In this document: in pieces, positions 1 through 64,000 of the stretch | Layout: every line of letters begins with the position of its first letter | Position numbering within the stretch: position 1 is the stretch's first letter | From: an uncultured bacterium | Lineage (GTDB): Bacteria; DAOPZR01 | Direction: 5' to 3' | DNA length: 64,000 nt | NCBI GenBank assembly: GCA_964637655.1 | Contig: CAZWUZ010000001.1 | Span: forward strand, 599 to 64,598 | The notes under the pieces: model-generated | The model's input: the letters and a program-made list of their open reading frames with translations, nothing else | The model's database searches: none | What the model was told of the DNA's origin: nothing | Translations under genes and position numbers: made by a program

Positions 1-1125
1 CAGTGATGCCAGGTGTCCGTGCGCCTCAGCGCAATTCTGATCAAGCGCCAGCACCCGCCTGAACATCGCTTCCGCCGCGGCAGTCTTGCCCCGCACCTCG
101 GAATCCATGGCTGCCCTGAGCAGCGCCGTAGCAGCCGGCGTTGCCGCTGTTGCCAGGCGCTGCCTGCACCCCTTGTCATACAGGTCCACCACCAGCTCGG
201 GCGCTGCCCCTGCCTTGACGGCTGCATCAAGCGCCTGCTCCGCAGGGGGAAACGTGCCGCGAACAAGGTAAATCTGCGCCAGCCCCAGATTCGTGAAACA
301 CGCAATGGTGTCGTCAGCAGCAGTCGCCTGCACCCGTTTCAGTTCAGCGACCAGTGTATCTGTCGGGTTGAGCCGGGCCTGGCTGTACAGCGCATGGGCA
401 AGCCCCCGGTTCGCTTCGACAGGGTCGGGCGCAACAGGTGCAGCCGCCGCGAACCGTGCCAACGCCTCCCTTGCCTCGCTGTTGTCGGGGTCATACCGCA
501 GGGCATTCCGATACGCCGCCGCCGCCGAATCCTTGTCCATGCAGTGTTCATGGACCTTGCCGAGCAGCAGGTGGAGCGACGTTTCATCCGGGTGACGGCG
601 CAGCGCCTTCTCACAGATGGCTATAGCACGAACCGGGAAATTTTCTTCGAATGCAACGGACGCCTTTTCCAGCGCAACAGCCACCTCGTCGGCCGCCGCC
701 GGCGGCGGAACGGCAGGCAGTGTATCCGCCGTGGCCACGGCAACAGAAGTGCGTTCCGCCCGGGTGTCTGACCGCCACCACCAGATACCGGCACCCGCCA
801 GCACCGCCAGCACGGCCGCAACCATGTACTGCCGTCCTCTCGCCCGTCCGCCCGGTGTCACAGACGGCAGCGCCTGCTCAGATTGCACCGGCAGTACGTT
901 CACCGGTGCCGGGGCAGGCGCAGGCGCGCTCTTCACCGGCGGTACGACCTCCGGCACGTCGTGCAGCTCCGCGCAATCGCCAAATGCGCTCCACTGTTCT
1001 TCACCTTCACGGCATACCTGCGTGGCAGGGGTGACACGCGCATCGCTGCGGAGCTGGTCCGCGCTGCACGGCCCCTGCACCGCGCTGCCGTCATACCAGT
1101 ACCATCGTATCCCGTTGTGCATCAT
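1..1125 (-). CDS. DUF4339 (GYF-like) / TPR-repeat protein, 5' portion; continues beyond window start
   Basis: Minus frame is open from the ATG at 1125 to position 1 (translated by hand). N-terminus MMHNGIRWYWYDGSAVQGPCSADQL resembles that of the next gene; a TM segment and TPR-like helices follow. The ATG overlaps the upstream stop (ATGA). Confidence 0.55.
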   Translation of the reverse strand, partial: MMHNGIRWYWYDGSAVQGPCSADQLRSDARVTPATQVCREGEEQWSAFGDCAELHDVPEVVPPVKSAPAPAPAPVNVLPVQSEQALPSVTPGGRARGRQYMVAAVLAVLAGAGIWWWRSDTRAERTSVAVATADTLPAVPPPAAADEVAVALEKASVAFEENFPVRAIAICEKALRRHPDETSLHLLLGKVHEHCMDKDSAAAAYRNALRYDPDNSEAREALARFAAAAPVAPDPVEANRGLAHALYSQARLNPTDTLVAELKRVQATAADDTIACFTNLGLAQIYLVRGTFPPAEQALDAAVKAGAAPELVVDLYDKGCRQRLATAATPAATALLRAAMDSEVRGKTAAAEAMFRRVLALDQNCAEAHGHLASL

Positions 1126-2585
1126 CGTCCTCCGAATATCTGCTGGTTACGCAGCAGCTGTTCTGCCCGGTTGTTCCACCGTTCGCGTGTTGGCTGATCG
1201 TTCGCAGCCCTGGCGGCGGCCCGACAGACAGTCACTGCCTGGGGTATCCTGGTCTGCTCCTCCAGGCAGTTGATATACAGTTCGATCACCTGCTGGTCAT
1301 CCGGGGTCGCGCGGTATTGCAGCTGCAGCCAGCGCTGCGCCTTCTCCTGGGCGCGGCGCCGTTCCTTGCGCTTCAACTGGTCGGACATTTCCCGGGCGCG
1401 TGACGACTCATCATACCGGCGCGCTTTGCTCGCCAGCTGGGACAGCAGTTCCCACGCCTCGGCACACTGACCGTTGCGCGAGATCACGCTGCGGCATTTA
1501 CTTTCCGCCTGCACCAGATTGTCACTCGTCATGAGCTCGCGCGCCTCCTGCAGCGTCTGGGCAAGGGCCGGAGTCAGGCCACTGCTGCGCGCACCGTAGC
1601 TGAGGTAATGCCCGAATATCTGCACTGCTGGAATACCCGCCTTGTGTGCTACGACAAATGCCTCAGCCGCCTCAGCCTCCCGGCCAAGCGCCAGGTACAG
1701 GTTGCCCAGTGCCTCGTTGCCTGAAGTTCTGATGTGTTCATCGTCGGTTGCAGCAAGCAGCGCCTTCAGCGCCGCCGCCGTGCTGTCGCCCGGCTGTTCC
1801 CGTGCCTGTGCGATAATCGCGTGCGCACGCGCCATCATGGCACTGTAGTCATCGACGGGTGCTTCCTGGTTTTCCGTGCTCGGTGCAAGTCGTTCGATCG
1901 CCTCCAGCACCTGTTCGTTATCAGGTTCGATGAGCAGCGCATTCCGGTAGTTCCTGAGAGCCGCCTCGCTGTTACCCAGCCGCTCGAGGCCACGCGCCAG
2001 CAGCACATGCGCCTCCGTCATGTGCGGATACTGTTTGATGAGCTGCCGGCATATCGCTGTCGTTTTCGTCGGATAGCGTTCGAGCGCATTCTCCGCCTGC
2101 AGCAGTTGCCGTTGTGCCGCCGCCCGGGTGTCGCCTGCGGCCGCCCCCCTGTCTGCCGCCTGTTCCGCCGGCGCCTCTGCCACGGCCGTTGCCGTCGCCT
2201 GCCGCGTGCTGTTCCAGTACCACCAGCCGCCACCGGCCGCAAACACCGCCAGCAGCGCCGCTCCGGCAGTTTTCCTGCCGATCTGCGCTGCCGCGGGCCG
2301 GGCTGCAGGAACAACCTCATTGCGAACCGTCACAACCCGCACCGGTTCGGGTTTCGTTACCGGCTGCGGCTCCGGTTCGGGCGCCGGTTGTGGCGGCGCT
2401 GGTGCGGGCTCCGGTGGCGCCTGCAGTTCGGCACACGCGCCAAATGCCGTCCACACCTCTTCCCCGGCCGCGCAAACCTGCGTCTCCACCGTCAGCAGCG
2501 GTTCCTGCCGCAGCTGTTCTGCCGTGCACGGCCCCTGCACCGCGCTGCCGTCATACCAGTACCAGAGTTTATCCGCTTCCGTCAT
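1122..2585 (-). CDS. DUF4339 (GYF-like) N-terminal domain, Pro-rich linker, TM segment, TPR repeats
   Basis: 487-aa ORF. WYWYDGSAVQGPCTAEQL motif, PEPAPAPPQPAPEPEP linker, hydrophobic segment, then repeated TPR-like helices. RBS GGAGGTGAGG sits upstream. Confidence 0.65.
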   Translation of the reverse strand: MTEADKLWYWYDGSAVQGPCTAEQLRQEPLLTVETQVCAAGEEVWTAFGACAELQAPPEPAPAPPQPAPEPEPQPVTKPEPVRVVTVRNEVVPAARPAAAQIGRKTAGAALLAVFAAGGGWWYWNSTRQATATAVAEAPAEQAADRGAAAGDTRAAAQRQLLQAENALERYPTKTTAICRQLIKQYPHMTEAHVLLARGLERLGNSEAALRNYRNALLIEPDNEQVLEAIERLAPSTENQEAPVDDYSAMMARAHAIIAQAREQPGDSTAAALKALLAATDDEHIRTSGNEALGNLYLALGREAEAAEAFVVAHKAGIPAVQIFGHYLSYGARSSGLTPALAQTLQEARELMTSDNLVQAESKCRSVISRNGQCAEAWELLSQLASKARRYDESSRAREMSDQLKRKERRRAQEKAQRWLQLQYRATPDDQQVIELYINCLEEQTRIPQAVTVCRAAARAANDQPTRERWNNRAEQLLRNQQIFGGR

Positions 2586-2625
2586 GATTCCTCACCTCCG
2601 CGTAGCGTTCGCGCATCGCTGTTTG

Positions 2626-2880
2626 CTACCTGAACAGAACATACATGCAGTCACCTGCTTCCTGCCACAAGGCAGGATGTGCTGTCATAATCAGCATGAG
2701 TATCAGCAGCAGAGCAATAACTGACAGCATGCTCCGCATGACAAATACATAGTCGCGCCTTTCCGCAGCGGACATCCTGAGATACCTGAACAGTGTATTG
2801 TTATCGATGTGCCGTATGCCGTATCCCATGAGCGGAACTATCACGAACACCGCCGCCCACGCCATGATTGTATCGCTCAT
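2626..2880 (-). CDS. small membrane protein (84 aa)
   Basis: Two hydrophobic helices; 4-nt overlap with the upstream gene. Confidence 0.4.
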   Translation of the reverse strand: MSDTIMAWAAVFVIVPLMGYGIRHIDNNTLFRYLRMSAAERRDYVFVMRSMLSVIALLLILMLIMTAHPALWQEAGDCMYVLFR

Positions 2881-3386
2881 GGTATTTCTACAATCCCCGC
2901 GCGATGCAGTACTGCCGCCGACAGCAGGGCCAGCATGACGGTCAGTACAAGCGTGGTCATCAGCACCCGCGTCCAGAAACGGAGTTCACCCGGCTCCCAG
3001 CCGCACAGATGGTACCAGTAATTCGCGCTGCGCGGCGGCCAATACTCCGCGCCGTACACCGTAAACAGCAGTACCACGGCACTGAAGCAAAACAGCAGGC
3101 ATGCCGGCCGATACTGCGGATAGAATCGTGCGATGCCCATAAATGCAAGCGCCAGCAGACAGCCCCCGAAGAACACCCGCCATGGCACCCCCCGTGTCTT
3201 CATACAATTGGCGAGCATGACCATATGCCAGGCCAGCGCATAGGCAAGCGGCAGCAGCACGGCGATGCCCAGCGCCTGCCACCATGCGGCGCGAATGATG
3301 AGCACCGTAATGCCGGCATACGCCAGCAGCATGCTGACAGCGATTCGTCGCGGCGGCAGTTCGGGGAGCAGTTCACGCCATCGCAT
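2877..3386 (-). CDS. polytopic membrane protein (ORF extends to 3476; likely start near 3386)
   Basis: Hydrophobic helices throughout. An internal Met at 3386 gives an ATGA overlap with the upstream stop at 3389. Confidence 0.45.
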   Translation of the reverse strand: MRWRELLPELPPRRIAVSMLLAYAGITVLIIRAAWWQALGIAVLLPLAYALAWHMVMLANCMKTRGVPWRVFFGGCLLALAFMGIARFYPQYRPACLLFCFSAVVLLFTVYGAEYWPPRSANYWYHLCGWEPGELRFWTRVLMTTLVLTVMLALLSAAVLHRAGIVEIP

Positions 3387-3388
3387 CG

Positions 3389-4138
3389 TCAGGTTTCCGT
3401 CCTGTCTGCCAGCATCCTCTTCTGCTGCCATCCCTGCCGGAACACAAACACGCCCACGATGAGTACAACTGTGCACACTGCCAGTGTCATCCAGGGGGAA
3501 TCCTTCTCATGCGGCGTGATGTCGCGGATCACCGATTCGTTACCGCGCACTGCCACCTCCACCGGTCGGCCAGGACGCAGCGTGGCTGTCCACTCGCTGG
3601 CACGCGTGGTCATCACTGCCACCTGCTGCCCTGCGGCATCAGGATACGAATACCATATCCGTGCGACAGAGTCCCGCGTGCGTTGCTCCGGCTGCTGGAT
3701 ATGCTCGATGCGACCGCTTACTGATGTTCCCTCACTGAGCAGCCGCTCATAATCGACCGGATGATAATTACGCAGCTGCGCGACGGCTATCGCCATGCCG
3801 AACAGCGCGAAAATAATGAAATAGACGCCTCCTGCCATCTGCAGACCCGGCCGCGGCCGTTGTGCATTTGCATGCAGCGTGCGAAACGGCTCGCGTTTCA
3901 GCAGGAAATCCTGAATGCGACGATGGAAGAGCAATGACAGCACGATAGCCGAGATCATTACTGCCGGAACCCCGTAATAGAGCCCGCAGAAAACCGCTTC
4001 CGGCCAGACAACAAAGGCAACAAACAGCAGCATCATGCCTGCCTGCAGCACGACAAAGCCGATTGCCATCCATTTGAGCAGGACCAGCCTCTGCCGCTTT
4101 ACTTCCGCCTTGTCCGGGCGTTCCGGTATGCTGTTCAT
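3389..4138 (-). CDS. membrane protein (ORF to 4228; probable start 4138)
   Basis: Three TM segments followed by a soluble C-terminal domain; Met start just after the upstream stop. Confidence 0.45.
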   Translation of the reverse strand: MNSIPERPDKAEVKRQRLVLLKWMAIGFVVLQAGMMLLFVAFVVWPEAVFCGLYYGVPAVMISAIVLSLLFHRRIQDFLLKREPFRTLHANAQRPRPGLQMAGGVYFIIFALFGMAIAVAQLRNYHPVDYERLLSEGTSVSGRIEHIQQPEQRTRDSVARIWYSYPDAAGQQVAVMTTRASEWTATLRPGRPVEVAVRGNESVIRDITPHEKDSPWMTLAVCTVVLIVGVFVFRQGWQQKRMLADRTET

Positions 4139-4160
4139 CTTTCCCCTTGCCTGCCGACCG

Positions 4161-5408
4161 TCATGACAGCCATATGCCGCTCTTCTCGAGATGCCACGTG
4201 CCGTTGCTGTACCAAACCTGAATAACATCTCCGTTGCCGTTGAGCGGCCCTCTGATTTCTCCAGTCATTACGTGAAACGATTGTTCGTATTCCAACCAAT
4301 TGTCCACTACCGAGAAGGTGAATATGCCTTCATTGTCATCTGGCAGGAAGTATCTCGTATGGCCGACTGAATGCGCTGCCTCTCTGGCAGGTTCCCTTTC
4401 AAGCGAAAGGATGCGATGATCGATATCCTGGCGACGCCAGAGCATCCCGCATATCATCGCCACGGTATCCTCATTGATACCGTCATATACCCGGATATGC
4501 ACTTCGTCATTGACCAGCATGGTAGTGCACAGGCGCTGCCGCTCAATAATCTTGCCATCCGTATCCTGCGTACCGATAGTTTCCATTTCAGTGCCGATAG
4601 TAACAACACTATCGACTTGCCTGCCAAGATAGATTGCCTGCGGGTGGTACGGTATCTCGACTCGCGGTCCGCTACTCTGCGACATTGGCGCCTGCCGCAT
4701 CAGCCAGTATGCGCCCAGCAGCGGAACCGCGACGGCTATGATGATGATCACTCGCGGCATGCGTGTTACTGCAGGCGCCTCTGTTGTCTCCGTCAGGTCA
4801 GCGCCGCACTGCTGACAGGCAATGGCCTCTGCTGCTACTGTCGCGCCGCAGGCATCACATTCATATTCGTTCGTCGTAATCGCGGATTCCGCTACCTGTA
4901 TCGCCACCGGTGCGTCGATCATTTCGGGTGGGGTGCGCCGCCACGGCAGTACGAGCAGGGCAAGTCCTGCCAAAGCCATGAAGATGCCTTGCCATCCCTG
5001 CCCGTACGCCATCCACCAGATACGCTGGATTCCCGGCGAGAAATACTGTGCCTGCATTGCCAGCGGTGCATACTGGTCAGCCATCAGGATGTAGGTCCAT
5101 GGTGTGCTGATAAGCGAAGGAAGAAAGACGATCAGCAGCGCCACGCCCAGCAGGCGCTGCATATTCTCGCGCAACGCCGCGGCGGGCGGCATCGTTGCCG
5201 GCGGGGCAAACCGCCCGAGGAAGCGCGTCAGCACCAGCAGCACCAGCGCATAGACAACAAGAATTCCCACCATGCCGAACATGGTAGCGTATACATCCCA
5301 CGTGGCGCCGCAGCCCAGCGGGACTGCGAGCGGCGGCAGTGAGAGTATCAGCATCGTGAGGACAAGAAACCGCCCCCCGAGCACCACCACCGGCACCCGC
5401 ACGCTCAT
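4161..5408 (-). CDS. polytopic membrane protein with internal zinc ribbon (CDACG...CQQCG)
   Basis: ORF 4161..5618. Internal start MSVRV at 5408 abuts the stop of the upstream gene. Four-cysteine ribbon ECDACGATVAAEAIACQQCGADL. Confidence 0.5.
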   Translation of the reverse strand: MSVRVPVVVLGGRFLVLTMLILSLPPLAVPLGCGATWDVYATMFGMVGILVVYALVLLVLTRFLGRFAPPATMPPAAALRENMQRLLGVALLIVFLPSLISTPWTYILMADQYAPLAMQAQYFSPGIQRIWWMAYGQGWQGIFMALAGLALLVLPWRRTPPEMIDAPVAIQVAESAITTNEYECDACGATVAAEAIACQQCGADLTETTEAPAVTRMPRVIIIIAVAVPLLGAYWLMRQAPMSQSSGPRVEIPYHPQAIYLGRQVDSVVTIGTEMETIGTQDTDGKIIERQRLCTTMLVNDEVHIRVYDGINEDTVAMICGMLWRRQDIDHRILSLEREPAREAAHSVGHTRYFLPDDNEGIFTFSVVDNWLEYEQSFHVMTGEIRGPLNGNGDVIQVWYSNGTWHLEKSGIWLS

Positions 5409-5935
5409 ACGGCTGCCGTGCGGCGGATGACGTTCTCCGCCAGGTAGCGCGCGCCTGCCAGCAGCAGCAGGCCCAGCACCGCATAGACAAGGATTTCCGG
5501 TTGTGACACCACAACCGCATTCACAATCGTTGTCCCGCTGCCGTTGAGGCGCCCTTCTTCCGCCATCTTCTGCCAGTGCTCGTATGCCGCAGGCGCCAGC
5601 AGCAGCATGCGCGCCCACATGACAATGCCGAGCAGTTTCAGCGCCGCCTCGCTCCAGGCAGTAAGCGTGTCGGCATTCCCCTGCAGCGGTTCATGCACCC
5701 CGCACCAGCGGACGATGGTCTTCACCTGCCAGAGTAGCAGTCCGCCAACCAGCAATTCTGCCAGCGCCTGCGCCAGCATGATGCTCACCGTGCTGCTCTG
5801 GGCGCCCACCGAATCGCAGGCGGGATGCAGCCATACGATGCCACTGGCAAGCAGTCGCGCCCCCCCGGAGAGCAGTGAATAGAGCGCCAGCAATCGCACC
5901 CCGATATGAAACAGCAGTTCACGTGTCATGGACAA
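5405..5935 (-). CDS. membrane protein (176 aa)
   Basis: Four or five hydrophobic helices; tightly packed in the operon. Confidence 0.45.
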   Translation of the reverse strand: MSMTRELLFHIGVRLLALYSLLSGGARLLASGIVWLHPACDSVGAQSSTVSIMLAQALAELLVGGLLLWQVKTIVRWCGVHEPLQGNADTLTAWSEAALKLLGIVMWARMLLLAPAAYEHWQKMAEEGRLNGSGTTIVNAVVVSQPEILVYAVLGLLLLAGARYLAENVIRRTAAV

Positions 5936-5939
5936 CTCC

Positions 5940-6833
5940 TTAGTGCCGCGTACGCTGGCGTCTCAGCCCGCGGATTATGATAACAACAGCAAGCATTCCG
6001 AAAACCAGCCCCGCGATGAAAGCGGGGTTCATCGTCTCGCTTTGCGCATTCCCGGCAGGCACATGGCTCGCCATGCCCATCCGTGCCCCGGAAGTATCCG
6101 TGCTCAGCCGCAGCGGCGTATCTGTCGGCGTGCTCATTGCTGCCGCCAGCCCTGCTTCGTCCATTCTGCCGTCAGCGGCTTCATTGCTCAGTTTCGCGTA
6201 GGTCATGAGGCGGTTGAAAAGCACATCGTCTGTCGGACGTTCGACCGGGGTGTCCTTCCCCGGTTCATGGTTGGACCAGTTGTAGTTCCCGTATCGCTGG
6301 CTGTTGAGTGCCTCTATCTGCGCGCTCGTGTAGTGCGCCTGCTCCATCAGCACGCCGCGAACAAACCGCATAAGCACAATGTCCGTATCAGTAACAAACA
6401 CCGACAATACGCCGCTGAACCAATCGGCGAATATCCGGCCATTCTGCATCTTATCCCGCAGCACTTCCGGGCAGTCGATTTCTTTCTGGTCCTGCCATGG
6501 GTTGTCGCTGTCGTAATCAGGCACCGCCAGTTTCACCAGATACAGTTCACCATTATCCACTACCCAGGTGGCAACATGCCCGCGATAGCACGCAGTGCTC
6601 CAGGTAATATTCCCATCATACTGCGGCCGCGGCACAGCAGGGTTGAGGCGGAAATAGAGTTGCAGCACCGCCTGCGAGTACCAGTCGGTCCCGATGGCAC
6701 ACTCCTTGCCCTGATAGATGAGTCGGTCCGGAATCTGGTCTGTTGCCTGTGCCGGAACTGCCAGCAGCAGGAGCATCGCCAGCAGCGCCGGGATGTAGCG
6801 TATGCTACGCCGTATCGTCATGTGCATGGCCAT
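5940..6833 (-). CDS. secreted protein with C-terminal TM anchor (ORF to 7013; signal-peptide start near 6833)
   Basis: Internal MAMHMTIRRSIRYIPALLAMLLLLAVPAQA looks like a signal peptide. C-terminal hydrophobic stretch followed by RGLRRQRTRH. Confidence 0.5.
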   Translation of the reverse strand: MAMHMTIRRSIRYIPALLAMLLLLAVPAQATDQIPDRLIYQGKECAIGTDWYSQAVLQLYFRLNPAVPRPQYDGNITWSTACYRGHVATWVVDNGELYLVKLAVPDYDSDNPWQDQKEIDCPEVLRDKMQNGRIFADWFSGVLSVFVTDTDIVLMRFVRGVLMEQAHYTSAQIEALNSQRYGNYNWSNHEPGKDTPVERPTDDVLFNRLMTYAKLSNEAADGRMDEAGLAAAMSTPTDTPLRLSTDTSGARMGMASHVPAGNAQSETMNPAFIAGLVFGMLAVVIIIRGLRRQRTRH

Positions 6834-6838
6834 GGCTT

Positions 6839-8113
6839 TCAGAATATCACCGCATCGGGTTCCACGAACGTCAGTACCGTCAGGCAGACCGCGCGCAACA
6901 GCAGATGCAGCGGGTAGAGCAGTTTCATGCTCAGCCGGGTCGCTGCCAGGTAACTTTCCGAGCGTGCCCGCACGATGTTCGAGCGCAGCAGCATCGTGTG
7001 CTTCGACGCGCACCCCTCGCCATGCTGCTCCGAGTCGCGATACAGCAGGAGCACGCGTCCATCCCGCAGCGGGAACATCCGGTCCGGTCGGTCACTCTGC
7101 AACTGGTAGCCAGCCACTTTACCAGTGCGGGCATCAACCAGGCCCAGCGCCGGGAAACCGCTGACATACGCATCGCCGAGTATGCCCATGCTCGCAATGA
7201 ACCGGTTTCCGCACGGCTCCGCCATATGCACCCGGTCGGCAATCGTGTCGAACGTTGCGTCAGCCCGGTGAAACACAAGATCCGCCCGCTCGCTCATATC
7301 CGCACCCGCATTGCGCATGACCAGATGTGTGTGTGTCGCGGTGATAATGCGCCAGTCAGGAATACGCCAGTCGCCGCTGTCCGGCACCTGCGTCAGCAGT
7401 ACATCCATACCGGCAGCACCGCGGTACTCGCCAATCGTCACCCGGTGCGACACTGTTTCCTGCGTCACCTGATACACAAACCGTTCCGTACCCGCTACTG
7501 GGCAGAGTTCATCAATCCTGCCGCTTTCCTGCACCAGCAGTTGCGGCATTGCCTGCCGCCACGGTCGTGTCAGCTGAAGTTGATAGATTGCAGTGCCATA
7601 GGCATAGCAGAGCGTATCCCCCGACCATACCGCCAGTGACGCATACCCAAGCCCTTTGCACGCCAACGGCAGGGAGAGCACGAGTGAATCGTTAGCCAGG
7701 TCGTACACCGCAAGAAAGCCCGTCTCGGAATGAACGCTGTTCACCCATCCGTACTCGCGGCCAATAGCCACAAGATAATCGTTATGCAGCATGGATTGCG
7801 TTTCTATCCGGTTCCCCGGTGCGCACTCTCGCAGGCGGCGGGCTTTGGTATAGGTCACATTCTCCTCGCCGCGCGCAAATACCTGTATCGTGCCATCAGT
7901 CATGGTGATGACAAAGCGATCTATCGCCTCGTCGTAGTTCGCCTCATCCATGTTTGCTTCGGGCTCATTGCTGAAACGCGTGCGGTATTCGCTCCCCACG
8001 GCGATGGTATTCCACGGAAGCGCCAACCCCACCGCCAGCATGCCCGCTGCCAGCAGACAGAGCAGCAGCAGTTGCGGCCAGTAGCGCCGGATGAACTGGC
8101 CGGCCCTGTTCAT
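6839..8113 (-). CDS. N-terminally anchored protein, possibly beta-propeller-like
   Basis: 442-aa ORF. TM segment after MNRAGQFIRRYWPQLLLLCLLAAG; ATGA overlap with the upstream gene. Confidence 0.45.
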   Translation of the reverse strand: MNRAGQFIRRYWPQLLLLCLLAAGMLAVGLALPWNTIAVGSEYRTRFSNEPEANMDEANYDEAIDRFVITMTDGTIQVFARGEENVTYTKARRLRECAPGNRIETQSMLHNDYLVAIGREYGWVNSVHSETGFLAVYDLANDSLVLSLPLACKGLGYASLAVWSGDTLCYAYGTAIYQLQLTRPWRQAMPQLLVQESGRIDELCPVAGTERFVYQVTQETVSHRVTIGEYRGAAGMDVLLTQVPDSGDWRIPDWRIITATHTHLVMRNAGADMSERADLVFHRADATFDTIADRVHMAEPCGNRFIASMGILGDAYVSGFPALGLVDARTGKVAGYQLQSDRPDRMFPLRDGRVLLLYRDSEQHGEGCASKHTMLLRSNIVRARSESYLAATRLSMKLLYPLHLLLRAVCLTVLTFVEPDAVIF

Positions 8114-8781
8114 ACCATTTTCCCAGTCCGCGCAAAGAGCAGCGACTTGAGCAGCCCGACGAGCCATTGCGCCTCGGCCTCTGACACGTACTCCGCCATC
8201 GTTGCCGTTTTCGCTCCATAACAGATAGTCACCACGCCGTCACCGGCATAGCCGGCATTTCCCGTCTGTCGGGCAACCTGCTGCAGTTTGATGGCGCTGA
8301 TCTCCGCTACGGGAATCTCCAGATGCCGGCGCCGCACTATACTCCGCCGGGTGAGGCGCAAACAGTCGCGTTCGATGCGAAGTTCCTGCCGCTCCGTTGC
8401 CTTCGTCAGTATGCCGTACCACATGCCAATGCCGACAAACCAGAAGATGGTTGAGAATGAGGCAAACAGGATACTCGCATGTGCTGCCATGAAGGTCCAG
8501 AAGGCGATAAAGACCGTCCACGTCGTGGCGAACAGAATCAGAAAGGTGTCACCCCAGCCCATGCCCTGCCGCGGCACGGTGATGACGCCGCCGCTCACGC
8601 CTTCCGGCGCAAAGCGCAAGGTGCTCCCCGCCGGCGGCGTGGTCCCGACCGGCTCGGCTGCCGCGACCAGCGCGCTCGCGCGGTGCAGTTCATTGCAGCG
8701 CGTGCATTTCGCCAGGTCGGTCGCCACGTTCACGTTGTCCGCCGTGATCGGTTCCCGGCATGCCGGGCAGAGCAGTTTCAT
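8110..8781 (-). CDS. zinc-ribbon (CPAC...CTRC), TM segments, C-terminal domain
   Basis: MKLLCPACREPITADNVNVATDLAKCTRCNELH, then 3 TM helices and a charged C-terminal domain. Confidence 0.5.
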   Translation of the reverse strand: MKLLCPACREPITADNVNVATDLAKCTRCNELHRASALVAAAEPVGTTPPAGSTLRFAPEGVSGGVITVPRQGMGWGDTFLILFATTWTVFIAFWTFMAAHASILFASFSTIFWFVGIGMWYGILTKATERQELRIERDCLRLTRRSIVRRRHLEIPVAEISAIKLQQVARQTGNAGYAGDGVVTICYGAKTATMAEYVSEAEAQWLVGLLKSLLFARTGKMV

Positions 8782-8797
8782 TGATATGCCTCCTGCT

Positions 8798-9730
8798 TCA
8801 CGGGACTACCTGCCCGGCCAGTTGTCCGGCCCGAAAACGGCGAACCTTGCGGGTCAGCCAGAAATCAAGTACGCCAAGCGCCACAACATTCAGTACCACC
8901 AGGCCAACACAGCCGAGCAATCCGGTCATCAGCAGTGAGATAAATCCTGTCAATCCTGCGCCCATAATGAAGAATCCGACTACAAAAGCAACAATTGCGA
9001 TGCCGCCAATGAAAATGATATTCGCCACAATCCAGCCACCAGCAAGATACAGGATGAATGCTCCCGAAAAACATCCGGAGCAGAGCGACCGGATAATCCT
9101 GATGAGCAGCACCAGTCCTGCCAGTGCGATGAGGCCGGCAACAGCGAACAGGGAATACCGTTTCCATGCCGGCCACGGCCGCGTGATTTCTGATTCTGCT
9201 GCCGGAATCGTCTCCGTCAGGGTCGGCGGGTCAATCACTGACGGTTTGCGCCGCTGCCGCTCCCATTCCTTCCGGAGTTGCTGATAGAACTGACGCGCAG
9301 CACCCTCCGTGCCGCCGATATAGACCACTTTCGTAACACTCAATGCGCACCTGACACGTATCTGATGCGCCTCACTCATCTCGGCGGCCGGGACGAAATC
9401 AAGCGCGTAGATCGCCGGATAGGAGGCGTACCATTTTTCCGGGTCACGCTCGCCGCGCCAGTAGGTGGCAAGTCGCTGGTCGGTGAAAAAGGTGCCGCCG
9501 ACTTCGAAACTCGCATTATTGGCTATCAGGATGACCTGCTCGTTATCGCCCAGCAACCCCTGCCCCTGCAGGAACGCGCGTTCATCCGTCGACAGTTCAC
9601 TCCCTGCCTGCGGTGTCCCGCAACCGGCCAGCAGCATGATGACAAGGCATCCGGCAACCAGCACATGCCATGCGGTTTTGGCCGTCCTCACACCAGCACC
9701 CGTTCTGCAAACCACCGTATGTGTCCTCAT
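8798..9730 (-). CDS. lipoprotein with C-terminal polytopic region
   Basis: Lipobox-like LLAGCG after the signal sequence; 4 C-terminal TM helices. Confidence 0.5.
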   Translation of the reverse strand: MRTHTVVCRTGAGVRTAKTAWHVLVAGCLVIMLLAGCGTPQAGSELSTDERAFLQGQGLLGDNEQVILIANNASFEVGGTFFTDQRLATYWRGERDPEKWYASYPAIYALDFVPAAEMSEAHQIRVRCALSVTKVVYIGGTEGAARQFYQQLRKEWERQRRKPSVIDPPTLTETIPAAESEITRPWPAWKRYSLFAVAGLIALAGLVLLIRIIRSLCSGCFSGAFILYLAGGWIVANIIFIGGIAIVAFVVGFFIMGAGLTGFISLLMTGLLGCVGLVVLNVVALGVLDFWLTRKVRRFRAGQLAGQVVP

Positions 9731-10266
9731 GGTGCATCATTGCTACGCCGACTGAAGAGTTTCCTGATGCCCAGTACAGCATAGATGCAAACTATCCACT
9801 GCCACAGCGAGAGAATGAGGTAGGTCAGCCCGGCAAGAATAATCGTTTTCATCCCGGCGCCGGAGTAGCCCTTGACCGTTCGCGGCATGATATCTGAGGG
9901 TGACGCCGATTCCGCAGCCGCTGCCAGTTGCACGTCTTCCGGCGCTACCTTGAGCAATGCGACTGCGCTCTCAGCGCGATCCTCGCGCACGCGCAGGATT
10001 TTGTTGCGCCCGCCCCAGGCATAATTGAGCGCATTATCCGGCGTGTCGGTCAGTATGCTCTCGATGCCCGCCTCCGCCAACAGTCCGCGCGCCAGTTCCG
10101 CTTCCGGCTGTATATTGTACTCCGCGATGGCTACCGTCTCGAGATACGTCTCGGGCGTTGGCGGCGGACTCCAGGCAAATACCGCCCCGCATTGCGGACA
10201 GGTCATGTCGTCCGGCGCAATGGGGGTCTCGCATACCGCGCAGGGCAGCGTCGTTGTTCGCCGCAT
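9727..10266 (-). CDS. zinc ribbon, DUF2007-like domain, C-terminal TM protein
   Basis: CAVCETPIAPDDMTCPQCG ribbon. The ETVAIAEYNIQPEAELARGLLAEAGIESILTD segment resembles DUF2007. ORF extends to 10341; likely start at 10266. Confidence 0.5.
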   Translation of the reverse strand: MRRTTTLPCAVCETPIAPDDMTCPQCGAVFAWSPPPTPETYLETVAIAEYNIQPEAELARGLLAEAGIESILTDTPDNALNYAWGGRNKILRVREDRAESAVALLKVAPEDVQLAAAAESASPSDIMPRTVKGYSGAGMKTIILAGLTYLILSLWQWIVCIYAVLGIRKLFSRRSNDAP

Positions 10267-10268
10267 GG

Positions 10269-12296
10269 TCAACTCCCCACCCGTGACAGCATCTGTCCGG
10301 CAGTATGTTGCGCGATTTCGCTGGTGGCGCTCACCGCCCATGCCTCCGCACGACTGCGGTAGTACCCGCTGCGGCGCATGTCGCCATACAGCGCCGCGGC
10401 CTGTGCGGCGCCGGCGAAACTCTGCACGAACGCCGAACGCAATTCCTCACTGCGGCGAATGTCTGCGTCGTTCACACCGGGACTGCGTTCACCGGCTCGC
10501 TGCGCGCGGCGGGACAACGACTGCATCCAGTCCTCCAGCGCCAACGCCGCATAACGCCGGTACTGTTCGGCGGACCTCCGGTCACCGCGCTCCAGCAGCA
10601 ACGCTCCGCACAGTTGCCGGTTGTGCGGATTATCCTCCAAACGCGCCGCCAGCAGGAATTGTTCAGTTGCCGCCAGGGTGTCGCCGCGCAGGTAGGCGGT
10701 CAGGCCCGCGTTGTAATGTACCTGCGCATAATGCGGAGCAACCCGCATCAACTGCCGGTAGTTGTCTGCCGCTTCTTCCACCCTGCCCAATTGCAGATTG
10801 ATATAGGCACGTTTGTACCATGCGCCCGGATCGTTGCGGTTGTCTGTCAGTGCTGCGGTAAGCATGGTATGTGCTTCCAGCCATACCGGCCGGTTGTCCT
10901 CGGTTACCGCCCCCCCGGCATTCTGCAGTAGCGCCTCACCGCGTTTGGCCAGCATGTGCGCAGAAAACATTCGCCACTCCAGCAAGCCGACCACAACAAA
11001 GATTCCTGCCAGACTGGCCATGGCAAGGTACTGCCGCGCCTTGACCGGAGTTGCCGTGGTTGTTTCTTCCTCTTCCCTCGCACCGCCCGCAAGGATAAGA
11101 ACAAGGCCAATGACCGTGCCTGCGACAATTTCCATCGGGGGACGTCGGCCGTGCGGCAGGTCAAAAGCCATGGTTGCCAGCAGCGCGGCGCTGCTGAGCA
11201 GGCCGATAAGCAGGTGCCGGCGGAACCCGTTGCGTTCATTGTGCAGTGCGCGCAGGCCGAGATGAAGCACCGCGCCAATACACCATACGGCGAGCACCAG
11301 TCCGACCATGCCCTGCTCCGCGGCAATGGTTGCATATTCGCTGCCGGGCGACTGCATGGTATGACTTACCCCGAGTCGGTGATACTGCGGCGTACGGAAG
11401 CGCGGGAAGTGCGTCGCGAACATACCAATCCCCTGCCCGAAGACCGGGCTATCCGCCCACATCCGCGCCGTCCCGCTCCAAATCACCTGCCGTACCGTGG
11501 TGGCGAATTCACTGGTATGTCTGCTGATCAGCCCGCTCGTACTGGCGATCAGCAGCACCGCGCCGGCTGCTGCGGCAACCAATGCATTTTTGTATCCCGT
11601 ACGAGCCGCGCCGGTCAGTGCCTGCAGGGCGACAAACACGAACAACGCCAGCAGCAGCGCTGTATTCACGTCGGGATTACTGATCTCATAGATGCACCAC
11701 GCAGCGCCAATACTGCACAGGCAGAGCAGCACCCTGAGAAGCCAGTGCCGGCAGGCGAGCAGCATTGCCAGCATCAGCGGTAGCACGCTGGCAATGAACA
11801 GCACCAGTTGGCATGGGCAGCACAAGCCCGCCAGCATCACCGGCATGCCCCATTCGATCACATCGTAGCCCGTATGCTGCAGCAGCGCGTAAACAATGTT
11901 GTAGACGGCCGCCGCCAGCAGCGCGCCGATCAGCAGCAGCAATTCCCGCCGCGTCCTGACATGTTCGTAGACCAGCCAGATGAACAGGATTCCGGTCGCA
12001 TAGTAGGCGGTAGCGGCCAGCGACGGTGCGGTCGGTGAAAATACCAGCGAAGCAACGCAACCGAGCAGCAGGCAGAGCAGCGGCAGCGCAGCCGGCATAA
12101 AACGGAAGCGGATGTTGCCCGCAAGCAGCAGTCGCGCGAACCAAAGACAGGTCATCCCTGCAACCATTACCTGTCCAATCACCGTCTTGATTATGCCGGT
12201 GTCCTCCGTGGACAGGGAGAACACGGTCGCTGTCAGCACAACACACAGCGCCAGACCATACACGACAGTCTGCCGCATGTATTCAGCCGCGTTCAT
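10269..12296 (-). CDS. O-antigen ligase / Wzy-like polytopic membrane protein with C-terminal TPR repeats
   Basis: 675 aa: about 10 TM helices with a large periplasmic loop, then a TPR-like C-terminal ~250 aa. Architecture matches O-antigen ligase family proteins fused to TPR. Confidence 0.45.
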   Translation of the reverse strand: MNAAEYMRQTVVYGLALCVVLTATVFSLSTEDTGIIKTVIGQVMVAGMTCLWFARLLLAGNIRFRFMPAALPLLCLLLGCVASLVFSPTAPSLAATAYYATGILFIWLVYEHVRTRRELLLLIGALLAAAVYNIVYALLQHTGYDVIEWGMPVMLAGLCCPCQLVLFIASVLPLMLAMLLACRHWLLRVLLCLCSIGAAWCIYEISNPDVNTALLLALFVFVALQALTGAARTGYKNALVAAAAGAVLLIASTSGLISRHTSEFATTVRQVIWSGTARMWADSPVFGQGIGMFATHFPRFRTPQYHRLGVSHTMQSPGSEYATIAAEQGMVGLVLAVWCIGAVLHLGLRALHNERNGFRRHLLIGLLSSAALLATMAFDLPHGRRPPMEIVAGTVIGLVLILAGGAREEEETTTATPVKARQYLAMASLAGIFVVVGLLEWRMFSAHMLAKRGEALLQNAGGAVTEDNRPVWLEAHTMLTAALTDNRNDPGAWYKRAYINLQLGRVEEAADNYRQLMRVAPHYAQVHYNAGLTAYLRGDTLAATEQFLLAARLEDNPHNRQLCGALLLERGDRRSAEQYRRYAALALEDWMQSLSRRAQRAGERSPGVNDADIRRSEELRSAFVQSFAGAAQAAALYGDMRRSGYYRSRAEAWAVSATSEIAQHTAGQMLSRVGS

Positions 12297-12326
12297 GCGC
12301 GCCCTTTCCGTTCAGACACACGCAGA

Positions 12327-12599
12327 TCAAGTGCCATACACCACGTTCACAATCAGCGCGTATTCGCCGCCCACCACCAGCGCGCAGGCGAGCACAAAGG
12401 CGAAGAGTTTCATCTCCGCCCACTTGTCATCCCAGAACCTGCCGCGCAACGCCGAGATGAAGTCAGGGGTCAGCATGTACATCAGCGACTCCTTGATCCC
12501 CTCGCTGTCCCCAAACATGCCGCGCAGCAGATACAGATAGCACGGCACATTCAGTATCACCAGCATCGTCAGCAGGAAGGGATGCTCAACCATGTCCAT
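12327..12599 (-). CDS. small membrane protein (90 aa)
   Basis: Two hydrophobic helices. Confidence 0.35.
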   Translation of the reverse strand: MDMVEHPFLLTMLVILNVPCYLYLLRGMFGDSEGIKESLMYMLTPDFISALRGRFWDDKWAEMKLFAFVLACALVVGGEYALIVNVVYGT

Positions 12600-12641
12600 G
12601 CGCTTCTCCTTTGCGCCAATGCCCTTCGCGGTTCACAGCAT

Positions 12642-13247
12642 CTACCCGGTAGTCCGCAGATAATAGCCCGTCCGTGCTGCCGGCTGATACAGCAGCAGCG
12701 CACAGCCGCCGGTCGCTTCGCCGGTCATGATCAGGTAGCCATCAGCACCACGCAGCGCCTCATGCGTCCACCAGTCGGGTTGTGACTCGTATTCCGTCAG
12801 GGCAAAGACAGCATGCGGGCGCGGCAGGGTATCGTTCCCCTCCTGCGTCGTCGCCTGCAGCACCAGATCACCCGGAGTAGCATCGATGTATTCTCCACCC
12901 GCGTACACTGCAATTTTTCCATGCTTCGTCACCCCGAGCGCAGGCACGAGCATAGCAATGTCCGCCTGCTCAGCCGCAAACCGGTACCAGTGGATACCAT
13001 TCGGGCCGACCGAGGTCCGCGTCGCCGCAACATCACGTATGCCGCCCGGCAGCGTGAATTGTTCAATTGCACTCTTCGCACCGCCAAAACGGCACCAGGC
13101 AGTCACCCCCATGTCATACCGCAATGACTCCAGCGCATCTTCACCCGACTGCGTGCAGGTCCATGGCATGAACGGGAGCAGCAGCAGGCAGAGAAACAGA
13201 ACAGCCCCGCCCAGCAGCATAAGCGAGATCCGGTTATCGCGGTTCAT
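12642..13247 (-). CDS. secreted protein, member of a 3-copy paralog family in this window
   Basis: Signal-anchor at the N-terminus. C-terminal PDWWTHEALRGADGYLIM resembles 55518..56078 and 56051..56581. Confidence 0.5.
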   Translation of the reverse strand: MNRDNRISLMLLGGAVLFLCLLLLPFMPWTCTQSGEDALESLRYDMGVTAWCRFGGAKSAIEQFTLPGGIRDVAATRTSVGPNGIHWYRFAAEQADIAMLVPALGVTKHGKIAVYAGGEYIDATPGDLVLQATTQEGNDTLPRPHAVFALTEYESQPDWWTHEALRGADGYLIMTGEATGGCALLLYQPAARTGYYLRTTG

Positions 13248-13268
13248 CGGTTTTCTCCGTTATCGTCA

Positions 13269-16200
13269 TCAGAATATCACCGTGTGGAACATGCCGGACA
13301 TGCTACCGACCGCGTTCCGCTGCCGTACGTACTCCAGCCATGACTTGAGCGCCTGCATGGTCGGAAGGCTGATGACCGCCATACGCGGCTGTACTGCCAG
13401 CCCTGAACTGACCGTACGCATGGTCATCCGCGCGCGCAGCATACGTACCGACTCATTCTCCGTCTCGTCCGGTTCCGGCTTCGGGGCTTGGCGCACCTGG
13501 AAACTGAAGGTATCACCGGCAAACTTGCCGGCCGCTTCCGCCATCTCCCAGATGCGGCGCGGATCGCCCGTCATCCGGTTCCTGGTCGCGCGGATGTGGC
13601 TGCCGGTCGGATTCAAGCGCATAAGTTGCAACAGTGCTTCCTGCCGTTCGCGTGCCGGCAACCATGCCGCCTCGCCCAGTTCATGTATCCGTTCCCAGGC
13701 ATGCAGGTAGTCAGGATCCAGCGCCACGGCAGCACGGAACAGTTCAGCCGCCTCGACGGGCCGTTGCTGCTCGATCCGCAGGTTGCCCAGCAGGTACGCG
13801 ACTCGCGGATTCTGCGGTTGCTCGCGCCGCAGACGTGTGAATACCGTATCCGCATAACCAAGTGCCGTTTCGCCGCCAAACGAATAGCCGCAGCCGAAGC
13901 ACAAATCTTCCATGCGCCCCACCTGTCCGGGGAGCAGTTCGAAGGCCTTGGTGAAATGCACTGCCGCCTCGTCATGCCTCCCCGCGCGCGCAAGTTGGAT
14001 GGCCAGTCGCGCCTGGATGCAGTACGCATCGGCAAACTGGTCGAGTCCCTTCTGGTACAACGGCAGCGCCCGCTTGAGCAGCATGGCACCCGCGTAGCGG
14101 TCTGCCAGTTCAGCCGTGCGCACGCCATCGACCAGCGACGCATAGACCGTGGCCGTGGAATCACCACGCAGTCGCAGTATATCGCGCAGCACTTCGTACG
14201 CCCGCACGCGGTTCCCCGGCTGCTGATCGCCATCCGTCGGATCAATGGCGATCGCTTCGCGCACTGCCGCCTCGGCCGCTGCCAATTCGCCCCGCTGCAT
14301 CAGTGCCACTGCCTTCCAGATCAGCGGGCGTTCCTCGAAGCGGTCGCGTGTCATCAGTTCATCGTAATACGCCAGCAGGTCGGGCGGATTGAGTTGCTGC
14401 AGCAGCACGTGCGCCGAGTCCGACCCCTGATTCTGCTGCAGCAGATAGCGCGTAAGTTGCAGTGCCTCGTCACGACGTCCCGCCTGACGGAGCGAGTCGG
14501 CGAGGTAGTAGAGCGTTGCTTCCCTTTCGTATTCATTGGTCAGCACCGCCGCAAGGTCGGTGTCCGGCCAGATGGCTGCCTGTTCGAACAGTGCGAGCAC
14601 CTGCTGCCACTGCCCGGCACGGTGATAGATTTGGACGAGTTGGCGCGCCTCATCTTCGTAGGTCAGTGCCGTTGACGGGTCACGCTCCGCTTTCGCTTTT
14701 TCCCGCATCGCAGTCATGATGACACGCTGCGCCTCAGCAAGATGTCCGTTATTCAACAGCGGTTCGATAATCTGGCGATACCAGTAATAATGCAGTTGAT
14801 GTTGGACATTTCCCGGCTGCATGAGCCGCAGCCCGTCATCCGCCATCGTCTTCCCCAGTTCCGCCTCCTGCGCTGTTCCGCCCTGCAGCAACTCTCCTGC
14901 TTTCAGCGCCATTTGGCCGAATCCGCTCATGGCATTATCACCGGAATACGGGTCGGGTCTGGCCACTCCGCTGTCGGCCGGCATTGGCCAGGCCGCCACC
15001 TGCCGTACCAGTGCTGCAGCCTCGACAATGCGATCCTCTGCCAGCAGCGCCTGCAGCAGATGTCGGGCGATCATGACGCGATTGGGCAATGCCGGTGAAT
15101 CTGCCAGTGTTTGCTGCGCCAGCAGGCGCAGTTCGTCCGGTTTCCCCTCTTCAAGCATGCGGCTGGCATAGACAGCCCACAGGCCCGACTGCGGCTTGCG
15201 GAGCAGCACCGTACGCAGGAACTGACGCATCGCCGGGCCATGGCCGCGCCGTGCCATCTGTGTGATCACGCCATGCAGGGAATACATCCGGTCCTCGCGT
15301 TCCAGCATCGCCATCGCTTCGTCGATCCGTCCGCGCACTACCAGCCCGAGACAATAATACGCCTGGGCCTCGCGGAACTGCCAGTCGTTCTCCGGCTTGC
15401 GGAACTGCTGCAGGCAGCGCTCGTACAGCGCGAAGCCGTCGGGCGATTCGGTCAGTTGCCACTGTGCGGCCCCGAGGGCGGGCGTGTCGACAGCCAACGC
15501 TAGTTCCCGCGCCAGGCGGCGCGTGGCGTTTTCCTTCTCCATGCTGAATTGCACCGGCAGGCGCAGTGCGCGCTTGAGCAGCACTGCCGCCCGCGCCGGT
15601 CCGATGGCCGTCACCAGGTCAGGGACGTTCAGTCCGCTCCTGCCGTACCGTCTGATTTCCTCGTGCGTGCGCAGGTACTCTTCCAGCACCTGCAGCTGCA
15701 GTTCGAATGCCGCCGCCAGCGAGTCGGGATTGTCACAGGTGGCGATATACGCGTCGAGCATGCCGCCGACCGCGCGCATCGCGCCCTCCGCATTGTAGCC
15801 GCGCTCTTCGTCCGGTAGTGTCGTGGCCGCGGTCTGCAATTCGCGCCAGAAGGTTTCCCGGTCATTGGTCAGCACCGCGCCTGTCAGGCGCAGCGACGCA
15901 TCCGTATCCGCAGCCAGCAGCGGCCACGCATCGGGACCCGGCAACACGTTCCACAGCAGATCGAGATCTGGCGGCATGATCGCCCGCCCCGGCCGCATGC
16001 GATACGCGTACTTCTGCTGCATAAATTCACGGAACAATACGCCCCAGCGCCTGCCTGACTCTGCTGCCGGCAGTTGCGGCTGCTCCTGTTCATACTGCTC
16101 GACGCGCTGCATGAAGAGTTCCTGCGGATCGCTGTCGGTCGCCTCTGCGGTATCCGCTGCCGTCGTGTCGGCAAGTTCCGCCAGTATCGCGCTCACCGGC

Positions 16201-16277
16201 AGCAGTTCGTCCGCCGCCGCCAACGCTGGCGCACCCGCAAGCATGGCGCATACCACTACGATAATCCTCAGGCACAT
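13269..16277 (-). CDS. large secreted TPR-repeat protein (1002 aa)
   Basis: Signal peptide MCLRIIVVVCAMLAGAPALAAA, then helical TPR-like repeats over about 950 aa. Confidence 0.65.
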   Translation of the reverse strand: MCLRIIVVVCAMLAGAPALAAADELLPVSAILAELADTTAADTAEATDSDPQELFMQRVEQYEQEQPQLPAAESGRRWGVLFREFMQQKYAYRMRPGRAIMPPDLDLLWNVLPGPDAWPLLAADTDASLRLTGAVLTNDRETFWRELQTAATTLPDEERGYNAEGAMRAVGGMLDAYIATCDNPDSLAAAFELQLQVLEEYLRTHEEIRRYGRSGLNVPDLVTAIGPARAAVLLKRALRLPVQFSMEKENATRRLARELALAVDTPALGAAQWQLTESPDGFALYERCLQQFRKPENDWQFREAQAYYCLGLVVRGRIDEAMAMLEREDRMYSLHGVITQMARRGHGPAMRQFLRTVLLRKPQSGLWAVYASRMLEEGKPDELRLLAQQTLADSPALPNRVMIARHLLQALLAEDRIVEAAALVRQVAAWPMPADSGVARPDPYSGDNAMSGFGQMALKAGELLQGGTAQEAELGKTMADDGLRLMQPGNVQHQLHYYWYRQIIEPLLNNGHLAEAQRVIMTAMREKAKAERDPSTALTYEDEARQLVQIYHRAGQWQQVLALFEQAAIWPDTDLAAVLTNEYEREATLYYLADSLRQAGRRDEALQLTRYLLQQNQGSDSAHVLLQQLNPPDLLAYYDELMTRDRFEERPLIWKAVALMQRGELAAAEAAVREAIAIDPTDGDQQPGNRVRAYEVLRDILRLRGDSTATVYASLVDGVRTAELADRYAGAMLLKRALPLYQKGLDQFADAYCIQARLAIQLARAGRHDEAAVHFTKAFELLPGQVGRMEDLCFGCGYSFGGETALGYADTVFTRLRREQPQNPRVAYLLGNLRIEQQRPVEAAELFRAAVALDPDYLHAWERIHELGEAAWLPARERQEALLQLMRLNPTGSHIRATRNRMTGDPRRIWEMAEAAGKFAGDTFSFQVRQAPKPEPDETENESVRMLRARMTMRTVSSGLAVQPRMAVISLPTMQALKSWLEYVRQRNAVGSMSGMFHTVIF

Positions 16278-16357
16278 GGTCGTTGCTCCTCCGTGGTCTC
16301 GTCGCTGCCAGTTCTCTGTGTTCCTTGTTCTATCGTAACTATTCAGCCAATCAGTCC

Positions 16358-16380
16358 CCTCTCCTTTGGGAGAGGGCGAC
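16358..16380. other. perfect 8-bp stem hairpin (CCCTCTCC-TTTGG-GGAGAGGG) in a 217-bp intergenic region
   Basis: Read directly from the sequence. No flanking U/A tract, so not a canonical intrinsic terminator. Confidence 0.25.
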
Positions 16381-16494
16381 GCGCAGCGTCGGGTGAGGGG
16401 ATATGTCCGCCGTGTCCGCCCTCACCTGCCGCTCCGCGGCTTCCTCTCCCGTCAGGAAAGGAAAACATGGAACCGGCTGAACTGATACGTTCCA

Positions 16495-17106
16495 TCACTC
16501 ATGTGCGGCCTCTGACAGTACTACGCCATCGGCGAAATACTGCGAAAGGTACAGTACCTCGCTGGTCCCGACACCCCAGTACAGTACAATTCGCATGCCG
16601 CCATTTTCGTAAAACGTTCTCACGCCGTCAGACTCACGACCCGTTCCCGTGAATCCTGATTTCGCCACCAGTACGCCCGGCAGTATCGGGACGCACCACC
16701 GCACAAAAGGATGCGGTCCGTCACTGCGCGGTTGTGGCACCTCCGGGGCGATGTCCGTCTCTGCGCGCTTCTCATTGCACCTCTGCACCCATTGCAGATA
16801 GTGCGCATAACCCTCTTCTGATTGTGCCTGCATATACCGCACATAGGTCTGCCATCCGCCAATCCCGGTAAGCACATAGAGCGCCACTACGCACAGCGAC
16901 AATTTCGGGTAACGTCTGACCAGGCACAGCGGCAAGTGTGCAGCAGCGTGTAGCATGTACATGCTGCTAACCGTGGCCCGCTTTACCATGATTGCCGCAT
17001 CCTTTCCGGCGACACTACCGCGCCACATAGCGCTGCAACTGCCGGTCATACCGCAGCGTTGCCCGATGCGCGGTGTACCACTCCCGCAGTTGTGCATCGT
17101 CACCAC
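16495..17106 (-). CDS. hypothetical membrane protein (true start probably near 16989)
   Basis: The ORF overlaps its upstream neighbour by 91 nt at the annotated start. An internal Met precedes a TM helix. Confidence 0.4.
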   Translation of the reverse strand: MVTMHNCGSGTPRIGQRCGMTGSCSAMWRGSVAGKDAAIMVKRATVSSMYMLHAAAHLPLCLVRRYPKLSLCVVALYVLTGIGGWQTYVRYMQAQSEEGYAHYLQWVQRCNEKRAETDIAPEVPQPRSDGPHPFVRWCVPILPGVLVAKSGFTGTGRESDGVRTFYENGGMRIVLYWGVGTSEVLYLSQYFADGVVLSEAAHE

Positions 17107-18337
17107 GGTAATCGAGAAACAGCTTCAGGATATCGCGCCCCTTCAAACGAACACCCACGTGGTTGATTATTTCAGTGTTTTCGTCCATGCTGCTAAGATA
17201 GTATTCGATTGCATCGACATTTCCTTCCTGAATCGCCAGCAGGGCAATATCCTGATAGAGAATGGCGTCTTCTGGCTGCGCCTGCCATTTTGCGCGAGCC
17301 AGGCGCCAGGCCGCTGACACAGCATTCTCAGTCGGGCATCCGGCACGACGCATGGCGCGATACGCAGTCGTCAAACGGTTACTGTATCCTACCGAACGAC
17401 CTTCGTCTGCTATCTCATACTCCGCAATCAGATACCGCTGCAGCAGGGGGAAGGTTGACGTATCCTGCAGCGTGGCGACAGCCAGCGCCCATTCCGGCGA
17501 CACATCATTCATGCGGCTGCGAAACACCCGGAGCACTACTGGCGCCGCTGCCCGTTCCCAATGCCGGGCACGAATCAGGTCGATGAGCTGGAAACAGCGG
17601 GGCAAGGCGGCAATGATCTGCTGCTGGTCGCTGTCCGTCGCCAGCGAATCAATGGCCAGGAGCAGATGCGTGTTTTCCTGAGCATAAGTGGTGACCAGCG
17701 CTTCCAGCAGCAGTCCGAGGCGCTCATGTCCCACCGCTACGAGCCAGCCGATTTCCGGGTCATCGCTGGAATAGTGACTGCGTTTGCGGCCGCGTTCGGT
17801 AATGTGCCTGATATAGCGACGATACTCTGCTGTGGTCGGAGCAGGCGGCAGCGAGATACCCGCCGAGCTATCCTCGGCAACTGTCGCAGCATATACATGC
17901 CTCTGCGAGAATATCGACCGTATTCTTTCGCTCCCGGTCAGTTCGTCGATGGCCGCATCAACTTCCATCGCGAATTCCGGATAGCGCTTTCTGGCATCTT
18001 CGAGTAGTGATACGTTCTCCCGGCCAACCCGAGCCAGTACGAAACTGATTGAACTCCTGTCATACGCGAGGAATCCCTGTACAGGCAGATAACACGCAAG
18101 CACGGCATCGATATACTCGCGATATGCTGCGGGTGATGGATTGGCCGGCAATCGCAGTTCTGCCGCCGCTGGATAGCCCGGACACGGAGCCGGACCCGAC
18201 AACTGCCGGTTGAATTCTTCTCTCGCCTGATAATCCGCATACTGATACACTGCCAGAATCAGCACCGCAACCACCGGCAGCAGCAGGATCTCTCTTTTCC
18301 AATCCCGCCGCACTGTATGCGCCCTACGCGTATTCAC
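17015..18337 (-). CDS. N-terminally anchored helical-repeat protein, paralog of 19580..21121
   Basis: Shares the motifs YRRYI, HWER and ALQDTSTFPLLQRY with the 520-aa ORF upstream. Confidence 0.55.
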   Translation of the reverse strand: MNTRRAHTVRRDWKREILLLPVVAVLILAVYQYADYQAREEFNRQLSGPAPCPGYPAAAELRLPANPSPAAYREYIDAVLACYLPVQGFLAYDRSSISFVLARVGRENVSLLEDARKRYPEFAMEVDAAIDELTGSERIRSIFSQRHVYAATVAEDSSAGISLPPAPTTAEYRRYIRHITERGRKRSHYSSDDPEIGWLVAVGHERLGLLLEALVTTYAQENTHLLLAIDSLATDSDQQQIIAALPRCFQLIDLIRARHWERAAAPVVLRVFRSRMNDVSPEWALAVATLQDTSTFPLLQRYLIAEYEIADEGRSVGYSNRLTTAYRAMRRAGCPTENAVSAAWRLARAKWQAQPEDAILYQDIALLAIQEGNVDAIEYYLSSMDENTEIINHVGVRLKGRDILKLFLDYRGDDAQLREWYTAHRATLRYDRQLQRYVAR

Positions 18338-19578
18338 GGTTGGCTCACTCGCAGGGATGAGGCGTATTCATCCGGTGTGATCTTGATAATGACATAACTG
18401 GGGCGCAATCCATTGGTGCGTAGTGCAGCACGTACAGCATCATCCCGGGCGAGCCCGCGGTCCTCGTACAAGTAAGTGACACCACGATAGGTACCACGGC
18501 GGTACCACTGCATGCCGGCATAGGGCGAAGCCAGATAGCGGTCAATTTCCTGCACCATGCCGGCAAGGTCAGCGCGTGACACGCTGGATGTGTCAATCAC
18601 TCCTGACGGACTGGCAAAAGCACTGCTGGCAAGCCTGATTTCCCAGCGCGGGCGTTCCCCCGCCGCCGCAGTAAGCGTGAATTGTCCCAGTTGCGCCACC
18701 GGAATATCCGTCTCGGTGTTGCGCTCAAGCCAGTTGCGCAAGGCACTGCGCATCTGCGCCAGATGCGGATAGGTCGTCCGGTCGAAGACAAGGTAGACGT
18801 TCCCGCTGCTCAACGTCATGCTGAAATCGGCTTCTGAGTTTACCGCCATGCCACCATCATCCAACCGGGACCAGGTTCCCTGAACGGTCACCCGGGGAGG
18901 GGGGATGTCCGCGTGTTCGATGCGCACGTAGCGGCCGTCGGCGGCAAATACGTGATAGGTACATATGAATCCGTCATTATCCATAAAGTAGAGCGAGGAC
19001 GAATCCGCTGCCGGGAGTGCTGCCGTCATTGCGGCTGGAATGTCGCGACGCGAGTTGTTCGTATCTGCTGCTGCTCCGGAGGTGGCCGCGCTCTGTATGC
19101 GGGTGAACCCGTTCCAGTAATCCGGGTCACCAAGCAGGCCGCCATACAGGTAGCGCTGTCCGGAGGCAGGGAGGTCAGCCATGAACCAGTCGACGTTGCG
19201 TGTACGCCAGTTATTCCCGATGTCGCACATCAGCACCGTATCAAGTTGGACCGTGGACCCGGACAAATTCCAGTTTCCGGTCTGTGTCTGGGGTACATTC
19301 GTTCCGGGCAGTGTGACAATCTGCCGGAAGCGGCCGTCAGCCGTAAACTCGATTGTCACCGTGTACTCCGCACGCTGCTGTTGCCATGTGCCCAACAGAT
19401 CAGCCGGTTGCACCGGCGTGCGCGACGGTTCCGGTGTCGTCAATCCCGATGACGCCCCGCAGGCCAGCAGCAGCGCTGCCACCACCACGGCAGCTGCTAT
19501 GCTCAATGCACTGTCCCTGTTGCGTGCGGTGTGTCGCGTGGAACAACACATGCTCGGGATACTGCCCTGGATTTTCAT
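18334..19578 (-). CDS. lipoprotein (ORF to 19704; lipobox LLLACG)
   Basis: Internal Met then AAAVVVAALLLACGASS. Soluble beta-rich body. Confidence 0.5.
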   Translation of the reverse strand: MKIQGSIPSMCCSTRHTARNRDSALSIAAAVVVAALLLACGASSGLTTPEPSRTPVQPADLLGTWQQQRAEYTVTIEFTADGRFRQIVTLPGTNVPQTQTGNWNLSGSTVQLDTVLMCDIGNNWRTRNVDWFMADLPASGQRYLYGGLLGDPDYWNGFTRIQSAATSGAAADTNNSRRDIPAAMTAALPAADSSSLYFMDNDGFICTYHVFAADGRYVRIEHADIPPPRVTVQGTWSRLDDGGMAVNSEADFSMTLSSGNVYLVFDRTTYPHLAQMRSALRNWLERNTETDIPVAQLGQFTLTAAAGERPRWEIRLASSAFASPSGVIDTSSVSRADLAGMVQEIDRYLASPYAGMQWYRRGTYRGVTYLYEDRGLARDDAVRAALRTNGLRPSYVIIKITPDEYASSLRVSQP

Positions 19579-19579
19579 C

Positions 19580-21121
19580 CTAATTGTCGCTCCCCTGCGA
19601 CACAACGAAGCGCCCAATAACCGGGTTGAAGACGAGCCGTTCGCGATTATTCTGATACCATGCCGCCATGGCGACACTGTCGCCCTCGATATCAACAAAT
19701 GCACGTACCAGCAGTGGCACCGCTGTGCCGTGCCCGTTTATCGATACGCTCGCTGCATCCCCCTCTTTACACCACGAGGCAATACATTCTCCCAGCGCCG
19801 CAATCATCCCGTTGCGCAATGTCAGCAGTTGCAGTTCTTCTGCGTTGCACCTGTCCTCGTGCGTCTGCTGCATGACTGCAGCAAGCATGTCATTGCGTAC
19901 ATCATGCGGCAGCAATTGCAGGGCTGCGTGCAGCATATTGTCATCTTTCCGGCTGGGGTCATACTCGAATATGGTGATTTCGTATATGCCTGTCCGATGA
20001 TTACATGGTAGTGAGCGATACCGCTGTTGCAGGCAGATCTTGAGCAGCGGATATACCGTGCTGTCCTGCAGTGCCGCTCCGGCATATAACCACTTCGGGT
20101 CGAGTTCCGGATCGTTGCGGCGCAGCATGGCGATGATTTGCGGTGTGGCATCACGTTCCCAATGGTGACCGAGTATCACATCAAGCAATTCTGGTGCACG
20201 CGGCAGGGCTGCTGCTATCCGCTCGCAATTCTGCTCGCACGCCAGCGCCGCAACCGCCTGAGTAAGTACATACCGTTTCCATGAGTTCCTTTCATTGTCT
20301 GGCCTCACAGGCAGTTTTGTCAGTTGCGCCAACAACAGGTCAACATGGACTGGCCCGACAGCATACAGCAGTTCAATAGCATGCTGCTGGCTCACACCGA
20401 ATTCATTTTCGCCATCTCCCTTGTGACTGGCTGCGATGCGGGCAACATACCGGCGATAGTCATCACGCGACGGTGTTTCCGGCAGGCCATAGGCTCTCGG
20501 CAGCGGGCGGGAAGCATCAGGGTAGAGCGTTGTATCGCTGTTGTACCATTTGAGAAACACTTCCCCGGTCATTTCATCCGCCGCTTCTCCCGCTTCGCTC
20601 GAGAGCACATACCGCCGCCCGTTTTTCACTCCCCCCAGTAATCCCACACGTTCACGCCCGATACGTTCCAGAAGCAATATGATCAGTTCATCGCCTCGAC
20701 CAAAGCGCATGCAACCACTCTGCGGCATGACGCAGTAGTTCATCGCCGTGATGTACTTCCGGTAATCGTCTGTATCCGGATGGTCGGGCAGGCGGACGCG
20801 CACAGCATCGGCATGGCGCTGTTCCTCGCTGCGCGTGTCGTACCACCAATCCGGCGCGCGAAAGGCCCAGGGATTATCAGGCTGCGTACGGTACAAATCA
20901 TCGGCATAGCCGCTCCGCACGGGCGGGATTGCCGGCTTGATTTGTGCTGAAAAGAGCGGCGCAAGTGAAACCAGAGCGATGGCGCCCAGCATAATCCCGC
21001 CAATCACCACGGCCGCTGCCAATCCGTTGCGCAGTCCGCCCGTCACCATGTCAGCCGGCGCGCTTTCCACAAGACACCGCCCGCTGCCGTCATCCGGCGG
21101 GATACTCACTTGCTCACTCAT
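19580..21121 (-). CDS. N-terminally anchored helical-repeat protein, paralog of 17015..18337
   Basis: TM helix near the N-terminus; motifs shared with the downstream paralog. Confidence 0.55.
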   Translation of the reverse strand: MSEQVSIPPDDGSGRCLVESAPADMVTGGLRNGLAAAVVIGGIMLGAIALVSLAPLFSAQIKPAIPPVRSGYADDLYRTQPDNPWAFRAPDWWYDTRSEEQRHADAVRVRLPDHPDTDDYRKYITAMNYCVMPQSGCMRFGRGDELIILLLERIGRERVGLLGGVKNGRRYVLSSEAGEAADEMTGEVFLKWYNSDTTLYPDASRPLPRAYGLPETPSRDDYRRYVARIAASHKGDGENEFGVSQQHAIELLYAVGPVHVDLLLAQLTKLPVRPDNERNSWKRYVLTQAVAALACEQNCERIAAALPRAPELLDVILGHHWERDATPQIIAMLRRNDPELDPKWLYAGAALQDSTVYPLLKICLQQRYRSLPCNHRTGIYEITIFEYDPSRKDDNMLHAALQLLPHDVRNDMLAAVMQQTHEDRCNAEELQLLTLRNGMIAALGECIASWCKEGDAASVSINGHGTAVPLLVRAFVDIEGDSVAMAAWYQNNRERLVFNPVIGRFVVSQGSDN

Positions 21122-21743
21122 TATCTGCCGTTCCTGTTGCACGACGCACGCGGTTGTTGACCTTCACCGTGCCGTTGTCGACCAGAATCTTGTCCGTCGC
21201 GCCGACCATGCCGTAGGCAGTACCGTTGACGGTCAGCGCGCCATTCTCAATGCTCACTTCGGTCGTTCCTATCGTCAGGGTATGGCAACCCATGATATGC
21301 GTGGTCATCTTCATGGCCGAGCCGGGGCGTACCGTCACGTTCCGCCTTTCGAGCGTCGCTGTCGTCTCGTAGTCCGGCTGCCGCCGCTGCTCGCTGCGCG
21401 ACAGGGCGCGCCCGCGGCGTACCTGCCCGTCAACCGAGACCACGCCGCTGTCGATGCTGATGGCCGCATTCGGCGCGAGCGTGCCGTACGACTTGTTGTT
21501 CACCGTCAGTTTGTCGTCGGCAATGCGCACGCTGATCGTGCCGCAGGTATACTCGAACGTCTTCCTGCCGTTGCTGGTTGTCTGCGCACTGCTCGTCATC
21601 GCGTTGCCGGGCGTCACCGACACAGCATGCGTCCCCATGGTGGTTGTCGAGGCCACGGGCGCGGTGTTGACGGAGCAGGTGCAGGCGGTCAGCGCCAGCA
21701 GCGACGCGAGCGCCAGCAGTATCACCGGCTTGTGCATGGTCAT
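21114..21743 (-). CDS. lipoprotein with two internal sequence repeats
   Basis: Signal peptide LLALASLLALTAC. The repeat LTVNNKSYG...VRRGRA resembles LTVNGTAYG...VRRATG. Confidence 0.5.
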   Translation of the reverse strand: MTMHKPVILLALASLLALTACTCSVNTAPVASTTTMGTHAVSVTPGNAMTSSAQTTSNGRKTFEYTCGTISVRIADDKLTVNNKSYGTLAPNAAISIDSGVVSVDGQVRRGRALSRSEQRRQPDYETTATLERRNVTVRPGSAMKMTTHIMGCHTLTIGTTEVSIENGALTVNGTAYGMVGATDKILVDNGTVKVNNRVRRATGTADNE

Positions 21744-21744
21744 G

Positions 21745-22167
21745 TCAGTTTCCTCCCGCTCGTATGAATGCCTGCAGCATGTGGTTGTACAGCCCCGCCG
21801 TCAGCCACACCAGCAGCAGGTGACCGGTAAAGTACCAGCGGTCATTGCCGCTACCGGCCCGCCACACCCTGACAACGAAATAGAGTACCGGTAGCAGCGA
21901 GTAGCAGAGCATCAGCACTACAGCCGCCAGCGCGAGTTGCGGCGAGAGCGCCGGCAGGTCCTGCGGATACGCGGCAGCAGCAACCAGCGCAAGATACGGG
22001 CCGCGCAACCCGATGTGCAAAGCCGTCAGGATATCCCCCGGCACAACCGGGTTTTCCTGCACTGCCAGCAACAGGGCACAGGCCGCAACAAACGCCGCCA
22101 GGTTGCCGATCTCGATGACAAATGCCGCACCGCCGCCAAGCCAGGCCGCCAGCCGTCGCATGGTCAC
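21745..22167 (-). CDS. membrane protein (140 aa)
   Basis: Four TM helices; 4-nt overlap at both ends. Confidence 0.45.
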   Translation of the reverse strand: MTMRRLAAWLGGGAAFVIEIGNLAAFVAACALLLAVQENPVVPGDILTALHIGLRGPYLALVAAAAYPQDLPALSPQLALAAVVLMLCYSLLPVLYFVVRVWRAGSGNDRWYFTGHLLLVWLTAGLYNHMLQAFIRAGGN

Positions 22168-24872
22168 AGCCCCTCCGTCAGTGCCGGGCTGAGTCGCGCC
22201 GCGGGATGGCGCCAGGTGCCCGGAAAGAGTTTGCTGCCGCGCACGTAGGCGGCGCGGGCATTCGTGCTGTCACCCATATGCTCGTAGGTCAGCCCGATAT
22301 TCATCCACGTGTAGACGATGCTCGGGTCGTAGCGCCAGGCCAGGTCGAACATCGCCAGTGCCTCCGCATGCCGCCCGAGCGTGTCGAGCGCGCTCCCGTA
22401 ATAGTTGTAGTCACGCCCGTTGCGGTCCATCAGCAGCATGCGGTCGAGCACCGGCAGCGCCTCGGCCGGTCGCCCGACGTTGTAGATGAGCAGGCGGGTG
22501 TAGTCGCGCAGGGCGACGATATCGTCAGGGTCATAGAGCAGCGCGCGGCTGCTGGTCGCCAGCGCCGCCTCGTCATCGCCCGACAATTCCTCCGCTTCGC
22601 GGCGCAGTCCGTGCATCCAGAGCATGAAGCCGGGATACGCTCCGCGCACCTGGCGGAACTGCAGGGCCGCGCGCACCGCCTCGCGCGTTTCGCGGCGTTC
22701 TTTGAGTCTGGCATGCGCCAGCGCCCGGTAGGCATGCACCAGCGCGACGTCGGGATTGACCACCAGCGCGTGCCGGTAATGCGTGAGCGACGCCCGATGG
22801 CGGCCGCGCTCCTTGGCGGCCAGTCCGAGCCCGAAATGCGCCAGCCAGCAGCCGCTATCGACTGCCAGCGCCTTGGCATACTCGTTCTCCGCCCGTTCGT
22901 AGTTGTGCTTGACGGTGCTGTAATAGTCGCCGAGCATGACGTAGGGATAGGGCGAGGCGGTCGTTTCCGCCAGGCATTCCTCGGCCAGTTGCTTCCGCTC
23001 GCCCGTGCGATGTTCCGCGTAGAGCCGGCAGAGGCGCAGTTTCGCCGCCAGCGAGCCGTGCGCACCGATGGCGGCGTCCAGGTACTCGCGGGCGGTGAAG
23101 TCATCGTCGCGGGCAATGCAGGCATCGGCGCGCGCGAGCAGTTCGGACTCGGGCAGCGCCGCCAACGCCGCCGCGCGCTCTGCCTCCACCCGCGCCACCG
23201 TTTCGCGCCCGACCAGCGACGCGATCATTTCGACAAACACGCCAGCCGTGTCCTGCATCGGCGTATGGTAGACGCTCATCGTTGACATCACCCTGCCGTC
23301 GCGACCGATGGCCAAATAGCATGGCGTCGTGGCGCTCGGCGAATAGAGGCGGTACTTCCGGTAGAACTCCGGTTCCCAACCGGTATAATCGGTGAGGAAC
23401 GGGTAGGGAAGCGGATTCTGCCCGAGGTACTCTTCCGTGATGCGCCGGTCGACTTCCGGTGCCATGACCACCACCCGCAGTCCCGCGTCGGCATAGCGGC
23501 GCTGCAGTTCCGCCAGCGCGCCGAGATACATGCGGTCCCACGCGATCCAGGTCGAGGCCATGACGAGCAGCGTCGGCGCCCCGTGGAATTCATCCGTGCT
23601 GTATGTGCGCCCGCTGCGCGGGTCACGCATACGGAATTCCGGCATCGGGCCGCCCACGAGATGATGCCCCTTCCACCCCCACGCCAGCCGCACGTCATAG
23701 CCGACCAGCCCGTTGTACGTTTCCGCGTCCGGCGCGAGCGGCATGGCCGTCGCCTCTTCGGTCAGCGGCAGGTCGGTGCGCTGGTTCTCCAGATGCTCCG
23801 TGTAGTACCGGCTCCGGTCAGGCGCGTAGGTGTCGAGCCGCCGCACGGTAAATCGCCGCAACTGCGTCAGGGCGCGGTCAGTGGTCACCGTATACTCGCC
23901 ATCACCATACCCGAAATAGGCGCCGGTGAAACGGAAGACGATCGTGCTGTCACCCACCGTAATGCGCTGCAGGTCGGCACGACGCACCCGGCACTGGTCA
24001 TCGCTGATTTTGCCGGTAAGCAGCCCGAGCACTAAACTCGGCCCGTAGGTCCCCCCCTCGACCGAGCGCGGCGGCAGCGATTCATACCAGCGCAGCGGCG
24101 CCGACCAGACGAGCGTCTGCGTGTCGCTGAAGCGCACGCTGAGCCCGTCGGAGAAATAGGGCACCAGGTGCGTCACGCCGTTATAATGGAAAACACGATG
24201 ACGGTTCTGGCAGTCACTCTCAAAGATGCGCGACTCGTACAGGAGTTTGCCAAAGAATTGCGGCGGCGTGCGGTAAGCCGCGCAGACCGCAGCCAGCCGG
24301 TCGAGGCAGTGCTGCTGCTGCTCCGCATCGGTGATGGTGTTGCGGTCGGACGGCACGCGCCGCTCCAGCGCGTAGCGCCCGGCCAGCGCCACGACAAGCA
24401 GGCCGATCCCCATGATCAGCGCCAGCAGGCGCGCGAGGCGCGGCTGCAGCCGCCCGCGCCGCGGCGGCGGCCCGACATAGCGCCGCGCCAGTTCCTCCGG
24501 CGTGCCGAGCGCCGTCAGCACCGCCGCGATCAGTTCCGGCGGGTACTCGCGCTCCGCCGGGAGCGGCAGCGCGCTCTCCGCCGCCCGTGCCGCCGCCTTC
24601 GCCGCGCGCACTGCGGCCAAATCGGTCACCTTCGCCGCTGCATCGGCTCGTGCCGCCGACTGCGCCGCCCGCGCCGCTGACGTTGCGGCATGCGCCGCCG
24701 CAGATGCCGCAAGGAGTTCCCCGCTCGGCGCCATCCCCTCGGCCAGCCGCGCGAGGATGTGGTCCTCGAGTTCGAGGACGAGGTCGTCCCGTTCCGTCTC
24801 GCTCAGCCCGTGCAGTTGCGCCCGGAATGCCGCGAGGTACTCGCGAACGAGTGGATTATGCCTGCTTGGCAT
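22164..24872 (-). CDS. PadR-associated membrane sensor: DUF1700/HAAS-like N-terminus, Ala-rich linker, TM, periplasmic domain, degenerate redoxin-like domain, C-terminal TPR
   Basis: N-terminus REYLAAFRAQLHGLSETERDDLVLELEDHI has the DUF1700 pattern. Segment LLVMASTWIAWDRMYL...PCYLAIGRDGRV resembles a TlpA/redoxin fold without the CxxC pair. About 350 aa of TPR follow. 17-nt overlap with the PadR stop. Confidence 0.65.
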   Translation of the reverse strand: MPSRHNPLVREYLAAFRAQLHGLSETERDDLVLELEDHILARLAEGMAPSGELLAASAAAHAATSAARAAQSAARADAAAKVTDLAAVRAAKAAARAAESALPLPAEREYPPELIAAVLTALGTPEELARRYVGPPPRRGRLQPRLARLLALIMGIGLLVVALAGRYALERRVPSDRNTITDAEQQQHCLDRLAAVCAAYRTPPQFFGKLLYESRIFESDCQNRHRVFHYNGVTHLVPYFSDGLSVRFSDTQTLVWSAPLRWYESLPPRSVEGGTYGPSLVLGLLTGKISDDQCRVRRADLQRITVGDSTIVFRFTGAYFGYGDGEYTVTTDRALTQLRRFTVRRLDTYAPDRSRYYTEHLENQRTDLPLTEEATAMPLAPDAETYNGLVGYDVRLAWGWKGHHLVGGPMPEFRMRDPRSGRTYSTDEFHGAPTLLVMASTWIAWDRMYLGALAELQRRYADAGLRVVVMAPEVDRRITEEYLGQNPLPYPFLTDYTGWEPEFYRKYRLYSPSATTPCYLAIGRDGRVMSTMSVYHTPMQDTAGVFVEMIASLVGRETVARVEAERAAALAALPESELLARADACIARDDDFTAREYLDAAIGAHGSLAAKLRLCRLYAEHRTGERKQLAEECLAETTASPYPYVMLGDYYSTVKHNYERAENEYAKALAVDSGCWLAHFGLGLAAKERGRHRASLTHYRHALVVNPDVALVHAYRALAHARLKERRETREAVRAALQFRQVRGAYPGFMLWMHGLRREAEELSGDDEAALATSSRALLYDPDDIVALRDYTRLLIYNVGRPAEALPVLDRMLLMDRNGRDYNYYGSALDTLGRHAEALAMFDLAWRYDPSIVYTWMNIGLTYEHMGDSTNARAAYVRGSKLFPGTWRHPAARLSPALTEGL

Positions 24873-25227
24873 TCGCCCGGGAGCCCTTCGCCCCGCGCTC
24901 GCTGATCACCGTGTCGATGGTCGACGCATAGTCGCGCCAGTGCTTGTGCATCCCCGCCACCAGTTCCCGCCCCTGCTTCGTCAGCGAGTAGTACTTGCGC
25001 GGATGCCCCGTGCCGGCGTTATGATCCCACTTGGCAATCACCGCGCCGTCCGTGCGCAGCCGGTTGAGCAGCGGGTAGAGCGTCCCTTCCGCCAGTTCGA
25101 TGCCGTACGCTTCCTTGAGCAGGTTGATCAGCTCGAGGCCGTACTTCTCCCCGTCCCGCAGCACGGAGAGCACCAGCATGTCCAGCGTCCCCTTCCGTAT
25201 CTGCGCCATCCAGTCATTCAGTTCCAT
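24856..25227 (-). CDS. padR: PadR family transcriptional regulator
   Basis: MELNDWMAQIRKGTLDMLVLSVL...YGLELIN...GTLYPLLNRL is a winged-helix PadR signature. RBS GAAGGAGG precedes the ATG. Confidence 0.9.
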   Translation of the reverse strand: MELNDWMAQIRKGTLDMLVLSVLRDGEKYGLELINLLKEAYGIELAEGTLYPLLNRLRTDGAVIAKWDHNAGTGHPRKYYSLTKQGRELVAGMHKHWRDYASTIDTVISERGAKGSRANAKQA

Positions 25228-25333
25228 CGTCGCCTCCTTCGCGTGTTTTTCATCATGTGCACGGTGCAGTCTGTCGTTTCTGCCTAAATCCTGCGACTAT
25301 TACGCTTCATTGCCTATGGCAACAGAAGATTGT

Positions 25334-25894
25334 TTACGGTACTCGCTCTCCGTCAGCATCCACCGAGAGTTCACTGGCATAGCGCCAGGCGGCGATGCCG
25401 ATATGCGCTGCTGCCAGCCCCGAGAGTCCCGCAGCCAGCAACAGCGGGAGTTCATTCAGGGCAAGCAGGGGGCGTTGAATATCGGGACCGACCGGATTGA
25501 AACGCATTATTGTGTCCGGCAGCGGCTTGGCGAATATCGTACCGAGCAACGCCATGAAGGCAACCAGCAGCAGTGCTGCGAGCATCCCACCAGCCGCATA
25601 GAAGCGCCATTTCGGCCAGTCGCAAGCAAGCCCGCGCCTGATTGCCGCGGTCAGCCAGGCCGAAACAATAAACGACGGAATGAACGAGATACATGCCGTG
25701 AGTATCGCGAATAGGAAGGGGTGCAGATTATCGCCCGGATAAAATACCAGCGTATGCCACGACAAATAGGCCGCCGTCAGTACGGCCATGCACCCCACAG
25801 CGGCAAAGTTGGTCAGCGACCATACATAGAGAAAGCCGCGCTTCCGTATGGTGCCGCAGCAGCCGCTCATTGCCCCGCTCCCGCGGCCCTGCAT
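25334..25894 (-). CDS. polytopic membrane protein (186 aa)
   Basis: Five hydrophobic helices. First gene downstream of the conserved promoter at about 26000-26028. Confidence 0.5.
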   Translation of the reverse strand: MQGRGSGAMSGCCGTIRKRGFLYVWSLTNFAAVGCMAVLTAAYLSWHTLVFYPGDNLHPFLFAILTACISFIPSFIVSAWLTAAIRRGLACDWPKWRFYAAGGMLAALLLVAFMALLGTIFAKPLPDTIMRFNPVGPDIQRPLLALNELPLLLAAGLSGLAAAHIGIAAWRYASELSVDADGERVP

Positions 25895-25999
25895 CCGGCA
25901 TCACGCATCGCGTCCATGCCCAGTGCGCTGCTCATGCCCCTCCCCTTTGTCCCGGCGCCGTCATGCCCGCCCTGCCGTCCCGCTGTGTATCGTTATGTC

Positions 26000-26028
26000 A
26001 TAGTACATTGTGACACTATGTATGTCAA
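26000..26028 (-). promoter_or_regulatory. sigma70-like promoter TTGACA-N17-TACTAT with conserved core TTGACATACATAG
   Basis: Read on the minus strand. The 13-bp core is identical to the sites at 31908, 41453 and 49656. This copy also carries TGACA-N7-TGTCA dyad symmetry. Confidence 0.45.
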
Positions 26029-26149
26029 TACGACGTGTTCCGCCGCTGAGGGCGTTATTGGGCTCGTTGATTGATTGTCATTTGGTATTGCTATACGCGA
26101 TTACAGTATCTTTTGGTAATCCCGGTAGGGTCCGCATTTGACTCTGTGA

Positions 26150-26632
26150 TTATTGTCGCTTCTTTCGACAGCGTAGCACTCGCGCCCGGCGGCGCCGGGG
26201 CATACGCGCCGGCTGTCCATGCTGCCCGGTTGCCTGCGTGAATATGGCGGGCGTGACGATGCGTATGCCCCGCCACGCCACCAGTTCCAGCAGATGCGCA
26301 TCACCGGATACTATGCAATCGGCATCGGCCGCGCCAGCACATTCAAGTATCTTATTGTCATCCGGATCGGCGTCGATTGCTTTGACGCACTGTGTCGCGT
26401 TGACCACGGTGAACACATCATGCAATTCCCGGACAAACATCTGCGCCTGCCGCGCGGACAACTTGAACTTCGGCCGCTGCAGCACGTCGCGGATTTCGTC
26501 AAGTATTTGCAACGAGATAAATCCCTGAACGGATCCGTCAATCACCCGTTCGAGCACACGCCGCGGCTCGCCGCCAAACAGCAATGCGGAAATAATGACA
26601 TTCGCATCGAGCACGACACGCCGCGCGCGCAT
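26150..26632 (-). CDS. PIN-domain toxin (VapC-like)
   Basis: VVLDANVIISAL and DADCIVSGDAHLL acidic motifs. The start overlaps the stop of the RHH gene. Confidence 0.7.
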   Translation of the reverse strand: MRARRVVLDANVIISALLFGGEPRRVLERVIDGSVQGFISLQILDEIRDVLQRPKFKLSARQAQMFVRELHDVFTVVNATQCVKAIDADPDDNKILECAGAADADCIVSGDAHLLELVAWRGIRIVTPAIFTQATGQHGQPARMPRRRRARVLRCRKKRQ

Positions 26633-26880
26633 CAGCGCGCGGCCTTGCGCCTGCGGTGCGCCGTGATTTCCCGGTCTACATCGATCGGCTGCAATTTCCC
26701 GCGCTGGGCGATATCCTGCCCCAGGGCGAACAGGTCGGACCAGCGTTCACGTCGCTGCAGGTAAGCCCGCGCCGCTTCGCGCAGGAACTCCGAGCGGCTG
26801 CGCGCCTCGCTCCGTGCCACCCGGTCGATGTCTTTGAGCAATCCGTCCTGAAACGCGATATTCACGGTAACCGTGCGCAT
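26632..26880 (-). CDS. ribbon-helix-helix (CopG-like) antitoxin
   Basis: 82 aa; N-terminal beta-strand plus helices (VTVNIAFQDGLLKDIDRVARSEARSRSEFLREAARAYL). Confidence 0.65.
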   Translation of the reverse strand: MRTVTVNIAFQDGLLKDIDRVARSEARSRSEFLREAARAYLQRRERWSDLFALGQDIAQRGKLQPIDVDREITAHRRRKAAR

Positions 26881-26897
26881 GTTCCACCTCGCCTGCG

Positions 26898-26929
26898 AAC
26901 AATATACAATTATTGTATATTGTTGTCAA
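26898..26929 (-). promoter_or_regulatory. perfect 13-bp inverted repeat AACAATATACAAT-t-ATTGTATATTGTT overlapping TTGACA-N17-TATATT promoter of the RHH/PIN operon
   Basis: Palindrome read directly from the sequence. -35 and -10 are on the minus strand 20-50 nt upstream of the RHH start. Confidence 0.5.
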
Positions 26930-27023
26930 CGCCCCCCCCTGTCGGCACTGTTCTACGCGCCGCGGCGGCGCGACGTTGGCCACCGTATCTCGTGGTATTG
27001 ATCCAAATGTGCAGTCCAGCTAT

Positions 27024-27548
27024 TTAGTCGACTGCGTGCCCAAAGTCATTCCAATATGACGGTTTTACCGTCACCAGTACTATTCTGAAATACTTATTCT
27101 GTTCGTCATACGGCCAGACTGCCAGCATCACACTCGACCGGTCATCGAGGTCATTCAGGTTTCGATATTCATAGCAGTTCCCGGTGAGAAAATAACTTTC
27201 TGGCAGAAATTCCGTACAGGTACTCGCGCGACGGGAAGTGTACCCCGCAGCGTTTATGGCTTTTTCGATATGACTGACAATCTCATCACAATCACGCCAT
27301 CCATCGACTGCCGTGTCTGCAGTTGCACATTTTCGCAATACATAATAGCAGCCAGACTCATCTTCCGCTGTAAGTGTCGTATGGCTGATATCCCACCAGG
27401 CTAATTCATGCGACAGCGGAACATGGACATCAATGTACGATGGTGATAGCGCCACCGACAATCCGCCATAAGCTACCATCAGCAATATTGTGGTAGCGAA
27501 TACTGCAACGCAACCATAAACATATACACGTTTCGTCGAGTTTGTCAT
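27024..27548 (-). CDS. secreted Cys-containing protein (174 aa) in the AT-richer island
   Basis: Signal-anchor VYVYGCVAVFATTILLMVAYG. Local GC is visibly lower than the flanks. Confidence 0.45.
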   Translation of the reverse strand: MTNSTKRVYVYGCVAVFATTILLMVAYGGLSVALSPSYIDVHVPLSHELAWWDISHTTLTAEDESGCYYVLRKCATADTAVDGWRDCDEIVSHIEKAINAAGYTSRRASTCTEFLPESYFLTGNCYEYRNLNDLDDRSSVMLAVWPYDEQNKYFRIVLVTVKPSYWNDFGHAVD

Positions 27549-27728
27549 GATTCATCCCGCCCATAATGGCGTATGAATGTCAGAGATGCAATTCCGGTTT
27601 GGTCACGCGTATTCATGCCATCACCTTTATGCCACCGATGAGCGTTCTTCGTTGAGCCGCACTGGCAGCGATGCGCAGTAGCGCGGCTGGTTTTCATCGG
27701 ATTTTCATCCTGACACCACTGCTAATTT

Positions 27729-28184
27729 TCACCCGCTTTGACACCAAGCGAGCAAATAATTAAGTAATATTACTGCAACAATCAGGCAACAGCAAATTGC
27801 CTGATAGACTTCTGTTTTTCGAGTGACCAGATACGGGGGTGATCCTTCCGAATATATCAACTCGTCGTTATGCTGTACCGTTAGAGACCGTATTGTAAGC
27901 CATGGCCACACCCTGACCTGAATCACGAATTTGTCATTATTGTGGACTAATTCGAACCGAGGGACGAACCACAGTCTAGAGCGTGTGACAATCTTGTCAT
28001 TTTCAACAGCAACTGTTTCTGTGCCACGACCGCGACCATTGTAAGTTACCAGCACCGGTCCGTTCGCGGTAGGAACCTCGATAACTCGTTTGAGCCAACT
28101 ACGGCTTTTCAGCATTGAATTCATTGTCGCTCCTTTGTCATCACCATCTAATTGCACCGAATGATTATCGCCCTGCGGGCGCAA
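27729..28184 (-). CDS. hypothetical protein with C-terminal TM (151 aa)
   Basis: ORF in the AT-richer island with a C-terminal hydrophobic helix. Confidence 0.4.
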   Translation of the reverse strand: MRPQGDNHSVQLDGDDKGATMNSMLKSRSWLKRVIEVPTANGPVLVTYNGRGRGTETVAVENDKIVTRSRLWFVPRFELVHNNDKFVIQVRVWPWLTIRSLTVQHNDELIYSEGSPPYLVTRKTEVYQAICCCLIVAVILLNYLLAWCQSG

Positions 28185-28230
28185 CTATTCGCGCCCGCAG
28201 CGGTGCGATGCTGGCCATTGTGTGCTCCAT

Positions 28231-28716
28231 TTACCTGACCTTGTGTAGATACTTCAGCAACGCAATAAGCAATAGTATTCCACCGGGCACTAACAGGCAG
28301 CCAAACGCTGCATACATCACCTCTCTGGCATTGCGCGGTCGATGCGGCTTTGTGGAAGGAATTCTCTTCAATACAACCTTCGGTTCTTCCCCTGAGTGTT
28401 CGGTCGGAAAGTCATCTGCACTCAATACCTGGCTCACACCAAATGCCCATACCTTCAATTGCAGCAGCATATGTCGCTGATTCTGGTCGAGACAGTCAAT
28501 CACGACGAGCGAGTATTCCGTCTTGATCCCATCTTCATCGAACAGCGGTCCAACCCGGCACCGTGAAACCACATACCCATGTTTCCGGCAATATCTCATG
28601 GCATACGCCACGTAACATCGTTCGAGCCAACCATGGGTAAAGACAAGGAGAGGTAATGCCAGAATCCCGACAACTATGGCAGTGATGATTTCGATGATGC
28701 TCTTGTCCGTCATCAT
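28231..28716 (-). CDS. membrane protein (161 aa)
   Basis: N- and C-terminal TM helices. 4-nt overlap with the stop of the sensor gene upstream. Confidence 0.45.
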   Translation of the reverse strand: MMTDKSIIEIITAIVVGILALPLLVFTHGWLERCYVAYAMRYCRKHGYVVSRCRVGPLFDEDGIKTEYSLVVIDCLDQNQRHMLLQLKVWAFGVSQVLSADDFPTEHSGEEPKVVLKRIPSTKPHRPRNAREVMYAAFGCLLVPGGILLLIALLKYLHKVR

Positions 28717-31463
28717 TGCATTCCAGACGTACTGGTCAACGCCCCGGACAACGCGCCAATTTCTTCGTCCGTCGCGCCGCCCCAGAACTCCGGGAAGCGC
28801 GCGCGCGCTGTCTGCCAGGCATTGCGGGCAGCGACGTGGTCGCCGCGGCGGGCGTGCAGCAGCCCGATGGCAACCTGCGCCGTGTGGTTGCCCGGATCGA
28901 GACGCAGCACCTCGTCGAATTTCGCCATCGCCTCATCCGTGCGCCCGAGCGCTGCCAATGCCCATGCATAGTGATACAGGTCGATATCGTTGTAATCATA
29001 GCGCAGCAACTGCTCGAGCACCGGCAGCGCCTCGGCCGGACGCCGCACCTGGTAGAGCAGCGTGCGGGCAAGCCCGCGCAATTTGCCGCGATTGCCCGGA
29101 TCGTAGCGGAGCGACAGGCGGTTCCGCTCCAGCGCGCGCTCATAATCACCGAGACGGTCGTACCGGTCGACTTCCTCGCCGTAGCCCTCCACCTGTAGCA
29201 GCGCGTCCGACGCCCCGCGCAGCCCCCGGAACAACGTCACCTGCCGCAGCGCCTCCTGCAGTTCCGCCTCGCGCCTGAGATCGCGCAGCGACACGGACAG
29301 CTGCTGCCAGACGAAACTGTTCTCCGGCACTATCTGCAGCGCCTGGCGGTATGCTTCCACCGCTTCGGTATACCGGCTGCGGGCGGCATAACTCTGCCCC
29401 TGCTTGAGGTACGCCTGCCAGCAGCGCGGATCGAGTTCGAGTGCCCGCGCGTACTCGCGCATGGCGCGCCCGTGGTTGCGCTTGTCCGTACGGTAGAAAT
29501 CGCCCAGCATCAGGTGGGGGTAGGGCGAGGTCGTCGTCTCCGCGAGGCACTCCTCCGCCAGCGCCTTCCCCTCCTCGTTGCGGTACTCGGTATAGAGCCG
29601 GCAGAGCCGCAGTTTCGCCGCCAGCGACCGGTGGCTGTCGATGGCCGCCTGCAGGTATTCCTTGCCGGTGAAGTCGTCCTCGCGCGCGAAGCAGGCCTCC
29701 GCCCGCGCCAGCAGTTCCGCCTCCGGCAGCGACGCCAGCGATTGTGCCCGCTCCCGCTCGATGCGCTGCACGGTCGCCTCGCCGAGCACGGGTACCAGCA
29801 GTGCCGCCAGGTCATTGACGCTGTCACTGATGGGCGAATAGTAGCGGCTCCCCGCCGCGGCCACCCGTCCGTCAGCCGCTACCGCGAGAAATACCGGGTC
29901 CATGTCGCATGGCGCGTAGAACCGCCCGGCGGCAAAGTGCGGCGCCTGCCAGCCCGTGAAATCGGAAAGCAGCGGGTAGGGGAGCGGATGCTTCGCGAGG
30001 AACGCGTCGGTAATGCGCCGTTCCACCTCCGGGGCGAGCACCACGATGCGCAGGCCGGTCGCCGCGTAGCGCTCCTGCAGCGCCGCAAAGGCGGCAAGAT
30101 AGAGTCGGTCCCACGGTATCCAGGTGGCCAGCACGGCCACCAGCGCCGGGCGGCCGCGCAGGTCGGCAGACGTATGAAGTATGCCGGTGCGCACCTCGGG
30201 CGCACTGAACGGCACCATCGGCCTGCCAACCAGGGCCTGCCCCTTCCAGCCCGACGGCTGGTGCAGGTTGTACCCGTCCTGCCCGCGGTGCAGGCGCGCG
30301 TCAGGCGGAAGCGGCAGCGCCAGTGCCTCCGCGGTCAGCGGCAGGTCGGTGCGTTCCCCGCTGATATGTTCGCAGGCGAGATGGCTGCGGGTATAGCCCG
30401 GCTCGTCAAGCCGGCGGACGGTGAACGAACGGAGGCGCGGCTGCTCCGCGTCGAGCACCACCTCGTACTCGCCGTCGCCGCAGCCGAAGTAGGCGCCGGT
30501 GAACGTGTAGGTGACGCTGTCATGACGGCGCACGATCTTCCGCACATCGCGGTCAAAGACCCGGCACTGGTCCTCGCTGATCTTCCCGGTGAGCAGGCCG
30601 AGGAGCAAACTCGGGCCGTAGGTGCTCCCCTCGATATCGCGCGGTGGCAGAACCGCGTACTCGCGCAGCACCGGCTGCCAGACCACGGTCTGCGTGTCGG
30701 TGTACCTGACGCTGACCGCATCGGCATAGAGCAGCGGCACAAGACGCGTGATGCCGTCGGCATGCAGCACCCGGTAGTACTGCCGGCATTCACGCCCGAA
30801 GATCCGCGACTGCCCGTGGAGTATTCCGTAGTACGGGCTGCGCTGCCGGTAGGCACCACAAACCGCAGCAAGCCGGTCGAGCAGTTTCTGCCGTTCTGCG
30901 TCTTCCGTCACGCTGATACCCTGCTGCAGCGCGCGCCATTCCTGCGTCGATCGCGCCGCCAGCGCCACGGCCAGCAACCCGGCACACATGAGCACGGTGA
31001 GCACGCGCGCCATACGCGGCGGCAGTTGCCAGTGCTGCTCTTCTTCAGGCGGTGCGCTCTCTTCCGGTGCCTCGTCATAGCGGCGCGCCAGCTCCTCCGG
31101 CGTGCCCAACGCGGCCAGCACCGCCTGCACCGCGGCAGCCGTGCGGGCGGCTGGTGCCGCCACCGCGCTTTCCGCCGCCAGCGCCGCGCGCTGCGCGCGC
31201 ACCGCCGCCAGGTCAGTCACCTTGGCCGCCGCATCGGCCTGCGCCGCCGACTGCGCCGCCCGCGCCGCCGAGGTTGCGGCATGCGCCGCCGCCGAGGCCG
31301 CCAGCACCTCGCCCGTCGGCACCCCGTCTTCCGCGAGCCGCGTCAGGATATGGTCCTCGAGTTCGAGAACGAGGTCGTTCTTCTCGTTCTCCGACATCCC
31401 GCGCAGTTGCGCGCGGAACGCCGCGAGGTACCCGGTGATTATTTCGCTATGCCTGTCTGGCAT
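28713..31463 (-). CDS. second PadR-associated membrane sensor (DUF1700/HAAS-like, TM, degenerate redoxin-like, TPR); paralog of 22164..24872
   Basis: 916 aa. Same architecture and about 80 % N-terminal identity to the first copy. The redoxin-like segment LVAVLATWIPWDRLYL also lacks cysteines. Confidence 0.65.
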   Translation of the reverse strand: MPDRHSEIITGYLAAFRAQLRGMSENEKNDLVLELEDHILTRLAEDGVPTGEVLAASAAAHAATSAARAAQSAAQADAAAKVTDLAAVRAQRAALAAESAVAAPAARTAAAVQAVLAALGTPEELARRYDEAPEESAPPEEEQHWQLPPRMARVLTVLMCAGLLAVALAARSTQEWRALQQGISVTEDAERQKLLDRLAAVCGAYRQRSPYYGILHGQSRIFGRECRQYYRVLHADGITRLVPLLYADAVSVRYTDTQTVVWQPVLREYAVLPPRDIEGSTYGPSLLLGLLTGKISEDQCRVFDRDVRKIVRRHDSVTYTFTGAYFGCGDGEYEVVLDAEQPRLRSFTVRRLDEPGYTRSHLACEHISGERTDLPLTAEALALPLPPDARLHRGQDGYNLHQPSGWKGQALVGRPMVPFSAPEVRTGILHTSADLRGRPALVAVLATWIPWDRLYLAAFAALQERYAATGLRIVVLAPEVERRITDAFLAKHPLPYPLLSDFTGWQAPHFAAGRFYAPCDMDPVFLAVAADGRVAAAGSRYYSPISDSVNDLAALLVPVLGEATVQRIERERAQSLASLPEAELLARAEACFAREDDFTGKEYLQAAIDSHRSLAAKLRLCRLYTEYRNEEGKALAEECLAETTTSPYPHLMLGDFYRTDKRNHGRAMREYARALELDPRCWQAYLKQGQSYAARSRYTEAVEAYRQALQIVPENSFVWQQLSVSLRDLRREAELQEALRQVTLFRGLRGASDALLQVEGYGEEVDRYDRLGDYERALERNRLSLRYDPGNRGKLRGLARTLLYQVRRPAEALPVLEQLLRYDYNDIDLYHYAWALAALGRTDEAMAKFDEVLRLDPGNHTAQVAIGLLHARRGDHVAARNAWQTARARFPEFWGGATDEEIGALSGALTSTSGMQ

Positions 31464-31818
31464 TCGCCCGGGCGCCCTTCGCCCCGCGTTCGCTGATCAC
31501 CGCATCGATCGTCGACACATAATCACGCCAGTGTTTGTGCATCCCCGCCACCAGTTCCCGCCCCTGCTTCGTCAGCGAGTAGTACTTGCGCGGATGCCCC
31601 GTGCCGGCGTTATGATCCCACTTGGCAATCACCGCGCCGTCCGTGCGCAGCCGGTTGAGCAGCGGGTAGAGCGTCCCTTCCGCCAGTTCGATGCCGTACG
31701 CTTCCTTGAGCAGGTTGATCAGCTCGAGGCCGTACTTCTCCCCGTCCCGCAGCACGGAGAGCACCAGCATGTCCAGCGTCCCCTTCCGTATCTGCGCCAT
31801 CCAGTCATTCAGTTCCAT
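31447..31818 (-). CDS. padR: PadR family transcriptional regulator (second copy; start at MELNDW)
   Basis: Protein almost identical to 24856..25227. RBS GAAGGAGG precedes the ATG at 31818. The listed ORF extends 5' to 31920 but the promoter lies inside that extension. Confidence 0.9.
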   Translation of the reverse strand: MELNDWMAQIRKGTLDMLVLSVLRDGEKYGLELINLLKEAYGIELAEGTLYPLLNRLRTDGAVIAKWDHNAGTGHPRKYYSLTKQGRELVAGMHKHWRDYVSTIDAVISERGAKGARANARQA

Positions 31819-31891
31819 TGTTGCCTCCTTCTCGTTTGGTTGTTTTACGGGCAGCGCAACCGCCGTTACGTTCGACAGAGAGTATGCAGCG

Positions 31892-31920
31892 ATATTACCT
31901 TGTGTCGCTATGTATGTCAA
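31892..31920 (-). promoter_or_regulatory. sigma70-like promoter TTGACA-N17-TAATAT with conserved core TTGACATACATAG
   Basis: About 75 nt upstream of the PadR2 ATG; flanked by the 8-bp inverted repeat GCGATATT/AATATCGC. Confidence 0.5.
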
Positions 31921-32039
31921 TATCGCATTGCACGACGGCCTTCAACTACTGGCATGAACAACATGTCCTTACCGTTCATCATCTTCGCCTCATCCAGCCG
32001 CCCCGAAGTTGCCATATTGCAATTGCATCGTCATGGGCA

Positions 32040-32648
32040 TCAGACTGCAACCAGCATCACTGGGACAAGGACAAACACCAGAAGCATCAGGAGCAGCAGC
32101 ACGACAGCCGCCGTCGCAGCCCAGAAGTAATGGCGCATACCTTCCGCATTCCTGAGTTTCCATGCGGTCAGGGCACCCAGGAGCAGCAGCACCACGGCAA
32201 CGGCGATGGCCACGATATTGTACCGCTCATACCTGCGTACCGGCGGGATATATTCCATTGCGCCGAGCGATGCTATGTAGCGGATGGTTTCCGCCTGATC
32301 GTTCTGCGCATCATGGACTGAGCAAATGGTATAATCGCTCCCGTTGCTGGTATAAGCATAGTCATTGCCCCAAGGATCGCGGGTGATCGTCGCGACGTAC
32401 GGCCCGCTCCACCCGGGCGCCGTATCAGTCAGCAGCTGGCCGAGCGTGCCGGGAAAAAGCGCGTCGGACACGTCAACCCGGTACAACGCCAGTGCGGAAT
32501 TGAATGCGCCAATATCGCCACTGGCAGCGCCGTTCTTTGATCTTTCAACGGAACAGGGGATCTTCGGCAGGGCAATTGCAGCAAATATCCCGATGAGAAT
32601 GACCGCAACACCCCAGCGCTCCCATCGATTCCTCCTGCACTTTGTCAT
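32040..32648 (-). CDS. GspG-like pilin-domain protein, single N-terminal helix and two C-terminal TM helices
   Basis: ALALYRVDVSDALFPGTLGQLLTDTAPGWSGPYVATITRDPWGNDYAYTSNGSDYTI matches the T2SS major pseudopilin globular-domain pattern. No G-F-T-L-I-E leader. ORF extends to 32723. Confidence 0.55.
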   Translation of the reverse strand: MTKCRRNRWERWGVAVILIGIFAAIALPKIPCSVERSKNGAASGDIGAFNSALALYRVDVSDALFPGTLGQLLTDTAPGWSGPYVATITRDPWGNDYAYTSNGSDYTICSVHDAQNDQAETIRYIASLGAMEYIPPVRRYERYNIVAIAVAVVLLLLGALTAWKLRNAEGMRHYFWAATAAVVLLLLMLLVFVLVPVMLVAV

Positions 32649-32664
32649 GCCGGAGTTACCCGCG

Positions 32665-33306
32665 TCAGCGCTCACCGGGATCACCGTTCGCAGCATCATG
32701 GTGGCTTCTTTGACGGCGCACATCCAATTCCGACAGCATCATCTGGCACGCGCTGCCGATATCGCGAGGGATTTCCAGAAACGACGAACCGGGATTGTGC
32801 GCCGGCACCGGCGGCGATCCCGCTCCCGCCTGTTCAAGGAACGGACGCACAATTTCTCCCATGGCAAGTATGCAACTGTATGCCCGGCCCTGGGTCTCCT
32901 GAACAACCAACCGGCTCAGCAACAGGGGCACGACCCGGGTATCCGGCTCGCACATGCTAAAGGTAAATACCTGTCCGCCATTGGCCAGGCGTGTCTTATA
33001 ATCCCTGTCGATTTCCACTCGCCAACCGTCAGGCAATTGCCCTGTATTGAGTTCGAGATCCGTAGTGGCGTCGAGGATAAAACGCGCCGACTTGGCAGTA
33101 TAGTCAGTGTCCGATAGTGAACAGCTGTACAGATACAGTTGCCCGATATCTGTGTCCGGCGGGATACAGTCGCGGACGACCGTAATCTGTGGCGGTGGCT
33201 CCGGCGTTGGGCCGCATGGGGACTCAAGGTACGAGAGAGTTGCGGCAAACACCACTGTCAGCAGCAGCAGCATGGACAGCACGGCAAGCCGTATTCGCGT
33301 ATCCAT
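32665..33306 (-). CDS. secreted protein (213 aa)
   Basis: Signal peptide LAVLSMLLLLTVVFAA; several Cys. Confidence 0.45.
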   Translation of the reverse strand: MDTRIRLAVLSMLLLLTVVFAATLSYLESPCGPTPEPPPQITVVRDCIPPDTDIGQLYLYSCSLSDTDYTAKSARFILDATTDLELNTGQLPDGWRVEIDRDYKTRLANGGQVFTFSMCEPDTRVVPLLLSRLVVQETQGRAYSCILAMGEIVRPFLEQAGAGSPPVPAHNPGSSFLEIPRDIGSACQMMLSELDVRRQRSHHDAANGDPGER

Positions 33307-33456
33307 TCAGGCTATTACCTCATCCACTGCTGTCATTGCATTTACATATACATAGCATAGCATCTCTTCTATCAATACGCAAGTGCCGAACCGGCGTGGT
33401 ATGCATCAGACACGCCCTTCATCCCGGCAGGAGGAGCAAGGCACGCCCCGCCCGGG

Positions 33457-34314
33457 TTACGCCTTGCGCGTCTGCTTGATACGGCCGGAATCCGACTTGA
33501 ACGGTCCCTCACCGGGACGGTACAGGCAGATCTCCGGGATCAGCGCCTGCAAATGTTCGTGCCACGCTTCACGGAAGTCGGCGTTGATCTCAACCAGATG
33601 TTTGAGAATGGCATCGGCGAAATGCTGGCGTATCGCTTCGTCTGGCTTCTCACTGATCGCAAAGTGGAAACACGGCCGCACCGTCCCGTCCGGTGATTCC
33701 GCCAGGGACTGGCAGAATGAGACGGTCAGCCGCGCCGTCTCCGGGTCGGCGTAGACGCAGTGTTCCAGATCCTCAGGATAGATATTGGCGCCCATGACAC
33801 TGATCGTAAAATCCCTCCGCCCGTAGATCCATAGGAACGGCAGGCGCAGCACCGGGTGGCCCGCCGCCAATGCGGATAGGGCATGCCCGGCCGCAGCCAG
33901 CCGGGCCTCGATTTCATCGTAGCGGGCAATCCCCCCTTCATCGTGCACGTTGTAACGGATCCGGGGGGACAACAACGAGGCACGCGTAATCGTAAACACG
34001 ACTTCCCGATTGTCGTTGGCCTCGATATGATGCATCCGGGGGTTGTACTGAAAGAGCATTGGGAGGCGCGAATCGTCGCCGAACAGGCTGGTGCGCACAA
34101 CTTCGTTATCGCGAGCCAGACGCCGGAGTGCGACCGCAAGCGGCGTCTCGCCCGCAATGCCGATTTCCAGGTCGGATGCCCCGTCCCCGCGGTAGACACT
34201 GCGGTAGCCGCCGAGAAGGTAGTCGCGCAGCCCTTCCGACATTCCCTCCCCGCCAGCCAACGCATCCAGCCGGTATTCGTGCCAAGGGAACCCCTGCTCT
34301 CGCGCCGCGTCCAT
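33457..34314 (-). CDS. adenylate-forming enzyme C-terminal region (GH3/PaaK-like); N-terminal core apparently missing
   Basis: RYNVHDEGGIARYDEI...LPFLWIYGRRDFTISVMGANIYPEDLEHCVY resembles GH3/phenylacetate-CoA-ligase C-terminal motifs. No P-loop region found. An 88-aa ORF lies in another frame upstream (34347..34613). Confidence 0.35.
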   Translation of the reverse strand: MDAAREQGFPWHEYRLDALAGGEGMSEGLRDYLLGGYRSVYRGDGASDLEIGIAGETPLAVALRRLARDNEVVRTSLFGDDSRLPMLFQYNPRMHHIEANDNREVVFTITRASLLSPRIRYNVHDEGGIARYDEIEARLAAAGHALSALAAGHPVLRLPFLWIYGRRDFTISVMGANIYPEDLEHCVYADPETARLTVSFCQSLAESPDGTVRPCFHFAISEKPDEAIRQHFADAILKHLVEINADFREAWHEHLQALIPEICLYRPGEGPFKSDSGRIKQTRKA

Positions 34315-34710
34315 TATGTGCTTGAGGAAAGGGGGATACCTGACTATCAGATAGCGATACCGTGGGCCGAAAAAGACAAGCGTGTTGAGAATTTTGGGGA
34401 GGTCCGGGCCGGTATTCTTGACAATGCTGTTCTTCTGCAGGGGCGGCGGGCGCGGGTCCTGCTTGCCCAGTCAAGATAGCGCGGCGGCAGCCGCTGGAAC
34501 CCCCAGAGAAACGTGCGATAGGTTTTGCAGACCAGATAGAGCAGCAGGTCACGGGGACCAAGCAGGATGAATTGCAGACGGTCTTTCATACCGGGTATGA
34601 TCCCCATATTCACTTACTCCGTTCAACAATAAGCGCCCCGGGATTCTGTTGTTTGCGCCCGTAGCGGCGCGAGGATGCGATTGAATTCCCTGTGCACTCC
34701 GGCATGCCCC

Positions 34711-35793
34711 TCATGCCTTGCGCCCCCCGACAAACTCGCTGTCATGCGCATGCAGCATGGCAGTATCGTAGGTGATTTCGCCCTTTTCGTATAATTCCTT
34801 CAGCGCATGATCGAGCGTCCACATGCCATGCCGACGCCCGGAAATAATGTCATTGACGATATTGTGGGTGGCCCCTTCGCGGATCTGCTTGCGGATAGCA
34901 GGGGTGTTGACCAGCACCTCAGTGGCCAGCACCAACCCGCTGCCATCCGCACGCGGCAGCAGCGTCTGGCAGATGATCAGGCTGAGCACCGACGCCAGCT
35001 GCGCCTGCACGGCGGGCTGCTGATGCGCGGGGTAGCTCGCGACGATACGTTCGAGCGCTGCCACGGTGTCATTGGTATGCAGCGTGCCAATGACGAGATG
35101 TCCGGTTTCCGCGGCGATGAGCGCGGTGCTGATGGTCTCCAGGTCGCGCATCTCACCGATCCCGATGATATCGGGGTCCTGGCGGAGGATATGCCGCAGG
35201 GCCGCGGAAAACGACGGGGTGTCCGACCCCACTTCCTGATGGATCACCAGCGAACGGATATGCGCATGCACATACTCGATGGGGTCCTCGACGAGAATGA
35301 TTTTACAGCGCTGCTCCTGGTTGATGCGATGCACGCAGGCGTTCAGCGTTGTAGTCTTTCCCGCACCCGTCTGCCCGGCGATGAGAATGAGCCCGTCGGG
35401 TTTCATGATGGCTTCTTCCAGCACCGCGGGCAGGCCCAGTTCGGCAAAACTGCGCATCAGCGGCGGGATGATACGGATGGCGGCACCGCGGATGCCACGT
35501 TCAAGGTAGGCGGTGACGCGGAAGCGGCCAAGTTCGGGCAGGTCGACGGTGATGCCCAGCGCGCCCTCACTGGCCAGGCGCTGCGCGCGCTGCTCACCCA
35601 CCAGCTCACCCACCAGGGCATTGCAGTCCTCCTCCGGTAATGCGTCGCAGTCAGTGAGAATCAGTTCGCCATTGATGCGCAGGACGGGTGCCAGTCCGCA
35701 GACCAGATGGATGTCAGACGCCTTCGCCGCCACCGCGCGCGCAAGAATATCGTGTACCGAGCTCATACAACCCTCCGGCGCGACCATGGCCAA
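34711..35793 (-). CDS. pilT: type IV pilus retraction ATPase PilT (start may be the Met at 35763)
   Basis: Walker A GQTGAGKTTT, Asp box DPDIIGIGEMRD, His box LVIGTLHTNDT, PilT-type AIRKQIREG. Confidence 0.85.
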   Translation of the reverse strand: MAMVAPEGCMSSVHDILARAVAAKASDIHLVCGLAPVLRINGELILTDCDALPEEDCNALVGELVGEQRAQRLASEGALGITVDLPELGRFRVTAYLERGIRGAAIRIIPPLMRSFAELGLPAVLEEAIMKPDGLILIAGQTGAGKTTTLNACVHRINQEQRCKIILVEDPIEYVHAHIRSLVIHQEVGSDTPSFSAALRHILRQDPDIIGIGEMRDLETISTALIAAETGHLVIGTLHTNDTVAALERIVASYPAHQQPAVQAQLASVLSLIICQTLLPRADGSGLVLATEVLVNTPAIRKQIREGATHNIVNDIISGRRHGMWTLDHALKELYEKGEITYDTAMLHAHDSEFVGGRKA

Positions 35794-36692
35794 ACGATAC
35801 GCGCAACCCGGCCGTCAACCGCGGTGATGGGTACGCTCAGTATCGTGCGCGTGGTGCGCAAGTTATTTTCCTGCCCGCCGCTGCCTACCCAGGCCAACAC
35901 CAGCATGCGGTCGCCGGGCACCGGCAGCCGCCCGGTAATTTCCCGCACCTGCGCGTCCGTAACCAGGAGCGGCGCCGCCGCCGGCAGCCGGTAGGGCGCC
36001 AGAGCCGCAACCACAGCAGCAGCATCGGCCGACCCGGGAGACGCCACTACCCTCCCGAAAGTCTGCCCGTAAAACACCAGATGTCCGCGCTCCAGTTCCA
36101 ATGATCTGCCCGGACTGAACATAACCAGCGCCCCGATCGGGCAATCGCCACCCGCGAGCATAACCCGGTCGTCAATTTTGATCAGCGGGGCGGGCAGCAG
36201 GTTGCGCATGGCATAGCGCACCTCATACACCGGCGCGCTGATATAGTTCCACCCGACCGCATACAGTGTCAGCAACATGGCGGCAACCACTGCATGTGTC
36301 AGGCGCGCGCTGCCGGGTGGAAACAGCACCCGGCGTGCTGCAACAAGATGCACCAGTATCGCGCCCGTCATGAACACAAATTCCAGAGGCGTCCCGCACA
36401 GCCACCAGCCGCATAATGCCAACAGCAACCAGACGGCAAAGAGGCGCACGGCGCGACCACGCTGTCCCGCCCGCCATGGCACGCTCCCCGGCAGCACAAT
36501 GGCCATAAGCAGGTCCCAATCGGGCGACCAATACGGCACCGCGGGCACCTGACTGCGGCAACGCTGCCACCAGCGGCGCAACCACGGAACTCCACCCTTC
36601 CGGCGCGGCGGCAGAAATTCGTCCGGACGCGGTGCGTTGCTCATGCCGAGAGCAGGACTATGCCTATTGCCGGCGCGTGGTGACGCCGGCAT
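35763..36692 (-). CDS. membrane protein (309 aa)
   Basis: Three or four TM helices then a soluble domain. Immediately upstream of pilT. Confidence 0.4.
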   Translation of the reverse strand: MPASPRAGNRHSPALGMSNAPRPDEFLPPRRKGGVPWLRRWWQRCRSQVPAVPYWSPDWDLLMAIVLPGSVPWRAGQRGRAVRLFAVWLLLALCGWWLCGTPLEFVFMTGAILVHLVAARRVLFPPGSARLTHAVVAAMLLTLYAVGWNYISAPVYEVRYAMRNLLPAPLIKIDDRVMLAGGDCPIGALVMFSPGRSLELERGHLVFYGQTFGRVVASPGSADAAAVVAALAPYRLPAAAPLLVTDAQVREITGRLPVPGDRMLVLAWVGSGGQENNLRTTRTILSVPITAVDGRVARIVWPWSRRRVV

Positions 36693-36867
36693 CGGTGGAT
36701 ACCGGCTGATAGTATTCCGGCTTTTTGTCCTCGCTGGTCACGACACCCAGCACCGCCTGCAGCGGTTCAACCAGCTTGCGGCAGGCGCTGCCCTTTGCCC
36801 CGACAACGTCGACCACAACCGAACCGTCGGGCTTGATAGTCACCATCAGCTCCTCGCGTTGCGCCAT
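36664..36867 (-). CDS. DUF2997-like small protein (67 aa)
   Basis: EELMVTIKPDGSVVVDVVGAKGSACRKLVEPLQAVLGVVTSED fits the DUF2997 pattern. Confidence 0.55.
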   Translation of the reverse strand: MAQREELMVTIKPDGSVVVDVVGAKGSACRKLVEPLQAVLGVVTSEDKKPEYYQPVSTDAGVTTRRQ

Positions 36868-37634
36868 CCCAGCACCTCCCTAAGCCAGTCGAATAGCGAC
36901 CGTGCAGGCGCGTCCAGGCTCTGCAGGGCGTCGTGCGCCCGGTCGTTCTGCGGATCGAGACGGAGCGCACGCCGGAACGCCGCCGCCGCGCCGCGCCGGT
37001 CGCCGGTCGCTGCACGCGCCTCGCCCTCGCATACCAGAAGGTACGGGCTGTCGGCGGCCAGCGTCGCGGCGCGCGCAAAATGCAGCAGCGCCTTCTCCGG
37101 GTTGCCCGCTGTCCGGTAGAGCAGGCCAAGATCGCACAACGCCTCATGCGGCGGGAGGCCGGCCTCGAGATACTTGACCAGCGCATAGTCGGCGTTGGAC
37201 GATTTGCCGAGCAGCAGCGCGTAGCCGCGTGCCAGCCAGGCGAGCGGCGGCGGCTCCGTACCTGCCAGCGCGCCGTCGGCAAACTCGCGCGCCTCGGGTA
37301 CGCGCCCGGCACGAGCCAGCGCCAGCGAACGGGCAGCCAGCAGGACCGGGTTCTCTGGCACCGCCAACAGGGCCTTGTCCGACCACAGCAGCGCCTCTTC
37401 CGCCTCGTTTTCCAGGAAGAGGATCCACAATTGCCCGGCCCAAGCCTCGACCCTGGACCGGTCCTGGGCCAGCGCCCGCGCATACAATTTCAGCGCTCCG
37501 GTGAAATCGCCCCGATACAATTGCCCGCGCGCCTGGCGCAGGTAATGATCAGCGTCAAACAGCACAGTTTCGACAGGCGAAGAGACAGTCGGTTCCTTGC
37601 CTGCATCAAGTTCCAGCCAGTTGAAGCGGCCCAC
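36846..37634 (-). CDS. TPR-repeat protein (262 aa)
   Basis: Repeated TPR-like helix pairs. Abuts the DUF1257 gene. Confidence 0.55.
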   Translation of the reverse strand: MGRFNWLELDAGKEPTVSSPVETVLFDADHYLRQARGQLYRGDFTGALKLYARALAQDRSRVEAWAGQLWILFLENEAEEALLWSDKALLAVPENPVLLAARSLALARAGRVPEAREFADGALAGTEPPPLAWLARGYALLLGKSSNADYALVKYLEAGLPPHEALCDLGLLYRTAGNPEKALLHFARAATLAADSPYLLVCEGEARAATGDRRGAAAAFRRALRLDPQNDRAHDALQSLDAPARSLFDWLREVLGWRNARS

Positions 37635-38084
37635 TTACGACCAGCGCCGCAAGGTCAGGCGGATAGTGCCGTCCGCCGCCTTTTCCTCATTGACCGTGCC
37701 GTAGCCCTTGTTGCCCATTTCCGCGGTAATGCGCTGGTAGGCATACTGCTGCACGATGCGGCCAACCATCTCGCGGCCCAGCGCCTCGAGTTCGCGCGCC
37801 GACTTGCCCTTACCATCGATGCGCAATGACAGGTTGCCGCGCCCGTCGCGCCGCAGCGCCACAGTCATATCGCCATTGACGAAGGTTTTACTCTCGCCGC
37901 GGCCGACCGCAGCCGCCAGCTCGGCATTCTTCTCAAGCGCCACTTCAACGCATGTCGTTTCAGCCAGTGGCGCACTTTCCGTCTCGCGATAGCCGTATTC
38001 ACTGAGTGCAGCCGCCGCCGCCGCGGCAACCAGCGGCCAGGCCGCACTGATGAGAATCGGGGTGATGGCAATGATGACGCTCAT
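37635..38084 (-). CDS. DUF1257 (Ycf35-like) protein (ORF to 38162)
   Basis: [38 protein letters not shown] overlap with the AAA+ gene stop. Confidence 0.5.
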   Translation of the reverse strand: MSVIIAITPILISAAWPLVAAAAAAALSEYGYRETESAPLAETTCVEVALEKNAELAAAVGRGESKTFVNGDMTVALRRDGRGNLSLRIDGKGKSARELEALGREMVGRIVQQYAYQRITAEMGNKGYGTVNEEKAADGTIRLTLRRWS

Positions 38085-39637
38085 AATTCCAGCCTCCGTC
38101 CACCCGCGCCGGCGGTCTGGGTCTCTCCGGTCGAGGCCGGACGCGCCCGGCCGGACGCCCATTGCCGGATGCCGTTGATGTCCTCGGCCATGGTCTTCGA
38201 CAGCGGCACCGTCTTGTGCAGCGCAGCAAGCAGCGCTTCGGTGTGCAGGTCGGTATTCTGGTCGTATACGTCATACAGCGCCGCGACAATGGCCTGTTCT
38301 ATTTCCGAACCGGAATAGCCTTCTGCCGCCGCGGCAAGGCGGGCGAGGTCGAATCTTCCCGGGTCCCGCCGACGTTTCGCGAGATGAATGGCGAAAATAT
38401 CCTGCCGCTCCGCACTGCCCGGCAGGTCGATGAAGAAAATTTCATCGAGCCGGCCCTTGCGCAACAGCTCGGGCGGCAGGGTGGTGACACTGTTCGCGGT
38501 CGCCACCACAAAGACCGGCGCGCTTTTTTCCTGCAACCAGGTGAGGAACGCACCCAGGACGCGCGCCGTGGTGCCGGCATCAGAAAACGACGACGATTGC
38601 GATCCGGCGAATGCCTTTTCAATTTCGTCCACCCACAACACCGCCGGCGCCACCGATTCTGCCACCGCGATAGCACGGCGAATATTAAGTTCCGTAGAAC
38701 CAACCAGCGACGAGAACATCTTGCCCATATCCCAGCGCAGCAGCGGCATCTGCCAATAGCCGGCAATGGCCTTGGCGCACAGCGACTTGCCGCAGCCCTG
38801 CACGCCCAGCAGCAGGATGCCGCGCGGGGCGGGCAGCCCGAATTCTCGCGCCTGCGCTGAATGTGCGGCCGTGCGCTTGCCCAGCCAGTGTTTCAACTCG
38901 TCGAGGCCACCCACCCCGTCGATACCGGCATCAGGGCACACGTATTCGAGCAGGCCCGATTTACGGATTACCTGTTCCTTTTCTGCGATGATCAGCCCGA
39001 CGCTGTCCGCGCCCAGGCGATGGTCGCGCACCAGCGTCTTGGCGAAGACATTCTCCGCCTCCTTGAGTGACAGGCCGAGCGCGGCATTAACCAGTTTTTC
39101 ACGGGCGGCGGCATCGAGTGACACCGTCACCTCGCCGCTCCCGCCCACTTCCGCGATGATGCGGTCGAGCAGTGCGGCCAGTTCTTCCGCGCGCGGCAGC
39201 CCGAATTCGACAATGGTGATGTCCTTGTCAAGCTCGCAGGGGATTTCCAGAACCGGTGAGACCAGCACCAGTGATTTGTACGAGGCTTTGAGGTGCGCCG
39301 CCGTCTCGCGCAATTTGCGCACGATACCCGGGTCGCGCAGGTAAGGATGGAAATCGAGGAACGCGAAGATGGCCGGTTCCTTGTGGTCAAGCACCGCGTC
39401 GAGTGCTGCCAGCGGATCGCGGGTATTCCCGCTGCCGCCGCGCGCTTGCACCGGGGCGTCCGCGGCAACGATGCCGCGGGTCACCGACCACAGAAGACAT
39501 TTCTTGCCGCGCGCCGACGCAATGCGCTGCAGCAAGGCAATAACCCGCTCCTCCTCCCACGACACCGCGTAGATAATGGGGTAGCGCGCCCGTAGCAGGA
39601 TGTCGAGTTCGCGCTCGATGTCGCCGATCGTGTTCAT
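38081..39637 (-). CDS. AAA+ ATPase, Ycf46-like
   Basis: N-terminus [15 protein letters not shown]; Walker [13 protein letters not shown]; Walker [12 protein letters not shown]. 518 aa. Confidence 0.75.
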
Positions 39638-40632
39638 CGCCTCGCCTCCGCCATGGGCTTGAGTATAGCAAATTCCGCCGCCGCCGACATCATCTCACCG
39701 CTAATGATCGGACAGACAATGCTGCCGTCGGCCCCGATCTGCAGCATGAGTTCGCCGCTCCTCCATGGCGGCGGGTTGGCCGCTGGCGGCTGCAATAGCG
39801 GCGGTTCCTCGCGCATGGCGACGCCCGGCAGCCCCGCGAACAGGGCACGCGCCGGACTGCCGCAGCAGTCTTCATGACCCGGCATGATAAGCAGACAGGC
39901 GATAACCGGCGCCTGCCCGGCCATCCAGCGCACATTCGTCATGAGCGTGGTCAGATAGTCGGGTGCGCCCGCGTGACGCAAGGCGCAATTGTCATTCCCG
40001 AACTTCACTGAGACCACGTAAGCATCCACCAGTCCCGTCAGCAGCGTCCGTGCGGCAGCATGCTCTTGCCCTTCGGTGTTCCAGACCAGCGGCAGCGTCG
40101 TCGGGACGGCGGCGAGGTAGGCAAGCGCGGCGGCCAGATTTACGGTCGGCGAGCCGCCAAGCAGGCCGATGCTGCGGGCGCCCGCAGCCGCAGCGGCAGC
40201 CGTGCGTCTGTTCAAGTCAACGGCGTCGCATAGGTCGCCACGCTCAGGGACGAGCACATGGTCGCGAGCCCAGCAGATTGCACAACGCAAACCACAACCG
40301 GTAAAAAACAGAGAGAATTGCGGAGCATAGGGCTCCTCGACCGCGTAGTTGAGCCCGGCATAAAACTGGCGTGCCACCGCGCCGGTGGCGCATCTGCCGC
40401 TTTCGCCTGTCAGCCGGTTGCAACCGCAGGCATGGCGGCACAACGTGCAGGCGGCGAGTTGCTGTTCCGCCGCGTCGGCGCGGCGGGCTAGTTCTCCGGG
40501 GGCGTCAGGCAGCGCGCTGCGCCGGGTCGGCACAGCAATGGCGGGCGGCATCCGGTCAGGCTCGCTGCAGGAGATACTGCCAGGCTTCGAGGTATTGTTC
40601 AATCGACGCATATCCTTTGCCGCAAGCCGCAC
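39634..40632 (-). CDS. radical SAM enzyme, PflX/activating-enzyme-like
   Basis: CTLCRHACGCNRLTGESGRCATG followed by GCGLRCAIC (CxxxCxxC). ATGA overlap with the AAA+ start. Confidence 0.6.
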   Translation of the reverse strand: MRLAAKDMRRLNNTSKPGSISCSEPDRMPPAIAVPTRRSALPDAPGELARRADAAEQQLAACTLCRHACGCNRLTGESGRCATGAVARQFYAGLNYAVEEPYAPQFSLFFTGCGLRCAICWARDHVLVPERGDLCDAVDLNRRTAAAAAAGARSIGLLGGSPTVNLAAALAYLAAVPTTLPLVWNTEGQEHAAARTLLTGLVDAYVVSVKFGNDNCALRHAGAPDYLTTLMTNVRWMAGQAPVIACLLIMPGHEDCCGSPARALFAGLPGVAMREEPPLLQPPAANPPPWRSGELMLQIGADGSIVCPIISGEMMSAAAEFAILKPMAEARR

Positions 40633-40794
40633 AGCCGGCGTATATCGGGATTGTCTTCTCGGTCTGCGATTTTCACCAGACCTTCTTTCCGCACTTTAGG
40701 AACGCGATATCACGCCAAGGATCCGACACGCAGCACCGCCAACACCGCGCACAGCGCATAGCGCTGATACGTTCTGCACCAGGACGAGCGCATC

Positions 40795-40863
40795 TTATTC
40801 CCTGTTCTCCTTCACGCGCACGATGTTCCGCTGTATCTGCGCCATCCAGTCATTCAGTTCCAT
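40795..40863 (-). pseudogene. PadR gene remnant (22-aa N-terminal fragment MELNDWMAQIQRNIVRVKENRE)
   Basis: About 30 nt including the RBS GGAGGCAATAATGGAACTGAATGACTGGATGGCGCAGAT match the two intact padR starts. The reading frame ends after 22 codons. Confidence 0.55.
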
Positions 40864-41398
40864 TATTGCCTCCACCCTGCCGGGGCTGTGCCCCTGTTGT
40901 CGTTCCGTGCTCCCCATTCCCGGCCGCCGGCATTGGCGACGTCGCGGGAGTATCATTTTCGCTGTAATAGAGCGTGAAAGCGAGCGCCGGGTCCACACCG
41001 AGCCGCCGGCGCTCACGGGTAAACTGCGCCTGGGTGAACGGCCCGTGCACCCTTTCGTCTGCCACGTTCACGAGGTTGTATTCCGTCACCGCATAGTTGA
41101 TATTGCTGCCGCCGTCCGACGGATGACGTTTGGCGATGACCCAGGTACTATCGCATCCGGCAGCATATATCGTGCTGCTGACGAGTATCCCCACCATGTT
41201 TTCACTCTCACGGCGGCCAATCGAGAGTTGGCGAACATCATCGGCGGCGCTCAGTTCGAGCCTGCCCGCCAGCGGGTAATCACTCGCCGGAAAGCCGCCG
41301 CAGGCGGTCAGCAACGCCAGTGCACACAGCGCCAGCAGCATAACTGCGACCGCTTCCGCCATCCGTTCACGCGCCATCTGTGCCATCTTCACCGCCAT
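40850..41398 (-). CDS. lipoprotein (likely start MAVKMAQ...LLTACGG)
   Basis: Lipobox ALLTACGG; beta-rich body; Gly/Asn/Thr-rich C-terminus. Confidence 0.5.
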   Translation of the reverse strand: MAVKMAQMARERMAEAVAVMLLALCALALLTACGGFPASDYPLAGRLELSAADDVRQLSIGRRESENMVGILVSSTIYAAGCDSTWVIAKRHPSDGGSNINYAVTEYNLVNVADERVHGPFTQAQFTRERRRLGVDPALAFTLYYSENDTPATSPMPAAGNGEHGTTTGAQPRQGGGNNGTE

Positions 41399-41436
41399 AT
41401 CCGCGCTGGATGCATGCCTCACGCCTCTACCGCACA

Positions 41437-41465
41437 TGTATACTATGTGTCGCTATGTATGTCAA
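41437..41465 (-). promoter_or_regulatory. sigma70-like promoter TTGACA-N17-TATACA with conserved core TTGACATACATAG
   Basis: Third copy of the 13-bp core, immediately upstream of the lipoprotein gene. Confidence 0.45.
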
Positions 41466-41526
41466 TCGGCGATGTTTGCCGCGGAACAGTCAGCCCCCGC
41501 AGGCACATACTATCGGCCGCTGCCGT

Positions 41527-43068
41527 TCAGCGGGTCAGGTAGGAGCGGGCGAGGTCGTTGGCCGGGTCGAGTTCGCGTGCGGTCCGGAATGCCGCCATGG
41601 CCTTCTGCCGCTGTCCCATGTGATAGAGACAGACCCCGTACCAGGCAAAGGCCTCAGCATCATGCGGCGTCACGCGCGTGAGCCGGGCGAACATCGCGGC
41701 TGCCCGATCAAGTTCGTCGGTCTGGTAATAGCAGGCGGCGAGATTGAACAGCGCCACCGCATGCTCCGGTTCGCGCTGCAAGGCCTCTTCGTAGGCGCGT
41801 GCAGCCAGACGCGACTGCCCGGCCTGGAAAAACGCATAGGCGGAACGCAGCAGTTCCACGGTCGGCGTCGCTGGCGGGGGTGCGGTTGCCGGTACCGGCG
41901 ATTCCGCCATTTTCGTATCCGCTGCCGGCGGCGGCAGGGTCAGCATGGTCGTGGTCGGGGCAACCACCGGGGTGAGCGCTTCCCAGGGCGCCGGTGCTGC
42001 TGTCGCTGTCAGCGCCGCATCCGGTGTCGAAGCGTCCGACTTGCCGGCCGCCGGCACAGGTGCAGGCACAGATGCTGCAACCGGAGTCGGCAGCGGCGCT
42101 GTCGCCGGTACCATCACGGCCGGTGTCGCAACCGCGGTTGACGCCGCCGGCCGTGCCTGCCCGAAACAATAGCGCAGCGAGAGGCGATGCGCATCACCCA
42201 GGTCGCCATACGGCACGAAGGCATAATCCACATGGAATTCATCGTCGAGATTGACCCCGAAACCGCAGGTCAGTCCGCTCCCCGCATCGTTCTCGCCCGT
42301 ATAGCCGACCCGCAGCGCCAGCATGCGCACGATCTGCCATTCCATGCCGGCATTGAGGAAGACACGGTCGTCGCGCGGCACCACCAGATCGGTTGTCAGC
42401 AGCAGCGGCAGTTCCGGCAGGCGATAGGCGCCGCCGGCCAGCAGGGTCAGCGGCAGATTTTCACGGCGCGTCCCCGCCTGCAGCCGCGTCCCGAGATTGA
42501 GCAATGACACGCCGAGCGCCAGTCCGGGCACGGCGACGTCTGTCGCCTGCCAGCCGAGATCGACGGCAAACGCGTCGGCCTCGTACGCCGCCAGTTCCTC
42601 GCGGATGTACTTGAGGTTGACGCCCCAGGCGCCGAACTCCTCCTCCCGCCCGTAGCCGACCGTCACTGCGAGATCGCCCGCCTCCGTCCGTCCCAATCCG
42701 GTCACCGGCGCCTGCCCGTTGATCCGCGTGATATCCATGTCGCCGTAATCGAGCATGGTGACTGCCGCGCCGGCACGACCGCCATACACCTGCCCGTCAT
42801 GCACATAGGCCAGGTGGTTGTAGGTAATGTCATCAAACCACGGGGCGTGCACAAAGAGCGCCTCACCCTGCCGCAGCCGGCCCAGGCCCGCAGGATTCCA
42901 GTGCAGCGCGCCGGCATCGCGCGCCAAAGCAGTGTACGCTCCACCCAGTGCCGCGCCACGCGCCCCCGGAGCAATGAGCAGGAACGGTGCGGCGCTGCTT
43001 CCCGCCTCGTCCGCGCGCGCGGGGAGCGCCGCCAGCAGCAGCAGGCCGCAAAGCAGGAGGCGGCGCAT
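41527..43068 (-). CDS. FadL/PorV-family outer-membrane beta-barrel with C-terminal Pro-rich/TPR extension
   Basis: Signal peptide LLLCGLLLLAALPARA. Hatch motif GARGAALGGAYTALARDAGALHWNPAGLG contains NPA. Alternating beta-strand pattern. Starts 1 nt from the stop of the giant CTD protein. Confidence 0.55.
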   Translation of the reverse strand: MRRLLLCGLLLLAALPARADEAGSSAAPFLLIAPGARGAALGGAYTALARDAGALHWNPAGLGRLRQGEALFVHAPWFDDITYNHLAYVHDGQVYGGRAGAAVTMLDYGDMDITRINGQAPVTGLGRTEAGDLAVTVGYGREEEFGAWGVNLKYIREELAAYEADAFAVDLGWQATDVAVPGLALGVSLLNLGTRLQAGTRRENLPLTLLAGGAYRLPELPLLLTTDLVVPRDDRVFLNAGMEWQIVRMLALRVGYTGENDAGSGLTCGFGVNLDDEFHVDYAFVPYGDLGDAHRLSLRYCFGQARPAASTAVATPAVMVPATAPLPTPVAASVPAPVPAAGKSDASTPDAALTATAAPAPWEALTPVVAPTTTMLTLPPPAADTKMAESPVPATAPPPATPTVELLRSAYAFFQAGQSRLAARAYEEALQREPEHAVALFNLAACYYQTDELDRAAAMFARLTRVTPHDAEAFAWYGVCLYHMGQRQKAMAAFRTARELDPANDLARSYLTR

Positions 43069-46000
43069 CAGCGCACCACGATCACTTTCCGCGTCGCGGT
43101 TTCCGACCCGCTGCGCAGGAGGATGATGTAGACGCCGCTCGCGACGTCCTCGCCTGCCGTGTTGCGCACATCCCACTGCACCGCACCGGTCCCCTCAGGC
43201 ACGCTGATCCTGTCGATCAGGCGGCCGCGCACATCGTAGATGTCAACCTGCGTGCCGGGCACCAGGCCGTTGAGATAAATCCCCGACCCGTCCCCGGGAC
43301 TGCCGTACGGTATGCCATTGCCGGGATCGCCGTCGTGAGGCACGTACGGGTTCGGATAGACCACGGCATTGCGCAGGTCGGCTGCCGGCGCAGCGAAGCC
43401 CGCGCCCGGGAAAAGCCCGTAGATCGACAGGTGCGGCAATTGCACGATCAGCGTGCGTGCGTCCCAGTCGAACGTTGTCGTTCCCGCTTCCTGCCACGAG
43501 ACGCTCGTCTCGTCATAGGTATAAAAGCGCAGTTGTTCCGCCTGCGCGCGCGTCAGGCGGCCCGGGGCAAAGGTGTAGGTCAGCGTGAGCGTGCGGAAAC
43601 TCGCGGGCCTGCTCCCCAAATCGCGTCCCGCGCTGTCGCTCACTTCCAGGCCAAACACCGTGCTGAGGTACGCGGCATACTCACGCAGGCCGCGCCGTGT
43701 GAACGAGTCCGGATCGACGCGCCGGATACCGATACGCTGCCCCGTGTCAGCGCCGGCGAGTTCGATCTGCAGGCGCAACGTGTCGCCGTAATCGCCCGCC
43801 AACTGGCTGTAGACCGGGATATCAACCGCCATGCTCCCCCCCGAATCGGTGACCAGCAGAAACGTTGCCGTATCGTCGCGGGTTGTGCGCGCCAGCACGA
43901 CAAGCGTATCGGCAACTACCTGCGGCGCGTCGATGGGCGCGGTTTCGTCCACCGTGCCGTCCCCGGCCAGGTCGGTGGCGACCTGCAGGTCGACAGTCGG
44001 CAGTGCCTGCCAGCCGATCCCCGACAACGTCACCGCCGCTTGCGCCGGGAGCAGCAGCGGGTCGAGCCGCCGCACCACGCTCCCGGCCGGCGTGCTGCGT
44101 TCCAGTTCGAGCGTCAGCGTGTGCGTCTCGCCGGTACTGGCCAGCGCCAGCGCGGACGAATCGCCGAAGCCGACCGCCAGTTCCGACCCCGCCGGCGCGG
44201 CCGGATCGGTCAGACGGAACACCTGTTCCTCGTCGCCAAGCACCTGCCCGATCTGCCAGCGCACAACGCTGACACGTTCCGGGCGGAAGCGACACTCGGT
44301 TTCCGCGAAGACCAGCGTGTCGGCGCCCCCGCTGCTGGTCGCCGACAGCACGATAAACCGGTCCTGCCTGAACACCCGCCAGGTCGCCGGCTGCGTCGCC
44401 TCGAGCCGCGTCGTTCCACTGATACTGAACGGCTGCCGCCCGAAGACCAGCATCCCCGCCAGCACGGTATCGCCAGGTGCTGACGGCACATACAGCGGAA
44501 ACACGCTGTCGGATGCCGTCTGCAGCCGCGAATCGGCGTAGGTGGCCGCCACCTGCCCGTCGAGCAGCAGCGTGAAGGACGCCACATTCGTGAACTGCAC
44601 ATAATCGACGTCGGGCCAGGCATCGAGGTAGGCGGTCGGGATGCGCGGTCGCGTGTCGGCCAGCCGGATGGGCGGCAGGAGCAGCGAACTGCTGCCGCCT
44701 GACAGCGTCCCCCACGGACTGTTGAGGTAACTCCACGTGCCGCCGGTCAGATTGAAATTGAAAACCCGCGCCTCGTCGCCCGGCAGGTTGTTCTCGTAGA
44801 CATAAACGAGGTAGTTTTCCGCCGCGGTATCCGCCGCGCGACAGACCTTGTACGGCACCACGGAATGGTTGACCCCGCTGAAGAACTCGAGTTCCGGATA
44901 GGCACTGCTGTCCGTGCCGCTCAGCGCCGCGCACAAACGCGTGAAGGTCGTGCGCAGCGGCGGCGGCGACGCCCAGTGCGCATAGCGGTAGGCGACGAAT
45001 TCGCTCGTCCCGTACTGGAAGAGATGGAATGCGTTGATGAGGTTGAGCGACGCGGTGGTGCGGCCCGCCGCCCCGGTGAATGCTGCGCCTCCCGGCACGG
45101 GCGTATCGCCGTTGAACAGGCGCAGCGCGCTCAGCGAGAAGCCGAAACACGAGCCGGCAAAACTGTGCGGCAGCGCGCCATAGAACGCATCGGCGGACGG
45201 CCGGTGCCGCCCGTCCGGATATTCCACCTGGTCGGCACCGAACGCCATGCGGTAAACCGTCCAGTCGACCACGCCGCCGCTGTAGTTGGCGAATGCCCAG
45301 CCGTCAACGGGAGGCGTGAATCCGTGCGCATACGCAGTTGTTACCATCTCCGCGGAAACACCCACATTGTTGCCCGGGACCGAGTCCGCCGCCGTCAACA
45401 CCGCCAGTATGCGATAGGGAACGCCAAAAGCCCAGGTGTGCGGCACGCTGACCGTTGCGCTCAGGGCAACCTCGCCTTCCGCCGCCACTGCCAGCACCGG
45501 CTGCATGACGGTCGTAATCACCGTATCACCGGCATCCGGCTGCGTGTCAGCAGAGAGCGAGAAGGTGACTGTCACCGGTCCAGTGAACGGCTGGCTGCCG
45601 ACATTGCGGAGCGTCGCGGTAAACGTCGCGTCCATGCCGAAGGCCAGCAGTGCGGGTGTTGCCGTCACTGCTGCCACGATCAGGTCTGTGCGCGCGTAGC
45701 CATCGTAGCGGTTGTAACCGTTGACACAGAGCGTTTCGCTCAGCCACGACTCGTTTTCCCAGACGCGCCCGTCAGCACTGTGCGTGTCGAACGCTGTCAC
45801 CCGGTAATAGTACGTCGTCAGCCGGTTGATCCCGGTATCCACATAGGTCGTGCCATCGGTCGTCAGCACCTGATGCTGGTGCCAGCCGGTATCGTCGCTG
45901 ATGCCCGTGCGGTACACCCGGTAGGTGGCACGACTGAACGTCCCGCCCGCCTCTTCGTCCGTGGTGACTGCCGCCCAGGAAATAGTGCAACTCGAGTCAG

Positions 46001-49000
46001 AGACGACAACCGCCAGGCCGGCAGGTGCCGCGGGCGCGATGCTGTCGGCCGCAGCCGCGGTATCGACCGTTGCGCCGCGGAACGGCACCAGCCGGTAACT
46101 TTCGCTGCCCGGGCCATGGATCAGCGCGGCGATAGCACCGGCATGATCGGTACCCCAGTAATTCCGGCTGATATCGAGTTGCGGCTGCAGTGCCACCCAG
46201 GCACCGGAATCGGGATGCAGCGTGCCCGGGCGGAGATTATTACGGCGCACTGTCGCCGGCGACAGCAGCCGCAGGGCGTAGCCGGCGCATGCATCGACGT
46301 CGTTGCCGGTGATGACCGCGTTGTTCGACCCGGAAACCGAAATGCCGTCACCGCTGCTGCCGCGGACCAGGTTGCGCGTGATGCGGGCATCGTGCGCATT
46401 GGTCCTGATTTCGATGCCGGTGCTGTCGTTGCCATTGATGCGGTTGTCGGCAAGGTTGCAGCCAGTCGCATATTCGCACCGTATTCCTGCCTGCCCGTTG
46501 TCCACCAGCCGGTTGTCACTGATCTCGCTCCGGTGGGCATACGCCCCAACCCAGATGCCGCACTCCTGATTGTCCGCGGCATAATTGCCGCGCAGCACAT
46601 TATCCTCTGCACTGCTCAGCACATACCCCGAACGGTTGGTGGCATAACTGGCGTTGCCGGTGAGCAGGTTGCGATGCGATCCTTCGTACAGCGCAAAACT
46701 CCCGGCATTGAGCGTATGCGAGCAACTGATGTTGTCGCGCAGGATATTGTCACAGGCCCCGCTCAGGTAGAAGCCGCCTTCGCCGTTCTGCCAGCAGTAA
46801 TTGCGTTCCGCCGTGTTGCCGTGCGAATTGTGGAAGCAGATCGCCAGCATCGTGTTCTGCCGCACCTCGTTGCCGCGCAGCAGGTTGCTGTCCGACCCCG
46901 CTTCGAGATACAGTGCCGACTGGTTGTTGCTGAACAGCGTGCTGTCGATGCTGTTGCCGCAGGCGGCAGTCAGGCGCGCGCCCCAGAGCGTGTTTCCTGT
47001 GAGCCGGGCGCTCTCGATACGGCTGTTGCGTACGCGCGTAAAACGCACCCCTGTCACGCAGCCGTCAACCTGCACCTCGCGCAGACAGATGCCGTCAAGA
47101 TCGGTCGCGGTGATGCCCTCGCTGTTCCCGGCCCCGCGCACCGCGATGCCGTGCACGGTCACCCCGCCGGCAAGGCCGAGCACCGTGCCGGAACCTGACG
47201 CCAGCGCCGCCCACGTGTCCGGCCCGCCACCGGTGTCGGCACCGGCCTGCGCCCGGTACGAACGCAGCGTCATGCCGGTAGCAAGCGTGATCCCGCCGGC
47301 ATACGCGCCACCGTCACTCCGGCTGTAGACGATCACCGTGTCGTAGCCGTTGCCCGGGTTCAGCGCTGCAATGGCCGCGGCGGGCGACCCGAACGCCGTC
47401 AGCGGATCACCACCGCCCGGCACGCTGCTGTCGCCGCGGTCGCTGACATAGACCGTCATCGCGCCGGTATCCGCAAATACCGCCACCGAGAATCTGCGCG
47501 CCGCCGCGGTCAGCGTATCGCCCTGCAGGTTTTCCGCGATGACCCGCCAGTAGTATGTGCCGGGGAGCAGCGTCGATGCCGCCGTCGCCTGCTGCGCCGT
47601 CACCGTGCGGCTGTCGAGCAGGAGCGCGAAGGACGCTGCCTCGCTCACCTGCAGGGTGTACGTGTCACCCTGCCCGTTCCAGCGATAGACCGGCTGCGAC
47701 GGGGCAATGGTCATTTCCGCCGCCGGATACACGAGCGTCAGCGTCAGCGTCGTATCGAGCGTCAGCGTCTGCACCGGTGTCGTCTCGACTGCATTGCCCC
47801 GGGTGCTGATGACGCGCCAGTAGCAGGTGCCGGACGCGTAGTTCGCGACCGGCGTGTATGTCATGGCGGCGGTCTGCACGCTGTCCGTCAGCAGCGCGAA
47901 CGATGGCGTCGTGCTGACTTCCAGCCGGCTGCTGTCGCCGTTGGTTGTCCAGCGGAACGCCGGGGTCAGATCGCTCGAACGCATGCCGTCAGCCGGACTG
48001 ACTGCGGTCACGGTCAGTGCCGCCCCGGCCACGACCGAATACCACGACTCGTTCGGCCATGGCGCATGCGCATCGACTGCCGTCACCCGGTAGTACCAGT
48101 TGCCGCCGGGCCGAACGTCGAGATACGATGTTTCGCCCGACCCGGGCGTCGCTATCGGCTCACCCCAGTAATCCGTATCAGCCGTCGACGCGCAATAGAG
48201 CCGGTAGCCGGCAAGCCCGGTGAGCGCGCCACCGCCTTCCTCGTCGGTGGCAGTTGCAAGCCAGTTGATGACATACGTATCATCCTGCTGCCGCACCGTG
48301 ATGCCGTCCGGAACCGCAGGCGCTATCGTATCCGCGCCGGCGGACGTGTCGACGGGACCGAGGCGGAACGGCAGGACAGGCACGCGACTGTCAGCGCCCG
48401 CGCCCATGGCGGCGATGCTGCCTGAGTCCGTCGTCCCCCACCAGTTGCGCTGCAACGACAGCAGGGCGGTATCGGTCAGTCCGGTCACCGCGACTGCGGT
48501 CGCCGCCCCGCTGACCGCGATATTGTTTTTGGCGAAGGTGCAGGAGGCAACCGAGTCGGCACTGAATGCCGTTCCCTGGCTCATCTGCACTTCGTTCGCC
48601 GTCAGCAGATTGCCTGCGGTCAGCAGTTTGAATCCGAAAACCGTGTTGCCGGCAAGCCGGTTGCGCTGCAGGCGGTTCTCGCCGCCATCCTGCTCGACCC
48701 GTATGCCGGTATACTGGCCGGAACAGTCATTCCCCTCAATCCGGTTGCGCCGTGCATCCCACAAGTAGATGCCGTCGCCTGTACCGAGACCGTCCAGGTT
48801 GCTGTTGCACTGACAGTTGCTGACAACGTTGTCCGCCGAGGAACTGAGATTGATCCCGTAATACAGGTTCCCGTTCGCGCACGTCCGTTCGACCAGGCAA
48901 TGCGTCGCTGACAGGAGATACAGGCCGAACACGTTGCCGCTGAAATCACAGGCCCGGACCGTCACGCTGTCCGCCGTGCTGAGCATCATCCCCCAGTAAC

Positions 49001-49628
49001 TCTGCTGCACGCGCACATTGTCGAACAGGCAGTTGCTCACCATCTCCATGAACAGGCCACGCCAGATGTTCCGCACCGTGAGGTTGCGCACGGTGAGCCC
49101 GCTCCGGTTGCTCGCGGCAATACCCGGGGTCCACACCGGTAATCCGGTGAAATTGAACTTGCTCACGAAATCGATGATTGTGGTGGCGGAGTCGGCGCCG
49201 ATCAGCCAGACATTGTTGTCGGTAATCGTGATAGTGCTGGTTTCGGTATACGTGCCGGCATCGACGTACAGCGTGTCGCCCGGATTGAGCAGCGGGACAA
49301 CGCTCAGCAGCGTGCGTTTCGGGGTGGCGGGGGTAATGCCATTGTTGGCGCTGCTGCCGATTGCCGTGCACCAGACGTCACCCGCCGTCGCGGCGTCGTT
49401 GACGTACCAGACCTGCGCCTGCAGGAGCGTGGGTATCAGCACCAGCGACAGGACAAGGCCCAGCCGCACGACGCTCCTGACCTGCGGCAACATGCCCGGC
49501 CATGCCCTCGTTCGCACCGGCGTCTCCCCCGCCTGTTCCTTCAGTTCAGTTCCGCTGACCCGTTGGCCGCGGATGCCGCGCCTGCCGACCCGCGGACTGC
49601 AATCACCCGCGTTCCCGCCCGCTGCCAT
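43068..49628 (-). CDS. giant secreted parallel beta-helix repeat protein with T9SS-type (FlgD-Ig-like) C-terminal sorting domain; likely start at the signal-peptide Met near 49496
   Basis: 2186-aa ORF with many PbH1-like repeats (NxxxxNxxxGIxL). C-terminus VYPNPYVP...SGVYIILLRSGSETATRKVIVVR is CTD-like. Confidence 0.7.
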   Translation of the reverse strand: MAAGGNAGDCSPRVGRRGIRGQRVSGTELKEQAGETPVRTRAWPGMLPQVRSVVRLGLVLSLVLIPTLLQAQVWYVNDAATAGDVWCTAIGSSANNGITPATPKRTLLSVVPLLNPGDTLYVDAGTYTETSTITITDNNVWLIGADSATTIIDFVSKFNFTGLPVWTPGIAASNRSGLTVRNLTVRNIWRGLFMEMVSNCLFDNVRVQQSYWGMMLSTADSVTVRACDFSGNVFGLYLLSATHCLVERTCANGNLYYGINLSSSADNVVSNCQCNSNLDGLGTGDGIYLWDARRNRIEGNDCSGQYTGIRVEQDGGENRLQRNRLAGNTVFGFKLLTAGNLLTANEVQMSQGTAFSADSVASCTFAKNNIAVSGAATAVAVTGLTDTALLSLQRNWWGTTDSGSIAAMGAGADSRVPVLPFRLGPVDTSAGADTIAPAVPDGITVRQQDDTYVINWLATATDEEGGGALTGLAGYRLYCASTADTDYWGEPIATPGSGETSYLDVRPGGNWYYRVTAVDAHAPWPNESWYSVVAGAALTVTAVSPADGMRSSDLTPAFRWTTNGDSSRLEVSTTPSFALLTDSVQTAAMTYTPVANYASGTCYWRVISTRGNAVETTPVQTLTLDTTLTLTLVYPAAEMTIAPSQPVYRWNGQGDTYTLQVSEAASFALLLDSRTVTAQQATAASTLLPGTYYWRVIAENLQGDTLTAAARRFSVAVFADTGAMTVYVSDRGDSSVPGGGDPLTAFGSPAAAIAALNPGNGYDTVIVYSRSDGGAYAGGITLATGMTLRSYRAQAGADTGGGPDTWAALASGSGTVLGLAGGVTVHGIAVRGAGNSEGITATDLDGICLREVQVDGCVTGVRFTRVRNSRIESARLTGNTLWGARLTAACGNSIDSTLFSNNQSALYLEAGSDSNLLRGNEVRQNTMLAICFHNSHGNTAERNYCWQNGEGGFYLSGACDNILRDNISCSHTLNAGSFALYEGSHRNLLTGNASYATNRSGYVLSSAEDNVLRGNYAADNQECGIWVGAYAHRSEISDNRLVDNGQAGIRCEYATGCNLADNRINGNDSTGIEIRTNAHDARITRNLVRGSSGDGISVSGSNNAVITGNDVDACAGYALRLLSPATVRRNNLRPGTLHPDSGAWVALQPQLDISRNYWGTDHAGAIAALIHGPGSESYRLVPFRGATVDTAAAADSIAPAAPAGLAVVVSDSSCTISWAAVTTDEEAGGTFSRATYRVYRTGISDDTGWHQHQVLTTDGTTYVDTGINRLTTYYYRVTAFDTHSADGRVWENESWLSETLCVNGYNRYDGYARTDLIVAAVTATPALLAFGMDATFTATLRNVGSQPFTGPVTVTFSLSADTQPDAGDTVITTVMQPVLAVAAEGEVALSATVSVPHTWAFGVPYRILAVLTAADSVPGNNVGVSAEMVTTAYAHGFTPPVDGWAFANYSGGVVDWTVYRMAFGADQVEYPDGRHRPSADAFYGALPHSFAGSCFGFSLSALRLFNGDTPVPGGAAFTGAAGRTTASLNLINAFHLFQYGTSEFVAYRYAHWASPPPLRTTFTRLCAALSGTDSSAYPELEFFSGVNHSVVPYKVCRAADTAAENYLVYVYENNLPGDEARVFNFNLTGGTWSYLNSPWGTLSGGSSSLLLPPIRLADTRPRIPTAYLDAWPDVDYVQFTNVASFTLLLDGQVAATYADSRLQTASDSVFPLYVPSAPGDTVLAGMLVFGRQPFSISGTTRLEATQPATWRVFRQDRFIVLSATSSGGADTLVFAETECRFRPERVSVVRWQIGQVLGDEEQVFRLTDPAAPAGSELAVGFGDSSALALASTGETHTLTLELERSTPAGSVVRRLDPLLLPAQAAVTLSGIGWQALPTVDLQVATDLAGDGTVDETAPIDAPQVVADTLVVLARTTRDDTATFLLVTDSGGSMAVDIPVYSQLAGDYGDTLRLQIELAGADTGQRIGIRRVDPDSFTRRGLREYAAYLSTVFGLEVSDSAGRDLGSRPASFRTLTLTYTFAPGRLTRAQAEQLRFYTYDETSVSWQEAGTTTFDWDARTLIVQLPHLSIYGLFPGAGFAAPAADLRNAVVYPNPYVPHDGDPGNGIPYGSPGDGSGIYLNGLVPGTQVDIYDVRGRLIDRISVPEGTGAVQWDVRNTAGEDVASGVYIILLRSGSETATRKVIVVR

Positions 49629-49639
49629 CCACTACGTTG

Positions 49640-49668
49640 AATATACCACGTTTTCCTATGTATGTCAA
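49640..49668 (-). promoter_or_regulatory. sigma70-like promoter TTGACA-N17-TATATT with conserved core TTGACATACATAG
   Basis: Fourth copy of the 13-bp core, directly upstream of the giant gene. Confidence 0.45.
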
Positions 49669-49676
49669 GGTATTAT

Positions 49677-51326
49677 TCACCAGGTGACGCGCCACGGCTC
49701 GGCATAGCAGCGCGGTGGGAACAGTTTGGGCATATCGGGATAGGCGAGTTGCACTTCGCGACGCGCCATATCGACCGTAAGCGGCGTGCCGGTCAGCGGA
49801 TTGCGGTATTCCGGTTGCCCGGCCAGCGTCGCGGGCGCGCCATCGCGCAGGGCGAGGGCCAACAGCAGCGCCCGCGCCTTCCCCCGCAGCAGTTCACGCG
49901 CACGCACCGGGAGAAAGGAATACCTTATCCTGTGTGTGCGCATCAGGTTGAACAGCATGTTTGTCGGCATATCCCAGAACCCGGCCGTGAACACCCTGTC
50001 TCCGCGCTCCTCCTCCTGGCGTTCCAGCCGCTGGTACTCGGCAACCGCTTCCGGGAAGGGGAGCGCCAGCAACCTGCGGATGGCATGCAACTGCCGCTCA
50101 TGCTCGATTTCCACACGTACCGGGTCAAAGAGCAGCAACTGCGTGGCCTTCGCGCTTATGTCCAGCGCCCCTTCTTCTGCCCATTCCGCCGAACTGTCGG
50201 TAAGGTATGCGTATTGGAAATAGTCATCACGGTCATGCAAGAGTGCCGCATGATCGGCAACGCTGTCGCTTTTCGCCATCAACCGTTCCAGCACCTCACG
50301 CAGGCGCGTCTGATCGCCATGCCGTGCCGCCGCCAGCCAGCGGCGCGCTGCTTCCATCCCCAACTCATCGATTGAATGAGCGTAAAGCATCTGATTGTAT
50401 TTGTCAGCCCCGACACGCATGGCATCTGCCAGCGCGAAACACTGCATCGCCTGTTCGTACGCCGCAACGTTGCGGCCGTCCGCGATCAGCACACGCGCTT
50501 TCGTCGTCAGCAGGTGGCGCACATAATTGAAACCGTACCATTCCGACCGGCGGGCGCCCCACTCGGGCAGTACGTATCCCGGCACCGTCATCCGTTGCAT
50601 GATGTCAGCGTACGTATCCTGCCAGTCGGCATGACGGGCGCGCAGTACCGCCAGCGGAATGCTCTCTGCTTCGCATTCCTTGAACACGGTATCGTTGCGC
50701 ACCTGATACCCGATATCCGCAAGACGCGCGTGCAGTTCACTGGTGCGTGCCTGCGCCTCGACTGTCGGCGGAGCGATCGTGCGGAACAACCCCTCGGGCT
50801 GCGGCTGCGGGCCAAGCGCCTGATATGCCCACCAGCCGAAGCCAACGATGCCAACCGGAATCATGCTGACCGTGCATCCGTAGAACAGCGCGTTGAACAC
50901 ACGAGCGCGCGGCCCGCTTTTCGCAAACCATGCTGCCCGATGGCGCAGGTAGAGCGGAACCGTGATGATGCCCGCGGCAACCGTCACACCGGCAGTCCAG
51001 TACGAGCCCGCCATCAGGTCAAGCATGGTAATCAGCATACCCGGCATATAGAATATAAACAGTCCCCCGGGCGGTATGATCTGCCTGCGGCTGTTCCATA
51101 GTCGCGGCAGCACCCGATCGATCACGCTCATAGTGAGTATCCCGGTGAACACAATCCAGAGCAGCACCTGCCGGTCTTCAACCAGCGCGAACGCCAGCAG
51201 AAAGACACCTATGACCGCCAGCATCGACGCTGCATCCGCATACTCGCGCCAATGCTTCACCATATGCTGTTTTGCCCCGGTTAGCATGCCCATCTTCCTG
51301 CGCAGGTCATTCCCGCCGCCTCCCAT
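49677..51326 (-). CDS. membrane protein with large helical cytoplasmic or periplasmic domain (ORF to 51419)
   Basis: N-terminal 5-6 TM helices followed by an alpha-helical region. Confidence 0.45.
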   Translation of the reverse strand: MGGGGNDLRRKMGMLTGAKQHMVKHWREYADAASMLAVIGVFLLAFALVEDRQVLLWIVFTGILTMSVIDRVLPRLWNSRRQIIPPGGLFIFYMPGMLITMLDLMAGSYWTAGVTVAAGIITVPLYLRHRAAWFAKSGPRARVFNALFYGCTVSMIPVGIVGFGWWAYQALGPQPQPEGLFRTIAPPTVEAQARTSELHARLADIGYQVRNDTVFKECEAESIPLAVLRARHADWQDTYADIMQRMTVPGYVLPEWGARRSEWYGFNYVRHLLTTKARVLIADGRNVAAYEQAMQCFALADAMRVGADKYNQMLYAHSIDELGMEAARRWLAAARHGDQTRLREVLERLMAKSDSVADHAALLHDRDDYFQYAYLTDSSAEWAEEGALDISAKATQLLLFDPVRVEIEHERQLHAIRRLLALPFPEAVAEYQRLERQEEERGDRVFTAGFWDMPTNMLFNLMRTHRIRYSFLPVRARELLRGKARALLLALALRDGAPATLAGQPEYRNPLTGTPLTVDMARREVQLAYPDMPKLFPPRCYAEPWRVTW

Positions 51327-51328
51327 CA

Positions 51329-52045
51329 TCAGACGATATAGTGATACAGGTAGATGCGGCCTGTCCGCTTGTTGACGTATACGCGAACTCCTCGCGATTC
51401 GCGAACAGTGCAGCACCACACGTTATAATCCTCCGCTGGCCCGGGCAAAAACCATGGCAGCGATGTGTTATTTTCAAACCGCCAGTTCGATGTTGTGGTT
51501 TCAGCGCGGTTGTCCGACAGAAATTGTGCGGTCCATTCCGGCGGCGCCTGAATTTCAAAATGATATATATGCTCTTCCGTCCAGTGCGCTGACCCCCAGT
51601 AGCGCGAATGGCATACCGTTATCTCCGGCGGCTGTTCCTCCTGGAATGCACGATACCAGTTGCGCGGGTCATCATCCCAGGTGCCCGCACCAATATAGAA
51701 ACTCTCAGTGAATAGAACGATAGTAAGCAGCAGTATTCCCAGCGCAATTCCGGGCAGCGCTACGAGGTTCAGCACGAGCGCAACGCGCGCACTGCACCTG
51801 CGGTCCTTGGCCACAATCAGGAACATGGTGAGTGCCGCCATAATCACCCAGAACAGCCAGGGCGAGGCATACGCCACTCGTCCAAAATACGTGAGTTCGC
51901 CACCTGCCTTTTCGTGGAGCGCCTGCATCGGCAGCACAATGTAAAGCGTCCATGCCAGTCCGCCCCCCATGGCGAGTATGTTGATAGTGCTCAGTATCCT
52001 GTTCACCATGTGCAACCTGCCGCGCACACCGCCGGCCTCGCTCAC
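51329..52045 (-). CDS. polytopic membrane protein (238 aa)
   Basis: Six TM helices; 4-nt overlap with the upstream gene. Confidence 0.45.
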   Translation of the reverse strand: MSEAGGVRGRLHMVNRILSTINILAMGGGLAWTLYIVLPMQALHEKAGGELTYFGRVAYASPWLFWVIMAALTMFLIVAKDRRCSARVALVLNLVALPGIALGILLLTIVLFTESFYIGAGTWDDDPRNWYRAFQEEQPPEITVCHSRYWGSAHWTEEHIYHFEIQAPPEWTAQFLSDNRAETTTSNWRFENNTSLPWFLPGPAEDYNVWCCTVRESRGVRVYVNKRTGRIYLYHYIV

Positions 52046-54165
52046 GGAATGCGCTCCGGCGTGTCGCTGCTCGAACCGAAACGGATGGGCGCGGACGAGT
52101 AGCTGAACTGTAATGCAAAAGGATTGCTGCTGTCACTCTCTGCGGCAAACGAGATGCCCGCACCGCGCAGAGCCAGGACACGTTGCCGGGCGCCACCCGC
52201 GACGCTGACTTGATACTCGCCTTCTTTCGGAAAGTGTATCCGCACAAATTCGTCATCACCCCGCAACACATAACGCCCCCGTTCCTGCCGGCCGCTGCTG
52301 CCGGTTATCGCCAATCCGGTCCCGACATACCTTTCGGTCGCGGTCACGACCATTCCCGCGGGAAAGTCCCCCTGTCCCGAGTAAACTTTCCCCGCGTAAA
52401 CGGCATCCGCCACCGGCGTCAGCGTGCCATCCCCGCCGGCGATAGTTTTGCTTACGATGACCGCACCGGGAACCATGAATTCATTGCTGTCCGACTCAGC
52501 GGGACTGTTCCCGAACGCGAATCCGCCAAGCACAACAATCACCGCCAGCGTGAGCGCAAATCTCCGCCACTGTTGCCGGGCGGAATCAACAGCCGCAGCG
52601 GCAGGGGCACTCTCCGCTGCCGGGGGCGCGCTCTCCGGTACTGCCGGCGCGCGCATGGCCATCACCGTATCCACCAGCACCGGGGAGATGCTCCACAATT
52701 GCACAAGGCACAGAAGCCAAAGCGCGATGAGTATCACTACCGCCAGCGACATAAACAACAGTGACTGCGGATAGCCGAAGCCAAAAAGCAATACCGTACC
52801 GGCAATGCCAAGCCACAGCGGAGCACGGTGCCAGTCGGGCACCGGCAATGCCCGCCGCCCGTGCCGATACTGCGCGGTCAGCAGCAACACAAAGGCGGCG
52901 GCGAGAAATACCGCCGCATCAACAGTAACGTTTCGCAGGCCCGTTCCCTGCTCAGCCGCCCTGCCCACAGTTTCGTAGTGCCTGTGCAACAGCGCGACAA
53001 GGATTGCGCCGTGCACCACCAGAGAACCAGCCGCCCACAACGTCAGCCGGCGCAGCAGGGCAATGCGCTCGTTGCGCCGCGCGGCCGACTCACGTCCGTC
53101 CGTCGGCTCTTCCTTTTCGCGCTGCCGTATGCGTTCTGCCGCGGCACGCCAATGACCGATGGCGGATATCTGGCTGATGACCGCACAATAGACCGCCGCC
53201 TGCAACATGAGCGATGCTGCGTCCGTCGCCAGCAACACCCCGGCAAGAAACAGCATGCCGCTTATCGCAATGAACGCCGCGCACCACGCGTCCAGCAGGC
53301 GCCCTTTGCTGTGCCGCTGCGCTGCGTGCGGCTGCAGCCGGCGCTGCATGTTCCGATATGCCCAGGTGCCGCCCAGGGTCAGCAGCCATGCCCCGATGAG
53401 CCACAGTTCTTCGCCAGCATACGCAAGGAAGGAAGTCGTCGGCTGCATGGCCCTGAGGCAGTTGAGCATCATGGCGCCAGCCGCTACGCTGCAGAGCATC
53501 AGGTGCAACGTGGTATGCTCGCAGGGAAGTTGCTGTTCAGGCGGCACCGCCCGCTGCAACCTGCCGGCCGGCTTGCTGCCAGCGGAATCGGTACGCGTCG
53601 CAGCAAATGCTTCAACCACACCGCTGATGACCAGCACAAACCCCGCAATGCCACACGCCAGAGCAAGCAGGCCGCCGATAACGGTTCCACAAAAGTACAG
53701 GAAGCCACGTCCGAATACTGAGTGCTCCGGCGCTGTGTCGAGCGAGAAGATCCGTGCTTCCATATCACCCTGCACACGCAGCGTGTACGTGCCCGGCTGA
53801 ATCACCTCAAAGTAGCCGACACTAGTCTTGTCCCGACCGTTGATGGAGAATGTCGTGCCGGTTTTCCCGACCAGCGGAACGCTGCTGTTCGTGTCCTGCC
53901 CGGTCAGCGTGAATTCCAGTCCGTGCGGCAGTTCGCTGCCAAGCGCGTAGACGCGCCCGTCATGCACCGTGCGATAGTTGTACCAGAGGAAATACCGGCC
54001 TGCCTCGCTCGCAACGAGCGAGGCTTCGCCCGGCGCGCGCATGACAATTTCGTTTTCCCCCGTCAGTTCCGGCATAAGTACTGGAGTAATTACCGCGATG
54101 GGCAGCACTACTGTTGCCGCCATCAGCAGCAGCCCTATGCCGATTTTTTTCATTCCCTTCTTCAT
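52042..54165 (-). CDS. large envelope protein: signal peptide, beta domain, about 10 TM helices, C-terminal beta domain; paralog of 60073..61701
   Basis: MKKGMKKIGIGLLLMAATVVL signal. C-terminal TLTPVADAVYAGKVYSGQGDFPAGMVVTATERYVGTGLAITGSSGRQERGRYVL is conserved in the paralog. Ends SDTPERIP. Confidence 0.55.
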   Translation of the reverse strand: MKKGMKKIGIGLLLMAATVVLPIAVITPVLMPELTGENEIVMRAPGEASLVASEAGRYFLWYNYRTVHDGRVYALGSELPHGLEFTLTGQDTNSSVPLVGKTGTTFSINGRDKTSVGYFEVIQPGTYTLRVQGDMEARIFSLDTAPEHSVFGRGFLYFCGTVIGGLLALACGIAGFVLVISGVVEAFAATRTDSAGSKPAGRLQRAVPPEQQLPCEHTTLHLMLCSVAAGAMMLNCLRAMQPTTSFLAYAGEELWLIGAWLLTLGGTWAYRNMQRRLQPHAAQRHSKGRLLDAWCAAFIAISGMLFLAGVLLATDAASLMLQAAVYCAVISQISAIGHWRAAAERIRQREKEEPTDGRESAARRNERIALLRRLTLWAAGSLVVHGAILVALLHRHYETVGRAAEQGTGLRNVTVDAAVFLAAAFVLLLTAQYRHGRRALPVPDWHRAPLWLGIAGTVLLFGFGYPQSLLFMSLAVVILIALWLLCLVQLWSISPVLVDTVMAMRAPAVPESAPPAAESAPAAAAVDSARQQWRRFALTLAVIVVLGGFAFGNSPAESDSNEFMVPGAVIVSKTIAGGDGTLTPVADAVYAGKVYSGQGDFPAGMVVTATERYVGTGLAITGSSGRQERGRYVLRGDDEFVRIHFPKEGEYQVSVAGGARQRVLALRGAGISFAAESDSSNPFALQFSYSSAPIRFGSSSDTPERIP

Positions 54166-54217
54166 TGCCTGGCCTCACGGTGGTCATTTTCGACAGTAGC
54201 ATAGTGTTGTCTGCGAC

Positions 54218-54829
54218 TCACGGGATGCGCTCCGGCGTGTCGCTGCCTGACACCAGGCGAATGGTCCCCGGCGTGTAGTCGCGGTAGAGTTTACCACGGC
54301 CATGCACCGTTTGCAGTGTGTAGGCAGCACCATCAGTCGTGTACGTGTACTGATTGTCCCACGGATCGGGAGTAATGGTGGCCAGATAGGGGCCGGACCA
54401 GCCGGGGGCATTGTCGGAATAGAGTTGCAGCAGCGTGGCTGGATACGTGCCTGTCGAAACATCGGTGCGGTACTGTTGCAGTTCTTTTGCGTAGTTGGTC
54501 AGGTCAGCCTCCGCGCCAATACATTTCATACTGTCGATGGTGATGAACAACTGTTGGAAAAAGAATGCCAGCCCGTACCATGCCACCACAACTGCCAGCG
54601 CGGCAAACAGCACACCCCTTCTTTTCTGCCGTTCGCGCCATGCCGAATATCCCGTGGTCAGCAACAGCACGAACATGAGGGGTGGCAGTCCCATGGCGCC
54701 CAGAAACCAGATGTGGCGCAATTGCACCGGAATGGCTTGCTGGATTCCGTACGAAGTTGTGCAGACCGCCAGCGTCACAGCCACTGCCGCGAGCCATAGC
54801 CATATGCCGTATGCTTTGCCGTCGCGCAC
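54218..54829 (-). CDS. GspG-like pilin-domain membrane protein (polytopic N-terminus)
   Basis: LQQYRTDVSTGTYPATLLQLYSDNAPGWSGPYLATITPDPWDNQYTYTTDGAAYTL. Three N-terminal TM helices; ends SDTPERIP. Confidence 0.6.
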   Translation of the reverse strand: MRDGKAYGIWLWLAAVAVTLAVCTTSYGIQQAIPVQLRHIWFLGAMGLPPLMFVLLLTTGYSAWRERQKRRGVLFAALAVVVAWYGLAFFFQQLFITIDSMKCIGAEADLTNYAKELQQYRTDVSTGTYPATLLQLYSDNAPGWSGPYLATITPDPWDNQYTYTTDGAAYTLQTVHGRGKLYRDYTPGTIRLVSGSDTPERIP

Positions 54830-54898
54830 TATCTTCTCCTTACCAGCGGACGATCAGGCAGTTGCCAAGCCGCAAGTCGATAAGGCCGATGGCCACTT

Positions 54899-55501
54899 TC
54901 AATCATCGTATTCCTGCCAGGTCGTAGTGTCACTGCTGTGGCGGGTGATAACCTCAGTCGTCTGTGTCCGCCAATATTGCCTGGGCGTGCGATGGACCGT
55001 ACTGATAGTGAACGAACTGCCGTCTGATTGATAACTGTACTGATTGTCCCACGGGTCGGTGGTAATGACGGCTGTGTAGGGGCCGGACCAGCCGGGCACA
55101 TTGTCGGCAACAAGCTGCTGCAGCGTAGCGGGATACCTGCTGTCCGTAACATCGGTTCGGTACAGATTCAATGCCTCAGCATGCGCAGCCAGGGTGCCGC
55201 GGGCGGCATCGCATCGCCGCGCTTCTTGCGTCTTGACTAGTTGATCCACAAAGACCATGCCGATGCCGTACAGTACCAGCAAAGCGATGCCCAGACGAAA
55301 CATAAAACGCTTGAGCCACGGCCAATCTTTGCACCGTATACGAACAACCACGCCAGCGATCTCCCGATACGCAATGGCTGCCAGCAATAATGGAAATGCT
55401 ATCATGCACAGCCATACGCCAACATTTTGTATTATGTCCACTCCTTCTCCTCCTGCCATCCGCTTGCACAGCCGCAACGTATCCCCGGGTGCAATCGGCA
55501 C
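54899..55501 (-). CDS. GspG-like pilin-domain membrane protein
   Basis: ALNLYRTDVTDSRYPATLQQLVADNVPGWSGPYTAVITTDPWDNQYSYQSDGSSFTI. Confidence 0.6.
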   Translation of the reverse strand: MPIAPGDTLRLCKRMAGGEGVDIIQNVGVWLCMIAFPLLLAAIAYREIAGVVVRIRCKDWPWLKRFMFRLGIALLVLYGIGMVFVDQLVKTQEARRCDAARGTLAAHAEALNLYRTDVTDSRYPATLQQLVADNVPGWSGPYTAVITTDPWDNQYSYQSDGSSFTISTVHRTPRQYWRTQTTEVITRHSSDTTTWQEYDD

Positions 55502-55517
55502 ATTGCTGTATGGCTCC

Positions 55518-56078
55518 TTACCAGCAGACGATCAGATAGCCGCGTCTGGTCGCGGCTTGATACATGATATAGGTCTTCATGTTGTTATCCGTTTTGGCAA
55601 TATAGGCATCGGCGCCAGCCAGCGTCGCCGGTTGCCACCAGCCCGGCACGCGTCCGCTGCTCCCCGGCAACGGTACGACATATTGCCAGTCGTCTGCCCG
55701 GTACACCGCTATCACCATGCGTCCGCCATGCGCCATGACACGATACGGTCCGGCCGCACGTCTGGCCGCCACCAGGCCGGCAATATCCTCGCTGTCTGCC
55801 GTGAATGAGAACCATTCCGAGGTCCTTCTGCCTGATACCGTCACGCTCTGCACATCGCGAATCGACGTATAGTCCCGGAATTCTCCGAATTCGCGCAACC
55901 TGCCGTACGCAGCAGGCCCTTCCTTCGCACTGAGGTATTCCGCATGCCTTTGCGCCCGGCCTGTTGCGTATTTCTGCAGCAGATACTGGCTGCCGGCGCC
56001 CAGAACCGCCATTGCCAGCAGATAGAGACAGATTCGCCGTGCATTATTCTTCATGTGTTCACCGACTCCAGCCAGCAC
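55518..56078 (-). CDS. secreted protein, WW-LxGAD paralog family
   Basis: Signal peptide. C-terminal RVPGWWQPATLAGADAYIAK is similar to 12642..13247 and 56051..56581. Confidence 0.5.
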   Translation of the reverse strand: MLAGVGEHMKNNARRICLYLLAMAVLGAGSQYLLQKYATGRAQRHAEYLSAKEGPAAYGRLREFGEFRDYTSIRDVQSVTVSGRRTSEWFSFTADSEDIAGLVAARRAAGPYRVMAHGGRMVIAVYRADDWQYVVPLPGSSGRVPGWWQPATLAGADAYIAKTDNNMKTYIMYQAATRRGYLIVCW

Positions 56079-56581
56079 TGGTTTTTAGCCGGCAGCCAAA
56101 GCAGGTTGCAGGATGACGTCCGGTACAATATCGCCCCCTCGAGTTCTTCCGGGCGCCACCAGGGCGGTACATGTCCGCCGAATTCCATCGACAGTGTATC
56201 GGTAATTCCCCAGTTCTGCGGCACCCCGTTGAACACTGTCTGATAGCCGTAGGTGACCGGCTGACCGTTTACCAATGATACGTTCGCCGTATCAGAAAGT
56301 TGCAGCACGGTGACAATCGCCGCGAAATCGTTGCGCGCACAGTTGAACCTGTACCACTCCACCCCGTCCTGAAACTGGAATACCCTGTACGACTCGACCC
56401 CCTCCAGAGTGCGGAAGTTGTCGATCAGCACGATGTGTTTCAGGTCGTCGGCTGCTTCCGCCCCGCTCGCCTGGGACACGTGTGCCATGAACAGCCCCGT
56501 CACCATCGTGTACATCGAGAATCCGATAAGACCGGCGAAAAACGCCAGGCCACCGAGTACAAATCTGGCAGTCCGGCTCAT
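56051..56581 (-). CDS. N-terminally anchored protein, WW-LxGA paralog family (ORF to 56614)
   Basis: TM helix FVLGGLAFFAGLIGF. C-terminal HVPPWWRPEELEGAILY. Confidence 0.5.
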   Translation of the reverse strand: MSRTARFVLGGLAFFAGLIGFSMYTMVTGLFMAHVSQASGAEAADDLKHIVLIDNFRTLEGVESYRVFQFQDGVEWYRFNCARNDFAAIVTVLQLSDTANVSLVNGQPVTYGYQTVFNGVPQNWGITDTLSMEFGGHVPPWWRPEELEGAILYRTSSCNLLWLPAKNQCWLESVNT

Positions 56582-57189
56582 TCGCGCACCGCCCGCGCGA
56601 ATTCGTCGTAGCATTCCCGCAGCGCCTGCCGCGTAAAGACCCGCGATTCGTCACGTGCCTGCTCGAAGATTTCCAGCGTGACGTCGCTCCCCCCCTGCAC
56701 GATCAGGTACGACTGCAGGCCCGGCTGGTCCATGTACTTCTCCAGCACCAGTTGCGTCTCGCCCGGACCGGCCGCAGCGCGCGTGATCTGCCCGCGCTCA
56801 TGTCCGAACCCGTATTCGCTCCCCAGCCCGACCAGCACGCGCGTTTGCGTGATATTGGGCGCGCTGAAATCGCTGAAAAAGCCGTTGGACGGAATGCGGA
56901 ACTGCCCCGCCGGCGGCTCGCCCGGCTCCCCGTTGCTGACCTCCAGCCGTATGGCGAAGGTCTTTCCGCCTTCCGACTGGATAACCCAGCGCGGCGTCTG
57001 CGCGAGATACTGTTCGAGCCGGGCGCGCTGTGCGGTTGTGAGCCCGGCGAACAACGGGTTGCCGACCGCGAAACGCGCCGCGGGCGGAGTTGTTTTCGGA
57101 TAGTCCGGCCCGAGCACCCCGCAGGCCGTCAGCAGCATCAATGCGGCAGTTCCGCCCAGCAGCGTCAGGCCCGCCCGCCAACCCGTCAT
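56578..57189 (-). CDS. lipoprotein (203 aa)
   Basis: MTGWRAGLTLLGGTAALMLLTACG lipobox. Confidence 0.5.
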   Translation of the reverse strand: MTGWRAGLTLLGGTAALMLLTACGVLGPDYPKTTPPAARFAVGNPLFAGLTTAQRARLEQYLAQTPRWVIQSEGGKTFAIRLEVSNGEPGEPPAGQFRIPSNGFFSDFSAPNITQTRVLVGLGSEYGFGHERGQITRAAAGPGETQLVLEKYMDQPGLQSYLIVQGGSDVTLEIFEQARDESRVFTRQALRECYDEFARAVRE

Positions 57190-57220
57190 GGTTGCCTCCC
57201 GTTCATCCGGATTATGTACC

Positions 57221-58237
57221 TCATTGCCTGCGTGCCGCCGCTTGCGTGCCCGTATTCTCCACGACCGGCGTTATCTCCATCACTGCCACCGGGCTATAGC
57301 CATGTGCGAGCAGCGTCAGCCGGTTCGACGGTATGTCATACAAACATACCTGCAGTTCTCCCAGTTGGAACAGCACCTTGTCTTCCGGAAGATGTGTCAC
57401 ATTACGCACCCGCCAGAAACCCAGCGGCGTTTCCATCGTTATCTCGAATGTCTGCCGGTTTCCGTCCTGCCGGCCAGTCAGTCCCGCACCCCAAAAACCG
57501 GACGAAACCTCCCATCTACTTTGCTCCGCCGTTCCCAGTTTCGCTGCCGGACCGAAGCGGCCCCACCAGCGAAGCGTAGCAAGATCGTCCCCGTACACGC
57601 GTTGCGTGCCGCCGTTGTTGCGTACCGGCACCGCCCGCGTCGCGAATGTATCCCGCACCGTATCGGTTTGCAAAATCTGATTGTCTTCGAGGCGCGTTGC
57701 CAGCAGCGAGCATCCGGTGCTGTCAGAAGCGGACAACGCCAGACTGCTGCTTTGTCTGGCATTGTTCAAATCGTAGATACGTCGGGCGGTCATATGCCGG
57801 TCAAGCGTATAGACATAGCCGTTTTCCGCAATATAGTAGACTGTCACTCCGTCAGGAAGCGGCAGGGCAGCGGCGGGAACAATTGCCGGTCCGGTCAGCA
57901 GCGATGTGCCGCTGACCAGCCAGAACCAGCCGGCCAGCAGCAGATATGAAGCACTCTGCACCATCAGTGACGCGCGCCAGGACCGACGCAGCCACTGTGC
58001 CTCCCCGCGAAACAGGAACGCCACAAACGGGAATTCAACGAGCTGCGTTATGGCATAGGCCAACACCACCAGAAGCAGAAACAGCGGCCGCACCGTCATG
58101 ACATCTGCGTCAACCACTTCGAGACCTGTAACGAACAACACTCCAAGCCAGGCCGATACCAGATTGGCAAGTACCATCACTCCGATGGCCAGGTTTTTCC
58201 GCCGGCCGCAATAGCGGGCAAGGAGCCCCCCCCTCAA
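57221..58237 (-). CDS. membrane-anchored protein with extracytoplasmic domain (338 aa)
   Basis: Four N-terminal TM helices; beta-rich C-terminal domain. Confidence 0.45.
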   Translation of the reverse strand: MRGGLLARYCGRRKNLAIGVMVLANLVSAWLGVLFVTGLEVVDADVMTVRPLFLLLVVLAYAITQLVEFPFVAFLFRGEAQWLRRSWRASLMVQSASYLLLAGWFWLVSGTSLLTGPAIVPAAALPLPDGVTVYYIAENGYVYTLDRHMTARRIYDLNNARQSSSLALSASDSTGCSLLATRLEDNQILQTDTVRDTFATRAVPVRNNGGTQRVYGDDLATLRWWGRFGPAAKLGTAEQSRWEVSSGFWGAGLTGRQDGNRQTFEITMETPLGFWRVRNVTHLPEDKVLFQLGELQVCLYDIPSNRLTLLAHGYSPVAVMEITPVVENTGTQAAARRQ

Positions 58238-58385
58238 ACCAGGCGACGAGCAGGTTGCCGAAAAACAGGTGGAACGCTCCCGCCCAAATCAGCGGCGTTC
58301 CGGCATTCGCTGCAGCAGCCGTCGGCAGCAGCAACAGCGCGGCTGTCCCGCCCAGCAGCGTCAGGCCCGCCCGCCAACCCGTCAT
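58110..58385 (-). pseudogene. duplicated 5' fragment of lipoprotein gene 56578..57189
   Basis: The first about 39 nt (MTGWRAGLTLLGGTAAL) are identical to the start of the 203-aa lipoprotein gene. The remainder overlaps the start of 57221..58237 and has no lipobox. Confidence 0.3.
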
Positions 58386-58436
58386 CGCAGCCCCCCGGTC
58401 TTCTGTGTCATTGGTATTTTGCCCGACCGTTTCATA

Positions 58437-58976
58437 TCAGTGCATGCCAATTATGCATCCGATATTGTAGGCCAGCCCTGTTGCCAGGTGGTACGTCACT
58501 ACTGCTACAATCAAGACACATGGAACGGCAATAACGGACAATACTACTGTGCAGAATGCGTACATCCATAGTCCGTTCTGCACTTGCCTTGCAGCAGCAA
58601 TCACTGAACCGATGAACATAATTCCCAGCGAAGCATAGAATACATAGACATGAGGCGGGTCGCCAAATCTCGTGTCGCTTCCCCAGAGCACCAGATATGC
58701 CACGACCTTGTACACATCAAATGGTATCAGTGCGAGGAACATGCAGGCAGCCGGGATGACGGGATTCGCACAGTATGTCCCACAATACCTGCGTGATTCG
58801 TTCCCGGATTGTCGCGTGACACTTTGTCCTATGGTCGGCGGGGGGACGTAGGATTGCTTCATCGATTTCGACGGAAAGTCATAACCGCAATCACAGCGCC
58901 GTGCCGTATCCGGATTCAGCATTCCGCAATTCGGACACTTCATCGCCGCCTCAGCACCGGCACGGTCCTGATTCAC
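58437..58976 (-). CDS. zinc-ribbon (CPNCG...CDCG) N-terminus with polytopic membrane domain
   Basis: MKCPNCGMLNPDTARRCDCGYDF then 4 TM helices. Confidence 0.5.
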   Translation of the reverse strand: MNQDRAGAEAAMKCPNCGMLNPDTARRCDCGYDFPSKSMKQSYVPPPTIGQSVTRQSGNESRRYCGTYCANPVIPAACMFLALIPFDVYKVVAYLVLWGSDTRFGDPPHVYVFYASLGIMFIGSVIAAARQVQNGLWMYAFCTVVLSVIAVPCVLIVAVVTYHLATGLAYNIGCIIGMH

Positions 58977-59596
58977 GGAATCTGCTCCGTCTTGCCGTTG
59001 CTGAACACATACCTGATGGTTTCGGCAACACCGTACCAGGTCGCATGCACGCTCTGAATCGTGTAGTTGCTGCCATCGCAGGTGTAGGCGTATCGGTTAT
59101 CCCATGGATCAGTGGTGATGGTTGCCAGGTACGGGCCGCTCCAGCCGGCCACGCCGTCGCTGTAAAGTTGATGCAGCGAGGTCAGCGGAAAGCGTTGGTC
59201 GCGCACATCCTCGCGGTACAGAGCCAGCGCCGGGTTGAATGCTTTCTCGATGTCGCCGGTTGCGCCTTGACGTTTCGACACATCGATCGCGTCTTCCAGG
59301 TGGAACCCGGCAACTCTGCACCAGACCAGCGCCAGCAGGACGGTGTAGGCCGTAAGGCGGACAGCACGCCCTTTGTCCCCGCCATGCCAGGCAAAACGCG
59401 CTGCGATGACCAGCGCAATGAGTGCCAGCGGCGCACACAGGTAGAGCAGAACGCTGAAATGCGTCCCGCACAGCAACCACGCCCAATGGCGTACCGGTTT
59501 CACCGTGCCGAACAACAGCAGGAACAGCAGTATCGCGCATGCCGCACTCCAGCCGAGCAGCTGCAGCCTTCGCCACAGTATCTGTCGGTCTTTCAC
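58973..59596 (-). CDS. GspG-like pilin-domain membrane protein
   Basis: ALALYREDVRDQRFPLTSLHQLYSDGVAGWSGPYLATITTDPWDNRYAYTCDGSNYTIQSVH...ETIRYV. Confidence 0.6.
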   Translation of the reverse strand: MKDRQILWRRLQLLGWSAACAILLFLLLFGTVKPVRHWAWLLCGTHFSVLLYLCAPLALIALVIAARFAWHGGDKGRAVRLTAYTVLLALVWCRVAGFHLEDAIDVSKRQGATGDIEKAFNPALALYREDVRDQRFPLTSLHQLYSDGVAGWSGPYLATITTDPWDNRYAYTCDGSNYTIQSVHATWYGVAETIRYVFSNGKTEQIP

Positions 59597-59659
59597 TGTT
59601 CTATCACCCGCATCAATCCACGTTGCATAGTGAGTTTATCTCCGCCGCCGTTGCGCATC

Positions 59660-60076
59660 TTACTGGTATTTTGCCCGGTATAGTTCCTGCGCGCGCATGC
59701 GCACCGCAGTGTCGGCTGCAACTTCGGTGATGGCGGTCGGCGACGGCACGAAGGCCATGTCGCCGACATCGGAGCTTTGCAGCACGATGGTGTCGCCGCT
59801 CTGCATCCAGCCCAGCGCCCACTTGTTCGCGTCGCCCGCGCGCGTCAGCAGGGTGGCGCACTCCTGCCCGGTGGTATCGGTCAGATGCAGCACAACATGC
59901 GCGTAGTCGGCGCGACTGGTATCGGTGGCATTGACCGACGCGAACACGCCATACGTGCCTGATGGCGACGGGTACGGCCCATCAGTATAATCCGACCTGC
60001 CGCAGGCGACGAGCAGGGCGAAGCAGGCTAGTCCGACGGCCAAGGTCAGGCATGGCATACGTCGCATGATCGTCAT
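59660..60076 (-). CDS. lipoprotein (138 aa)
   Basis: LAVGLACFALLVACG lipobox. Confidence 0.5.
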   Translation of the reverse strand: MTIMRRMPCLTLAVGLACFALLVACGRSDYTDGPYPSPSGTYGVFASVNATDTSRADYAHVVLHLTDTTGQECATLLTRAGDANKWALGWMQSGDTIVLQSSDVGDMAFVPSPTAITEVAADTAVRMRAQELYRAKYQ

Positions 60077-61701
60077 TCGACTGCACCGCAGTCTACGGGC
60101 GTGAGCGATATGCCCATGCCATACAGTTTGAATACCCGCTCCCGGTCGCCACCGGTGACGCTGACACGGTAATCACCCTGTGCAGGAAATTGTATGTCCA
60201 CGGAACTGTCCTCCCCCTGCAGCAGATAACGCCCCCGTTCCTGCCGCCCGCTGCTGCCGGTTATCAGCAGCCCGGTGCCGGAAACCGAATCGGTTGCGGT
60301 CACGATCATCCCTGTCGGATTATCTCCCTGCCCCGGGTAGAACCTGCCGGCATAGACAGCATCTGGCACCGGCGTGAGTGTGCCTTCATGCCCTGCCATT
60401 CCTACCTCCACCAGCACCGTTCCCGGCGCCATGAAACGGTGATTATCGGCGTCAGCATCGCTGCGCCGCGGCGCAAAGCATGTTGCCCCGACAAGAGCGA
60501 GAAACACCAGCAGGAGAACCATATGCACCCAGATACGCCAAGTGGGCACTGCCTTTGCCGGGGGCGCCGCCGGAGCACTCTCCACTTCTGGCAGCACGCT
60601 CTCGCCGGCAGCCGGGGCGCTTTCCGGTGCGGCCGGCTTGCTCATGGCCACGGTCGCATCGACCAGCAGCGGCGCAAGCCACCACAACTGCATCAGGAGC
60701 AGGAGCCAGACCGCGATGAGCATTACCGCCGCGAGTGACATGATGAACGATGAGTGCGTAAATCCGTAGCCAAACAGCAACACAGCAACAGCCAGCGCAA
60801 TCCAGAGCGACACCGTTTGCCAGCGGGGAACGGGCAGCATGCGCCTGTAATAGACATACTGTGACGTAAAAAACAGGATGTACAGGGTGGCGAGGTACGC
60901 CGGCGCCTCCACAACGAACACCCGTACTCCTTCGCCTGCCGCCATTGCCCGGGCAAGTACGCCCGCATGCCGGCTGATCAGCAGGACAAGGGCAATTCCA
61001 TTCAGCACCGCGTTGGCCAGCATCCACAGCGTCAGCCGGCGCAACAGGGTGATGCGTTCCCCGCGGCGTCTGACGGCTTCCGCCTCATCCGCCGATGGGG
61101 CTTGAGTTGCACGCTTGCGTATCGTTTCGGCTGCCTGACGCCAGTTGGCGGCAAGATTGAGTGCCATGACGGCACCAAGACAGGTTGCCGCCGCGGCCAT
61201 CAACTGCCCCCATTCGCCGGGCAGCAGGAGCGAGGCACTGTAAAGGGCGCCGCACACTGACAGCAGCAACATGAACCACACCATTACTGCGCGGTTGTTG
61301 CGGCGTCGCGTCGCGTCATCGAATGCCTCCGGCCATGGCCGGCGCCGGCGGGTAACCTGATAGATGCCGGTCCATGCCAGCACGCAGGCCGCGATAATCC
61401 ACAGTTCAGCAGAGAAGTACGCGGCAAACGTTTCCGGCGGCCGCCGGACGTTGAGGCAGTTGAGCAGCATCAGCCCGGCGGCGACGCTGCAGAGCATCAG
61501 TTGCAGCGTGGCATTCTCGTACGGCAGTAGCGGGCCGGCAGAACGTGTTGGTTGCAGGGCGGCGAGCCGTTTCTCCCGGCGGTGCAGCAGAAACACGATG
61601 AACCATACCGGCAGCACGAAGCCCAGGGCAAGCAGCAGGACCGGCACCACCAGCATCATGAATATCAGTACGGCATCCAGCATCCCCGCGCCCCCCTCCA
61701 C
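60073..61701 (-). CDS. polytopic envelope protein with C-terminal beta domain; paralog of 52042..54165 (annotated start is GTG; ATG at 61683 is possible)
   Basis: Shared TM core (LMLCSVAAG.MLLNCL) and C-terminal GTLTPVPDAVYAGRFYPGQGDNPTGMIVTATDSVSGTGLLITGSSGRQERGRYLL. Confidence 0.55.
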   Translation of the reverse strand: MEGGAGMLDAVLIFMMLVVPVLLLALGFVLPVWFIVFLLHRREKRLAALQPTRSAGPLLPYENATLQLMLCSVAAGLMLLNCLNVRRPPETFAAYFSAELWIIAACVLAWTGIYQVTRRRRPWPEAFDDATRRRNNRAVMVWFMLLLSVCGALYSASLLLPGEWGQLMAAAATCLGAVMALNLAANWRQAAETIRKRATQAPSADEAEAVRRRGERITLLRRLTLWMLANAVLNGIALVLLISRHAGVLARAMAAGEGVRVFVVEAPAYLATLYILFFTSQYVYYRRMLPVPRWQTVSLWIALAVAVLLFGYGFTHSSFIMSLAAVMLIAVWLLLLMQLWWLAPLLVDATVAMSKPAAPESAPAAGESVLPEVESAPAAPPAKAVPTWRIWVHMVLLLVFLALVGATCFAPRRSDADADNHRFMAPGTVLVEVGMAGHEGTLTPVPDAVYAGRFYPGQGDNPTGMIVTATDSVSGTGLLITGSSGRQERGRYLLQGEDSSVDIQFPAQGDYRVSVTGGDRERVFKLYGMGISLTPVDCGAVE

Positions 61702-61717
61702 TGCAACCTATGCAGGA

Positions 61718-61746
61718 TTATTACATAGTGTTGCTATGCTCGTCAA
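61718..61746 (-). promoter_or_regulatory. diverged copy of the conserved promoter (TTGACG-AGCATAGCAACACTATG-TAATAA)
   Basis: Same -35/spacer architecture and CATAGC..ACAC core as the four identical sites. About 10 nt upstream of the 542-aa gene. Confidence 0.3.
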
Positions 61747-61854
61747 CAGTGAGGTGGCACACCGGGTGCCGCAGCGGGGGGGGATTACCTGAAGAATGTC
61801 CTCATGTTCAGTGGTGACGATGTTCGGAGAGGATGCCGGTCAGCCGGAGTCCGG

Positions 61855-62079
61855 TCAGGCCGCGTAGCGCAGGATTTCGACTTCCGCTCCCTTACTGGCC
61901 GCAACTTCCGCCTGCGCCAGCACTGCATGGGTAATGGCTTCCGAAAGGAAATACTCCCCGCAATTGTCACACACTTCCGCCGGCACATCCTTGATAACCA
62001 CGGTTGTTTCGCCGCGTTGCAGCGTAACCGTGACCTTCCCGACAGCGGTTTCCCCGGTGCGGCAAATTGAGCATTTCAT
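61855..62079 (-). CDS. YgiT-type zinc-finger protein (MqsA-like antitoxin candidate); start at MKCSICRTGE
   Basis: CSIC...VPAEVCDNCGE is the YgiT zf pattern. ATGA overlap with the DUF4258 stop. Confidence 0.55.
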   Translation of the reverse strand: MKCSICRTGETAVGKVTVTLQRGETTVVIKDVPAEVCDNCGEYFLSEAITHAVLAQAEVAASKGAEVEILRYAA

Positions 62080-62387
62080 TTCGGCCTCCTCGTACGATAA
62101 TCGCTCATCCAAATCAGTGGATCCGGTACATACGCTGTGATCACATGGCACTGCATCACCGTCCAGTCAAGTGCATACACAACGTGAATTGCCGTTGTCC
62201 CGACGGTTCCCAACACCAGATAACTTGGAAACGGTGTATCGTCAGGATATTTCGCAATAGTATCGCCCTTGCAAATCACCTGAATTACTTCTGTCTCCGA
62301 GATCCCACGAGAAAACATACGTTGCACTGCATGGCCGCTAAATTGAAACGACATGGCAGTATCAGGTTTGTCCTTGCCGTTTACCAT
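62076..62387 (-). CDS. DUF4258-like protein (toxin candidate)
   Basis: FSGHAVQRMFSRGISETEVIQVI...LVLGTVGTTAIHVV fits the DUF4258 pattern. Confidence 0.5.
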   Translation of the reverse strand: MVNGKDKPDTAMSFQFSGHAVQRMFSRGISETEVIQVICKGDTIAKYPDDTPFPSYLVLGTVGTTAIHVVYALDWTVMQCHVITAYVPDPLIWMSDYRTRRPK

Positions 62388-62491
62388 GCTGTGATTATAC
62401 CATATCCTAATGCGGAAGTAATTACCCTTGCGCTATTGCCGCGTTGCATCGCCCGCGGGTCCTTGCCGCACTGTCGGCACGACGGTGCTGG

Positions 62492-63238
62492 TCATGGCAG
62501 CCACACCGCCTCGCTGTCGGTCGAAACGTAGCGGATGGTCTCGCGCACGTCGGCCCCGAAATGGTCGTGAACCGACATCAGCGTGTAGGTAGTACCATCC
62601 GTCTGATACTGGTATTCGTTGTTCCACGGATCGCTGGTGATGGTCGCCATATACGGCCCGCTCCAGCCGGCCGCGTTATCACGCAGCAGTTGCGTCAGCG
62701 TCGACGGATAGCGGTGGGGCGACACATCAGCGTAATACAGTTGCAGCGCGTCCCGACAGGCCATGATATCGCTGTGCGCCGCTCCGGCCTTGGAGGCACT
62801 GAGCGCATCATATATCCGGAGGCTGCCCGCAACGCTCGCGACGATGGCCACTGCCACCAGCGGCCATGCCAGCCACGGTGACATGGGCAGGAACCCGACC
62901 CGGTTTTCATCATTTCTGCACCGTGACAGGAATGCCAGAAACAGGACGGCAGTCACCAACGAGGCCAGCATAAAAAGCTTTGGCAGGTGTCCTGCCACTC
63001 CGTTGCTATTCAGCATGAACAGTTTTTCACCTATCGTATAGGCATGAAGCGTCATGCTCGACCGCCACCCCCAACTCCGGTCAAGTTCCAGGCCGGCAGC
63101 CGCGACGATGTACATGATACCCACGGCAATCGTCCAAAGCATAAACCCCGGCACAGCATCGTAGATGACGAACATGAAAATGCTGTAGCACCCCAGCAGT
63201 CCCTGTATTACAGCCACCTCCGGCAACCATCTACGCAT
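62492..63238 (-). CDS. GspG-like pilin-domain membrane protein
   Basis: ALQLYYADVSPHRYPSTLTQLLRDNAAGWSGPYMATITSDPWNNEYQYQTDGTTYTLMSVH...ETIRYV. Four N-terminal TM helices. Confidence 0.6.
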   Translation of the reverse strand: MRRWLPEVAVIQGLLGCYSIFMFVIYDAVPGFMLWTIAVGIMYIVAAAGLELDRSWGWRSSMTLHAYTIGEKLFMLNSNGVAGHLPKLFMLASLVTAVLFLAFLSRCRNDENRVGFLPMSPWLAWPLVAVAIVASVAGSLRIYDALSASKAGAAHSDIMACRDALQLYYADVSPHRYPSTLTQLLRDNAAGWSGPYMATITSDPWNNEYQYQTDGTTYTLMSVHDHFGADVRETIRYVSTDSEAVWLP

Positions 63239-63313
63239 AGTTGTCCTCCTTGCTTACACAAGCCAGACAGCGGCATCTGCAGCCATGCCGTATGAGATTG
63301 ACCGGGGTTCGCA

Positions 63314-63631
63314 TCATCGCGCCCCGGCCATCGCGGGCTTGCGCAATTGCCTGACCACGTAGATACCGATAATCAGCAGCAGTCCGCTCCAGCCGAACCC
63401 GATGCCGAAGCAGATGCCGTAGTGGTACGCGGTTTCGGCCTCCAGCAGGTACGCGACGAGCATAAGCAGCAGGCCTGCCAGCGTCGCCAGCGGCAGTACC
63501 AACAGCCCCTCCCAGCGGGTTGACGGTTCGCACAGGCGCCAGATTTCCCAGCAGATCACCGCGCCCGCCACAAACAGTGACACCACAATCAGCAGCCAGA
63601 AAAGTATCATGCCGGCAAAAGCAAAGAGCAT
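63314..63631 (-). CDS. small membrane protein (105 aa)
   Basis: Three hydrophobic helices. Confidence 0.4.
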   Translation of the reverse strand: MLFAFAGMILFWLLIVVSLFVAGAVICWEIWRLCEPSTRWEGLLVLPLATLAGLLLMLVAYLLEAETAYHYGICFGIGFGWSGLLLIIGIYVVRQLRKPAMAGAR

Positions 63632-63669
63632 GTTCTCCTCCCTTCACCCGTGGCCTTGCCGATGCGCAC

Positions 63670-64000
63670 TCATGCCACGAGTGCCGGCTTGCGGGTCTTC
63701 CAGAAGACGATGCCGAAGACCACCGCGTTGATTATGCCGAAAAGGGCGGGCATGAACGCCAGCCCCCAAACACTGATGAACGAGTCGATCTTTGCATTCT
63801 CCGGATCGCGCGGGTCGTAAAGCACCGGAACGCGGTCGCCGACCGCGTAAGCCGGCGGGCTGCTCGAATGGGACGAAATCACCTCGTGTTCTTCTCCCTG
63901 CGGATCGATATACGTGAACACCGGCGTGTAGAGCCGCTGCGCCTTATTCCCCTGATGCTCATCCATGCGGGTGATTGTGCCCGTGGCGGTGACTGCCTTG
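63670..64000 (-). CDS. DUF3592-like protein, 3' portion (frame is open upstream to the window end)
   Basis: YTPVFTYIDPQGEEHEV...VGDRVPVLYDPRDPENA fits DUF3592, followed by a C-terminal TM helix. The minus frame has no stop between 63966 and 64000. Confidence 0.45.
   Translation of the reverse strand, partial: KAVTATGTITRMDEHQGNKAQRLYTPVFTYIDPQGEEHEVISSHSSSPPAYAVGDRVPVLYDPRDPENAKIDSFISVWGLAFMPALFGIINAVVFGIVFWKTRKPALVA

Follow-up and report, generated by a model that had tools for sequence, protein, structure and literature searches.

Five promoter elements upstream of co-oriented genes

The DNA analysed here (the window) is a 64,000-nucleotide stretch of one contig from an uncultured bacterium. 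It contains four exact copies of the 13-mer TTGACATACATAG, at positions 26016-26028, 31908-31920, 41453-41465 and 49656-49668, all on the minus strand. The original prediction held that four identical copies could not be random, and we confirm this together with their coordinates and strand: 100 dinucleotide-preserving shuffles gave 0 matches to the 13-mer. A diverged fifth copy, TTGACGAGCATAG at 61734-61746, differs from the 13-mer at 3 positions and by the 13-mer alone is not significant (9 matches at up to 3 mismatches in the window compared to 7.2 expected). It is validated by its longer match, since a repeat search places all five sites in families of 27-31 nt (D10 and D15) and the site scores 12/16 against the palindrome described below. 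The TTGACG...TAATAA copy proposed ahead of a 542-aa gene is thereby upheld.

All five sites lie upstream of co-oriented genes, in the contexts originally proposed: the padR1 operon, padR2, a lipoprotein gene with a padR remnant, a beta-helix ORF and the 542-aa ORF. The features are as follows.

22164-24872, minus strand: HAAS1, predicted sensor partner of PadR1, 902 aa; N-terminal HAAS, one TM segment at aa 146-164
24856-25227, minus strand: padR1, PadR-s2-type winged-HTH regulator, 123 aa (PF03551, 68.7 bits)
25334-25894, minus strand: first gene behind site 1, 186-aa ORF with four predicted TM segments
26000-26028, minus strand: site 1 cassette; -35 TTGACA 26028-26023; predicted operator 26023-26003 ATACATAGTGTCACAATGTAC, 14/16; -10 TACTAT 26005-26000
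28713-31463, minus strand: HAAS2, predicted sensor partner of PadR2, 916 aa; HAAS, TM segment at 151-169, AhpC/TSA-like fold and TPR repeats
31447-31818, minus strand: padR2, 123 aa, 97% identity to PadR1
31892-31920, minus strand: site 2 cassette; -35 31920-31915; predicted operator 31915-31895, 13/16; -10 TAATAT 31897-31892
40795-40863, minus strand: padR remnant, mini-ORF of 22 codons with its own RBS; padR 5′ end (MELNDWMAQI...)
40850-41398, minus strand: lipoprotein gene behind site 3, lipobox LLTAC
41437-41465, minus strand: site 3 cassette; -35 41465-41460; predicted operator 41460-41440, 13/16; weak -10 TATACA 41442-41437
43068-49517, minus strand: giant beta-helix/NosD-repeat protein, secreted, with signal peptide; 2186-aa ORF
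49640-49668, minus strand: site 4 cassette; -35 49668-49663; predicted operator 49663-49643, 13/16, right arm CGTGGTAT; -10 TATATT 49645-49640
60073-61683, minus strand: polytopic membrane protein, 536 aa, about 10 predicted TM segments
61717-61746, minus strand: site 5 cassette; -35 TTGACG 61746-61741; predicted operator 61741-61721 GAGCATAGCAACACTATGTAA, 12/16; -10 TAATAA or AATAAT

Site 1 is followed by the four-TM ORF, for which no Pfam match was found, then by the padR1-HAAS1 pair; behind site 2, padR2 and its partner follow directly. The start of HAAS1 overlaps the stop of padR1 by 17 nt and HAAS2 overlaps padR2 by the same length, which is the gene order of HAAS-PadR dyads. Both partners match the HAAS domain PF22564 (36.9 and 39 bits, cut-off 27) and, as in the sensor modules of such dyads, a single TM segment follows the HAAS domain, here leading into about 740 aa with Redoxin/AhpC-like and TPR matches. 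The outside part of HAAS1 combines a thioredoxin-like fold without CxxC with TPR repeats, and HAAS2 is 50% identical to HAAS1. PadR1 and PadR2 are the same over residues 1-100, winged HTH included, and the DNA of the two genes, which show gene conversion, has a single mismatch up to about codon 92.

The lipoprotein ORF behind site 3 extends to 41437, its likely start being an ATG between 41398 and 41362. For the giant beta-helix protein the likely start is GTG 49517 or ATG 49493, leaving a leader of about 115-140 nt. Its C-terminus resembles Por_Secre_tail (PF18962, E = 0.0029), a weak match whose 18.3 bits fall under the cut-off of 27, and the T9SS-type label first given to this protein is accordingly weak. 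The 542-aa ORF probably has its true start at ATG 61683, giving 536 aa. The only homologue of this membrane protein is a paralogue in the window (52042-54165); no homologue outside their own contig was found for either the 536-aa protein or the giant beta-helix protein.

Sites 1 and 2 thus stand ahead of PF03551 operons and site 3 ahead of a padR remnant: all three are padR-operon promoters, current or former. In a relative whose proteins share 70-87% amino-acid identity with those of the window (L120), the exact motif is found at the orthologous lipoprotein-padR-HAAS operon, and the flanks upstream of it have diverged. Site 3 is orthologous to this copy (L120:503), with 20 identical nt amid poorly conserved upstream flanks. 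The site 3 lipoprotein gene has its orthologue in the gene that comes first after the L120 motif, and the padR-remnant mini-ORF is conserved there as well (MELNDWMAQKQRNVARVRENRG). The L120 HAAS partner has 91 aa and consists of HAAS only. L120 carries a second motif copy ahead of another lipoprotein-like gene, and L204 carries two fused copies, one of them ahead of non-padR membrane genes. The site 2 sequence has an identical copy on JGI contig L119. In the L205/L206 relative, whose PadR is 76% identical, the motif is absent near padR.

A palindrome fills the promoter spacer

The 13-mer belongs to a longer cassette of 29 nt, TTGAC[ATACATAG-N5-CnnnGTAT]AAT, which can also be written TTGAC[A TACATAG N5 C NNN G TAT]AAT. 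The -10 hexamers TACTAT, TAATAT, TATACA, TATATT and TAATAA are as first stated. The gap of 17 nt in front of them is correct in length, with its origin to be corrected: it is counted from the end of the TTGACA hexamer and not from the end of the 13-mer. An independent sigma-70 scan (TTGACA-like and TATAAT-like hexamers, 16-18 nt apart) places sites 1, 2, 4 and 5 among its best matches, at 10-11/12; site 3 is missing from it because the rule demands a T at -10 position 6 and TATACA lacks this final T.

A 21-bp imperfect palindrome, ATACATAG-N5-CTATGTAT, occupies the spacer. Its first base is the last of the -35 and it ends inside the -10, sharing 1 base with the former and 3 with the latter, and the 7 nt conserved after the -35 are its left arm. 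Scored against a consensus from 114 unique motif loci and 75 homology-selected loci, the five sites reach 12-14/16, in line with the dyad symmetry (about 16-21 bp) of PadR own-promoter operators. In the whole window, they are the only matches at 12/16 or more (0.65 expected from shuffles), and four reach 13/16 or more compared to 0.025 expected. The right arm is near-perfect at site 5 and degenerate at site 3 (CATAGTAT) and site 4. These degenerate arms, together with the poor -10 of site 3, were counted against reading the element as an operator.

The palindrome and padR genes co-occur across phyla

We examined the link between the palindrome and PadR in both directions. Starting from genes, 75 PadR genes were gathered by protein homology alone. 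A palindrome of at least 12/16 was found within 150 nt upstream of 61 of them, compared to 14 of 3687 control windows (0.4%), an enrichment of around 200-fold. In these loci the palindrome usually lies over the -10 and the transcription start and not in the spacer, and is therefore independent of the promoter hexamers. The next gene carries a Pfam HAAS domain in 61 of 62 homologous PadR loci. Of 219 strong palindromes in the fetched loci (1.2 Mb in all), 201 are located at most 700 nt from padR.

Starting from the motif, a cross-genome scan with a 17-base pattern returned at least 118 loci in at least 12 phyla, among them Acidobacteriota, Verrucomicrobiota, Gemmatimonadota, Chloroflexota, Bacillota, Ignavibacteria, Saccharimonadales, Poribacteria and others. 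By tblastn, a PadR1-like ORF lies directly downstream in 102 of these loci; with a PadR HMM added, padR is found downstream in 108 of the 111 informative loci, and another locus retains a decayed padR together with the partner. Conservation extends to positions left free by the search pattern (A at position 21 in 99%, T at position 22 in 73% and T at position 26 in 87%). Both directions bear out the original proposal of a regulator site that overlaps a sigma-70-type promoter, with PadR as the predicted regulator.

A predicted PadR operator and its likely mode of action

Based on the sequence comparisons, the element most probably combines a sigma-70-type promoter with the operator of a HAAS-associated PadR repressor, placed in the promoter spacer. 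The most likely mechanism would be autorepression by promoter occlusion, relieved via the HAAS sensors. PadR1 and PadR2 dimers would occupy the palindrome and block RNA polymerase, repressing their own operons at sites 1 and 2, and may also act on site 3, the former padR operon now headed by the lipoprotein gene, on site 4 (the giant secreted beta-helix protein) and on site 5 (the membrane protein of about 10 TM segments). The single-pass HAAS partners would sense an envelope signal through their large extracytoplasmic thioredoxin-like and TPR parts and alter the availability of PadR for DNA, so that the set becomes derepressed. Since sites 1-3 are padR-operon promoters, a regulon beyond autoregulation rests on sites 4 and 5, whose putative co-regulation would make this a multi-promoter envelope regulon. 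The predicted operator is kept at padR promoters across many phyla, and in the window it is also found ahead of other cell-envelope genes.

PadR could instead bind the same site but activate, or both activate and repress, some or all of the five promoters, for instance through MerR-like remodelling of the spacer. MerR-type activators also bind between the -35 and the -10, the weak -10 of site 3 might need help, and Ravi et al., whose model of HAAS-PadR signalling allows for 'release or reconfiguration', do not commit themselves to either sign of regulation (PMC11237479). Nonetheless we regard this as unlikely. With hexamers close to consensus and a spacer of the optimal 17 nt, the promoters suit repression better than MerR-like activation, for which spacers are 19-20 nt, and palindromes that cover the -10 and the start, as in the homologous loci, are in the typical position of a repressor. 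Furthermore, LltR and LstR, the HAAS-associated PadRs that have been characterised, act as repressors, with strong autorepression of around 150-fold and 140-fold by RNA-seq and of >50-fold and 77-fold with promoter fusions (PMC6624303).

Another explanation, which we find very unlikely, is that the five sites are strong constitutive sigma-70 promoters copied from padR promoter DNA, their spacer inherited, unselected and free of any regulator. Copying does have support at this locus: sites 2 and 3 and L120:503 have 20-21 identical nt in common, N5 included, the padR remnant at site 3 shows that promoter DNA was moved by duplication or rearrangement, and padR1 and padR2 have undergone gene conversion. 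Yet the spacer is kept at padR promoters in at least 12 phyla with random flanks, the palindrome occurs apart from the -35 in homologous loci, and a canonical promoter of the same window (TTGACA-N17-TATATT at 26929-26901) is without it.

Recognition of the site by some protein other than the PadR encoded nearby, be it an ECF-type sigma factor or a transcription factor of an unrelated kind, appears highly improbable. Some ECF promoters have TGACA-like -35 elements and sigma-C co-controls the Listeria lstR operon (PMC6624303), but dyad symmetry is what a dimeric HTH protein typically recognises, unlike a sigma factor, and a scan of 36 window ORFs revealed no sigma-factor domain. The only gene that consistently co-occurs with the site is padR (108/111 and 201/219), and binding to a palindrome of this spacing is documented for a PadR-s2 protein (PMC5050560). 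Finally, a dispersed repeat (REP/MITE-like) or a structured 5′-leader RNA hairpin, which a short, multi-copy, intergenic palindrome might suggest, is extremely unlikely: similarity ends after about 29-31 nt without terminal repeats or target duplications, the copies are alike in orientation and promoter position directly upstream of genes, the arms lack co-variation (left arms identical, right arms with uncompensated changes), transcription is predicted to start downstream of the site, and Rfam matches neither the window at gathering thresholds nor, at E ≤ 0.1, the motif in 8 related loci.

Relation to known PadR systems

PadR-s2 operators at own promoters and HAAS-PadR dyads are both already known. 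The window modules resemble the HAAS-PadR-like wHTH dyads of Ravi et al. 2024 (PMC11237479), of which Listeria LltR-Lmo0600-Lmo0601 and LstR-Lmo0421 are examples (Hauf et al. 2019, PMC6624303), in having a small padR translationally coupled to a membrane protein with N-terminal HAAS, and would resemble them in the autoregulation of the operon and in targets that are envelope proteins. Those papers define no operator for the dyads. Compared to the known dyads, the window differs in the unusual outside part of its partners (around 740 aa, thioredoxin-like without CxxC plus TPR), in having two modules with one common DNA-binding domain, and in the presence of the predicted operator at two promoters unlinked to padR.

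The operator of Clostridioides difficile cdPadR1, a PadR-s2 protein like the window PadR and among its best PDB matches (5dym), has the same outer triplets and spacing. cdPadR1 binds TACT-N11/12-AGTA (= TAC-N13-GTA) over its own -35/-10, which is one of two boxes, and binds additional promoters, so it controls a regulon (PMC5050560). The inner half-sites differ: GTACTAT...AGTA with an AT-rich core in cdPadR1, compared to the two arms around N5 in the window. The arms of the window, ACAT-N9-ATGT flanked by TA...TA, are reversed relative to the canonical PadR operator ATGT-N8-10-ACAT (PMC3506622, PMC5428041), and their spacing fits the cdPadR1 type.

LmrR, an autoregulated repressor of the same PadR-s2 fold family (PMC3506622, PMC5428041), senses drugs directly and without a HAAS partner, unlike the window PadR. 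The lmrR operator oligo, TACATAGTAATGTGAAGTATAAT, starts with TACATAG-N5-TGAAGTATAAT and resembles the window cassette (PMC5428041), a similarity in view of which the site may not be specific to HAAS-associated PadRs over other PadR-s2 proteins.

Acidobacterial PadR paralogues (TIGR03433) are only about 30% identical to the window PadR, which scores 69 bits against that family, below its cut-off of 101.8. They are paired with 'permease prefix domain 1' proteins (NF038403), whose relation to HAAS is weak (11 of 96 match PF22564; hhalign probability 7%). These acidobacterial padR genes are preceded by the same 25-nt element, TTGACATACATAG-N5-CnATGTA.

Four exact copies and one diverged copy of a promoter element

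The 13-mer TTGACATACATAG, made up of the -35 hexamer TTGACA and the seven nucleotides after it, occurs four times in the whole window, each time on the minus strand (26016-26028, 31908-31920, 41453-41465 and 49656-49668). None of 100 dinucleotide-preserving shuffles of the window contains a match, confirming the original prediction that four identical copies cannot be chance. A diverged fifth copy had also been predicted: TTGACGAGCATAG at 61734-61746 has three mismatches to the 13-mer. At this stringency the window contains 9 matches against 7.2 expected, so the 13-mer by itself does not validate the fifth copy; its membership is supported by a shared unit of 27-31 nt, found at all five sites by alignment and repeat search (repeat families D10 and D15). 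Outside this unit the aligned flanks of the five sites are unrelated. A -10-like hexamer follows with the predicted spacing of exactly 17 nt, counted from the -35 hexamer and not, as first worded, from the 13-mer.

Aligned promoter cassettes of the window and the genes behind them
Site 1: 26000-26028, minus strand; TTGACA TACATAGTGTCACAATG TACTAT; 186-aa ORF with four predicted transmembrane (TM) segments, then padR1 (PF03551), then a 902-aa protein with N-terminal HAAS
Site 2: 31892-31920, minus strand; TTGACA TACATAGCGACACAAGG TAATAT; padR2, then a 916-aa HAAS protein
Site 3: 41437-41465, minus strand; TTGACA TACATAGCGACACATAG TATACA; lipoprotein gene, then a 22-codon padR 5' remnant with its own RBS, then radical-SAM and AAA genes
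Site 4: 49640-49668, minus strand; TTGACA TACATAGGAAAACGTGG TATATT; 2186-aa ORF with Beta_helix/NosD repeats and a signal peptide
Site 5: 61717-61746, minus strand; TTGACG AGCATAGCAACACTATG TAATAA; membrane protein with about 10 TM segments, true start probably ATG 61683 (536 aa)

At all five sites the 17-nt spacer contains an imperfect palindrome, ATACATAG-N5-CTATGTAT, which starts at the final A of TTGACA and whose last three bases, TAT, open the -10. Sites 1 to 5 score 14, 13, 13, 13 and 12 of 16 specified positions. No other position in the 64 kb reaches 12/16, and block shuffles give 0.65 expected sites at a score of at least 12 and 0.025 at a score of at least 13. Weak matches to the 13-mer at 27162, 27571, 33343 and 48268 (three mismatches, palindrome score below 11/16) were set aside as chance level.

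Independently, a simple sigma-70 scan ranks four of the sites (1, 2, 4 and 5) with its top promoter-like hits (10-11 of 12). It misses site 3 because the -10 there, TATACA, is without the final T. The same region has a palindrome-free canonical promoter, TTGACA-N17-TATATT at 26929-26901, upstream of a PIN-toxin gene pair, showing that the spacer sequence is not a default of promoters in this organism. Bacillota and Acidobacteriota loci commonly have a second full operator past the -10; none is evident in the window.

Two degenerate relatives were also seen on the minus strand. Directly upstream of padR1, TTGCCATAGGCAATGAAGCGTAATAG (about 25297-25322) resembles a decayed cassette with a shortened spacer, as if the four-TM ORF and a new promoter had been inserted ahead of an older padR1 promoter. 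Upstream of a 707-aa paralogue (52042-54165) of the site 5 membrane protein, CAACACTATGCTACT (54195-54220) matches the right half of site 5, without left arm or -35, and is probably a decayed duplicate of the site 5 promoter.

The palindrome is tied to padR genes across phyla

A motif search was run with the pattern TTGACATACATAG-N5-C-N3-GTA over 185,579 species genomes and gave at least 118 loci with one match each. Given that roughly 70 matches are expected by chance under uniform composition, the raw count means little alone and gene context matters. Among the matches listed, 102 have a PadR1-like ORF (30-43% identity) on the same strand about 35-130 nt downstream, a PadR profile adds six further padR loci, seven are cut by contig ends within 160 nt, two are without padR, and in one padR has decayed with the partner still present. 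Thus padR lies downstream in 108/111 informative loci among the matches listed. These come from Acidobacteriota, Verrucomicrobiota, Gemmatimonadota, Chloroflexota, Bacillota, Ignavibacteria, Saccharimonadales, Poribacteria, Hydrogenedentota and others. Positions that the pattern does not force are conserved among the matches listed (A at 21, 99%; T at 22, 73%; T at 26, 87%; A at 27, 75%) in the direction that palindrome and -10 predict, and a further half-site, CTAnGTAT, is found there at positions 34-41.

In 7/7 cases sampled among the matches listed, padR is followed by a gene for an NF038403 'permease prefix domain 1' protein. We do not equate this domain with HAAS, as Pfam HAAS (E<=1e-3) is found in only 11/96 partners among the matches listed and hhalign of motif-locus partners against the window HAAS gives 7% probability.

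In the reverse direction, 80 metagenome loci were chosen solely for their homology to the window PadR (38-74% identity; scan query, a 22-sequence PadR alignment) and are therefore unbiased with regard to the motif. The TTGACATACATAG-type fusion (up to three mismatches) is present in only 9 of the 80. Nearly all have a palindrome just upstream of padR, usually over the -10 and the transcription start, as in TTGACA-N17-CAATAT ACATTGTATTACAAGGTAT..ATG. A palindrome of at least 12/16 is found in 61/75 upstream regions (81%) compared to 14/3687 control windows from the same loci (0.4%), and 61/62 downstream neighbours carry a HAAS domain. Across all 1.2 Mb of fetched loci, 201/219 strong palindromes are within 700 nt of padR. 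By these counts the palindrome goes with padR itself, independently of the promoter hexamers, which makes it an operator signature and not a promoter variant. Both directions point to a regulator site overlapping the promoter, with PadR as the candidate, as had been proposed.

Recognition by another factor, such as an ECF sigma, is unlikely given the dyad symmetry of the element and its exclusive association with padR. The five sites could instead be inherited promoter copies without a regulator. Inheritance would account for the N5 common to sites 2 and 3; it does not account for the conservation across phyla or for palindromes detached from the -35, and we consider it very improbable. A dispersed repeat or RNA hairpin is rejected by the short similarity, the fixed position and orientation, the uncompensated arm changes and the lack of any corresponding Rfam family.

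In L004, L016, L020, L022 (loci from other genomes) and many other Acidobacteriota and Verrucomicrobiota loci, the padR start codon is 35-39 nt past the first T of the -35. This is about 3-4 nt past the expected transcription start, so these padR mRNAs would be essentially leaderless. One locus (L005, CAZUGF010000034.1), labelled 'uncultured Bifidobacteriaceae', has a promoter, padR and 460-aa partner that look typical of Acidobacteriota loci and may be a binning contaminant.

Two near-identical regulators and their sensor partners

PadR1 and PadR2 are 97% identical, so both regulators should read the same operator. Up to about codon 92 their genes (24857-25227 and 31448-31818) differ at one base, and their identity over 300 nt is about 96%; the HAAS1 and HAAS2 genes downstream are 73-79% identical in DNA and 50% in protein. 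By comparison of these sequences, the padR similarity looks like gene conversion or a recent copy limited to the regulator gene.

The 902-aa and 916-aa partners score 36.9 and 39 bits for HAAS (PF22564; cut-off 27). Both are predicted to span the membrane once and to carry about 740 aa on the outside, comprising a thioredoxin-like fold without CxxC and TPR repeats. In the Redoxin/AhpC-TSA region of these partners (22164-24872 and 28713-31463), WIAWD or WIPWD stands in place of CxxC; the thioredoxin-like region is unlikely to be redox-active and may act as a binding module. A PIN-domain toxin gene and a small upstream ORF (26150-26880, minus strand) lie between the two PadR modules; their promoter, at 26901-26929, is near-consensus sigma-70.

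An envelope protein is recorded as the first product behind every site; at site 2 the gene order is padR2, then HAAS. In the mini-ORF behind site 3 (40795-40863, minus strand, own RBS), the first 10 PadR residues are fused to QRNIVRVKENRE. The peptide is conserved in L120, a locus of a related genome (about 1100-1177, MELNDWMAQKQRNVARVRENRG), and accordingly the remnant is old or the peptide has been kept for a reason.

The proposed regulon had tied the sensor modules to a T9SS-type surface protein. The T9SS sorting domain of the giant beta-helix protein scores below threshold, and that label is weak; the extension of the regulon to this protein and to the membrane protein behind site 5 is plausible from evidence within the window. 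Homology searches returned a single 29%-identical protein for the N-terminus of the giant protein, and for the 542-aa membrane protein only itself and its paralogue in the window.

Proposed repression and its precedents

The palindrome lies where RNA polymerase has to sit, in a promoter with near-consensus hexamers and the optimal 17-nt spacer. Judged by its layout, the arrangement fits repression by occlusion rather than MerR-type activation. PadR1 and PadR2 dimers would bind and repress all five promoters, and the two HAAS sensors would relieve this repression upon an envelope cue. Repression would be weaker at sites 3 and 4, where the right arm is degenerate.

There are experimental precedents for such repression. 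In Listeria, the HAAS-associated PadRs LltR and LstR are autorepressors, with about 150-fold and 140-fold effects by RNA-seq and more than 50-fold and 77-fold effects in promoter fusions (PMC6624303). The window PadR is by sequence a PadR-s2 protein (PDB matches include 5dym, 3f8b and 4esb). Another PadR-s2 protein, cdPadR1, binds its own promoter at two TACT-N11/12-AGTA boxes, one of them overlapping -35/-10, and also further promoters (PMC5050560); this box corresponds to TAC-N13-GTA. The lmrR operator oligo is TACATAGTAATGTGAAGTATAAT (PMC5428041). A 2024 proposal regards HAAS-PadR dyads as a widespread alternative to two-component systems, with HAAS passing a membrane signal on to PadR (PMC11237479).

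PadR autoregulatory operators, HAAS-PadR dyads and PadR-s2 palindromes with this spacing are thus already known. The searchable literature yielded neither the consensus ATACATAG-N5-CTATGTAT, nor a near-universal palindrome at HAAS-PadR gene pairs, nor a promoter-fused form with 25 nt identical across phyla, nor a definition of the DNA targets and regulons of HAAS-PadR dyads. Our tentative reading, held with slightly less than even confidence, is that this consensus would be a near-universal undescribed operator code of PadRs with HAAS or permease-prefix partners in at least 12 phyla, often promoter-fused (25 nt identical from Acidobacteria to Clostridia). Here it would have been copied to envelope promoters, including that of a 2100-aa surface protein, giving a multi-operon envelope regulon under two sensors; gene conversion would keep the DNA-binding domains of their PadRs identical.

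Such a conserved and easily searched operator would allow regulon prediction in any genome and provide precise probes, for EMSA and reporter assays, of the way in which HAAS partners act on PadR. In this organism a lipoprotein, membrane proteins and a giant secreted beta-helix protein are predicted to be under the joint control of two envelope sensors.

Related loci and further targets

The closest comparison is L120 (GCA_964517215.1), whose proteins are 70-87% identical and which is syntenic with the window at 8-21.7 kb. Here the exact motif is followed by a lipoprotein, the same padR-remnant peptide, a 217-aa gene, padR and a 91-aa HAAS-only gene. The motif shares 20 consecutive identical bases with site 3, and the upstream flanks are hardly alignable. 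A second copy with one mismatch precedes another lipoprotein-like gene. The L120 HAAS partner (2262-2537) has only 91 aa and no membrane or sensor part, compared to about 900 aa in the window; the sensor part of HAAS partners seems readily gained or lost.

Other relatives vary. In L204 (PadR 72% identical) two copies of the fused form lie within 4 kb; small membrane genes follow one of them and padR-HAAS the other. In L124 (74% identical), TTGACATGCATAG... precedes padR and a gene for a 909-aa HAAS protein. No motif was found in L205 and L206 (76% identical). Four exact copies within 24 kb, as in the window, were seen in no other locus fetched.

Some AT-rich loci have a second palindrome after the HAAS gene, before genes for CAAX-protease-like or secreted proteins, so targets beyond padR do exist elsewhere, as a minority. 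In four AT-rich, Bacteroidota-like loci (L144:1213, L165:959, L199:2168 and L201:5913) a strong second palindrome lies just past the HAAS gene, and the genes behind it encode CAAX-protease-like (Rce1-like) membrane or small secreted proteins, which are candidate dyad effectors.

Finally, the window contains at least five T2SSG pseudopilin-like paralogues with a common 89-nt conserved stretch, surrounded by many TPR proteins and ORFs without family match, and an MqsA-like antitoxin ORF (61855-62151) just upstream of site 5.

T2SSG-like genes and repeat copies in the window
32040-32723: T2SSG-like gene
54218-54829: T2SSG-like gene
62492-63238: T2SSG-like gene
55038 and 59091: D3 repeat copies

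Follow-up and report, generated by a model that had tools for sequence, protein, structure and literature searches.

A recently acquired low-GC island of three genes at the 3' end of a PadR-HAAS sensor operon: candidate orphan immunity genes against polymorphic toxins

Orphan immunity genes and acquired interbacterial defence (AID) clusters have been described by Ross et al. (bioRxiv 10.1101/471110), Poole et al. (2011; PMC3150448) and Hagan et al. (2023; PMC10539506). Among the Rhs toxins, Tse5 of Pseudomonas aeruginosa is pore-forming and Tsi5 is its membrane immunity protein (PMC9637101, PMC10684867). In the quoted parts of the article on HAAS-PadR dyads (mSystems 2024, PMC11237479), such dyads are put forward as a substitute for two-component systems where signals are linked to the membrane, and they are said to operate together with membrane domains that are fused to them or lie next to them. 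Here, we describe three genes (A, B and C) that form a low-GC island at the 3' end of a PadR-HAAS operon in an uncultured bacterium. The island was studied within a stretch of 64 kb, hereafter called the window. A preliminary description of this DNA had regarded the genes as horizontally acquired cargo, and this cargo probably consists of orphan immunity genes of polymorphic toxins.

The host operon lies on the minus strand and starts with padR2 (31447-31821), a PadR-type winged-helix regulator (Pfam PadR, E 7.7e-19) preceded by a promoter-like TTGACA-17-TAATAT at 31920-31892. It is followed by HAAS2 (28713-31463), a membrane sensor of 916 aa matching Pfam HAAS with 39 bits (cut-off 27) as well as TPR families, with an N-terminal HAAS domain, a TM helix (151-169), a thioredoxin-like region whose AhpC-TSA match stays below the cut-off, and TPR repeats. 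The two genes show the arrangement by which a HAAS-PadR dyad is recognized, a PadR wHTH gene standing alone beside the gene of a protein with an N-terminal HAAS domain. A paralogous operon is situated 6.6 kb downstream, with padR1 at 24856-25227 and HAAS1 at 22164-24872. On the DNA level padR1 and padR2 are nearly identical, while HAAS1 and HAAS2 are only 51% identical. In this operon 1, a small membrane protein gene (21745-22167) overlaps the HAAS1 stop by 4 nt, a position equal to that of A behind HAAS2.

On its other side, the island adjoins a toxin-antitoxin pair, also on the minus strand, that consists of an RHH antitoxin (26632-26880; Pfam RHH_1, GC 65.5%) and a PIN toxin (26150-26632; Pfam PIN_3, GC 59.4%). 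Upstream of this pair, at 26898-26929 on the minus strand, a strong promoter-like site (TTGACA-17-TATATT, 11/12 matches) is found together with a perfect 13+13 palindrome. Since the pair has a native composition and its own promoter and operator, it was dismissed as a part of the island, and the lower island boundary can be placed near 26930-27020. The upper boundary is sharp, at 28716.

The compositional dip noted in the preliminary description is real and strong. GC content is 48.6% in 27024-28716 and 61.7% in the whole window, making this segment the minimum of all 1693-bp windows (z = -4.2), with 56.4% for the lowest such window not overlapping the island. In 300-nt windows, the GC fraction is 0.66 at 26600, falls to 0.46-0.51 from ~26900 to 28700 and is back at 0.64-0.70 above 28700 (flanks overall 0.58-0.70), and the 1-kb window 27001-28000 (0.470) is the lowest among 64. 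The surroundings had been put at ~68% GC, which is correct for the sensor gene (68.6%) but not for the rest; both padR-sensor modules are themselves GC outliers on the high side. Codon usage follows the same pattern. The three island genes have GC3 values of 0.56, 0.455 and 0.47. In the sensor gene GC3 reaches 0.84, in the RHH gene 0.80, and the figure for 54 other ORFs is 0.68 +/- 0.09; as a range, GC3 is 0.44-0.56 in the island against 0.83 in the adjoining genes. Gene A has a GC content of 49.6%, and that of gene B (46%) is close to the 47.6% of contig L006, on which a homolog of B lies near an Rhs gene.

The closest genome found, the metagenome-assembled genome GCA_964517215.1, was identified with an alignment of both HAAS proteins, not with HAAS2 alone. 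Its contig L009 is syntenic with the window at 7.9-21.7 kb, with about 60-80% protein identity. On it, padR and a truncated HAAS gene immediately adjoin the homolog of window 21114-21743, without the island. A full-length HAAS gene, the best match to HAAS2 in this genome and scoring above HAAS1 against HAAS2, lies on its contig L008; behind it come a spacer of 400 nt and the gene of a Wzy/TPR membrane protein with native GC, again without the island. This genome does contain the closest homolog of C (51% identity), next to uvrA, but on another contig, in a low-GC patch of its own (51% vs about 65%). Homolog searches with the island ORFs, which bring the three families to about 60 proteins, gave a patchy distribution over unrelated genomes, with nucleotide identities of 74% (A) and 76.5% (B) to copies in unrelated genomic backgrounds. 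The composition, the island-free loci on L008 and L009, the position of the C homolog elsewhere in the related genome and the match in GC between B and L006 together point to a foreign origin. The island is a recent acquisition and horizontal transfer is very likely its source, as had been proposed. The insertion is not marked by a tRNA gene, and a search for Rfam RNAs was negative.

All three ORFs predicted in the preliminary description were recovered on the minus strand. They are intact, full-length relative to their homologs and shown to be real genes under purifying selection by the dN/dS values of A (0.15) and B (0.30), the confident folds of B and C, and conserved family motifs. An independent metagenome sample yielded the B-C-RHH-PIN segment in identical form, and a protein identical to A is present in the protein collection. 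None of the three proteins has a match in Pfam, NCBIfam, PADLOC or PHROGs, nor did profile searches against PDB sequences give any, and none is a member of an immunity family described in Pfam or NCBIfam. Searches of phage and plasmid collections with DNA and protein gave no match to the island, as did scans of IMG/VR with A and B. A, B and C were also considered as a conserved module, which was dismissed since the three families co-occur nowhere else in the loci found; neither is any neighbour family conserved around the homologs of A, B or C.

Gene A (28231-28716, minus strand) encodes a protein of 161 aa with two TM helices (7-25 and 136-154). As reported before, its ATG and the stop of the 916-aa sensor gene share the sequence ATGA at 28713-28716, a 4-nt overlap; its ribosome-binding site, as read from the sequence, is weak. 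A conserved domain of ~80 aa bears Cys34, Cys43 and Cys75. The homologs are 61-73% identical and confined to the first ~110 aa, while nothing in any homolog corresponds to the last 54 residues, second TM helix included, suggesting that A arose by a junction or fusion there. The copy on L046/L047 (74% nucleotide identity over 320 nt) begins 9 nt after a gene of family PF18616, CdiI_3 (E 8e-14); its neighbour is a CDI immunity gene and not a toxin gene. Both genes belong to a five-gene low-GC cluster (46-56%) inside a Mu-like prophage, flanked by the prophage portal and protease genes at ~64-66% GC. In two of the three contexts of A (L002/L003 and L004), a toxin or immunity neighbour is absent.

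Gene B (27729-28124, minus strand; 131 aa) almost certainly starts at the ATG at 28124 and not at the TTG at 28184 listed before (27729-28184), based on a JGI gene call on an identical contig, the homolog alignment and a strong AAAGGAG ribosome-binding site 5 nt before this ATG. Its product has an all-beta domain of nine strands, confidently modelled by AF2 (pLDDT 87), and a C-terminal TM helix (110-128) in the manner of a tail anchor. The homolog on L006, with 65% protein and 76% nucleotide identity, begins 150 nt downstream of an Rhs gene. The 5'-truncated Rhs protein counts 1114 aa with 19 RHS repeats and TIGR03696 at residues 929-1009, and ends in a tail of 105 aa that has a hydrophobic glycine/alanine-rich N-terminal stretch and carries no enzyme signature. 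Most other homologs of B (~20 distinct loci) are solitary, in unrelated neighbourhoods without a toxin nearby. Genes of the B family also occur as cassettes in an integron-like array, with two such cassettes and 10 attC-like repeats on L032, which shows mobility of these genes, not function.

Gene C (27024-27548, minus strand; 174 aa) combines an N-terminal TM helix or signal anchor (8-26) with an alpha/beta domain of ~140 aa. To call it a secreted Cys-rich protein, as was done earlier, overstates the case: of its six cysteines, five lie outside the helix and none of them is conserved across the family, which is membrane-anchored. Hydropathy predicts the TM helices of A and B as well as the N-terminal hydrophobic helix of C. 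The family was recovered by a full HMMER search, a word-indexed protein search returning C alone, and its alignments are too divergent for pattern-based locus searches. On L018, the homolog P0026 begins 177 nt downstream of an ORF that opens with 34 residues from the end of the TIGR03696 Rhs core (positions 44-76, ...DPSGL) and continues with a C-terminal region of ~300 aa. The distant homologs (L042, L043-45) are solitary, in unrelated neighbourhoods and without a toxin nearby. The AF2 model of C is confident (pLDDT 92), and a Foldseek search with it against the PDB gave no significant match. Its resemblance to the DcrB, PA1624 and Eag/SciW-type alpha/beta sandwich proteins (PDB 6e8a, 6td9 and 6xrb), at 4-10% identity, is at the level of the modelled fold only, from which no function is transferable to C.

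Concerning the spacers, three direct repeats of ATTTTCA(T/C)CC had been reported upstream of C. Two of them are exact (27701 and 27725), whereas the third, at 27690, has the degenerate form GTTTTCATCG; one more exact copy lies far off, at 19571. The shorter motif TTTTCAYC (GRTGAAAA on the coding strand) does occur three times within 45 nt at 27690-27734, starting at the stop codon of B, and these are three of the nine copies on the plus strand of the window. It was not found beside the homologs in other genomes. A 50-aa ORF at 27545-27697 has no homolog and was dismissed as a gene; the 50-aa ORF that precedes the homolog of C is unrelated to it. In the A-B spacer, a GC-rich hairpin at 28173-28200, unique in the window, has a stem of 10-12 bp and no U tract, and the spacer folds with -40 kcal/mol (z -2.6). 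Promoter-like sites inside the island are weak (9/12 matches). Given the ATGA overlap, and with no terminator-like site found along the coding strand, co-transcription of the island with padR2, as suggested in the preliminary description, is plausible, and the hairpin in the A-B spacer could modulate it.

The best reading of the island, to which we give an about even chance of being right, is that of an acquired array of orphan immunity genes against polymorphic toxins (Rhs/CDI type) of competitors. It is suggested by those closest homologs whose context can be read, which hold immunity positions: behind an Rhs gene for B, behind an Rhs core end with a C-terminal toxin domain for C, and behind a CdiI_3 gene for A. 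The window contains no Rhs gene, toxin gene or toxin fragment, and fragments of the toxin domains of L006 or L018 were found neither in it nor in the island. Therefore, the genes are best read as an orphan island, their orphan status being judged from the 64 kb of the window. Genes of a T6SS or of CDI were likewise not seen in this stretch. Rhs genes are taken here to make up about one per 2000 genes, as a rough estimate. Two Rhs-adjacent cases were found among some 14 distinct B and C contexts, compared to ~0.01 by chance at this assumed frequency; this is far above chance, with the toxin association seen at a single locus per family. Toxin and immunity genes are typically tightly coupled, and the gaps of 150 and 177 nt are longer than that. 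The C-terminal domains of the Rhs proteins on L006 and L018 have no relatives in Pfam or the PDB, and there is no sequence similarity to a solved Tse5 chain.

In such an array, each island protein would work at the inner membrane and neutralise a toxin that acts on the membrane or the envelope, as suggested by the membrane anchors of all three and by the hydrophobic tail without enzyme signature on L006. The three proteins would probably be expressed via read-through and translational coupling from padR2-HAAS2, in which case the expression level of the island would follow the envelope sensor. A further step, which we consider improbable, is inducible immunity, with A, B and C as three new Rhs-immunity families of uncultured bacteria. 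Here, the thioredoxin-like/TPR ectodomain of HAAS2 would sense damage to the envelope by an incoming toxin or a neighbour's attack, and PadR2 would then release the operon, so that the acquired immunity proteins are made on demand and not constitutively.

The position of the island also invites another explanation, in which the three proteins work together with PadR2-HAAS2 or are outputs under its control, for example membrane co-sensors or stress effectors recruited into the operon, and are not immunity proteins. All three are membrane-anchored, the start of A overlaps the HAAS2 stop codon, operon 1 has its own small membrane gene with the same 4-nt overlap behind HAAS1, and the quoted parts of PMC11237479 have HAAS-PadR dyads working with fused or neighbouring membrane domains. 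However, some 40 further loci with homologs of A, B or C have no PadR or HAAS gene nearby and no conserved neighbour of any kind, and the PadR-HAAS loci of the relative are without the island. The composition shows that the island genes did not evolve with the operon, and the membrane protein of operon 1 has a native GC content and is unrelated to A. Taken together, a partnership with the sensor is rather improbable. An origin as remnant cargo of a mobile element, such as a phage moron or an integron cassette serving in superinfection exclusion or anti-phage defence, is unlikely as well. It would agree with the AT-rich composition, the toxin-antitoxin pair adjoining the island, the integron-like array of B-family cassettes and the Mu-like prophage around the closest homolog of A. 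Yet it is only this homolog on L046 that is embedded among phage genes, and not the island: Pfam scans of the neighbouring genes revealed no phage gene, recombinase, integrase or transposase, no direct or inverted repeats of note flank the island, and on reading the three island spacers no attC site (RYYYAAC ... GTTRRRY imperfect inverted repeat) was present. PHROGs, PADLOC, IMG/VR (A and B) and the phage and plasmid collections had no match to offer, and the CDI immunity gene within the prophage cluster leads back to the reading as immunity genes.

The island could also be hitch-hiking foreign DNA with ORFs that are no longer functional in this host. The codon usage far from that of the host, the weak ribosome-binding site of A and its unmatched last 54 residues would fit such a fate, but the ORFs are intact with dN/dS well below 1, B has its strong AAAGGAG, and the B-C-RHH-PIN segment was found identical in the independent metagenome sample. 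We consider this loss of function very unlikely.

If the reading as orphan immunity genes is true, three undescribed protein families are added to the catalogue of immunity proteins, with candidate cognate Rhs toxin domains for B (on L006) and C (on L018) that are directly testable. Orphan immunity islands, so far studied in gut Bacteroidales and Proteobacteria, would then extend to uncultured bacteria known from metagenomes of bioreactors and soil. With its place behind a HAAS-PadR operon, the island is also a concrete example in which to ask whether immunity genes can be put under an envelope-damage sensor. Should the immunity reading prove wrong, there would remain a clean example of a recent acquisition at a rearrangement-prone locus with two near-identical padR copies.

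Compared to known systems, the sensor part of the locus has the same wHTH/HAAS-TM-sensor pairing as the HAAS-PadR dyads in the quoted parts of PMC11237479, while the thioredoxin-like and TPR ectodomain of HAAS2 is not among the fusions quoted there; the island genes themselves belong to no HAAS-PadR neighbourhood that is conserved. The pair on L006 resembles Tse5-CT/Tsi5 in having a short, partly hydrophobic, non-enzymatic C-terminal domain and, downstream of it, a small protein integral to the membrane. The likeness is no more than an analogy, as B has one C-terminal TM helix and a cytoplasmic beta domain, in contrast to the two TM helices of Tsi5. With the AID clusters, the island has in common its small, unrelated genes of foreign composition, the lack of a toxin beside them, a patchy mobile distribution, and relatives elsewhere that follow Rhs toxins, as an immunity gene would, or adjoin CdiI genes. 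It differs from them in having no member in a described immunity family and in its place at the 3' end of a PadR-HAAS sensor operon of an uncultured host, and from the recombinase-associated AID clusters in having no recombinase or repeat structure. The island is best filed under a kind that is already known, the orphan immunity cluster, whose component families are here undescribed ones.

The two padR genes of the window (24856-25227 and 31447-31821) share about 97% DNA identity, with the first ~280 nt being identical. The sensors partnering them share only 51% protein identity, except for the N-terminal ~130 residues. The padR copies lie as direct repeats with 6.6 kb between them, which suggests a recent duplication or gene conversion and makes them a ready substrate for rearrangement. 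Both padR-HAAS modules (22164-25227 and 28713-31821) have a GC3 of about 0.83 compared to 0.68 +/- 0.09 for the window, and are compositional outliers on the high side.

When L009 1895-3172, on a contig of the closest available relative MAG (GCA_964517215.1), was compared to window 21.1-41.3 kb, a padR gene was found whose downstream neighbour is a HAAS gene truncated to 101 aa; the homolog of window 21114-21743 comes immediately after that gene. On its upstream side, this padR has the homolog of window ~40.8-41.3 kb. Because the L009 padR is flanked by these two homologs, a counterpart of window 21.7-40.7 kb is missing from L009. This stretch is either a variable region, or its absence is an artefact of the MAG assembly. 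A stray fragment of a padR start (MELNDWMAQ) is also present near L009 1100-1130. In the window, the region upstream of the padR2 operon (32040-49628) carries T2SS-type pseudopilin and ATPase genes, and an AAA ATPase gene adjoining one for a radical SAM protein. It also codes for a PorV/FadL-like TPR protein and for a beta-helix protein of 2186 aa whose C-terminus is FlgD-Ig-like. Many of the neighbouring genes have no Pfam match.

Next to the low-GC island at the 3' end of padR2-HAAS2, a perfect palindrome (AACAATATACAAT / ATTGTATATTGTT) and the promoter-like site TTGACA-17-TATATT of the RHH-PIN antitoxin/toxin pair overlap each other at 26898-26929; the palindrome is probably the operator of the antitoxin. 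Within the island, the AT-rich spacer between genes A and B contains a GC-rich hairpin at 28173-28200 (CTGCGGGCGC-8 nt-GCGCCCGCAG), which occurs once in the window and is not accompanied by a U tract. Three copies of GRTGAAAA are found on the coding strand at 27690-27734, beginning at the stop codon of B, and none are present beside homologs elsewhere.

For gene C, two long proteins, P0039 (828 aa) and P0040 (1303 aa), each show weak similarity, spread over 7-8 short stretches. The Pfam matches of these proteins are scattered and below cut-off. The similarity is probably compositional, and both proteins were excluded from the C family alignment. B-family genes are found in two cassettes of an integron-like array on a soil metagenome contig (L032 1-5968), which carries ten attC-like repeats (TCTAACCA...CAGCCAAC ... 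CTCGTTAGR) at a spacing of 380-1170 nt.

The last 54 codons of gene A (28231-28396), including the second TM helix, have a counterpart in no homolog. Nucleotide homology to the A homolog on contig L046 ends at about 28397, suggesting an old fusion junction. In a Mu-like prophage on L046, a five-gene low-GC cluster (7129-9410) sits between the portal gene and the protease gene and encodes two signal-peptide proteins, a CdiI_3 protein, the homolog of A and a 121-aa protein. This cluster looks like a phage-borne immunity island.

Follow-up and report, generated by a model that had tools for sequence, protein, structure and literature searches.

The window analysed here is a 64,000-nucleotide stretch of DNA from an uncultured bacterium, and its minus strand carries, between 34711 and 40632, seven tightly packed genes in the order radical SAM, Ycf46-type AAA+ ATPase, DUF1257, TPR, DUF2997, membrane protein X and PilT. 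The original prediction had described the first five as an operon. Those five are real, with their families, their order and the two ATGA overlaps linking the first three genes all correctly called, and they form the core of a longer unit that also includes X and PilT. The features are as follows:

39634..40632, minus strand: radical SAM protein, PflX-like (PFL-activase-like), by Fer4_12, Radical_SAM and AAA-linked subtype scores
40390..40449, minus strand: N-terminal cysteine motif of the radical SAM protein, C62-x2-C65-x-H67-x-C69 ... G79-x-C81, read from the sequence
40273..40296, minus strand: radical SAM cluster motif C113-x3-C117-x2-C120 (GCGLRCAIC), read from the sequence
39655..39756, minus strand: radical SAM C-terminal tail (GELMLQIGADGSIVCPIISGEMMSAAAEFAILKP), with the position and residue pattern of a micro-protein of related loci
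38081..39637, minus strand: Ycf46-type AAA+ ATPase, 518 aa (PF00004, 92.9 bits)
37635..38084, minus strand: DUF1257 (Ycf35-family) protein, 149 aa (PF06868, 27.1 bits, cutoff 22.2)
36846..37634, minus strand: dedicated TPR protein, 262 aa (matches to Pfam TPR families)
36664..36867, minus strand: DUF2997 protein, 67 aa (PF11211, 53.7 bits, cutoff 24.1)
35763..36644, minus strand: membrane protein X, 293 aa (family profile and hydropathy)
34711..35766, minus strand: PilT-family ATPase (TIGR01420, 393 bits, cutoff 319; T2SSE, 154 bits)

Read from the sequence, the radical SAM/AAA+ and AAA+/DUF1257 junctions are ATGA overlaps (39634-39637 and 38081-38084), and DUF1257 and TPR meet at TAAGTG with zero gap. 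TPR and DUF2997 overlap by 22 nt (TGATG with an alternative start), a gap of 19 nt leads to X, and a third ATGA (35763-35766) contains both the X stop codon and the PilT start at 35766, the longest PilT reading frame starting at 35793. Given these junctions, and with no terminator signals above chance within the operon, the cluster is a single unit. This raises the question as to whether the genes work together, or whether inherited synteny has kept side by side two or three neighbours that share no function (a stress module of Ycf46, DUF1257 and DUF2997, a housekeeping radical SAM gene, and X, TPR and PilT as an ordinary type IV pilus retraction set). We consider the latter unlikely. The TPR gene sits between DUF1257 and DUF2997 with overlapping or abutting frames, both in the window and in a read-archive contig (L172), so that the two halves of the cluster are interleaved, and the supposed boundary is flanked on both sides by ATGA overlaps; both features argue against independence.

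The radical SAM protein matches Pfam Fer4_12 (26.1 bits, cutoff 22) and falls just under the cutoff of Radical_SAM (25.8 bits, cutoff 29.5), a model to which its orthologues score 40-48 bits; no curated NCBIfam model describes it, the sole match being MoaA at 16 bits. Its longest reading frame starts at 40632, and the more likely true start is Met28 at 40551, giving a 305-aa protein that is also the product in a public record. The CxxxCxxC motif is invariant across the AAA-linked subtype described below, and the cysteines of the N-terminal motif are invariant in 13 linked orthologues. The latter motif is possibly a second metal or Fe-S site and, judging from its presence in distant intein-bearing PflX-like proteins, is a family-wide rather than a system-specific feature. 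With the PflX group (COG1313, to which the AmmeMemoRadiSam system enzyme belongs) the protein shares the Fer4_12 match and a CxxxCxxC motif that lies some 85-110 residues into the chain and follows a CxxCxxxC...GxC motif; homologues are named 'putative pyruvate formate lyase activating enzyme' at their source. The window protein differs from that group in belonging to a separate subtype that occurs almost only beside a Ycf46-type AAA+ gene, and no glycyl-radical enzyme, AMMECR1 or Memo gene lies near it.

Scores against a profile of the linked subtype fall into two groups, one of 212 bits or more and one of 162 bits or less. The AAA+ gene comes next in 11 of the 12 high-scoring contigs with at least 1.5 kb of downstream sequence, compared to none of 32 generic, low-scoring PflX-like relatives, and is also next in four of the five nearest representatives tested from 50%-identity clusters. 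The linkage is not absolute, as two loci (L113 and L170) have the subtype without the AAA+ gene. The window copy belongs to the linked subtype, since it scores 136-158 bits to linked PVC copies and no more than 97 bits to unlinked copies. This radical SAM gene is dedicated to the AAA+ system and is not a member of a separate operon, a possibility that the original prediction had allowed for; a subtype found essentially only beside this AAA+ gene also speaks against a housekeeping neighbour. The window copy itself has GGS in place of the subtype's GGE and a divergent C-terminus in which the usual C-terminal subdomain is lost; given these changes and the sub-cutoff Radical_SAM score, its activity cannot be assumed.

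The AAA+ protein has a Cdc48-like tandem layout, since its N-terminal half (residues 1-235, 38933-39637) is a degenerate AAA+ domain in which Walker A is absent. Residues 236-518 are predicted to form an active classic-clade AAA+ module, closest to the D2 domain of Cdc48/p97 (E 3e-67). While this nearest match is shared with the Cdc48/p97/VAT-type tandem unfoldases, the absence of Walker A makes the usual nucleotide binding by the first tier impossible, the double-psi-barrel N-domain is lacking, the pore loop is Leu-Val-Gly instead of aromatic-hydrophobic-Gly, and the cluster encodes no proteasome or peptidase partner. The predicted link to Ycf46 holds, as the protein shares 46-49% identity, along its entire length, with cyanobacterial proteins encoded directly upstream of DUF1257 (Ycf35) genes, the same arrangement as in the window. 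In contrast to the window, the cyanobacterial loci examined have no radical SAM, micro-protein, TPR, S26-like or PilT gene beside ycf46, and their DUF1257 proteins lack a hydrophobic N-terminus. The cyanobacterial/plastid ycf46/ycf35 operon (Synechocystis slr0373-slr0374-slr0376; Synechococcus Synpcc7942_0416-0418) has been characterised just as a multi-stress, dark and stringent-response operon. A cyanobacterial DUF2997-ycf35-fed7 (ferredoxin) gene cluster (PMC4284462) provides a second Fe-S association for the small proteins.

Both small families named in the original prediction are recovered by Pfam above cutoff. The PF06868 match covers just the C-terminal 41 residues of the window DUF1257, which over its whole length scores 128 bits with the family profile and has a generic TBP-like binding fold. 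Its N-terminal 28 residues are hydrophobic, a feature that within the family is confined to this clade and that, going by hydropathy, is probably a membrane anchor; a structure model in which the N-terminus forms a strand and a helix belonging to the core fold counts against this reading. DUF2997 consists of a beta-hairpin, a G-x-K-G-x-x-C loop, a helix and a T-x-E-Y-Y tail. Across 23 sequences Gly15, Gly26 and Cys29 are invariant, and Gly23, Gly41, Thr49 and Tyr53 are at least 90% conserved. Conservation is equal where the radical SAM gene is absent, and neither DUF2997 nor DUF1257 has residues conserved specifically in radical-SAM-linked copies.

In most related lineages with such loci an eighth part, an unannotated micro-protein, is encoded between the radical SAM and AAA+ genes. 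Its gene immediately follows that of the radical SAM enzyme in 40 loci, with one match per locus, and is found in none of about 130 loci without a linked radical SAM gene. The micro-protein was cross-validated with a profile from 23 independent sequences. No separate micro-protein gene was found in the window, where the radical SAM tail is possibly a fused remnant: scored with a profile that excludes the window sequence, it ranks top among 1,309 window ORFs at a level that is not significant (5.9 bits, E 0.83). PFL-activase-like radical SAM enzymes typically act on proteins, and the operon might accordingly serve a RiPP-like or protein-cofactor maturation in which the radical SAM enzyme cross-links the micro-protein or DUF2997, or modifies it in another way; the AAA+ protein would serve as chaperone or unfoldase, X would be the relic of a peptidase and bind the leader, and PilT would drive export. 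The position of the micro-protein, its faint profile similarity to DUF2997 (hhalign P 1.4e-4) and the invariant Cys and Gly residues of DUF2997 would fit such a scheme. We nevertheless judge it improbable, because both small proteins appear to be conserved folded mini-domains and not a leader plus variable core, DUF2997 is just as conserved without the radical SAM gene, SPASM and RiPP-recognition domains are absent from the Pfam matches, a separate micro-protein gene is missing from the window, X lacks catalytic residues, and PilT-family proteins retract pili and do not export peptides.

The TPR protein has a conserved N-terminal motif, M-x-R-F-x-x-L-E, in the alignment, and its orthologues occur in 15 loci, usually immediately before PilT. 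X has two to three hydrophobic segments and a C-terminal S26 signal-peptidase-like domain, and lacks the N-terminal zinc ribbon found in planctomycete copies. The window X has no Pfam match on its own; a profile of the same-position gene from other loci aligns with 251 of its residues (E 7e-11), family members reach 28-30 bits with Peptidase_S26, and the family profile finds SpsB (2e-9) and the LepA and SipA chains of Streptococcus pyogenes (2e-6). The catalytic Lys position is occupied by Asp or another residue and the Ser is not conserved, so the S26-like domain is predicted to be inactive. We take SipA/LepA to be non-catalytic signal-peptidase homologues needed for pilus assembly; like them, X lacks the Ser/Lys dyad and adjoins a pilus-related gene, whereas X is polytopic, often has a cytoplasmic zinc ribbon, and is partnered with a PilT of a Gram-negative type IV system and not with a sortase pilus. 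PilT, which closes the cluster in 14 related genome loci, has Walker A, Asp box, His box and AIRKQIRE. By sequence it is an ordinary PilT and no distinct paralogue (43-54% identity with the PilTs of other clusters, 46% with one in L024 that lies outside a cluster), and could serve ordinary type IV pili as a mere neighbour, a point in favour of independent genes.

These proteins could also form a type IV pilus accessory module, in which, once PilT has driven retraction, the AAA+ unfoldase pulls pilins or a component of the pilus platform out of the membrane or recycles them, X is a pilin-binding pseudo-peptidase and TPR a bridge. A genuine PilT coupled to X by ATGA, the match of the X profile to the presumed pilus proteins LepA and SipA, and the apparent membrane anchoring of both DUF1257 and X are consistent with this model. 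It is quite doubtful all the same: the clusters and their immediate surroundings show no conserved gene for a pilin, PilB, PilC, PilM-Q or a prepilin peptidase, many lineages and a phage have the Ycf46 trio in the absence of pilus genes, and the radical SAM enzyme is left without a role.

Another 18 loci contain all seven families (10 genomes, seven metagenome contigs and the read-archive contig L172, whose gene order is exactly that of the window), indicating that the grouping is more than chance. The complete set is present in 10 of 80 genome loci, the best 80 of at least 600 matches and not a random sample; all 10 are from Planctomycetota or Verrucomicrobiota, and an eleventh locus ends after X. 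The seven-gene set is thus conserved as a unit in Planctomycetota, Verrucomicrobiota and metagenomic lineages, and the pairing of radical SAM and TPR with the trio, which had been called unusual, is real and recurrent. No gene outside the radical SAM-to-PilT interval is conserved across both phyla and the window; a gene of ~200 aa upstream of radical SAM recurs in eight Verrucomicrobia loci only. That the seven genes stay together while their flanks vary argues against independent neighbours, although most named complete clusters come from one superphylum, and shared ancestry inflates the apparent conservation. Sub-modules also occur apart: radical SAM and AAA+ only (L008, L099, L104), AAA+-TPR-PilT (L011, L013) and AAA+-TPR (L005). 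This would fit independent neighbours, yet every reduced form still has the AAA+ gene, which makes the AAA+ protein the probable hub. In Armatimonadota and Chloroflexota many AAA+ homologues (50-58% identity) have no partners within 10 kb. The trio, said in the original prediction to come mainly from cyanobacteria and plastids, is also found in Myxococcota, candidate division KSB1, Omnitrophota, archaeal MAGs and a Rhizobium phage; in cyanobacteria, Myxococcota, archaeal MAGs and the phage it stands apart from radical SAM, TPR and PilT genes, which again favours separable neighbours. We found no description of the seven-gene operon in the searchable literature, and it offers a new handle on the long-unexplained Ycf46/Ycf35 genes.

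The phage occurrences bring up a role in anti-phage defence, or in another conflict system on mobile DNA. The AAA+ module has partial matches to PADLOC IetA models (83 bits) and, far under the cutoff of 510, to NCBIfam IteA (76.8 bits), full-length AAA+ homologues exist in phages (phrog_8638, 1e-142; 57 phage records), and Rhizobium phage L338C has AAA+, DUF1257 and DUF2997. Such a role is very unlikely, given that the defence-model matches are limited to the generic AAA+ domain, the other six proteins have no match to PADLOC models, no integrase or transposase is conserved beside the clusters, the region's GC content (0.62-0.65) falls inside the span seen in the remaining window, and a scan of viral contigs with the AAA+ alignment gave only four loci.

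Based on gene neighbourhood and folds, ATP-dependent modification or remodelling of a protein substrate is the most reasonable reading of the operon. More specifically, we propose, with a probability of roughly 0.5, that the seven genes encode a membrane-associated, ATP-driven protein-remodelling machine with a radical-SAM step. The AAA+ hub, combining a degenerate D1-like ring domain and an active D2 motor, would probably be a hexamer that threads or remodels a protein client, with DUF1257 and DUF2997 as small adaptors or regulated partners, as in the cyanobacterial stress operon. The hydrophobic N-terminus that DUF1257 gained in this clade, together with polytopic X, may place the machine at the inner membrane. 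The radical SAM enzyme would modify or activate a co-encoded protein or the client, the micro-protein and DUF2997 being the first candidates. TPR might be the scaffold that joins the AAA+ unit to PilT, coupling the output to a membrane process driven by PilT, for instance the retraction of pili or a related step involving a fibre or secretion. The benzylsuccinate synthase operon likewise encodes a radical SAM activase (BssD) together with an AAA+ chaperone (BssE), and both are believed to act on the same protein. BssE is of the MoxR/CbbQ type and the bss operon encodes a glycyl-radical enzyme, whereas the window cluster lacks such an enzyme and its AAA+ protein is of the classic clade.

The seven minus-strand genes that run from a radical SAM gene to a pilT gene most likely constitute one conserved functional unit (probability about 0.85). 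The original prediction had named five of them, in the order radical SAM, Ycf46-type AAA+, DUF1257, TPR and DUF2997, and both an ORF listing and a direct reading of the minus strand recover that set and that order, together with the two ATGA overlaps claimed for the radical SAM/AAA+ and AAA+/DUF1257 junctions. The end of the unit, which had been placed at DUF2997, has to be moved downstream, as X (a 293-aa membrane protein) and PilT continue it.

Genes of the operon, in their order on the minus strand
39634-40632, minus strand: radical SAM gene (Fer4_12 26.1 bits, Radical_SAM 25.8 bits)
38081-39637, minus strand: AAA+ gene (PF00004 92.9 bits, Pfam search)
37635-38084, minus strand: DUF1257 gene (PF06868 27.1 bits, cutoff 22.2)
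36846-37634, minus strand: TPR gene (several Pfam TPR families)
36664-36867, minus strand: DUF2997 gene (PF11211 53.7 bits, cutoff 24.1)
35763-36644, minus strand: X gene (profile of same-position genes, E 7e-11)
start overlapped by the stop of X at 35763-35766, minus strand: PilT gene (TIGR01420 393 bits)

By direct reading of the sequence, DUF1257 and TPR meet with zero gap at TAAGTG and the TPR and DUF2997 reading frames share 22 nt; in the window, 19 nt separate DUF2997 from X, and a third ATGA, at 35763-35766, joins the stop of X to the start of PilT. The Pfam check proposed for DUF1257 and DUF2997 recovers both above gathering score (27.1 and 53.7 bits). A promoter consensus scan of 34000-41600 gave nothing above shuffled expectation and a terminator scan of the same interval no excess over it, so that neither scan marks a transcript end. 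Directly downstream of PilT, after a gap of ~400 nt, lies a 285-aa ORF (33457-34314) that matches neither Pfam nor NCBIfam and lacks a counterpart among the related loci.

To place the operon among other genomes, one genome per species was scanned with an alignment of AAA+ homologues as query, and the best 80 of at least 600 matches were kept, a set in which close relatives of the window AAA+ are over-represented because only the highest-scoring matches were retained. Families in the related loci were assigned from six-frame stop-to-stop ORFs, searched with profiles iterated from the window proteins, and not from curated annotations. Ten of these 80 loci (the best of at least 600 matches) carry the complete set of seven families, and an eleventh is truncated after X. 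The order in the ten complete loci is radical SAM, AAA+, DUF1257, DUF2997, X, TPR, PilT, and all eleven belong to Planctomycetota or Verrucomicrobiota (Gimesia, Pirellula, Tepidisphaeraceae, Phycisphaerae, Limisphaerales and others); since the set is top-scoring and one superphylum supplies most of the named clusters, locus counts overstate the number of independent events. The related locus L172 has exactly the gene order of the window, with TPR between DUF1257 and DUF2997, which makes the window arrangement a second recurrent form and not a one-off. The pairing with radical SAM and TPR proteins, predicted to be unusual, thus turns out to recur in Planctomycetota, Verrucomicrobiota and metagenome contigs. 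All-against-all clustering of the related loci yielded no further gene family common to both phyla and the window; a ~200-aa gene upstream of radical SAM is present in 8 loci, from Verrucomicrobia only.

The AAA+ gene is central to the system, being kept in every reduced form: radical SAM plus AAA+ only (L008, L099, L104), AAA+-TPR-PilT (L011, L013) and AAA+-TPR (L005). The view that the AAA+/DUF1257/DUF2997 trio is mainly cyanobacterial has to be given up, as the three genes occur together in Myxococcota, KSB1, Omnitrophota, two archaeal MAGs and a phage; cyanobacterial loci consist of AAA+ then DUF1257 only. In Armatimonadota and Chloroflexota loci the AAA+ gene stands alone within 10 kb, and AAA+ homologues of 50-58% identity without adjacent DUF1257, DUF2997, radical SAM or PilT genes are found in Armatimonadota, Sumerlaeota and Chloroflexota (these include L012, L017, L020, L024-L029, L036 and L043); partners in these phyla may be encoded elsewhere or be dispensable. 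At L024 a PilT gene lies ~7 kb from the AAA+ homologue. A candidate division KSB1 locus (L055:5553-11848) encodes three Ycf46-like AAA+ paralogues, with DUF1257 and DUF2997 between the first and the second. When viral contigs were scanned with the alignment of AAA+ homologues, only 4 loci came up. Rhizobium phage vB_RleS_L338C (L084:3438-6757) carries a full-length Ycf46-like AAA+ gene and, downstream of it in this order, a hypothetical gene, a DUF1257 homologue (1.4e-10) and a DUF2997 homologue (3.5e-10), and the AAA+ gene alone occurs in 34 Mycobacterium phage records.

The radical SAM gene is dedicated to its AAA+ neighbour. Radical SAM proteins encoded beside a Ycf46-type AAA+ gene (the linked subtype) score 136-158 bits against the window protein, whereas the best unlinked PflX-like proteins, taken from a word-indexed search of a 5.8-billion-protein collection, reach at most 97 bits, and their genes lie in unrelated contexts. 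A metagenome scan with an alignment of the linked subtype gave 80 contigs with bimodal profile scores, seven of which carry all seven families. The gene-neighbourhood statistics called for by the original prediction support the pairing: among contigs with at least 1.5 kb of downstream sequence, the AAA+ gene is next in 11 of the 12 with radical SAM profile scores of at least 212 bits and in none of the 32 scoring 162 bits or less. Searched exhaustively, 1.84 billion cluster representatives yielded 57 relatives at E 1e-30 or better; here scores fall smoothly, so that the subtype is delimited less sharply than by the contig scores. The AAA+ gene is next in four of the five closest representatives placed on contigs, L172 among them and L170 being the exception.

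The window radical SAM protein has the cluster motif C113-x3-C117-x2-C120 (by sequence reading), which is invariant in 13 orthologues, and upstream of it C62-x2-C65-x-H67-x-C69 with G79-x-C81. Its Radical_SAM (PF04055) score of 25.8 bits is below the cutoff of 29.5, compared with 40-48 bits for orthologues, and Fer4_12 is found at 26.1 bits (cutoff 22). A 305-aa form in the public record starts at Met28 (coordinate 40551) and carries PF04055 in that collection's precomputed annotation. The SAM-binding motif reads GGSPT in the window and GGEPT in all orthologues but one, and the window protein (39634-40551) has a proline-rich linker and a short tail in place of the usual C-terminal subdomain. 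An invariant N-terminal CxxCxxxC...GxC motif, the radical SAM core and PFL-activase-like homologue names at JGI mark the protein as PflX-like (COG1313), an assignment made by motifs and homologue names. The same N-terminal motif is present in distant intein-bearing PflX-like homologues, and a literature search on PflX returned only unrelated work. A glycyl-radical enzyme activase of the PflA/NrdG type was rejected for want of any PflA or NrdG NCBIfam match, and no glycyl-radical enzyme gene is encoded in the window region or the related loci. A RiPP-type maturase is likewise not supported: SPASM, twitch and RiPP-recognition domains are absent by Pfam from the window copy and its orthologues, and the small proteins encoded nearby are conserved from end to end, which does not agree with a RiPP precursor with a variable core. 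Large radical SAM matches (715-828 aa), at first taken for possible AAA+ fusions, contain intein insertions instead; in the distant PflX-like proteins P0401, P0413 and P0417 a large intein-like insertion directly follows CxxxCxxC, with HNC as its last residues before the radical SAM sequence continues.

Small proteins are easily overlooked by gene callers. In L172-L174 a gene for a micro-protein of 61-73 aa, with the consensus ELLILPDGRILVHNLTPxMAAVLxELNPxD, lies between the radical SAM and AAA+ genes. The micro-protein is specific to loci with the linked subtype: its profile has exactly one match in each of 40 loci, all at the radical SAM/AAA+ junction, and 0 matches in ~130 loci without a linked radical SAM gene.

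Examples of the micro-protein gene at the radical SAM/AAA+ junction (35 further loci carry it)
L002:9604-10014, micro-protein gene
L015:9759-9974, micro-protein gene
L007:3450-3638, micro-protein gene
L095:6651-6839, micro-protein gene
L172:1044-1226, micro-protein gene

For cross-validation, a profile built from only the 23 search-found sequences recovered independent instances of the micro-protein in L002 (1e-20), L015 (4e-6), L021 (1e-5) and L172 (2e-5). The family has no Pfam match. Profile-profile comparison with DUF2997 gave P 1.4e-4 and a probability of 53%, with the hairpin and helix aligned and the GxKGxxC loop not, against P 0.28 for a control comparison with DUF1257; the apparent similarity to DUF2997 is no more than suggestive. 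With the radical SAM gene running into the AAA+ gene, the window leaves no space for a separate micro-protein gene. The C-terminal 40 residues of the window radical SAM protein follow the residue pattern of the micro-protein, but this tail scores a non-significant 5.9 bits (E 0.83) with a micro-protein profile built without the window sequence and is not recovered by a three-sequence profile; it is possible that the tail represents a fused micro-protein. An apparent radical SAM/micro-protein fusion in L171 was dropped as being without independent support, and the idea that the micro-protein forms the N-terminal extension of long AAA+ homologues was rejected, those extensions being Pro/Ala-rich and of low complexity.

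The AAA+ protein belongs to the classic clade, with a PF00004 domain, Walker A and B motifs and a second region of homology; RKGRLD and a further 13-residue motif are invariant in 20 homologues. Its C-terminal module is closest to Cdc48/p97 D2 domains (3e-67). Profile comparison of the N-terminal half with the C-terminal half gave only a 16-residue lid-like match (E 0.06), and the AAA+ nature of the N-terminal half was settled by fold search instead. A Walker A motif is missing from the N-terminal sequence, so that Ycf46-type proteins are tandem AAA+ proteins whose first tier is degenerate. Cyanobacterial proteins (Microcystis, Leptolyngbya, Richelia and others) are 46-49% identical over residues 7 to ~503, and a DUF1257 gene directly follows each compared cyanobacterial AAA+ gene. 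JGI names the homologues 'SpoVK/Ycf46/Vps4 family', and the profile libraries searched contain no curated Ycf46 model. The IetAS/IteA anti-phage system was rejected as an identity for the operon: the NCBIfam IteA score is 76.8 bits against a cutoff of 510, PADLOC IetA matches are confined to the AAA+ domain, and no other operon gene matches any PADLOC model.

While the PF06868 match on the DUF1257 protein covers the C-terminal 41 residues only, the whole protein scores 128 bits with a 29-member family profile, among matches all carrying PF06868, and the alignment is colinear from a conserved N-terminal Met-Ser. The predicted structure is a TBP-like alpha+beta domain (pLDDT 72). The first 28 residues are strongly hydrophobic in all seven-gene clusters (mean hydropathy 2.2), unlike the N-termini of the cyanobacterial and myxobacterial proteins. 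On the DUF2997 protein, PF11211 extends over model positions 3-47 of 47, with Gly15, Gly26 and Cys29 invariant and a conserved T-x-E-Y-Y tail.

X has no Pfam match of its own in the window and is matched over 251 residues by the profile of the same-position gene in other genomes. The family has two or three hydrophobic segments by hydropathy, and an N-terminal zinc ribbon is present in planctomycete copies and absent from the window copy. Its C-terminal domain is homologous to S26 signal peptidase I (PF10502, 28-30 bits), the family profile finding SpsB at 2.3e-9 and LepA and SipA chains at 2e-6. Opposite the catalytic Lys of 'KRVIGxPGD' the family has Asp, Asn, Gly or Ser, and the box B nucleophile position lacks a conserved Ser; with the Ser/Lys dyad missing, X is a pseudo-peptidase and not a peptidase. 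The TPR protein comes from a dedicated family of orthologues, in which the N-terminal motif M-S-R-F-x-N-L-E-F is conserved. PilT exceeds the TIGR01420 cutoff of 319 bits and has the motifs GQTGAGKT, EDPIE, GHLVIGTLHTND and AIRKQIRE by sequence reading. The possibility that the cluster PilT is a dedicated paralogue was rejected, as it is indistinguishable from ordinary PilT proteins.

Of the known systems, the cyanobacterial ycf46/ycf35 stress operon comes closest. Plastids and cyanobacteria share Ycf46 and Ycf35 as conserved reading frames, and the operon is among the strongest stress-induced units of model cyanobacteria; its function was given as 'yet unknown' in a 2020 paper, and a 2025 preprint offers indirect roles only. 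Cyanobacteria also contain a DUF2997-ycf35-ferredoxin (fed7) gene cluster (PMC4284462), which fits a redox or Fe-S theme. Our literature search found no paper joining radical SAM, PilT, AAA and Planctomycetes, and of the three papers that it found to mention DUF2997 and the five that mention DUF1257 none deals with function. As the ycf46/ycf35 operon is the closest system and the combination has no literature match, we rate the seven-gene cluster as an expanded form of a known, uncharacterised system. The expanded cluster offers partners with recognisable chemistry or mechanics (radical SAM, micro-protein, membrane pseudo-peptidase, TPR scaffold and PilT), and it is a marker of a conserved, probably envelope-associated system in two phyla whose cell biology is poorly understood, Planctomycetota and Verrucomicrobiota.

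For the mechanism we have a tentative proposal, which we hold to be doubtful in its specifics, namely a remodelling motor, a radical SAM step and coupling to PilT. A Cdc48-like AAA+ remodelling motor would be tethered to the membrane via DUF1257 and X, with DUF1257 and DUF2997 acting as its adaptors; the radical SAM enzyme would modify or activate a co-encoded protein or client, and the TPR protein would couple the motor to PilT. Our confidence in unit and mechanism taken together lies between that in each alone. Less likely rival readings take the genes for independent neighbours, a pathway that matures a small protein, a pilus accessory or a defence system. A bolder version of the proposal, unlikely to be right, is a membrane-associated machine in which the radical SAM enzyme would modify or activate the putatively DUF2997-like micro-protein or a partner, and the Cdc48-like Ycf46 ring would then use the product to drive a PilT-coupled envelope process. 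If true, this would show what the Ycf46/Ycf35/DUF2997 module, kept in stripped-down form in cyanobacteria and plastids, does biochemically.

Elsewhere in the window, just upstream of the operon, 41527-43176 encodes a fusion of a PorV/PorQ-family outer-membrane barrel with C-terminal TPRs (NF033709, 165 bits). The adjoining gene (43068-49628) encodes a protein of 2,186 aa with a T9SS type A sorting domain at its end (TIGR04183, 35 bits), and by their domains the two look like a type IX secretion shuttle and cargo pair. Paralogous proteins of ~900 aa are encoded at 22164-24872 and 28713-31463, each with an N-terminal HAAS domain, a redoxin/AhpC-like domain and C-terminal TPR repeats. Large ORFs (440-707 aa) in 17015-21142, where three lie back to back, and in 49677-54165 match no Pfam or NCBIfam family. 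Long ORFs are nearly all on the minus strand across 1-64000, and every 2-kb bin shows a negative GC skew, so that the window apparently lies on one replichore, with its genes co-oriented.
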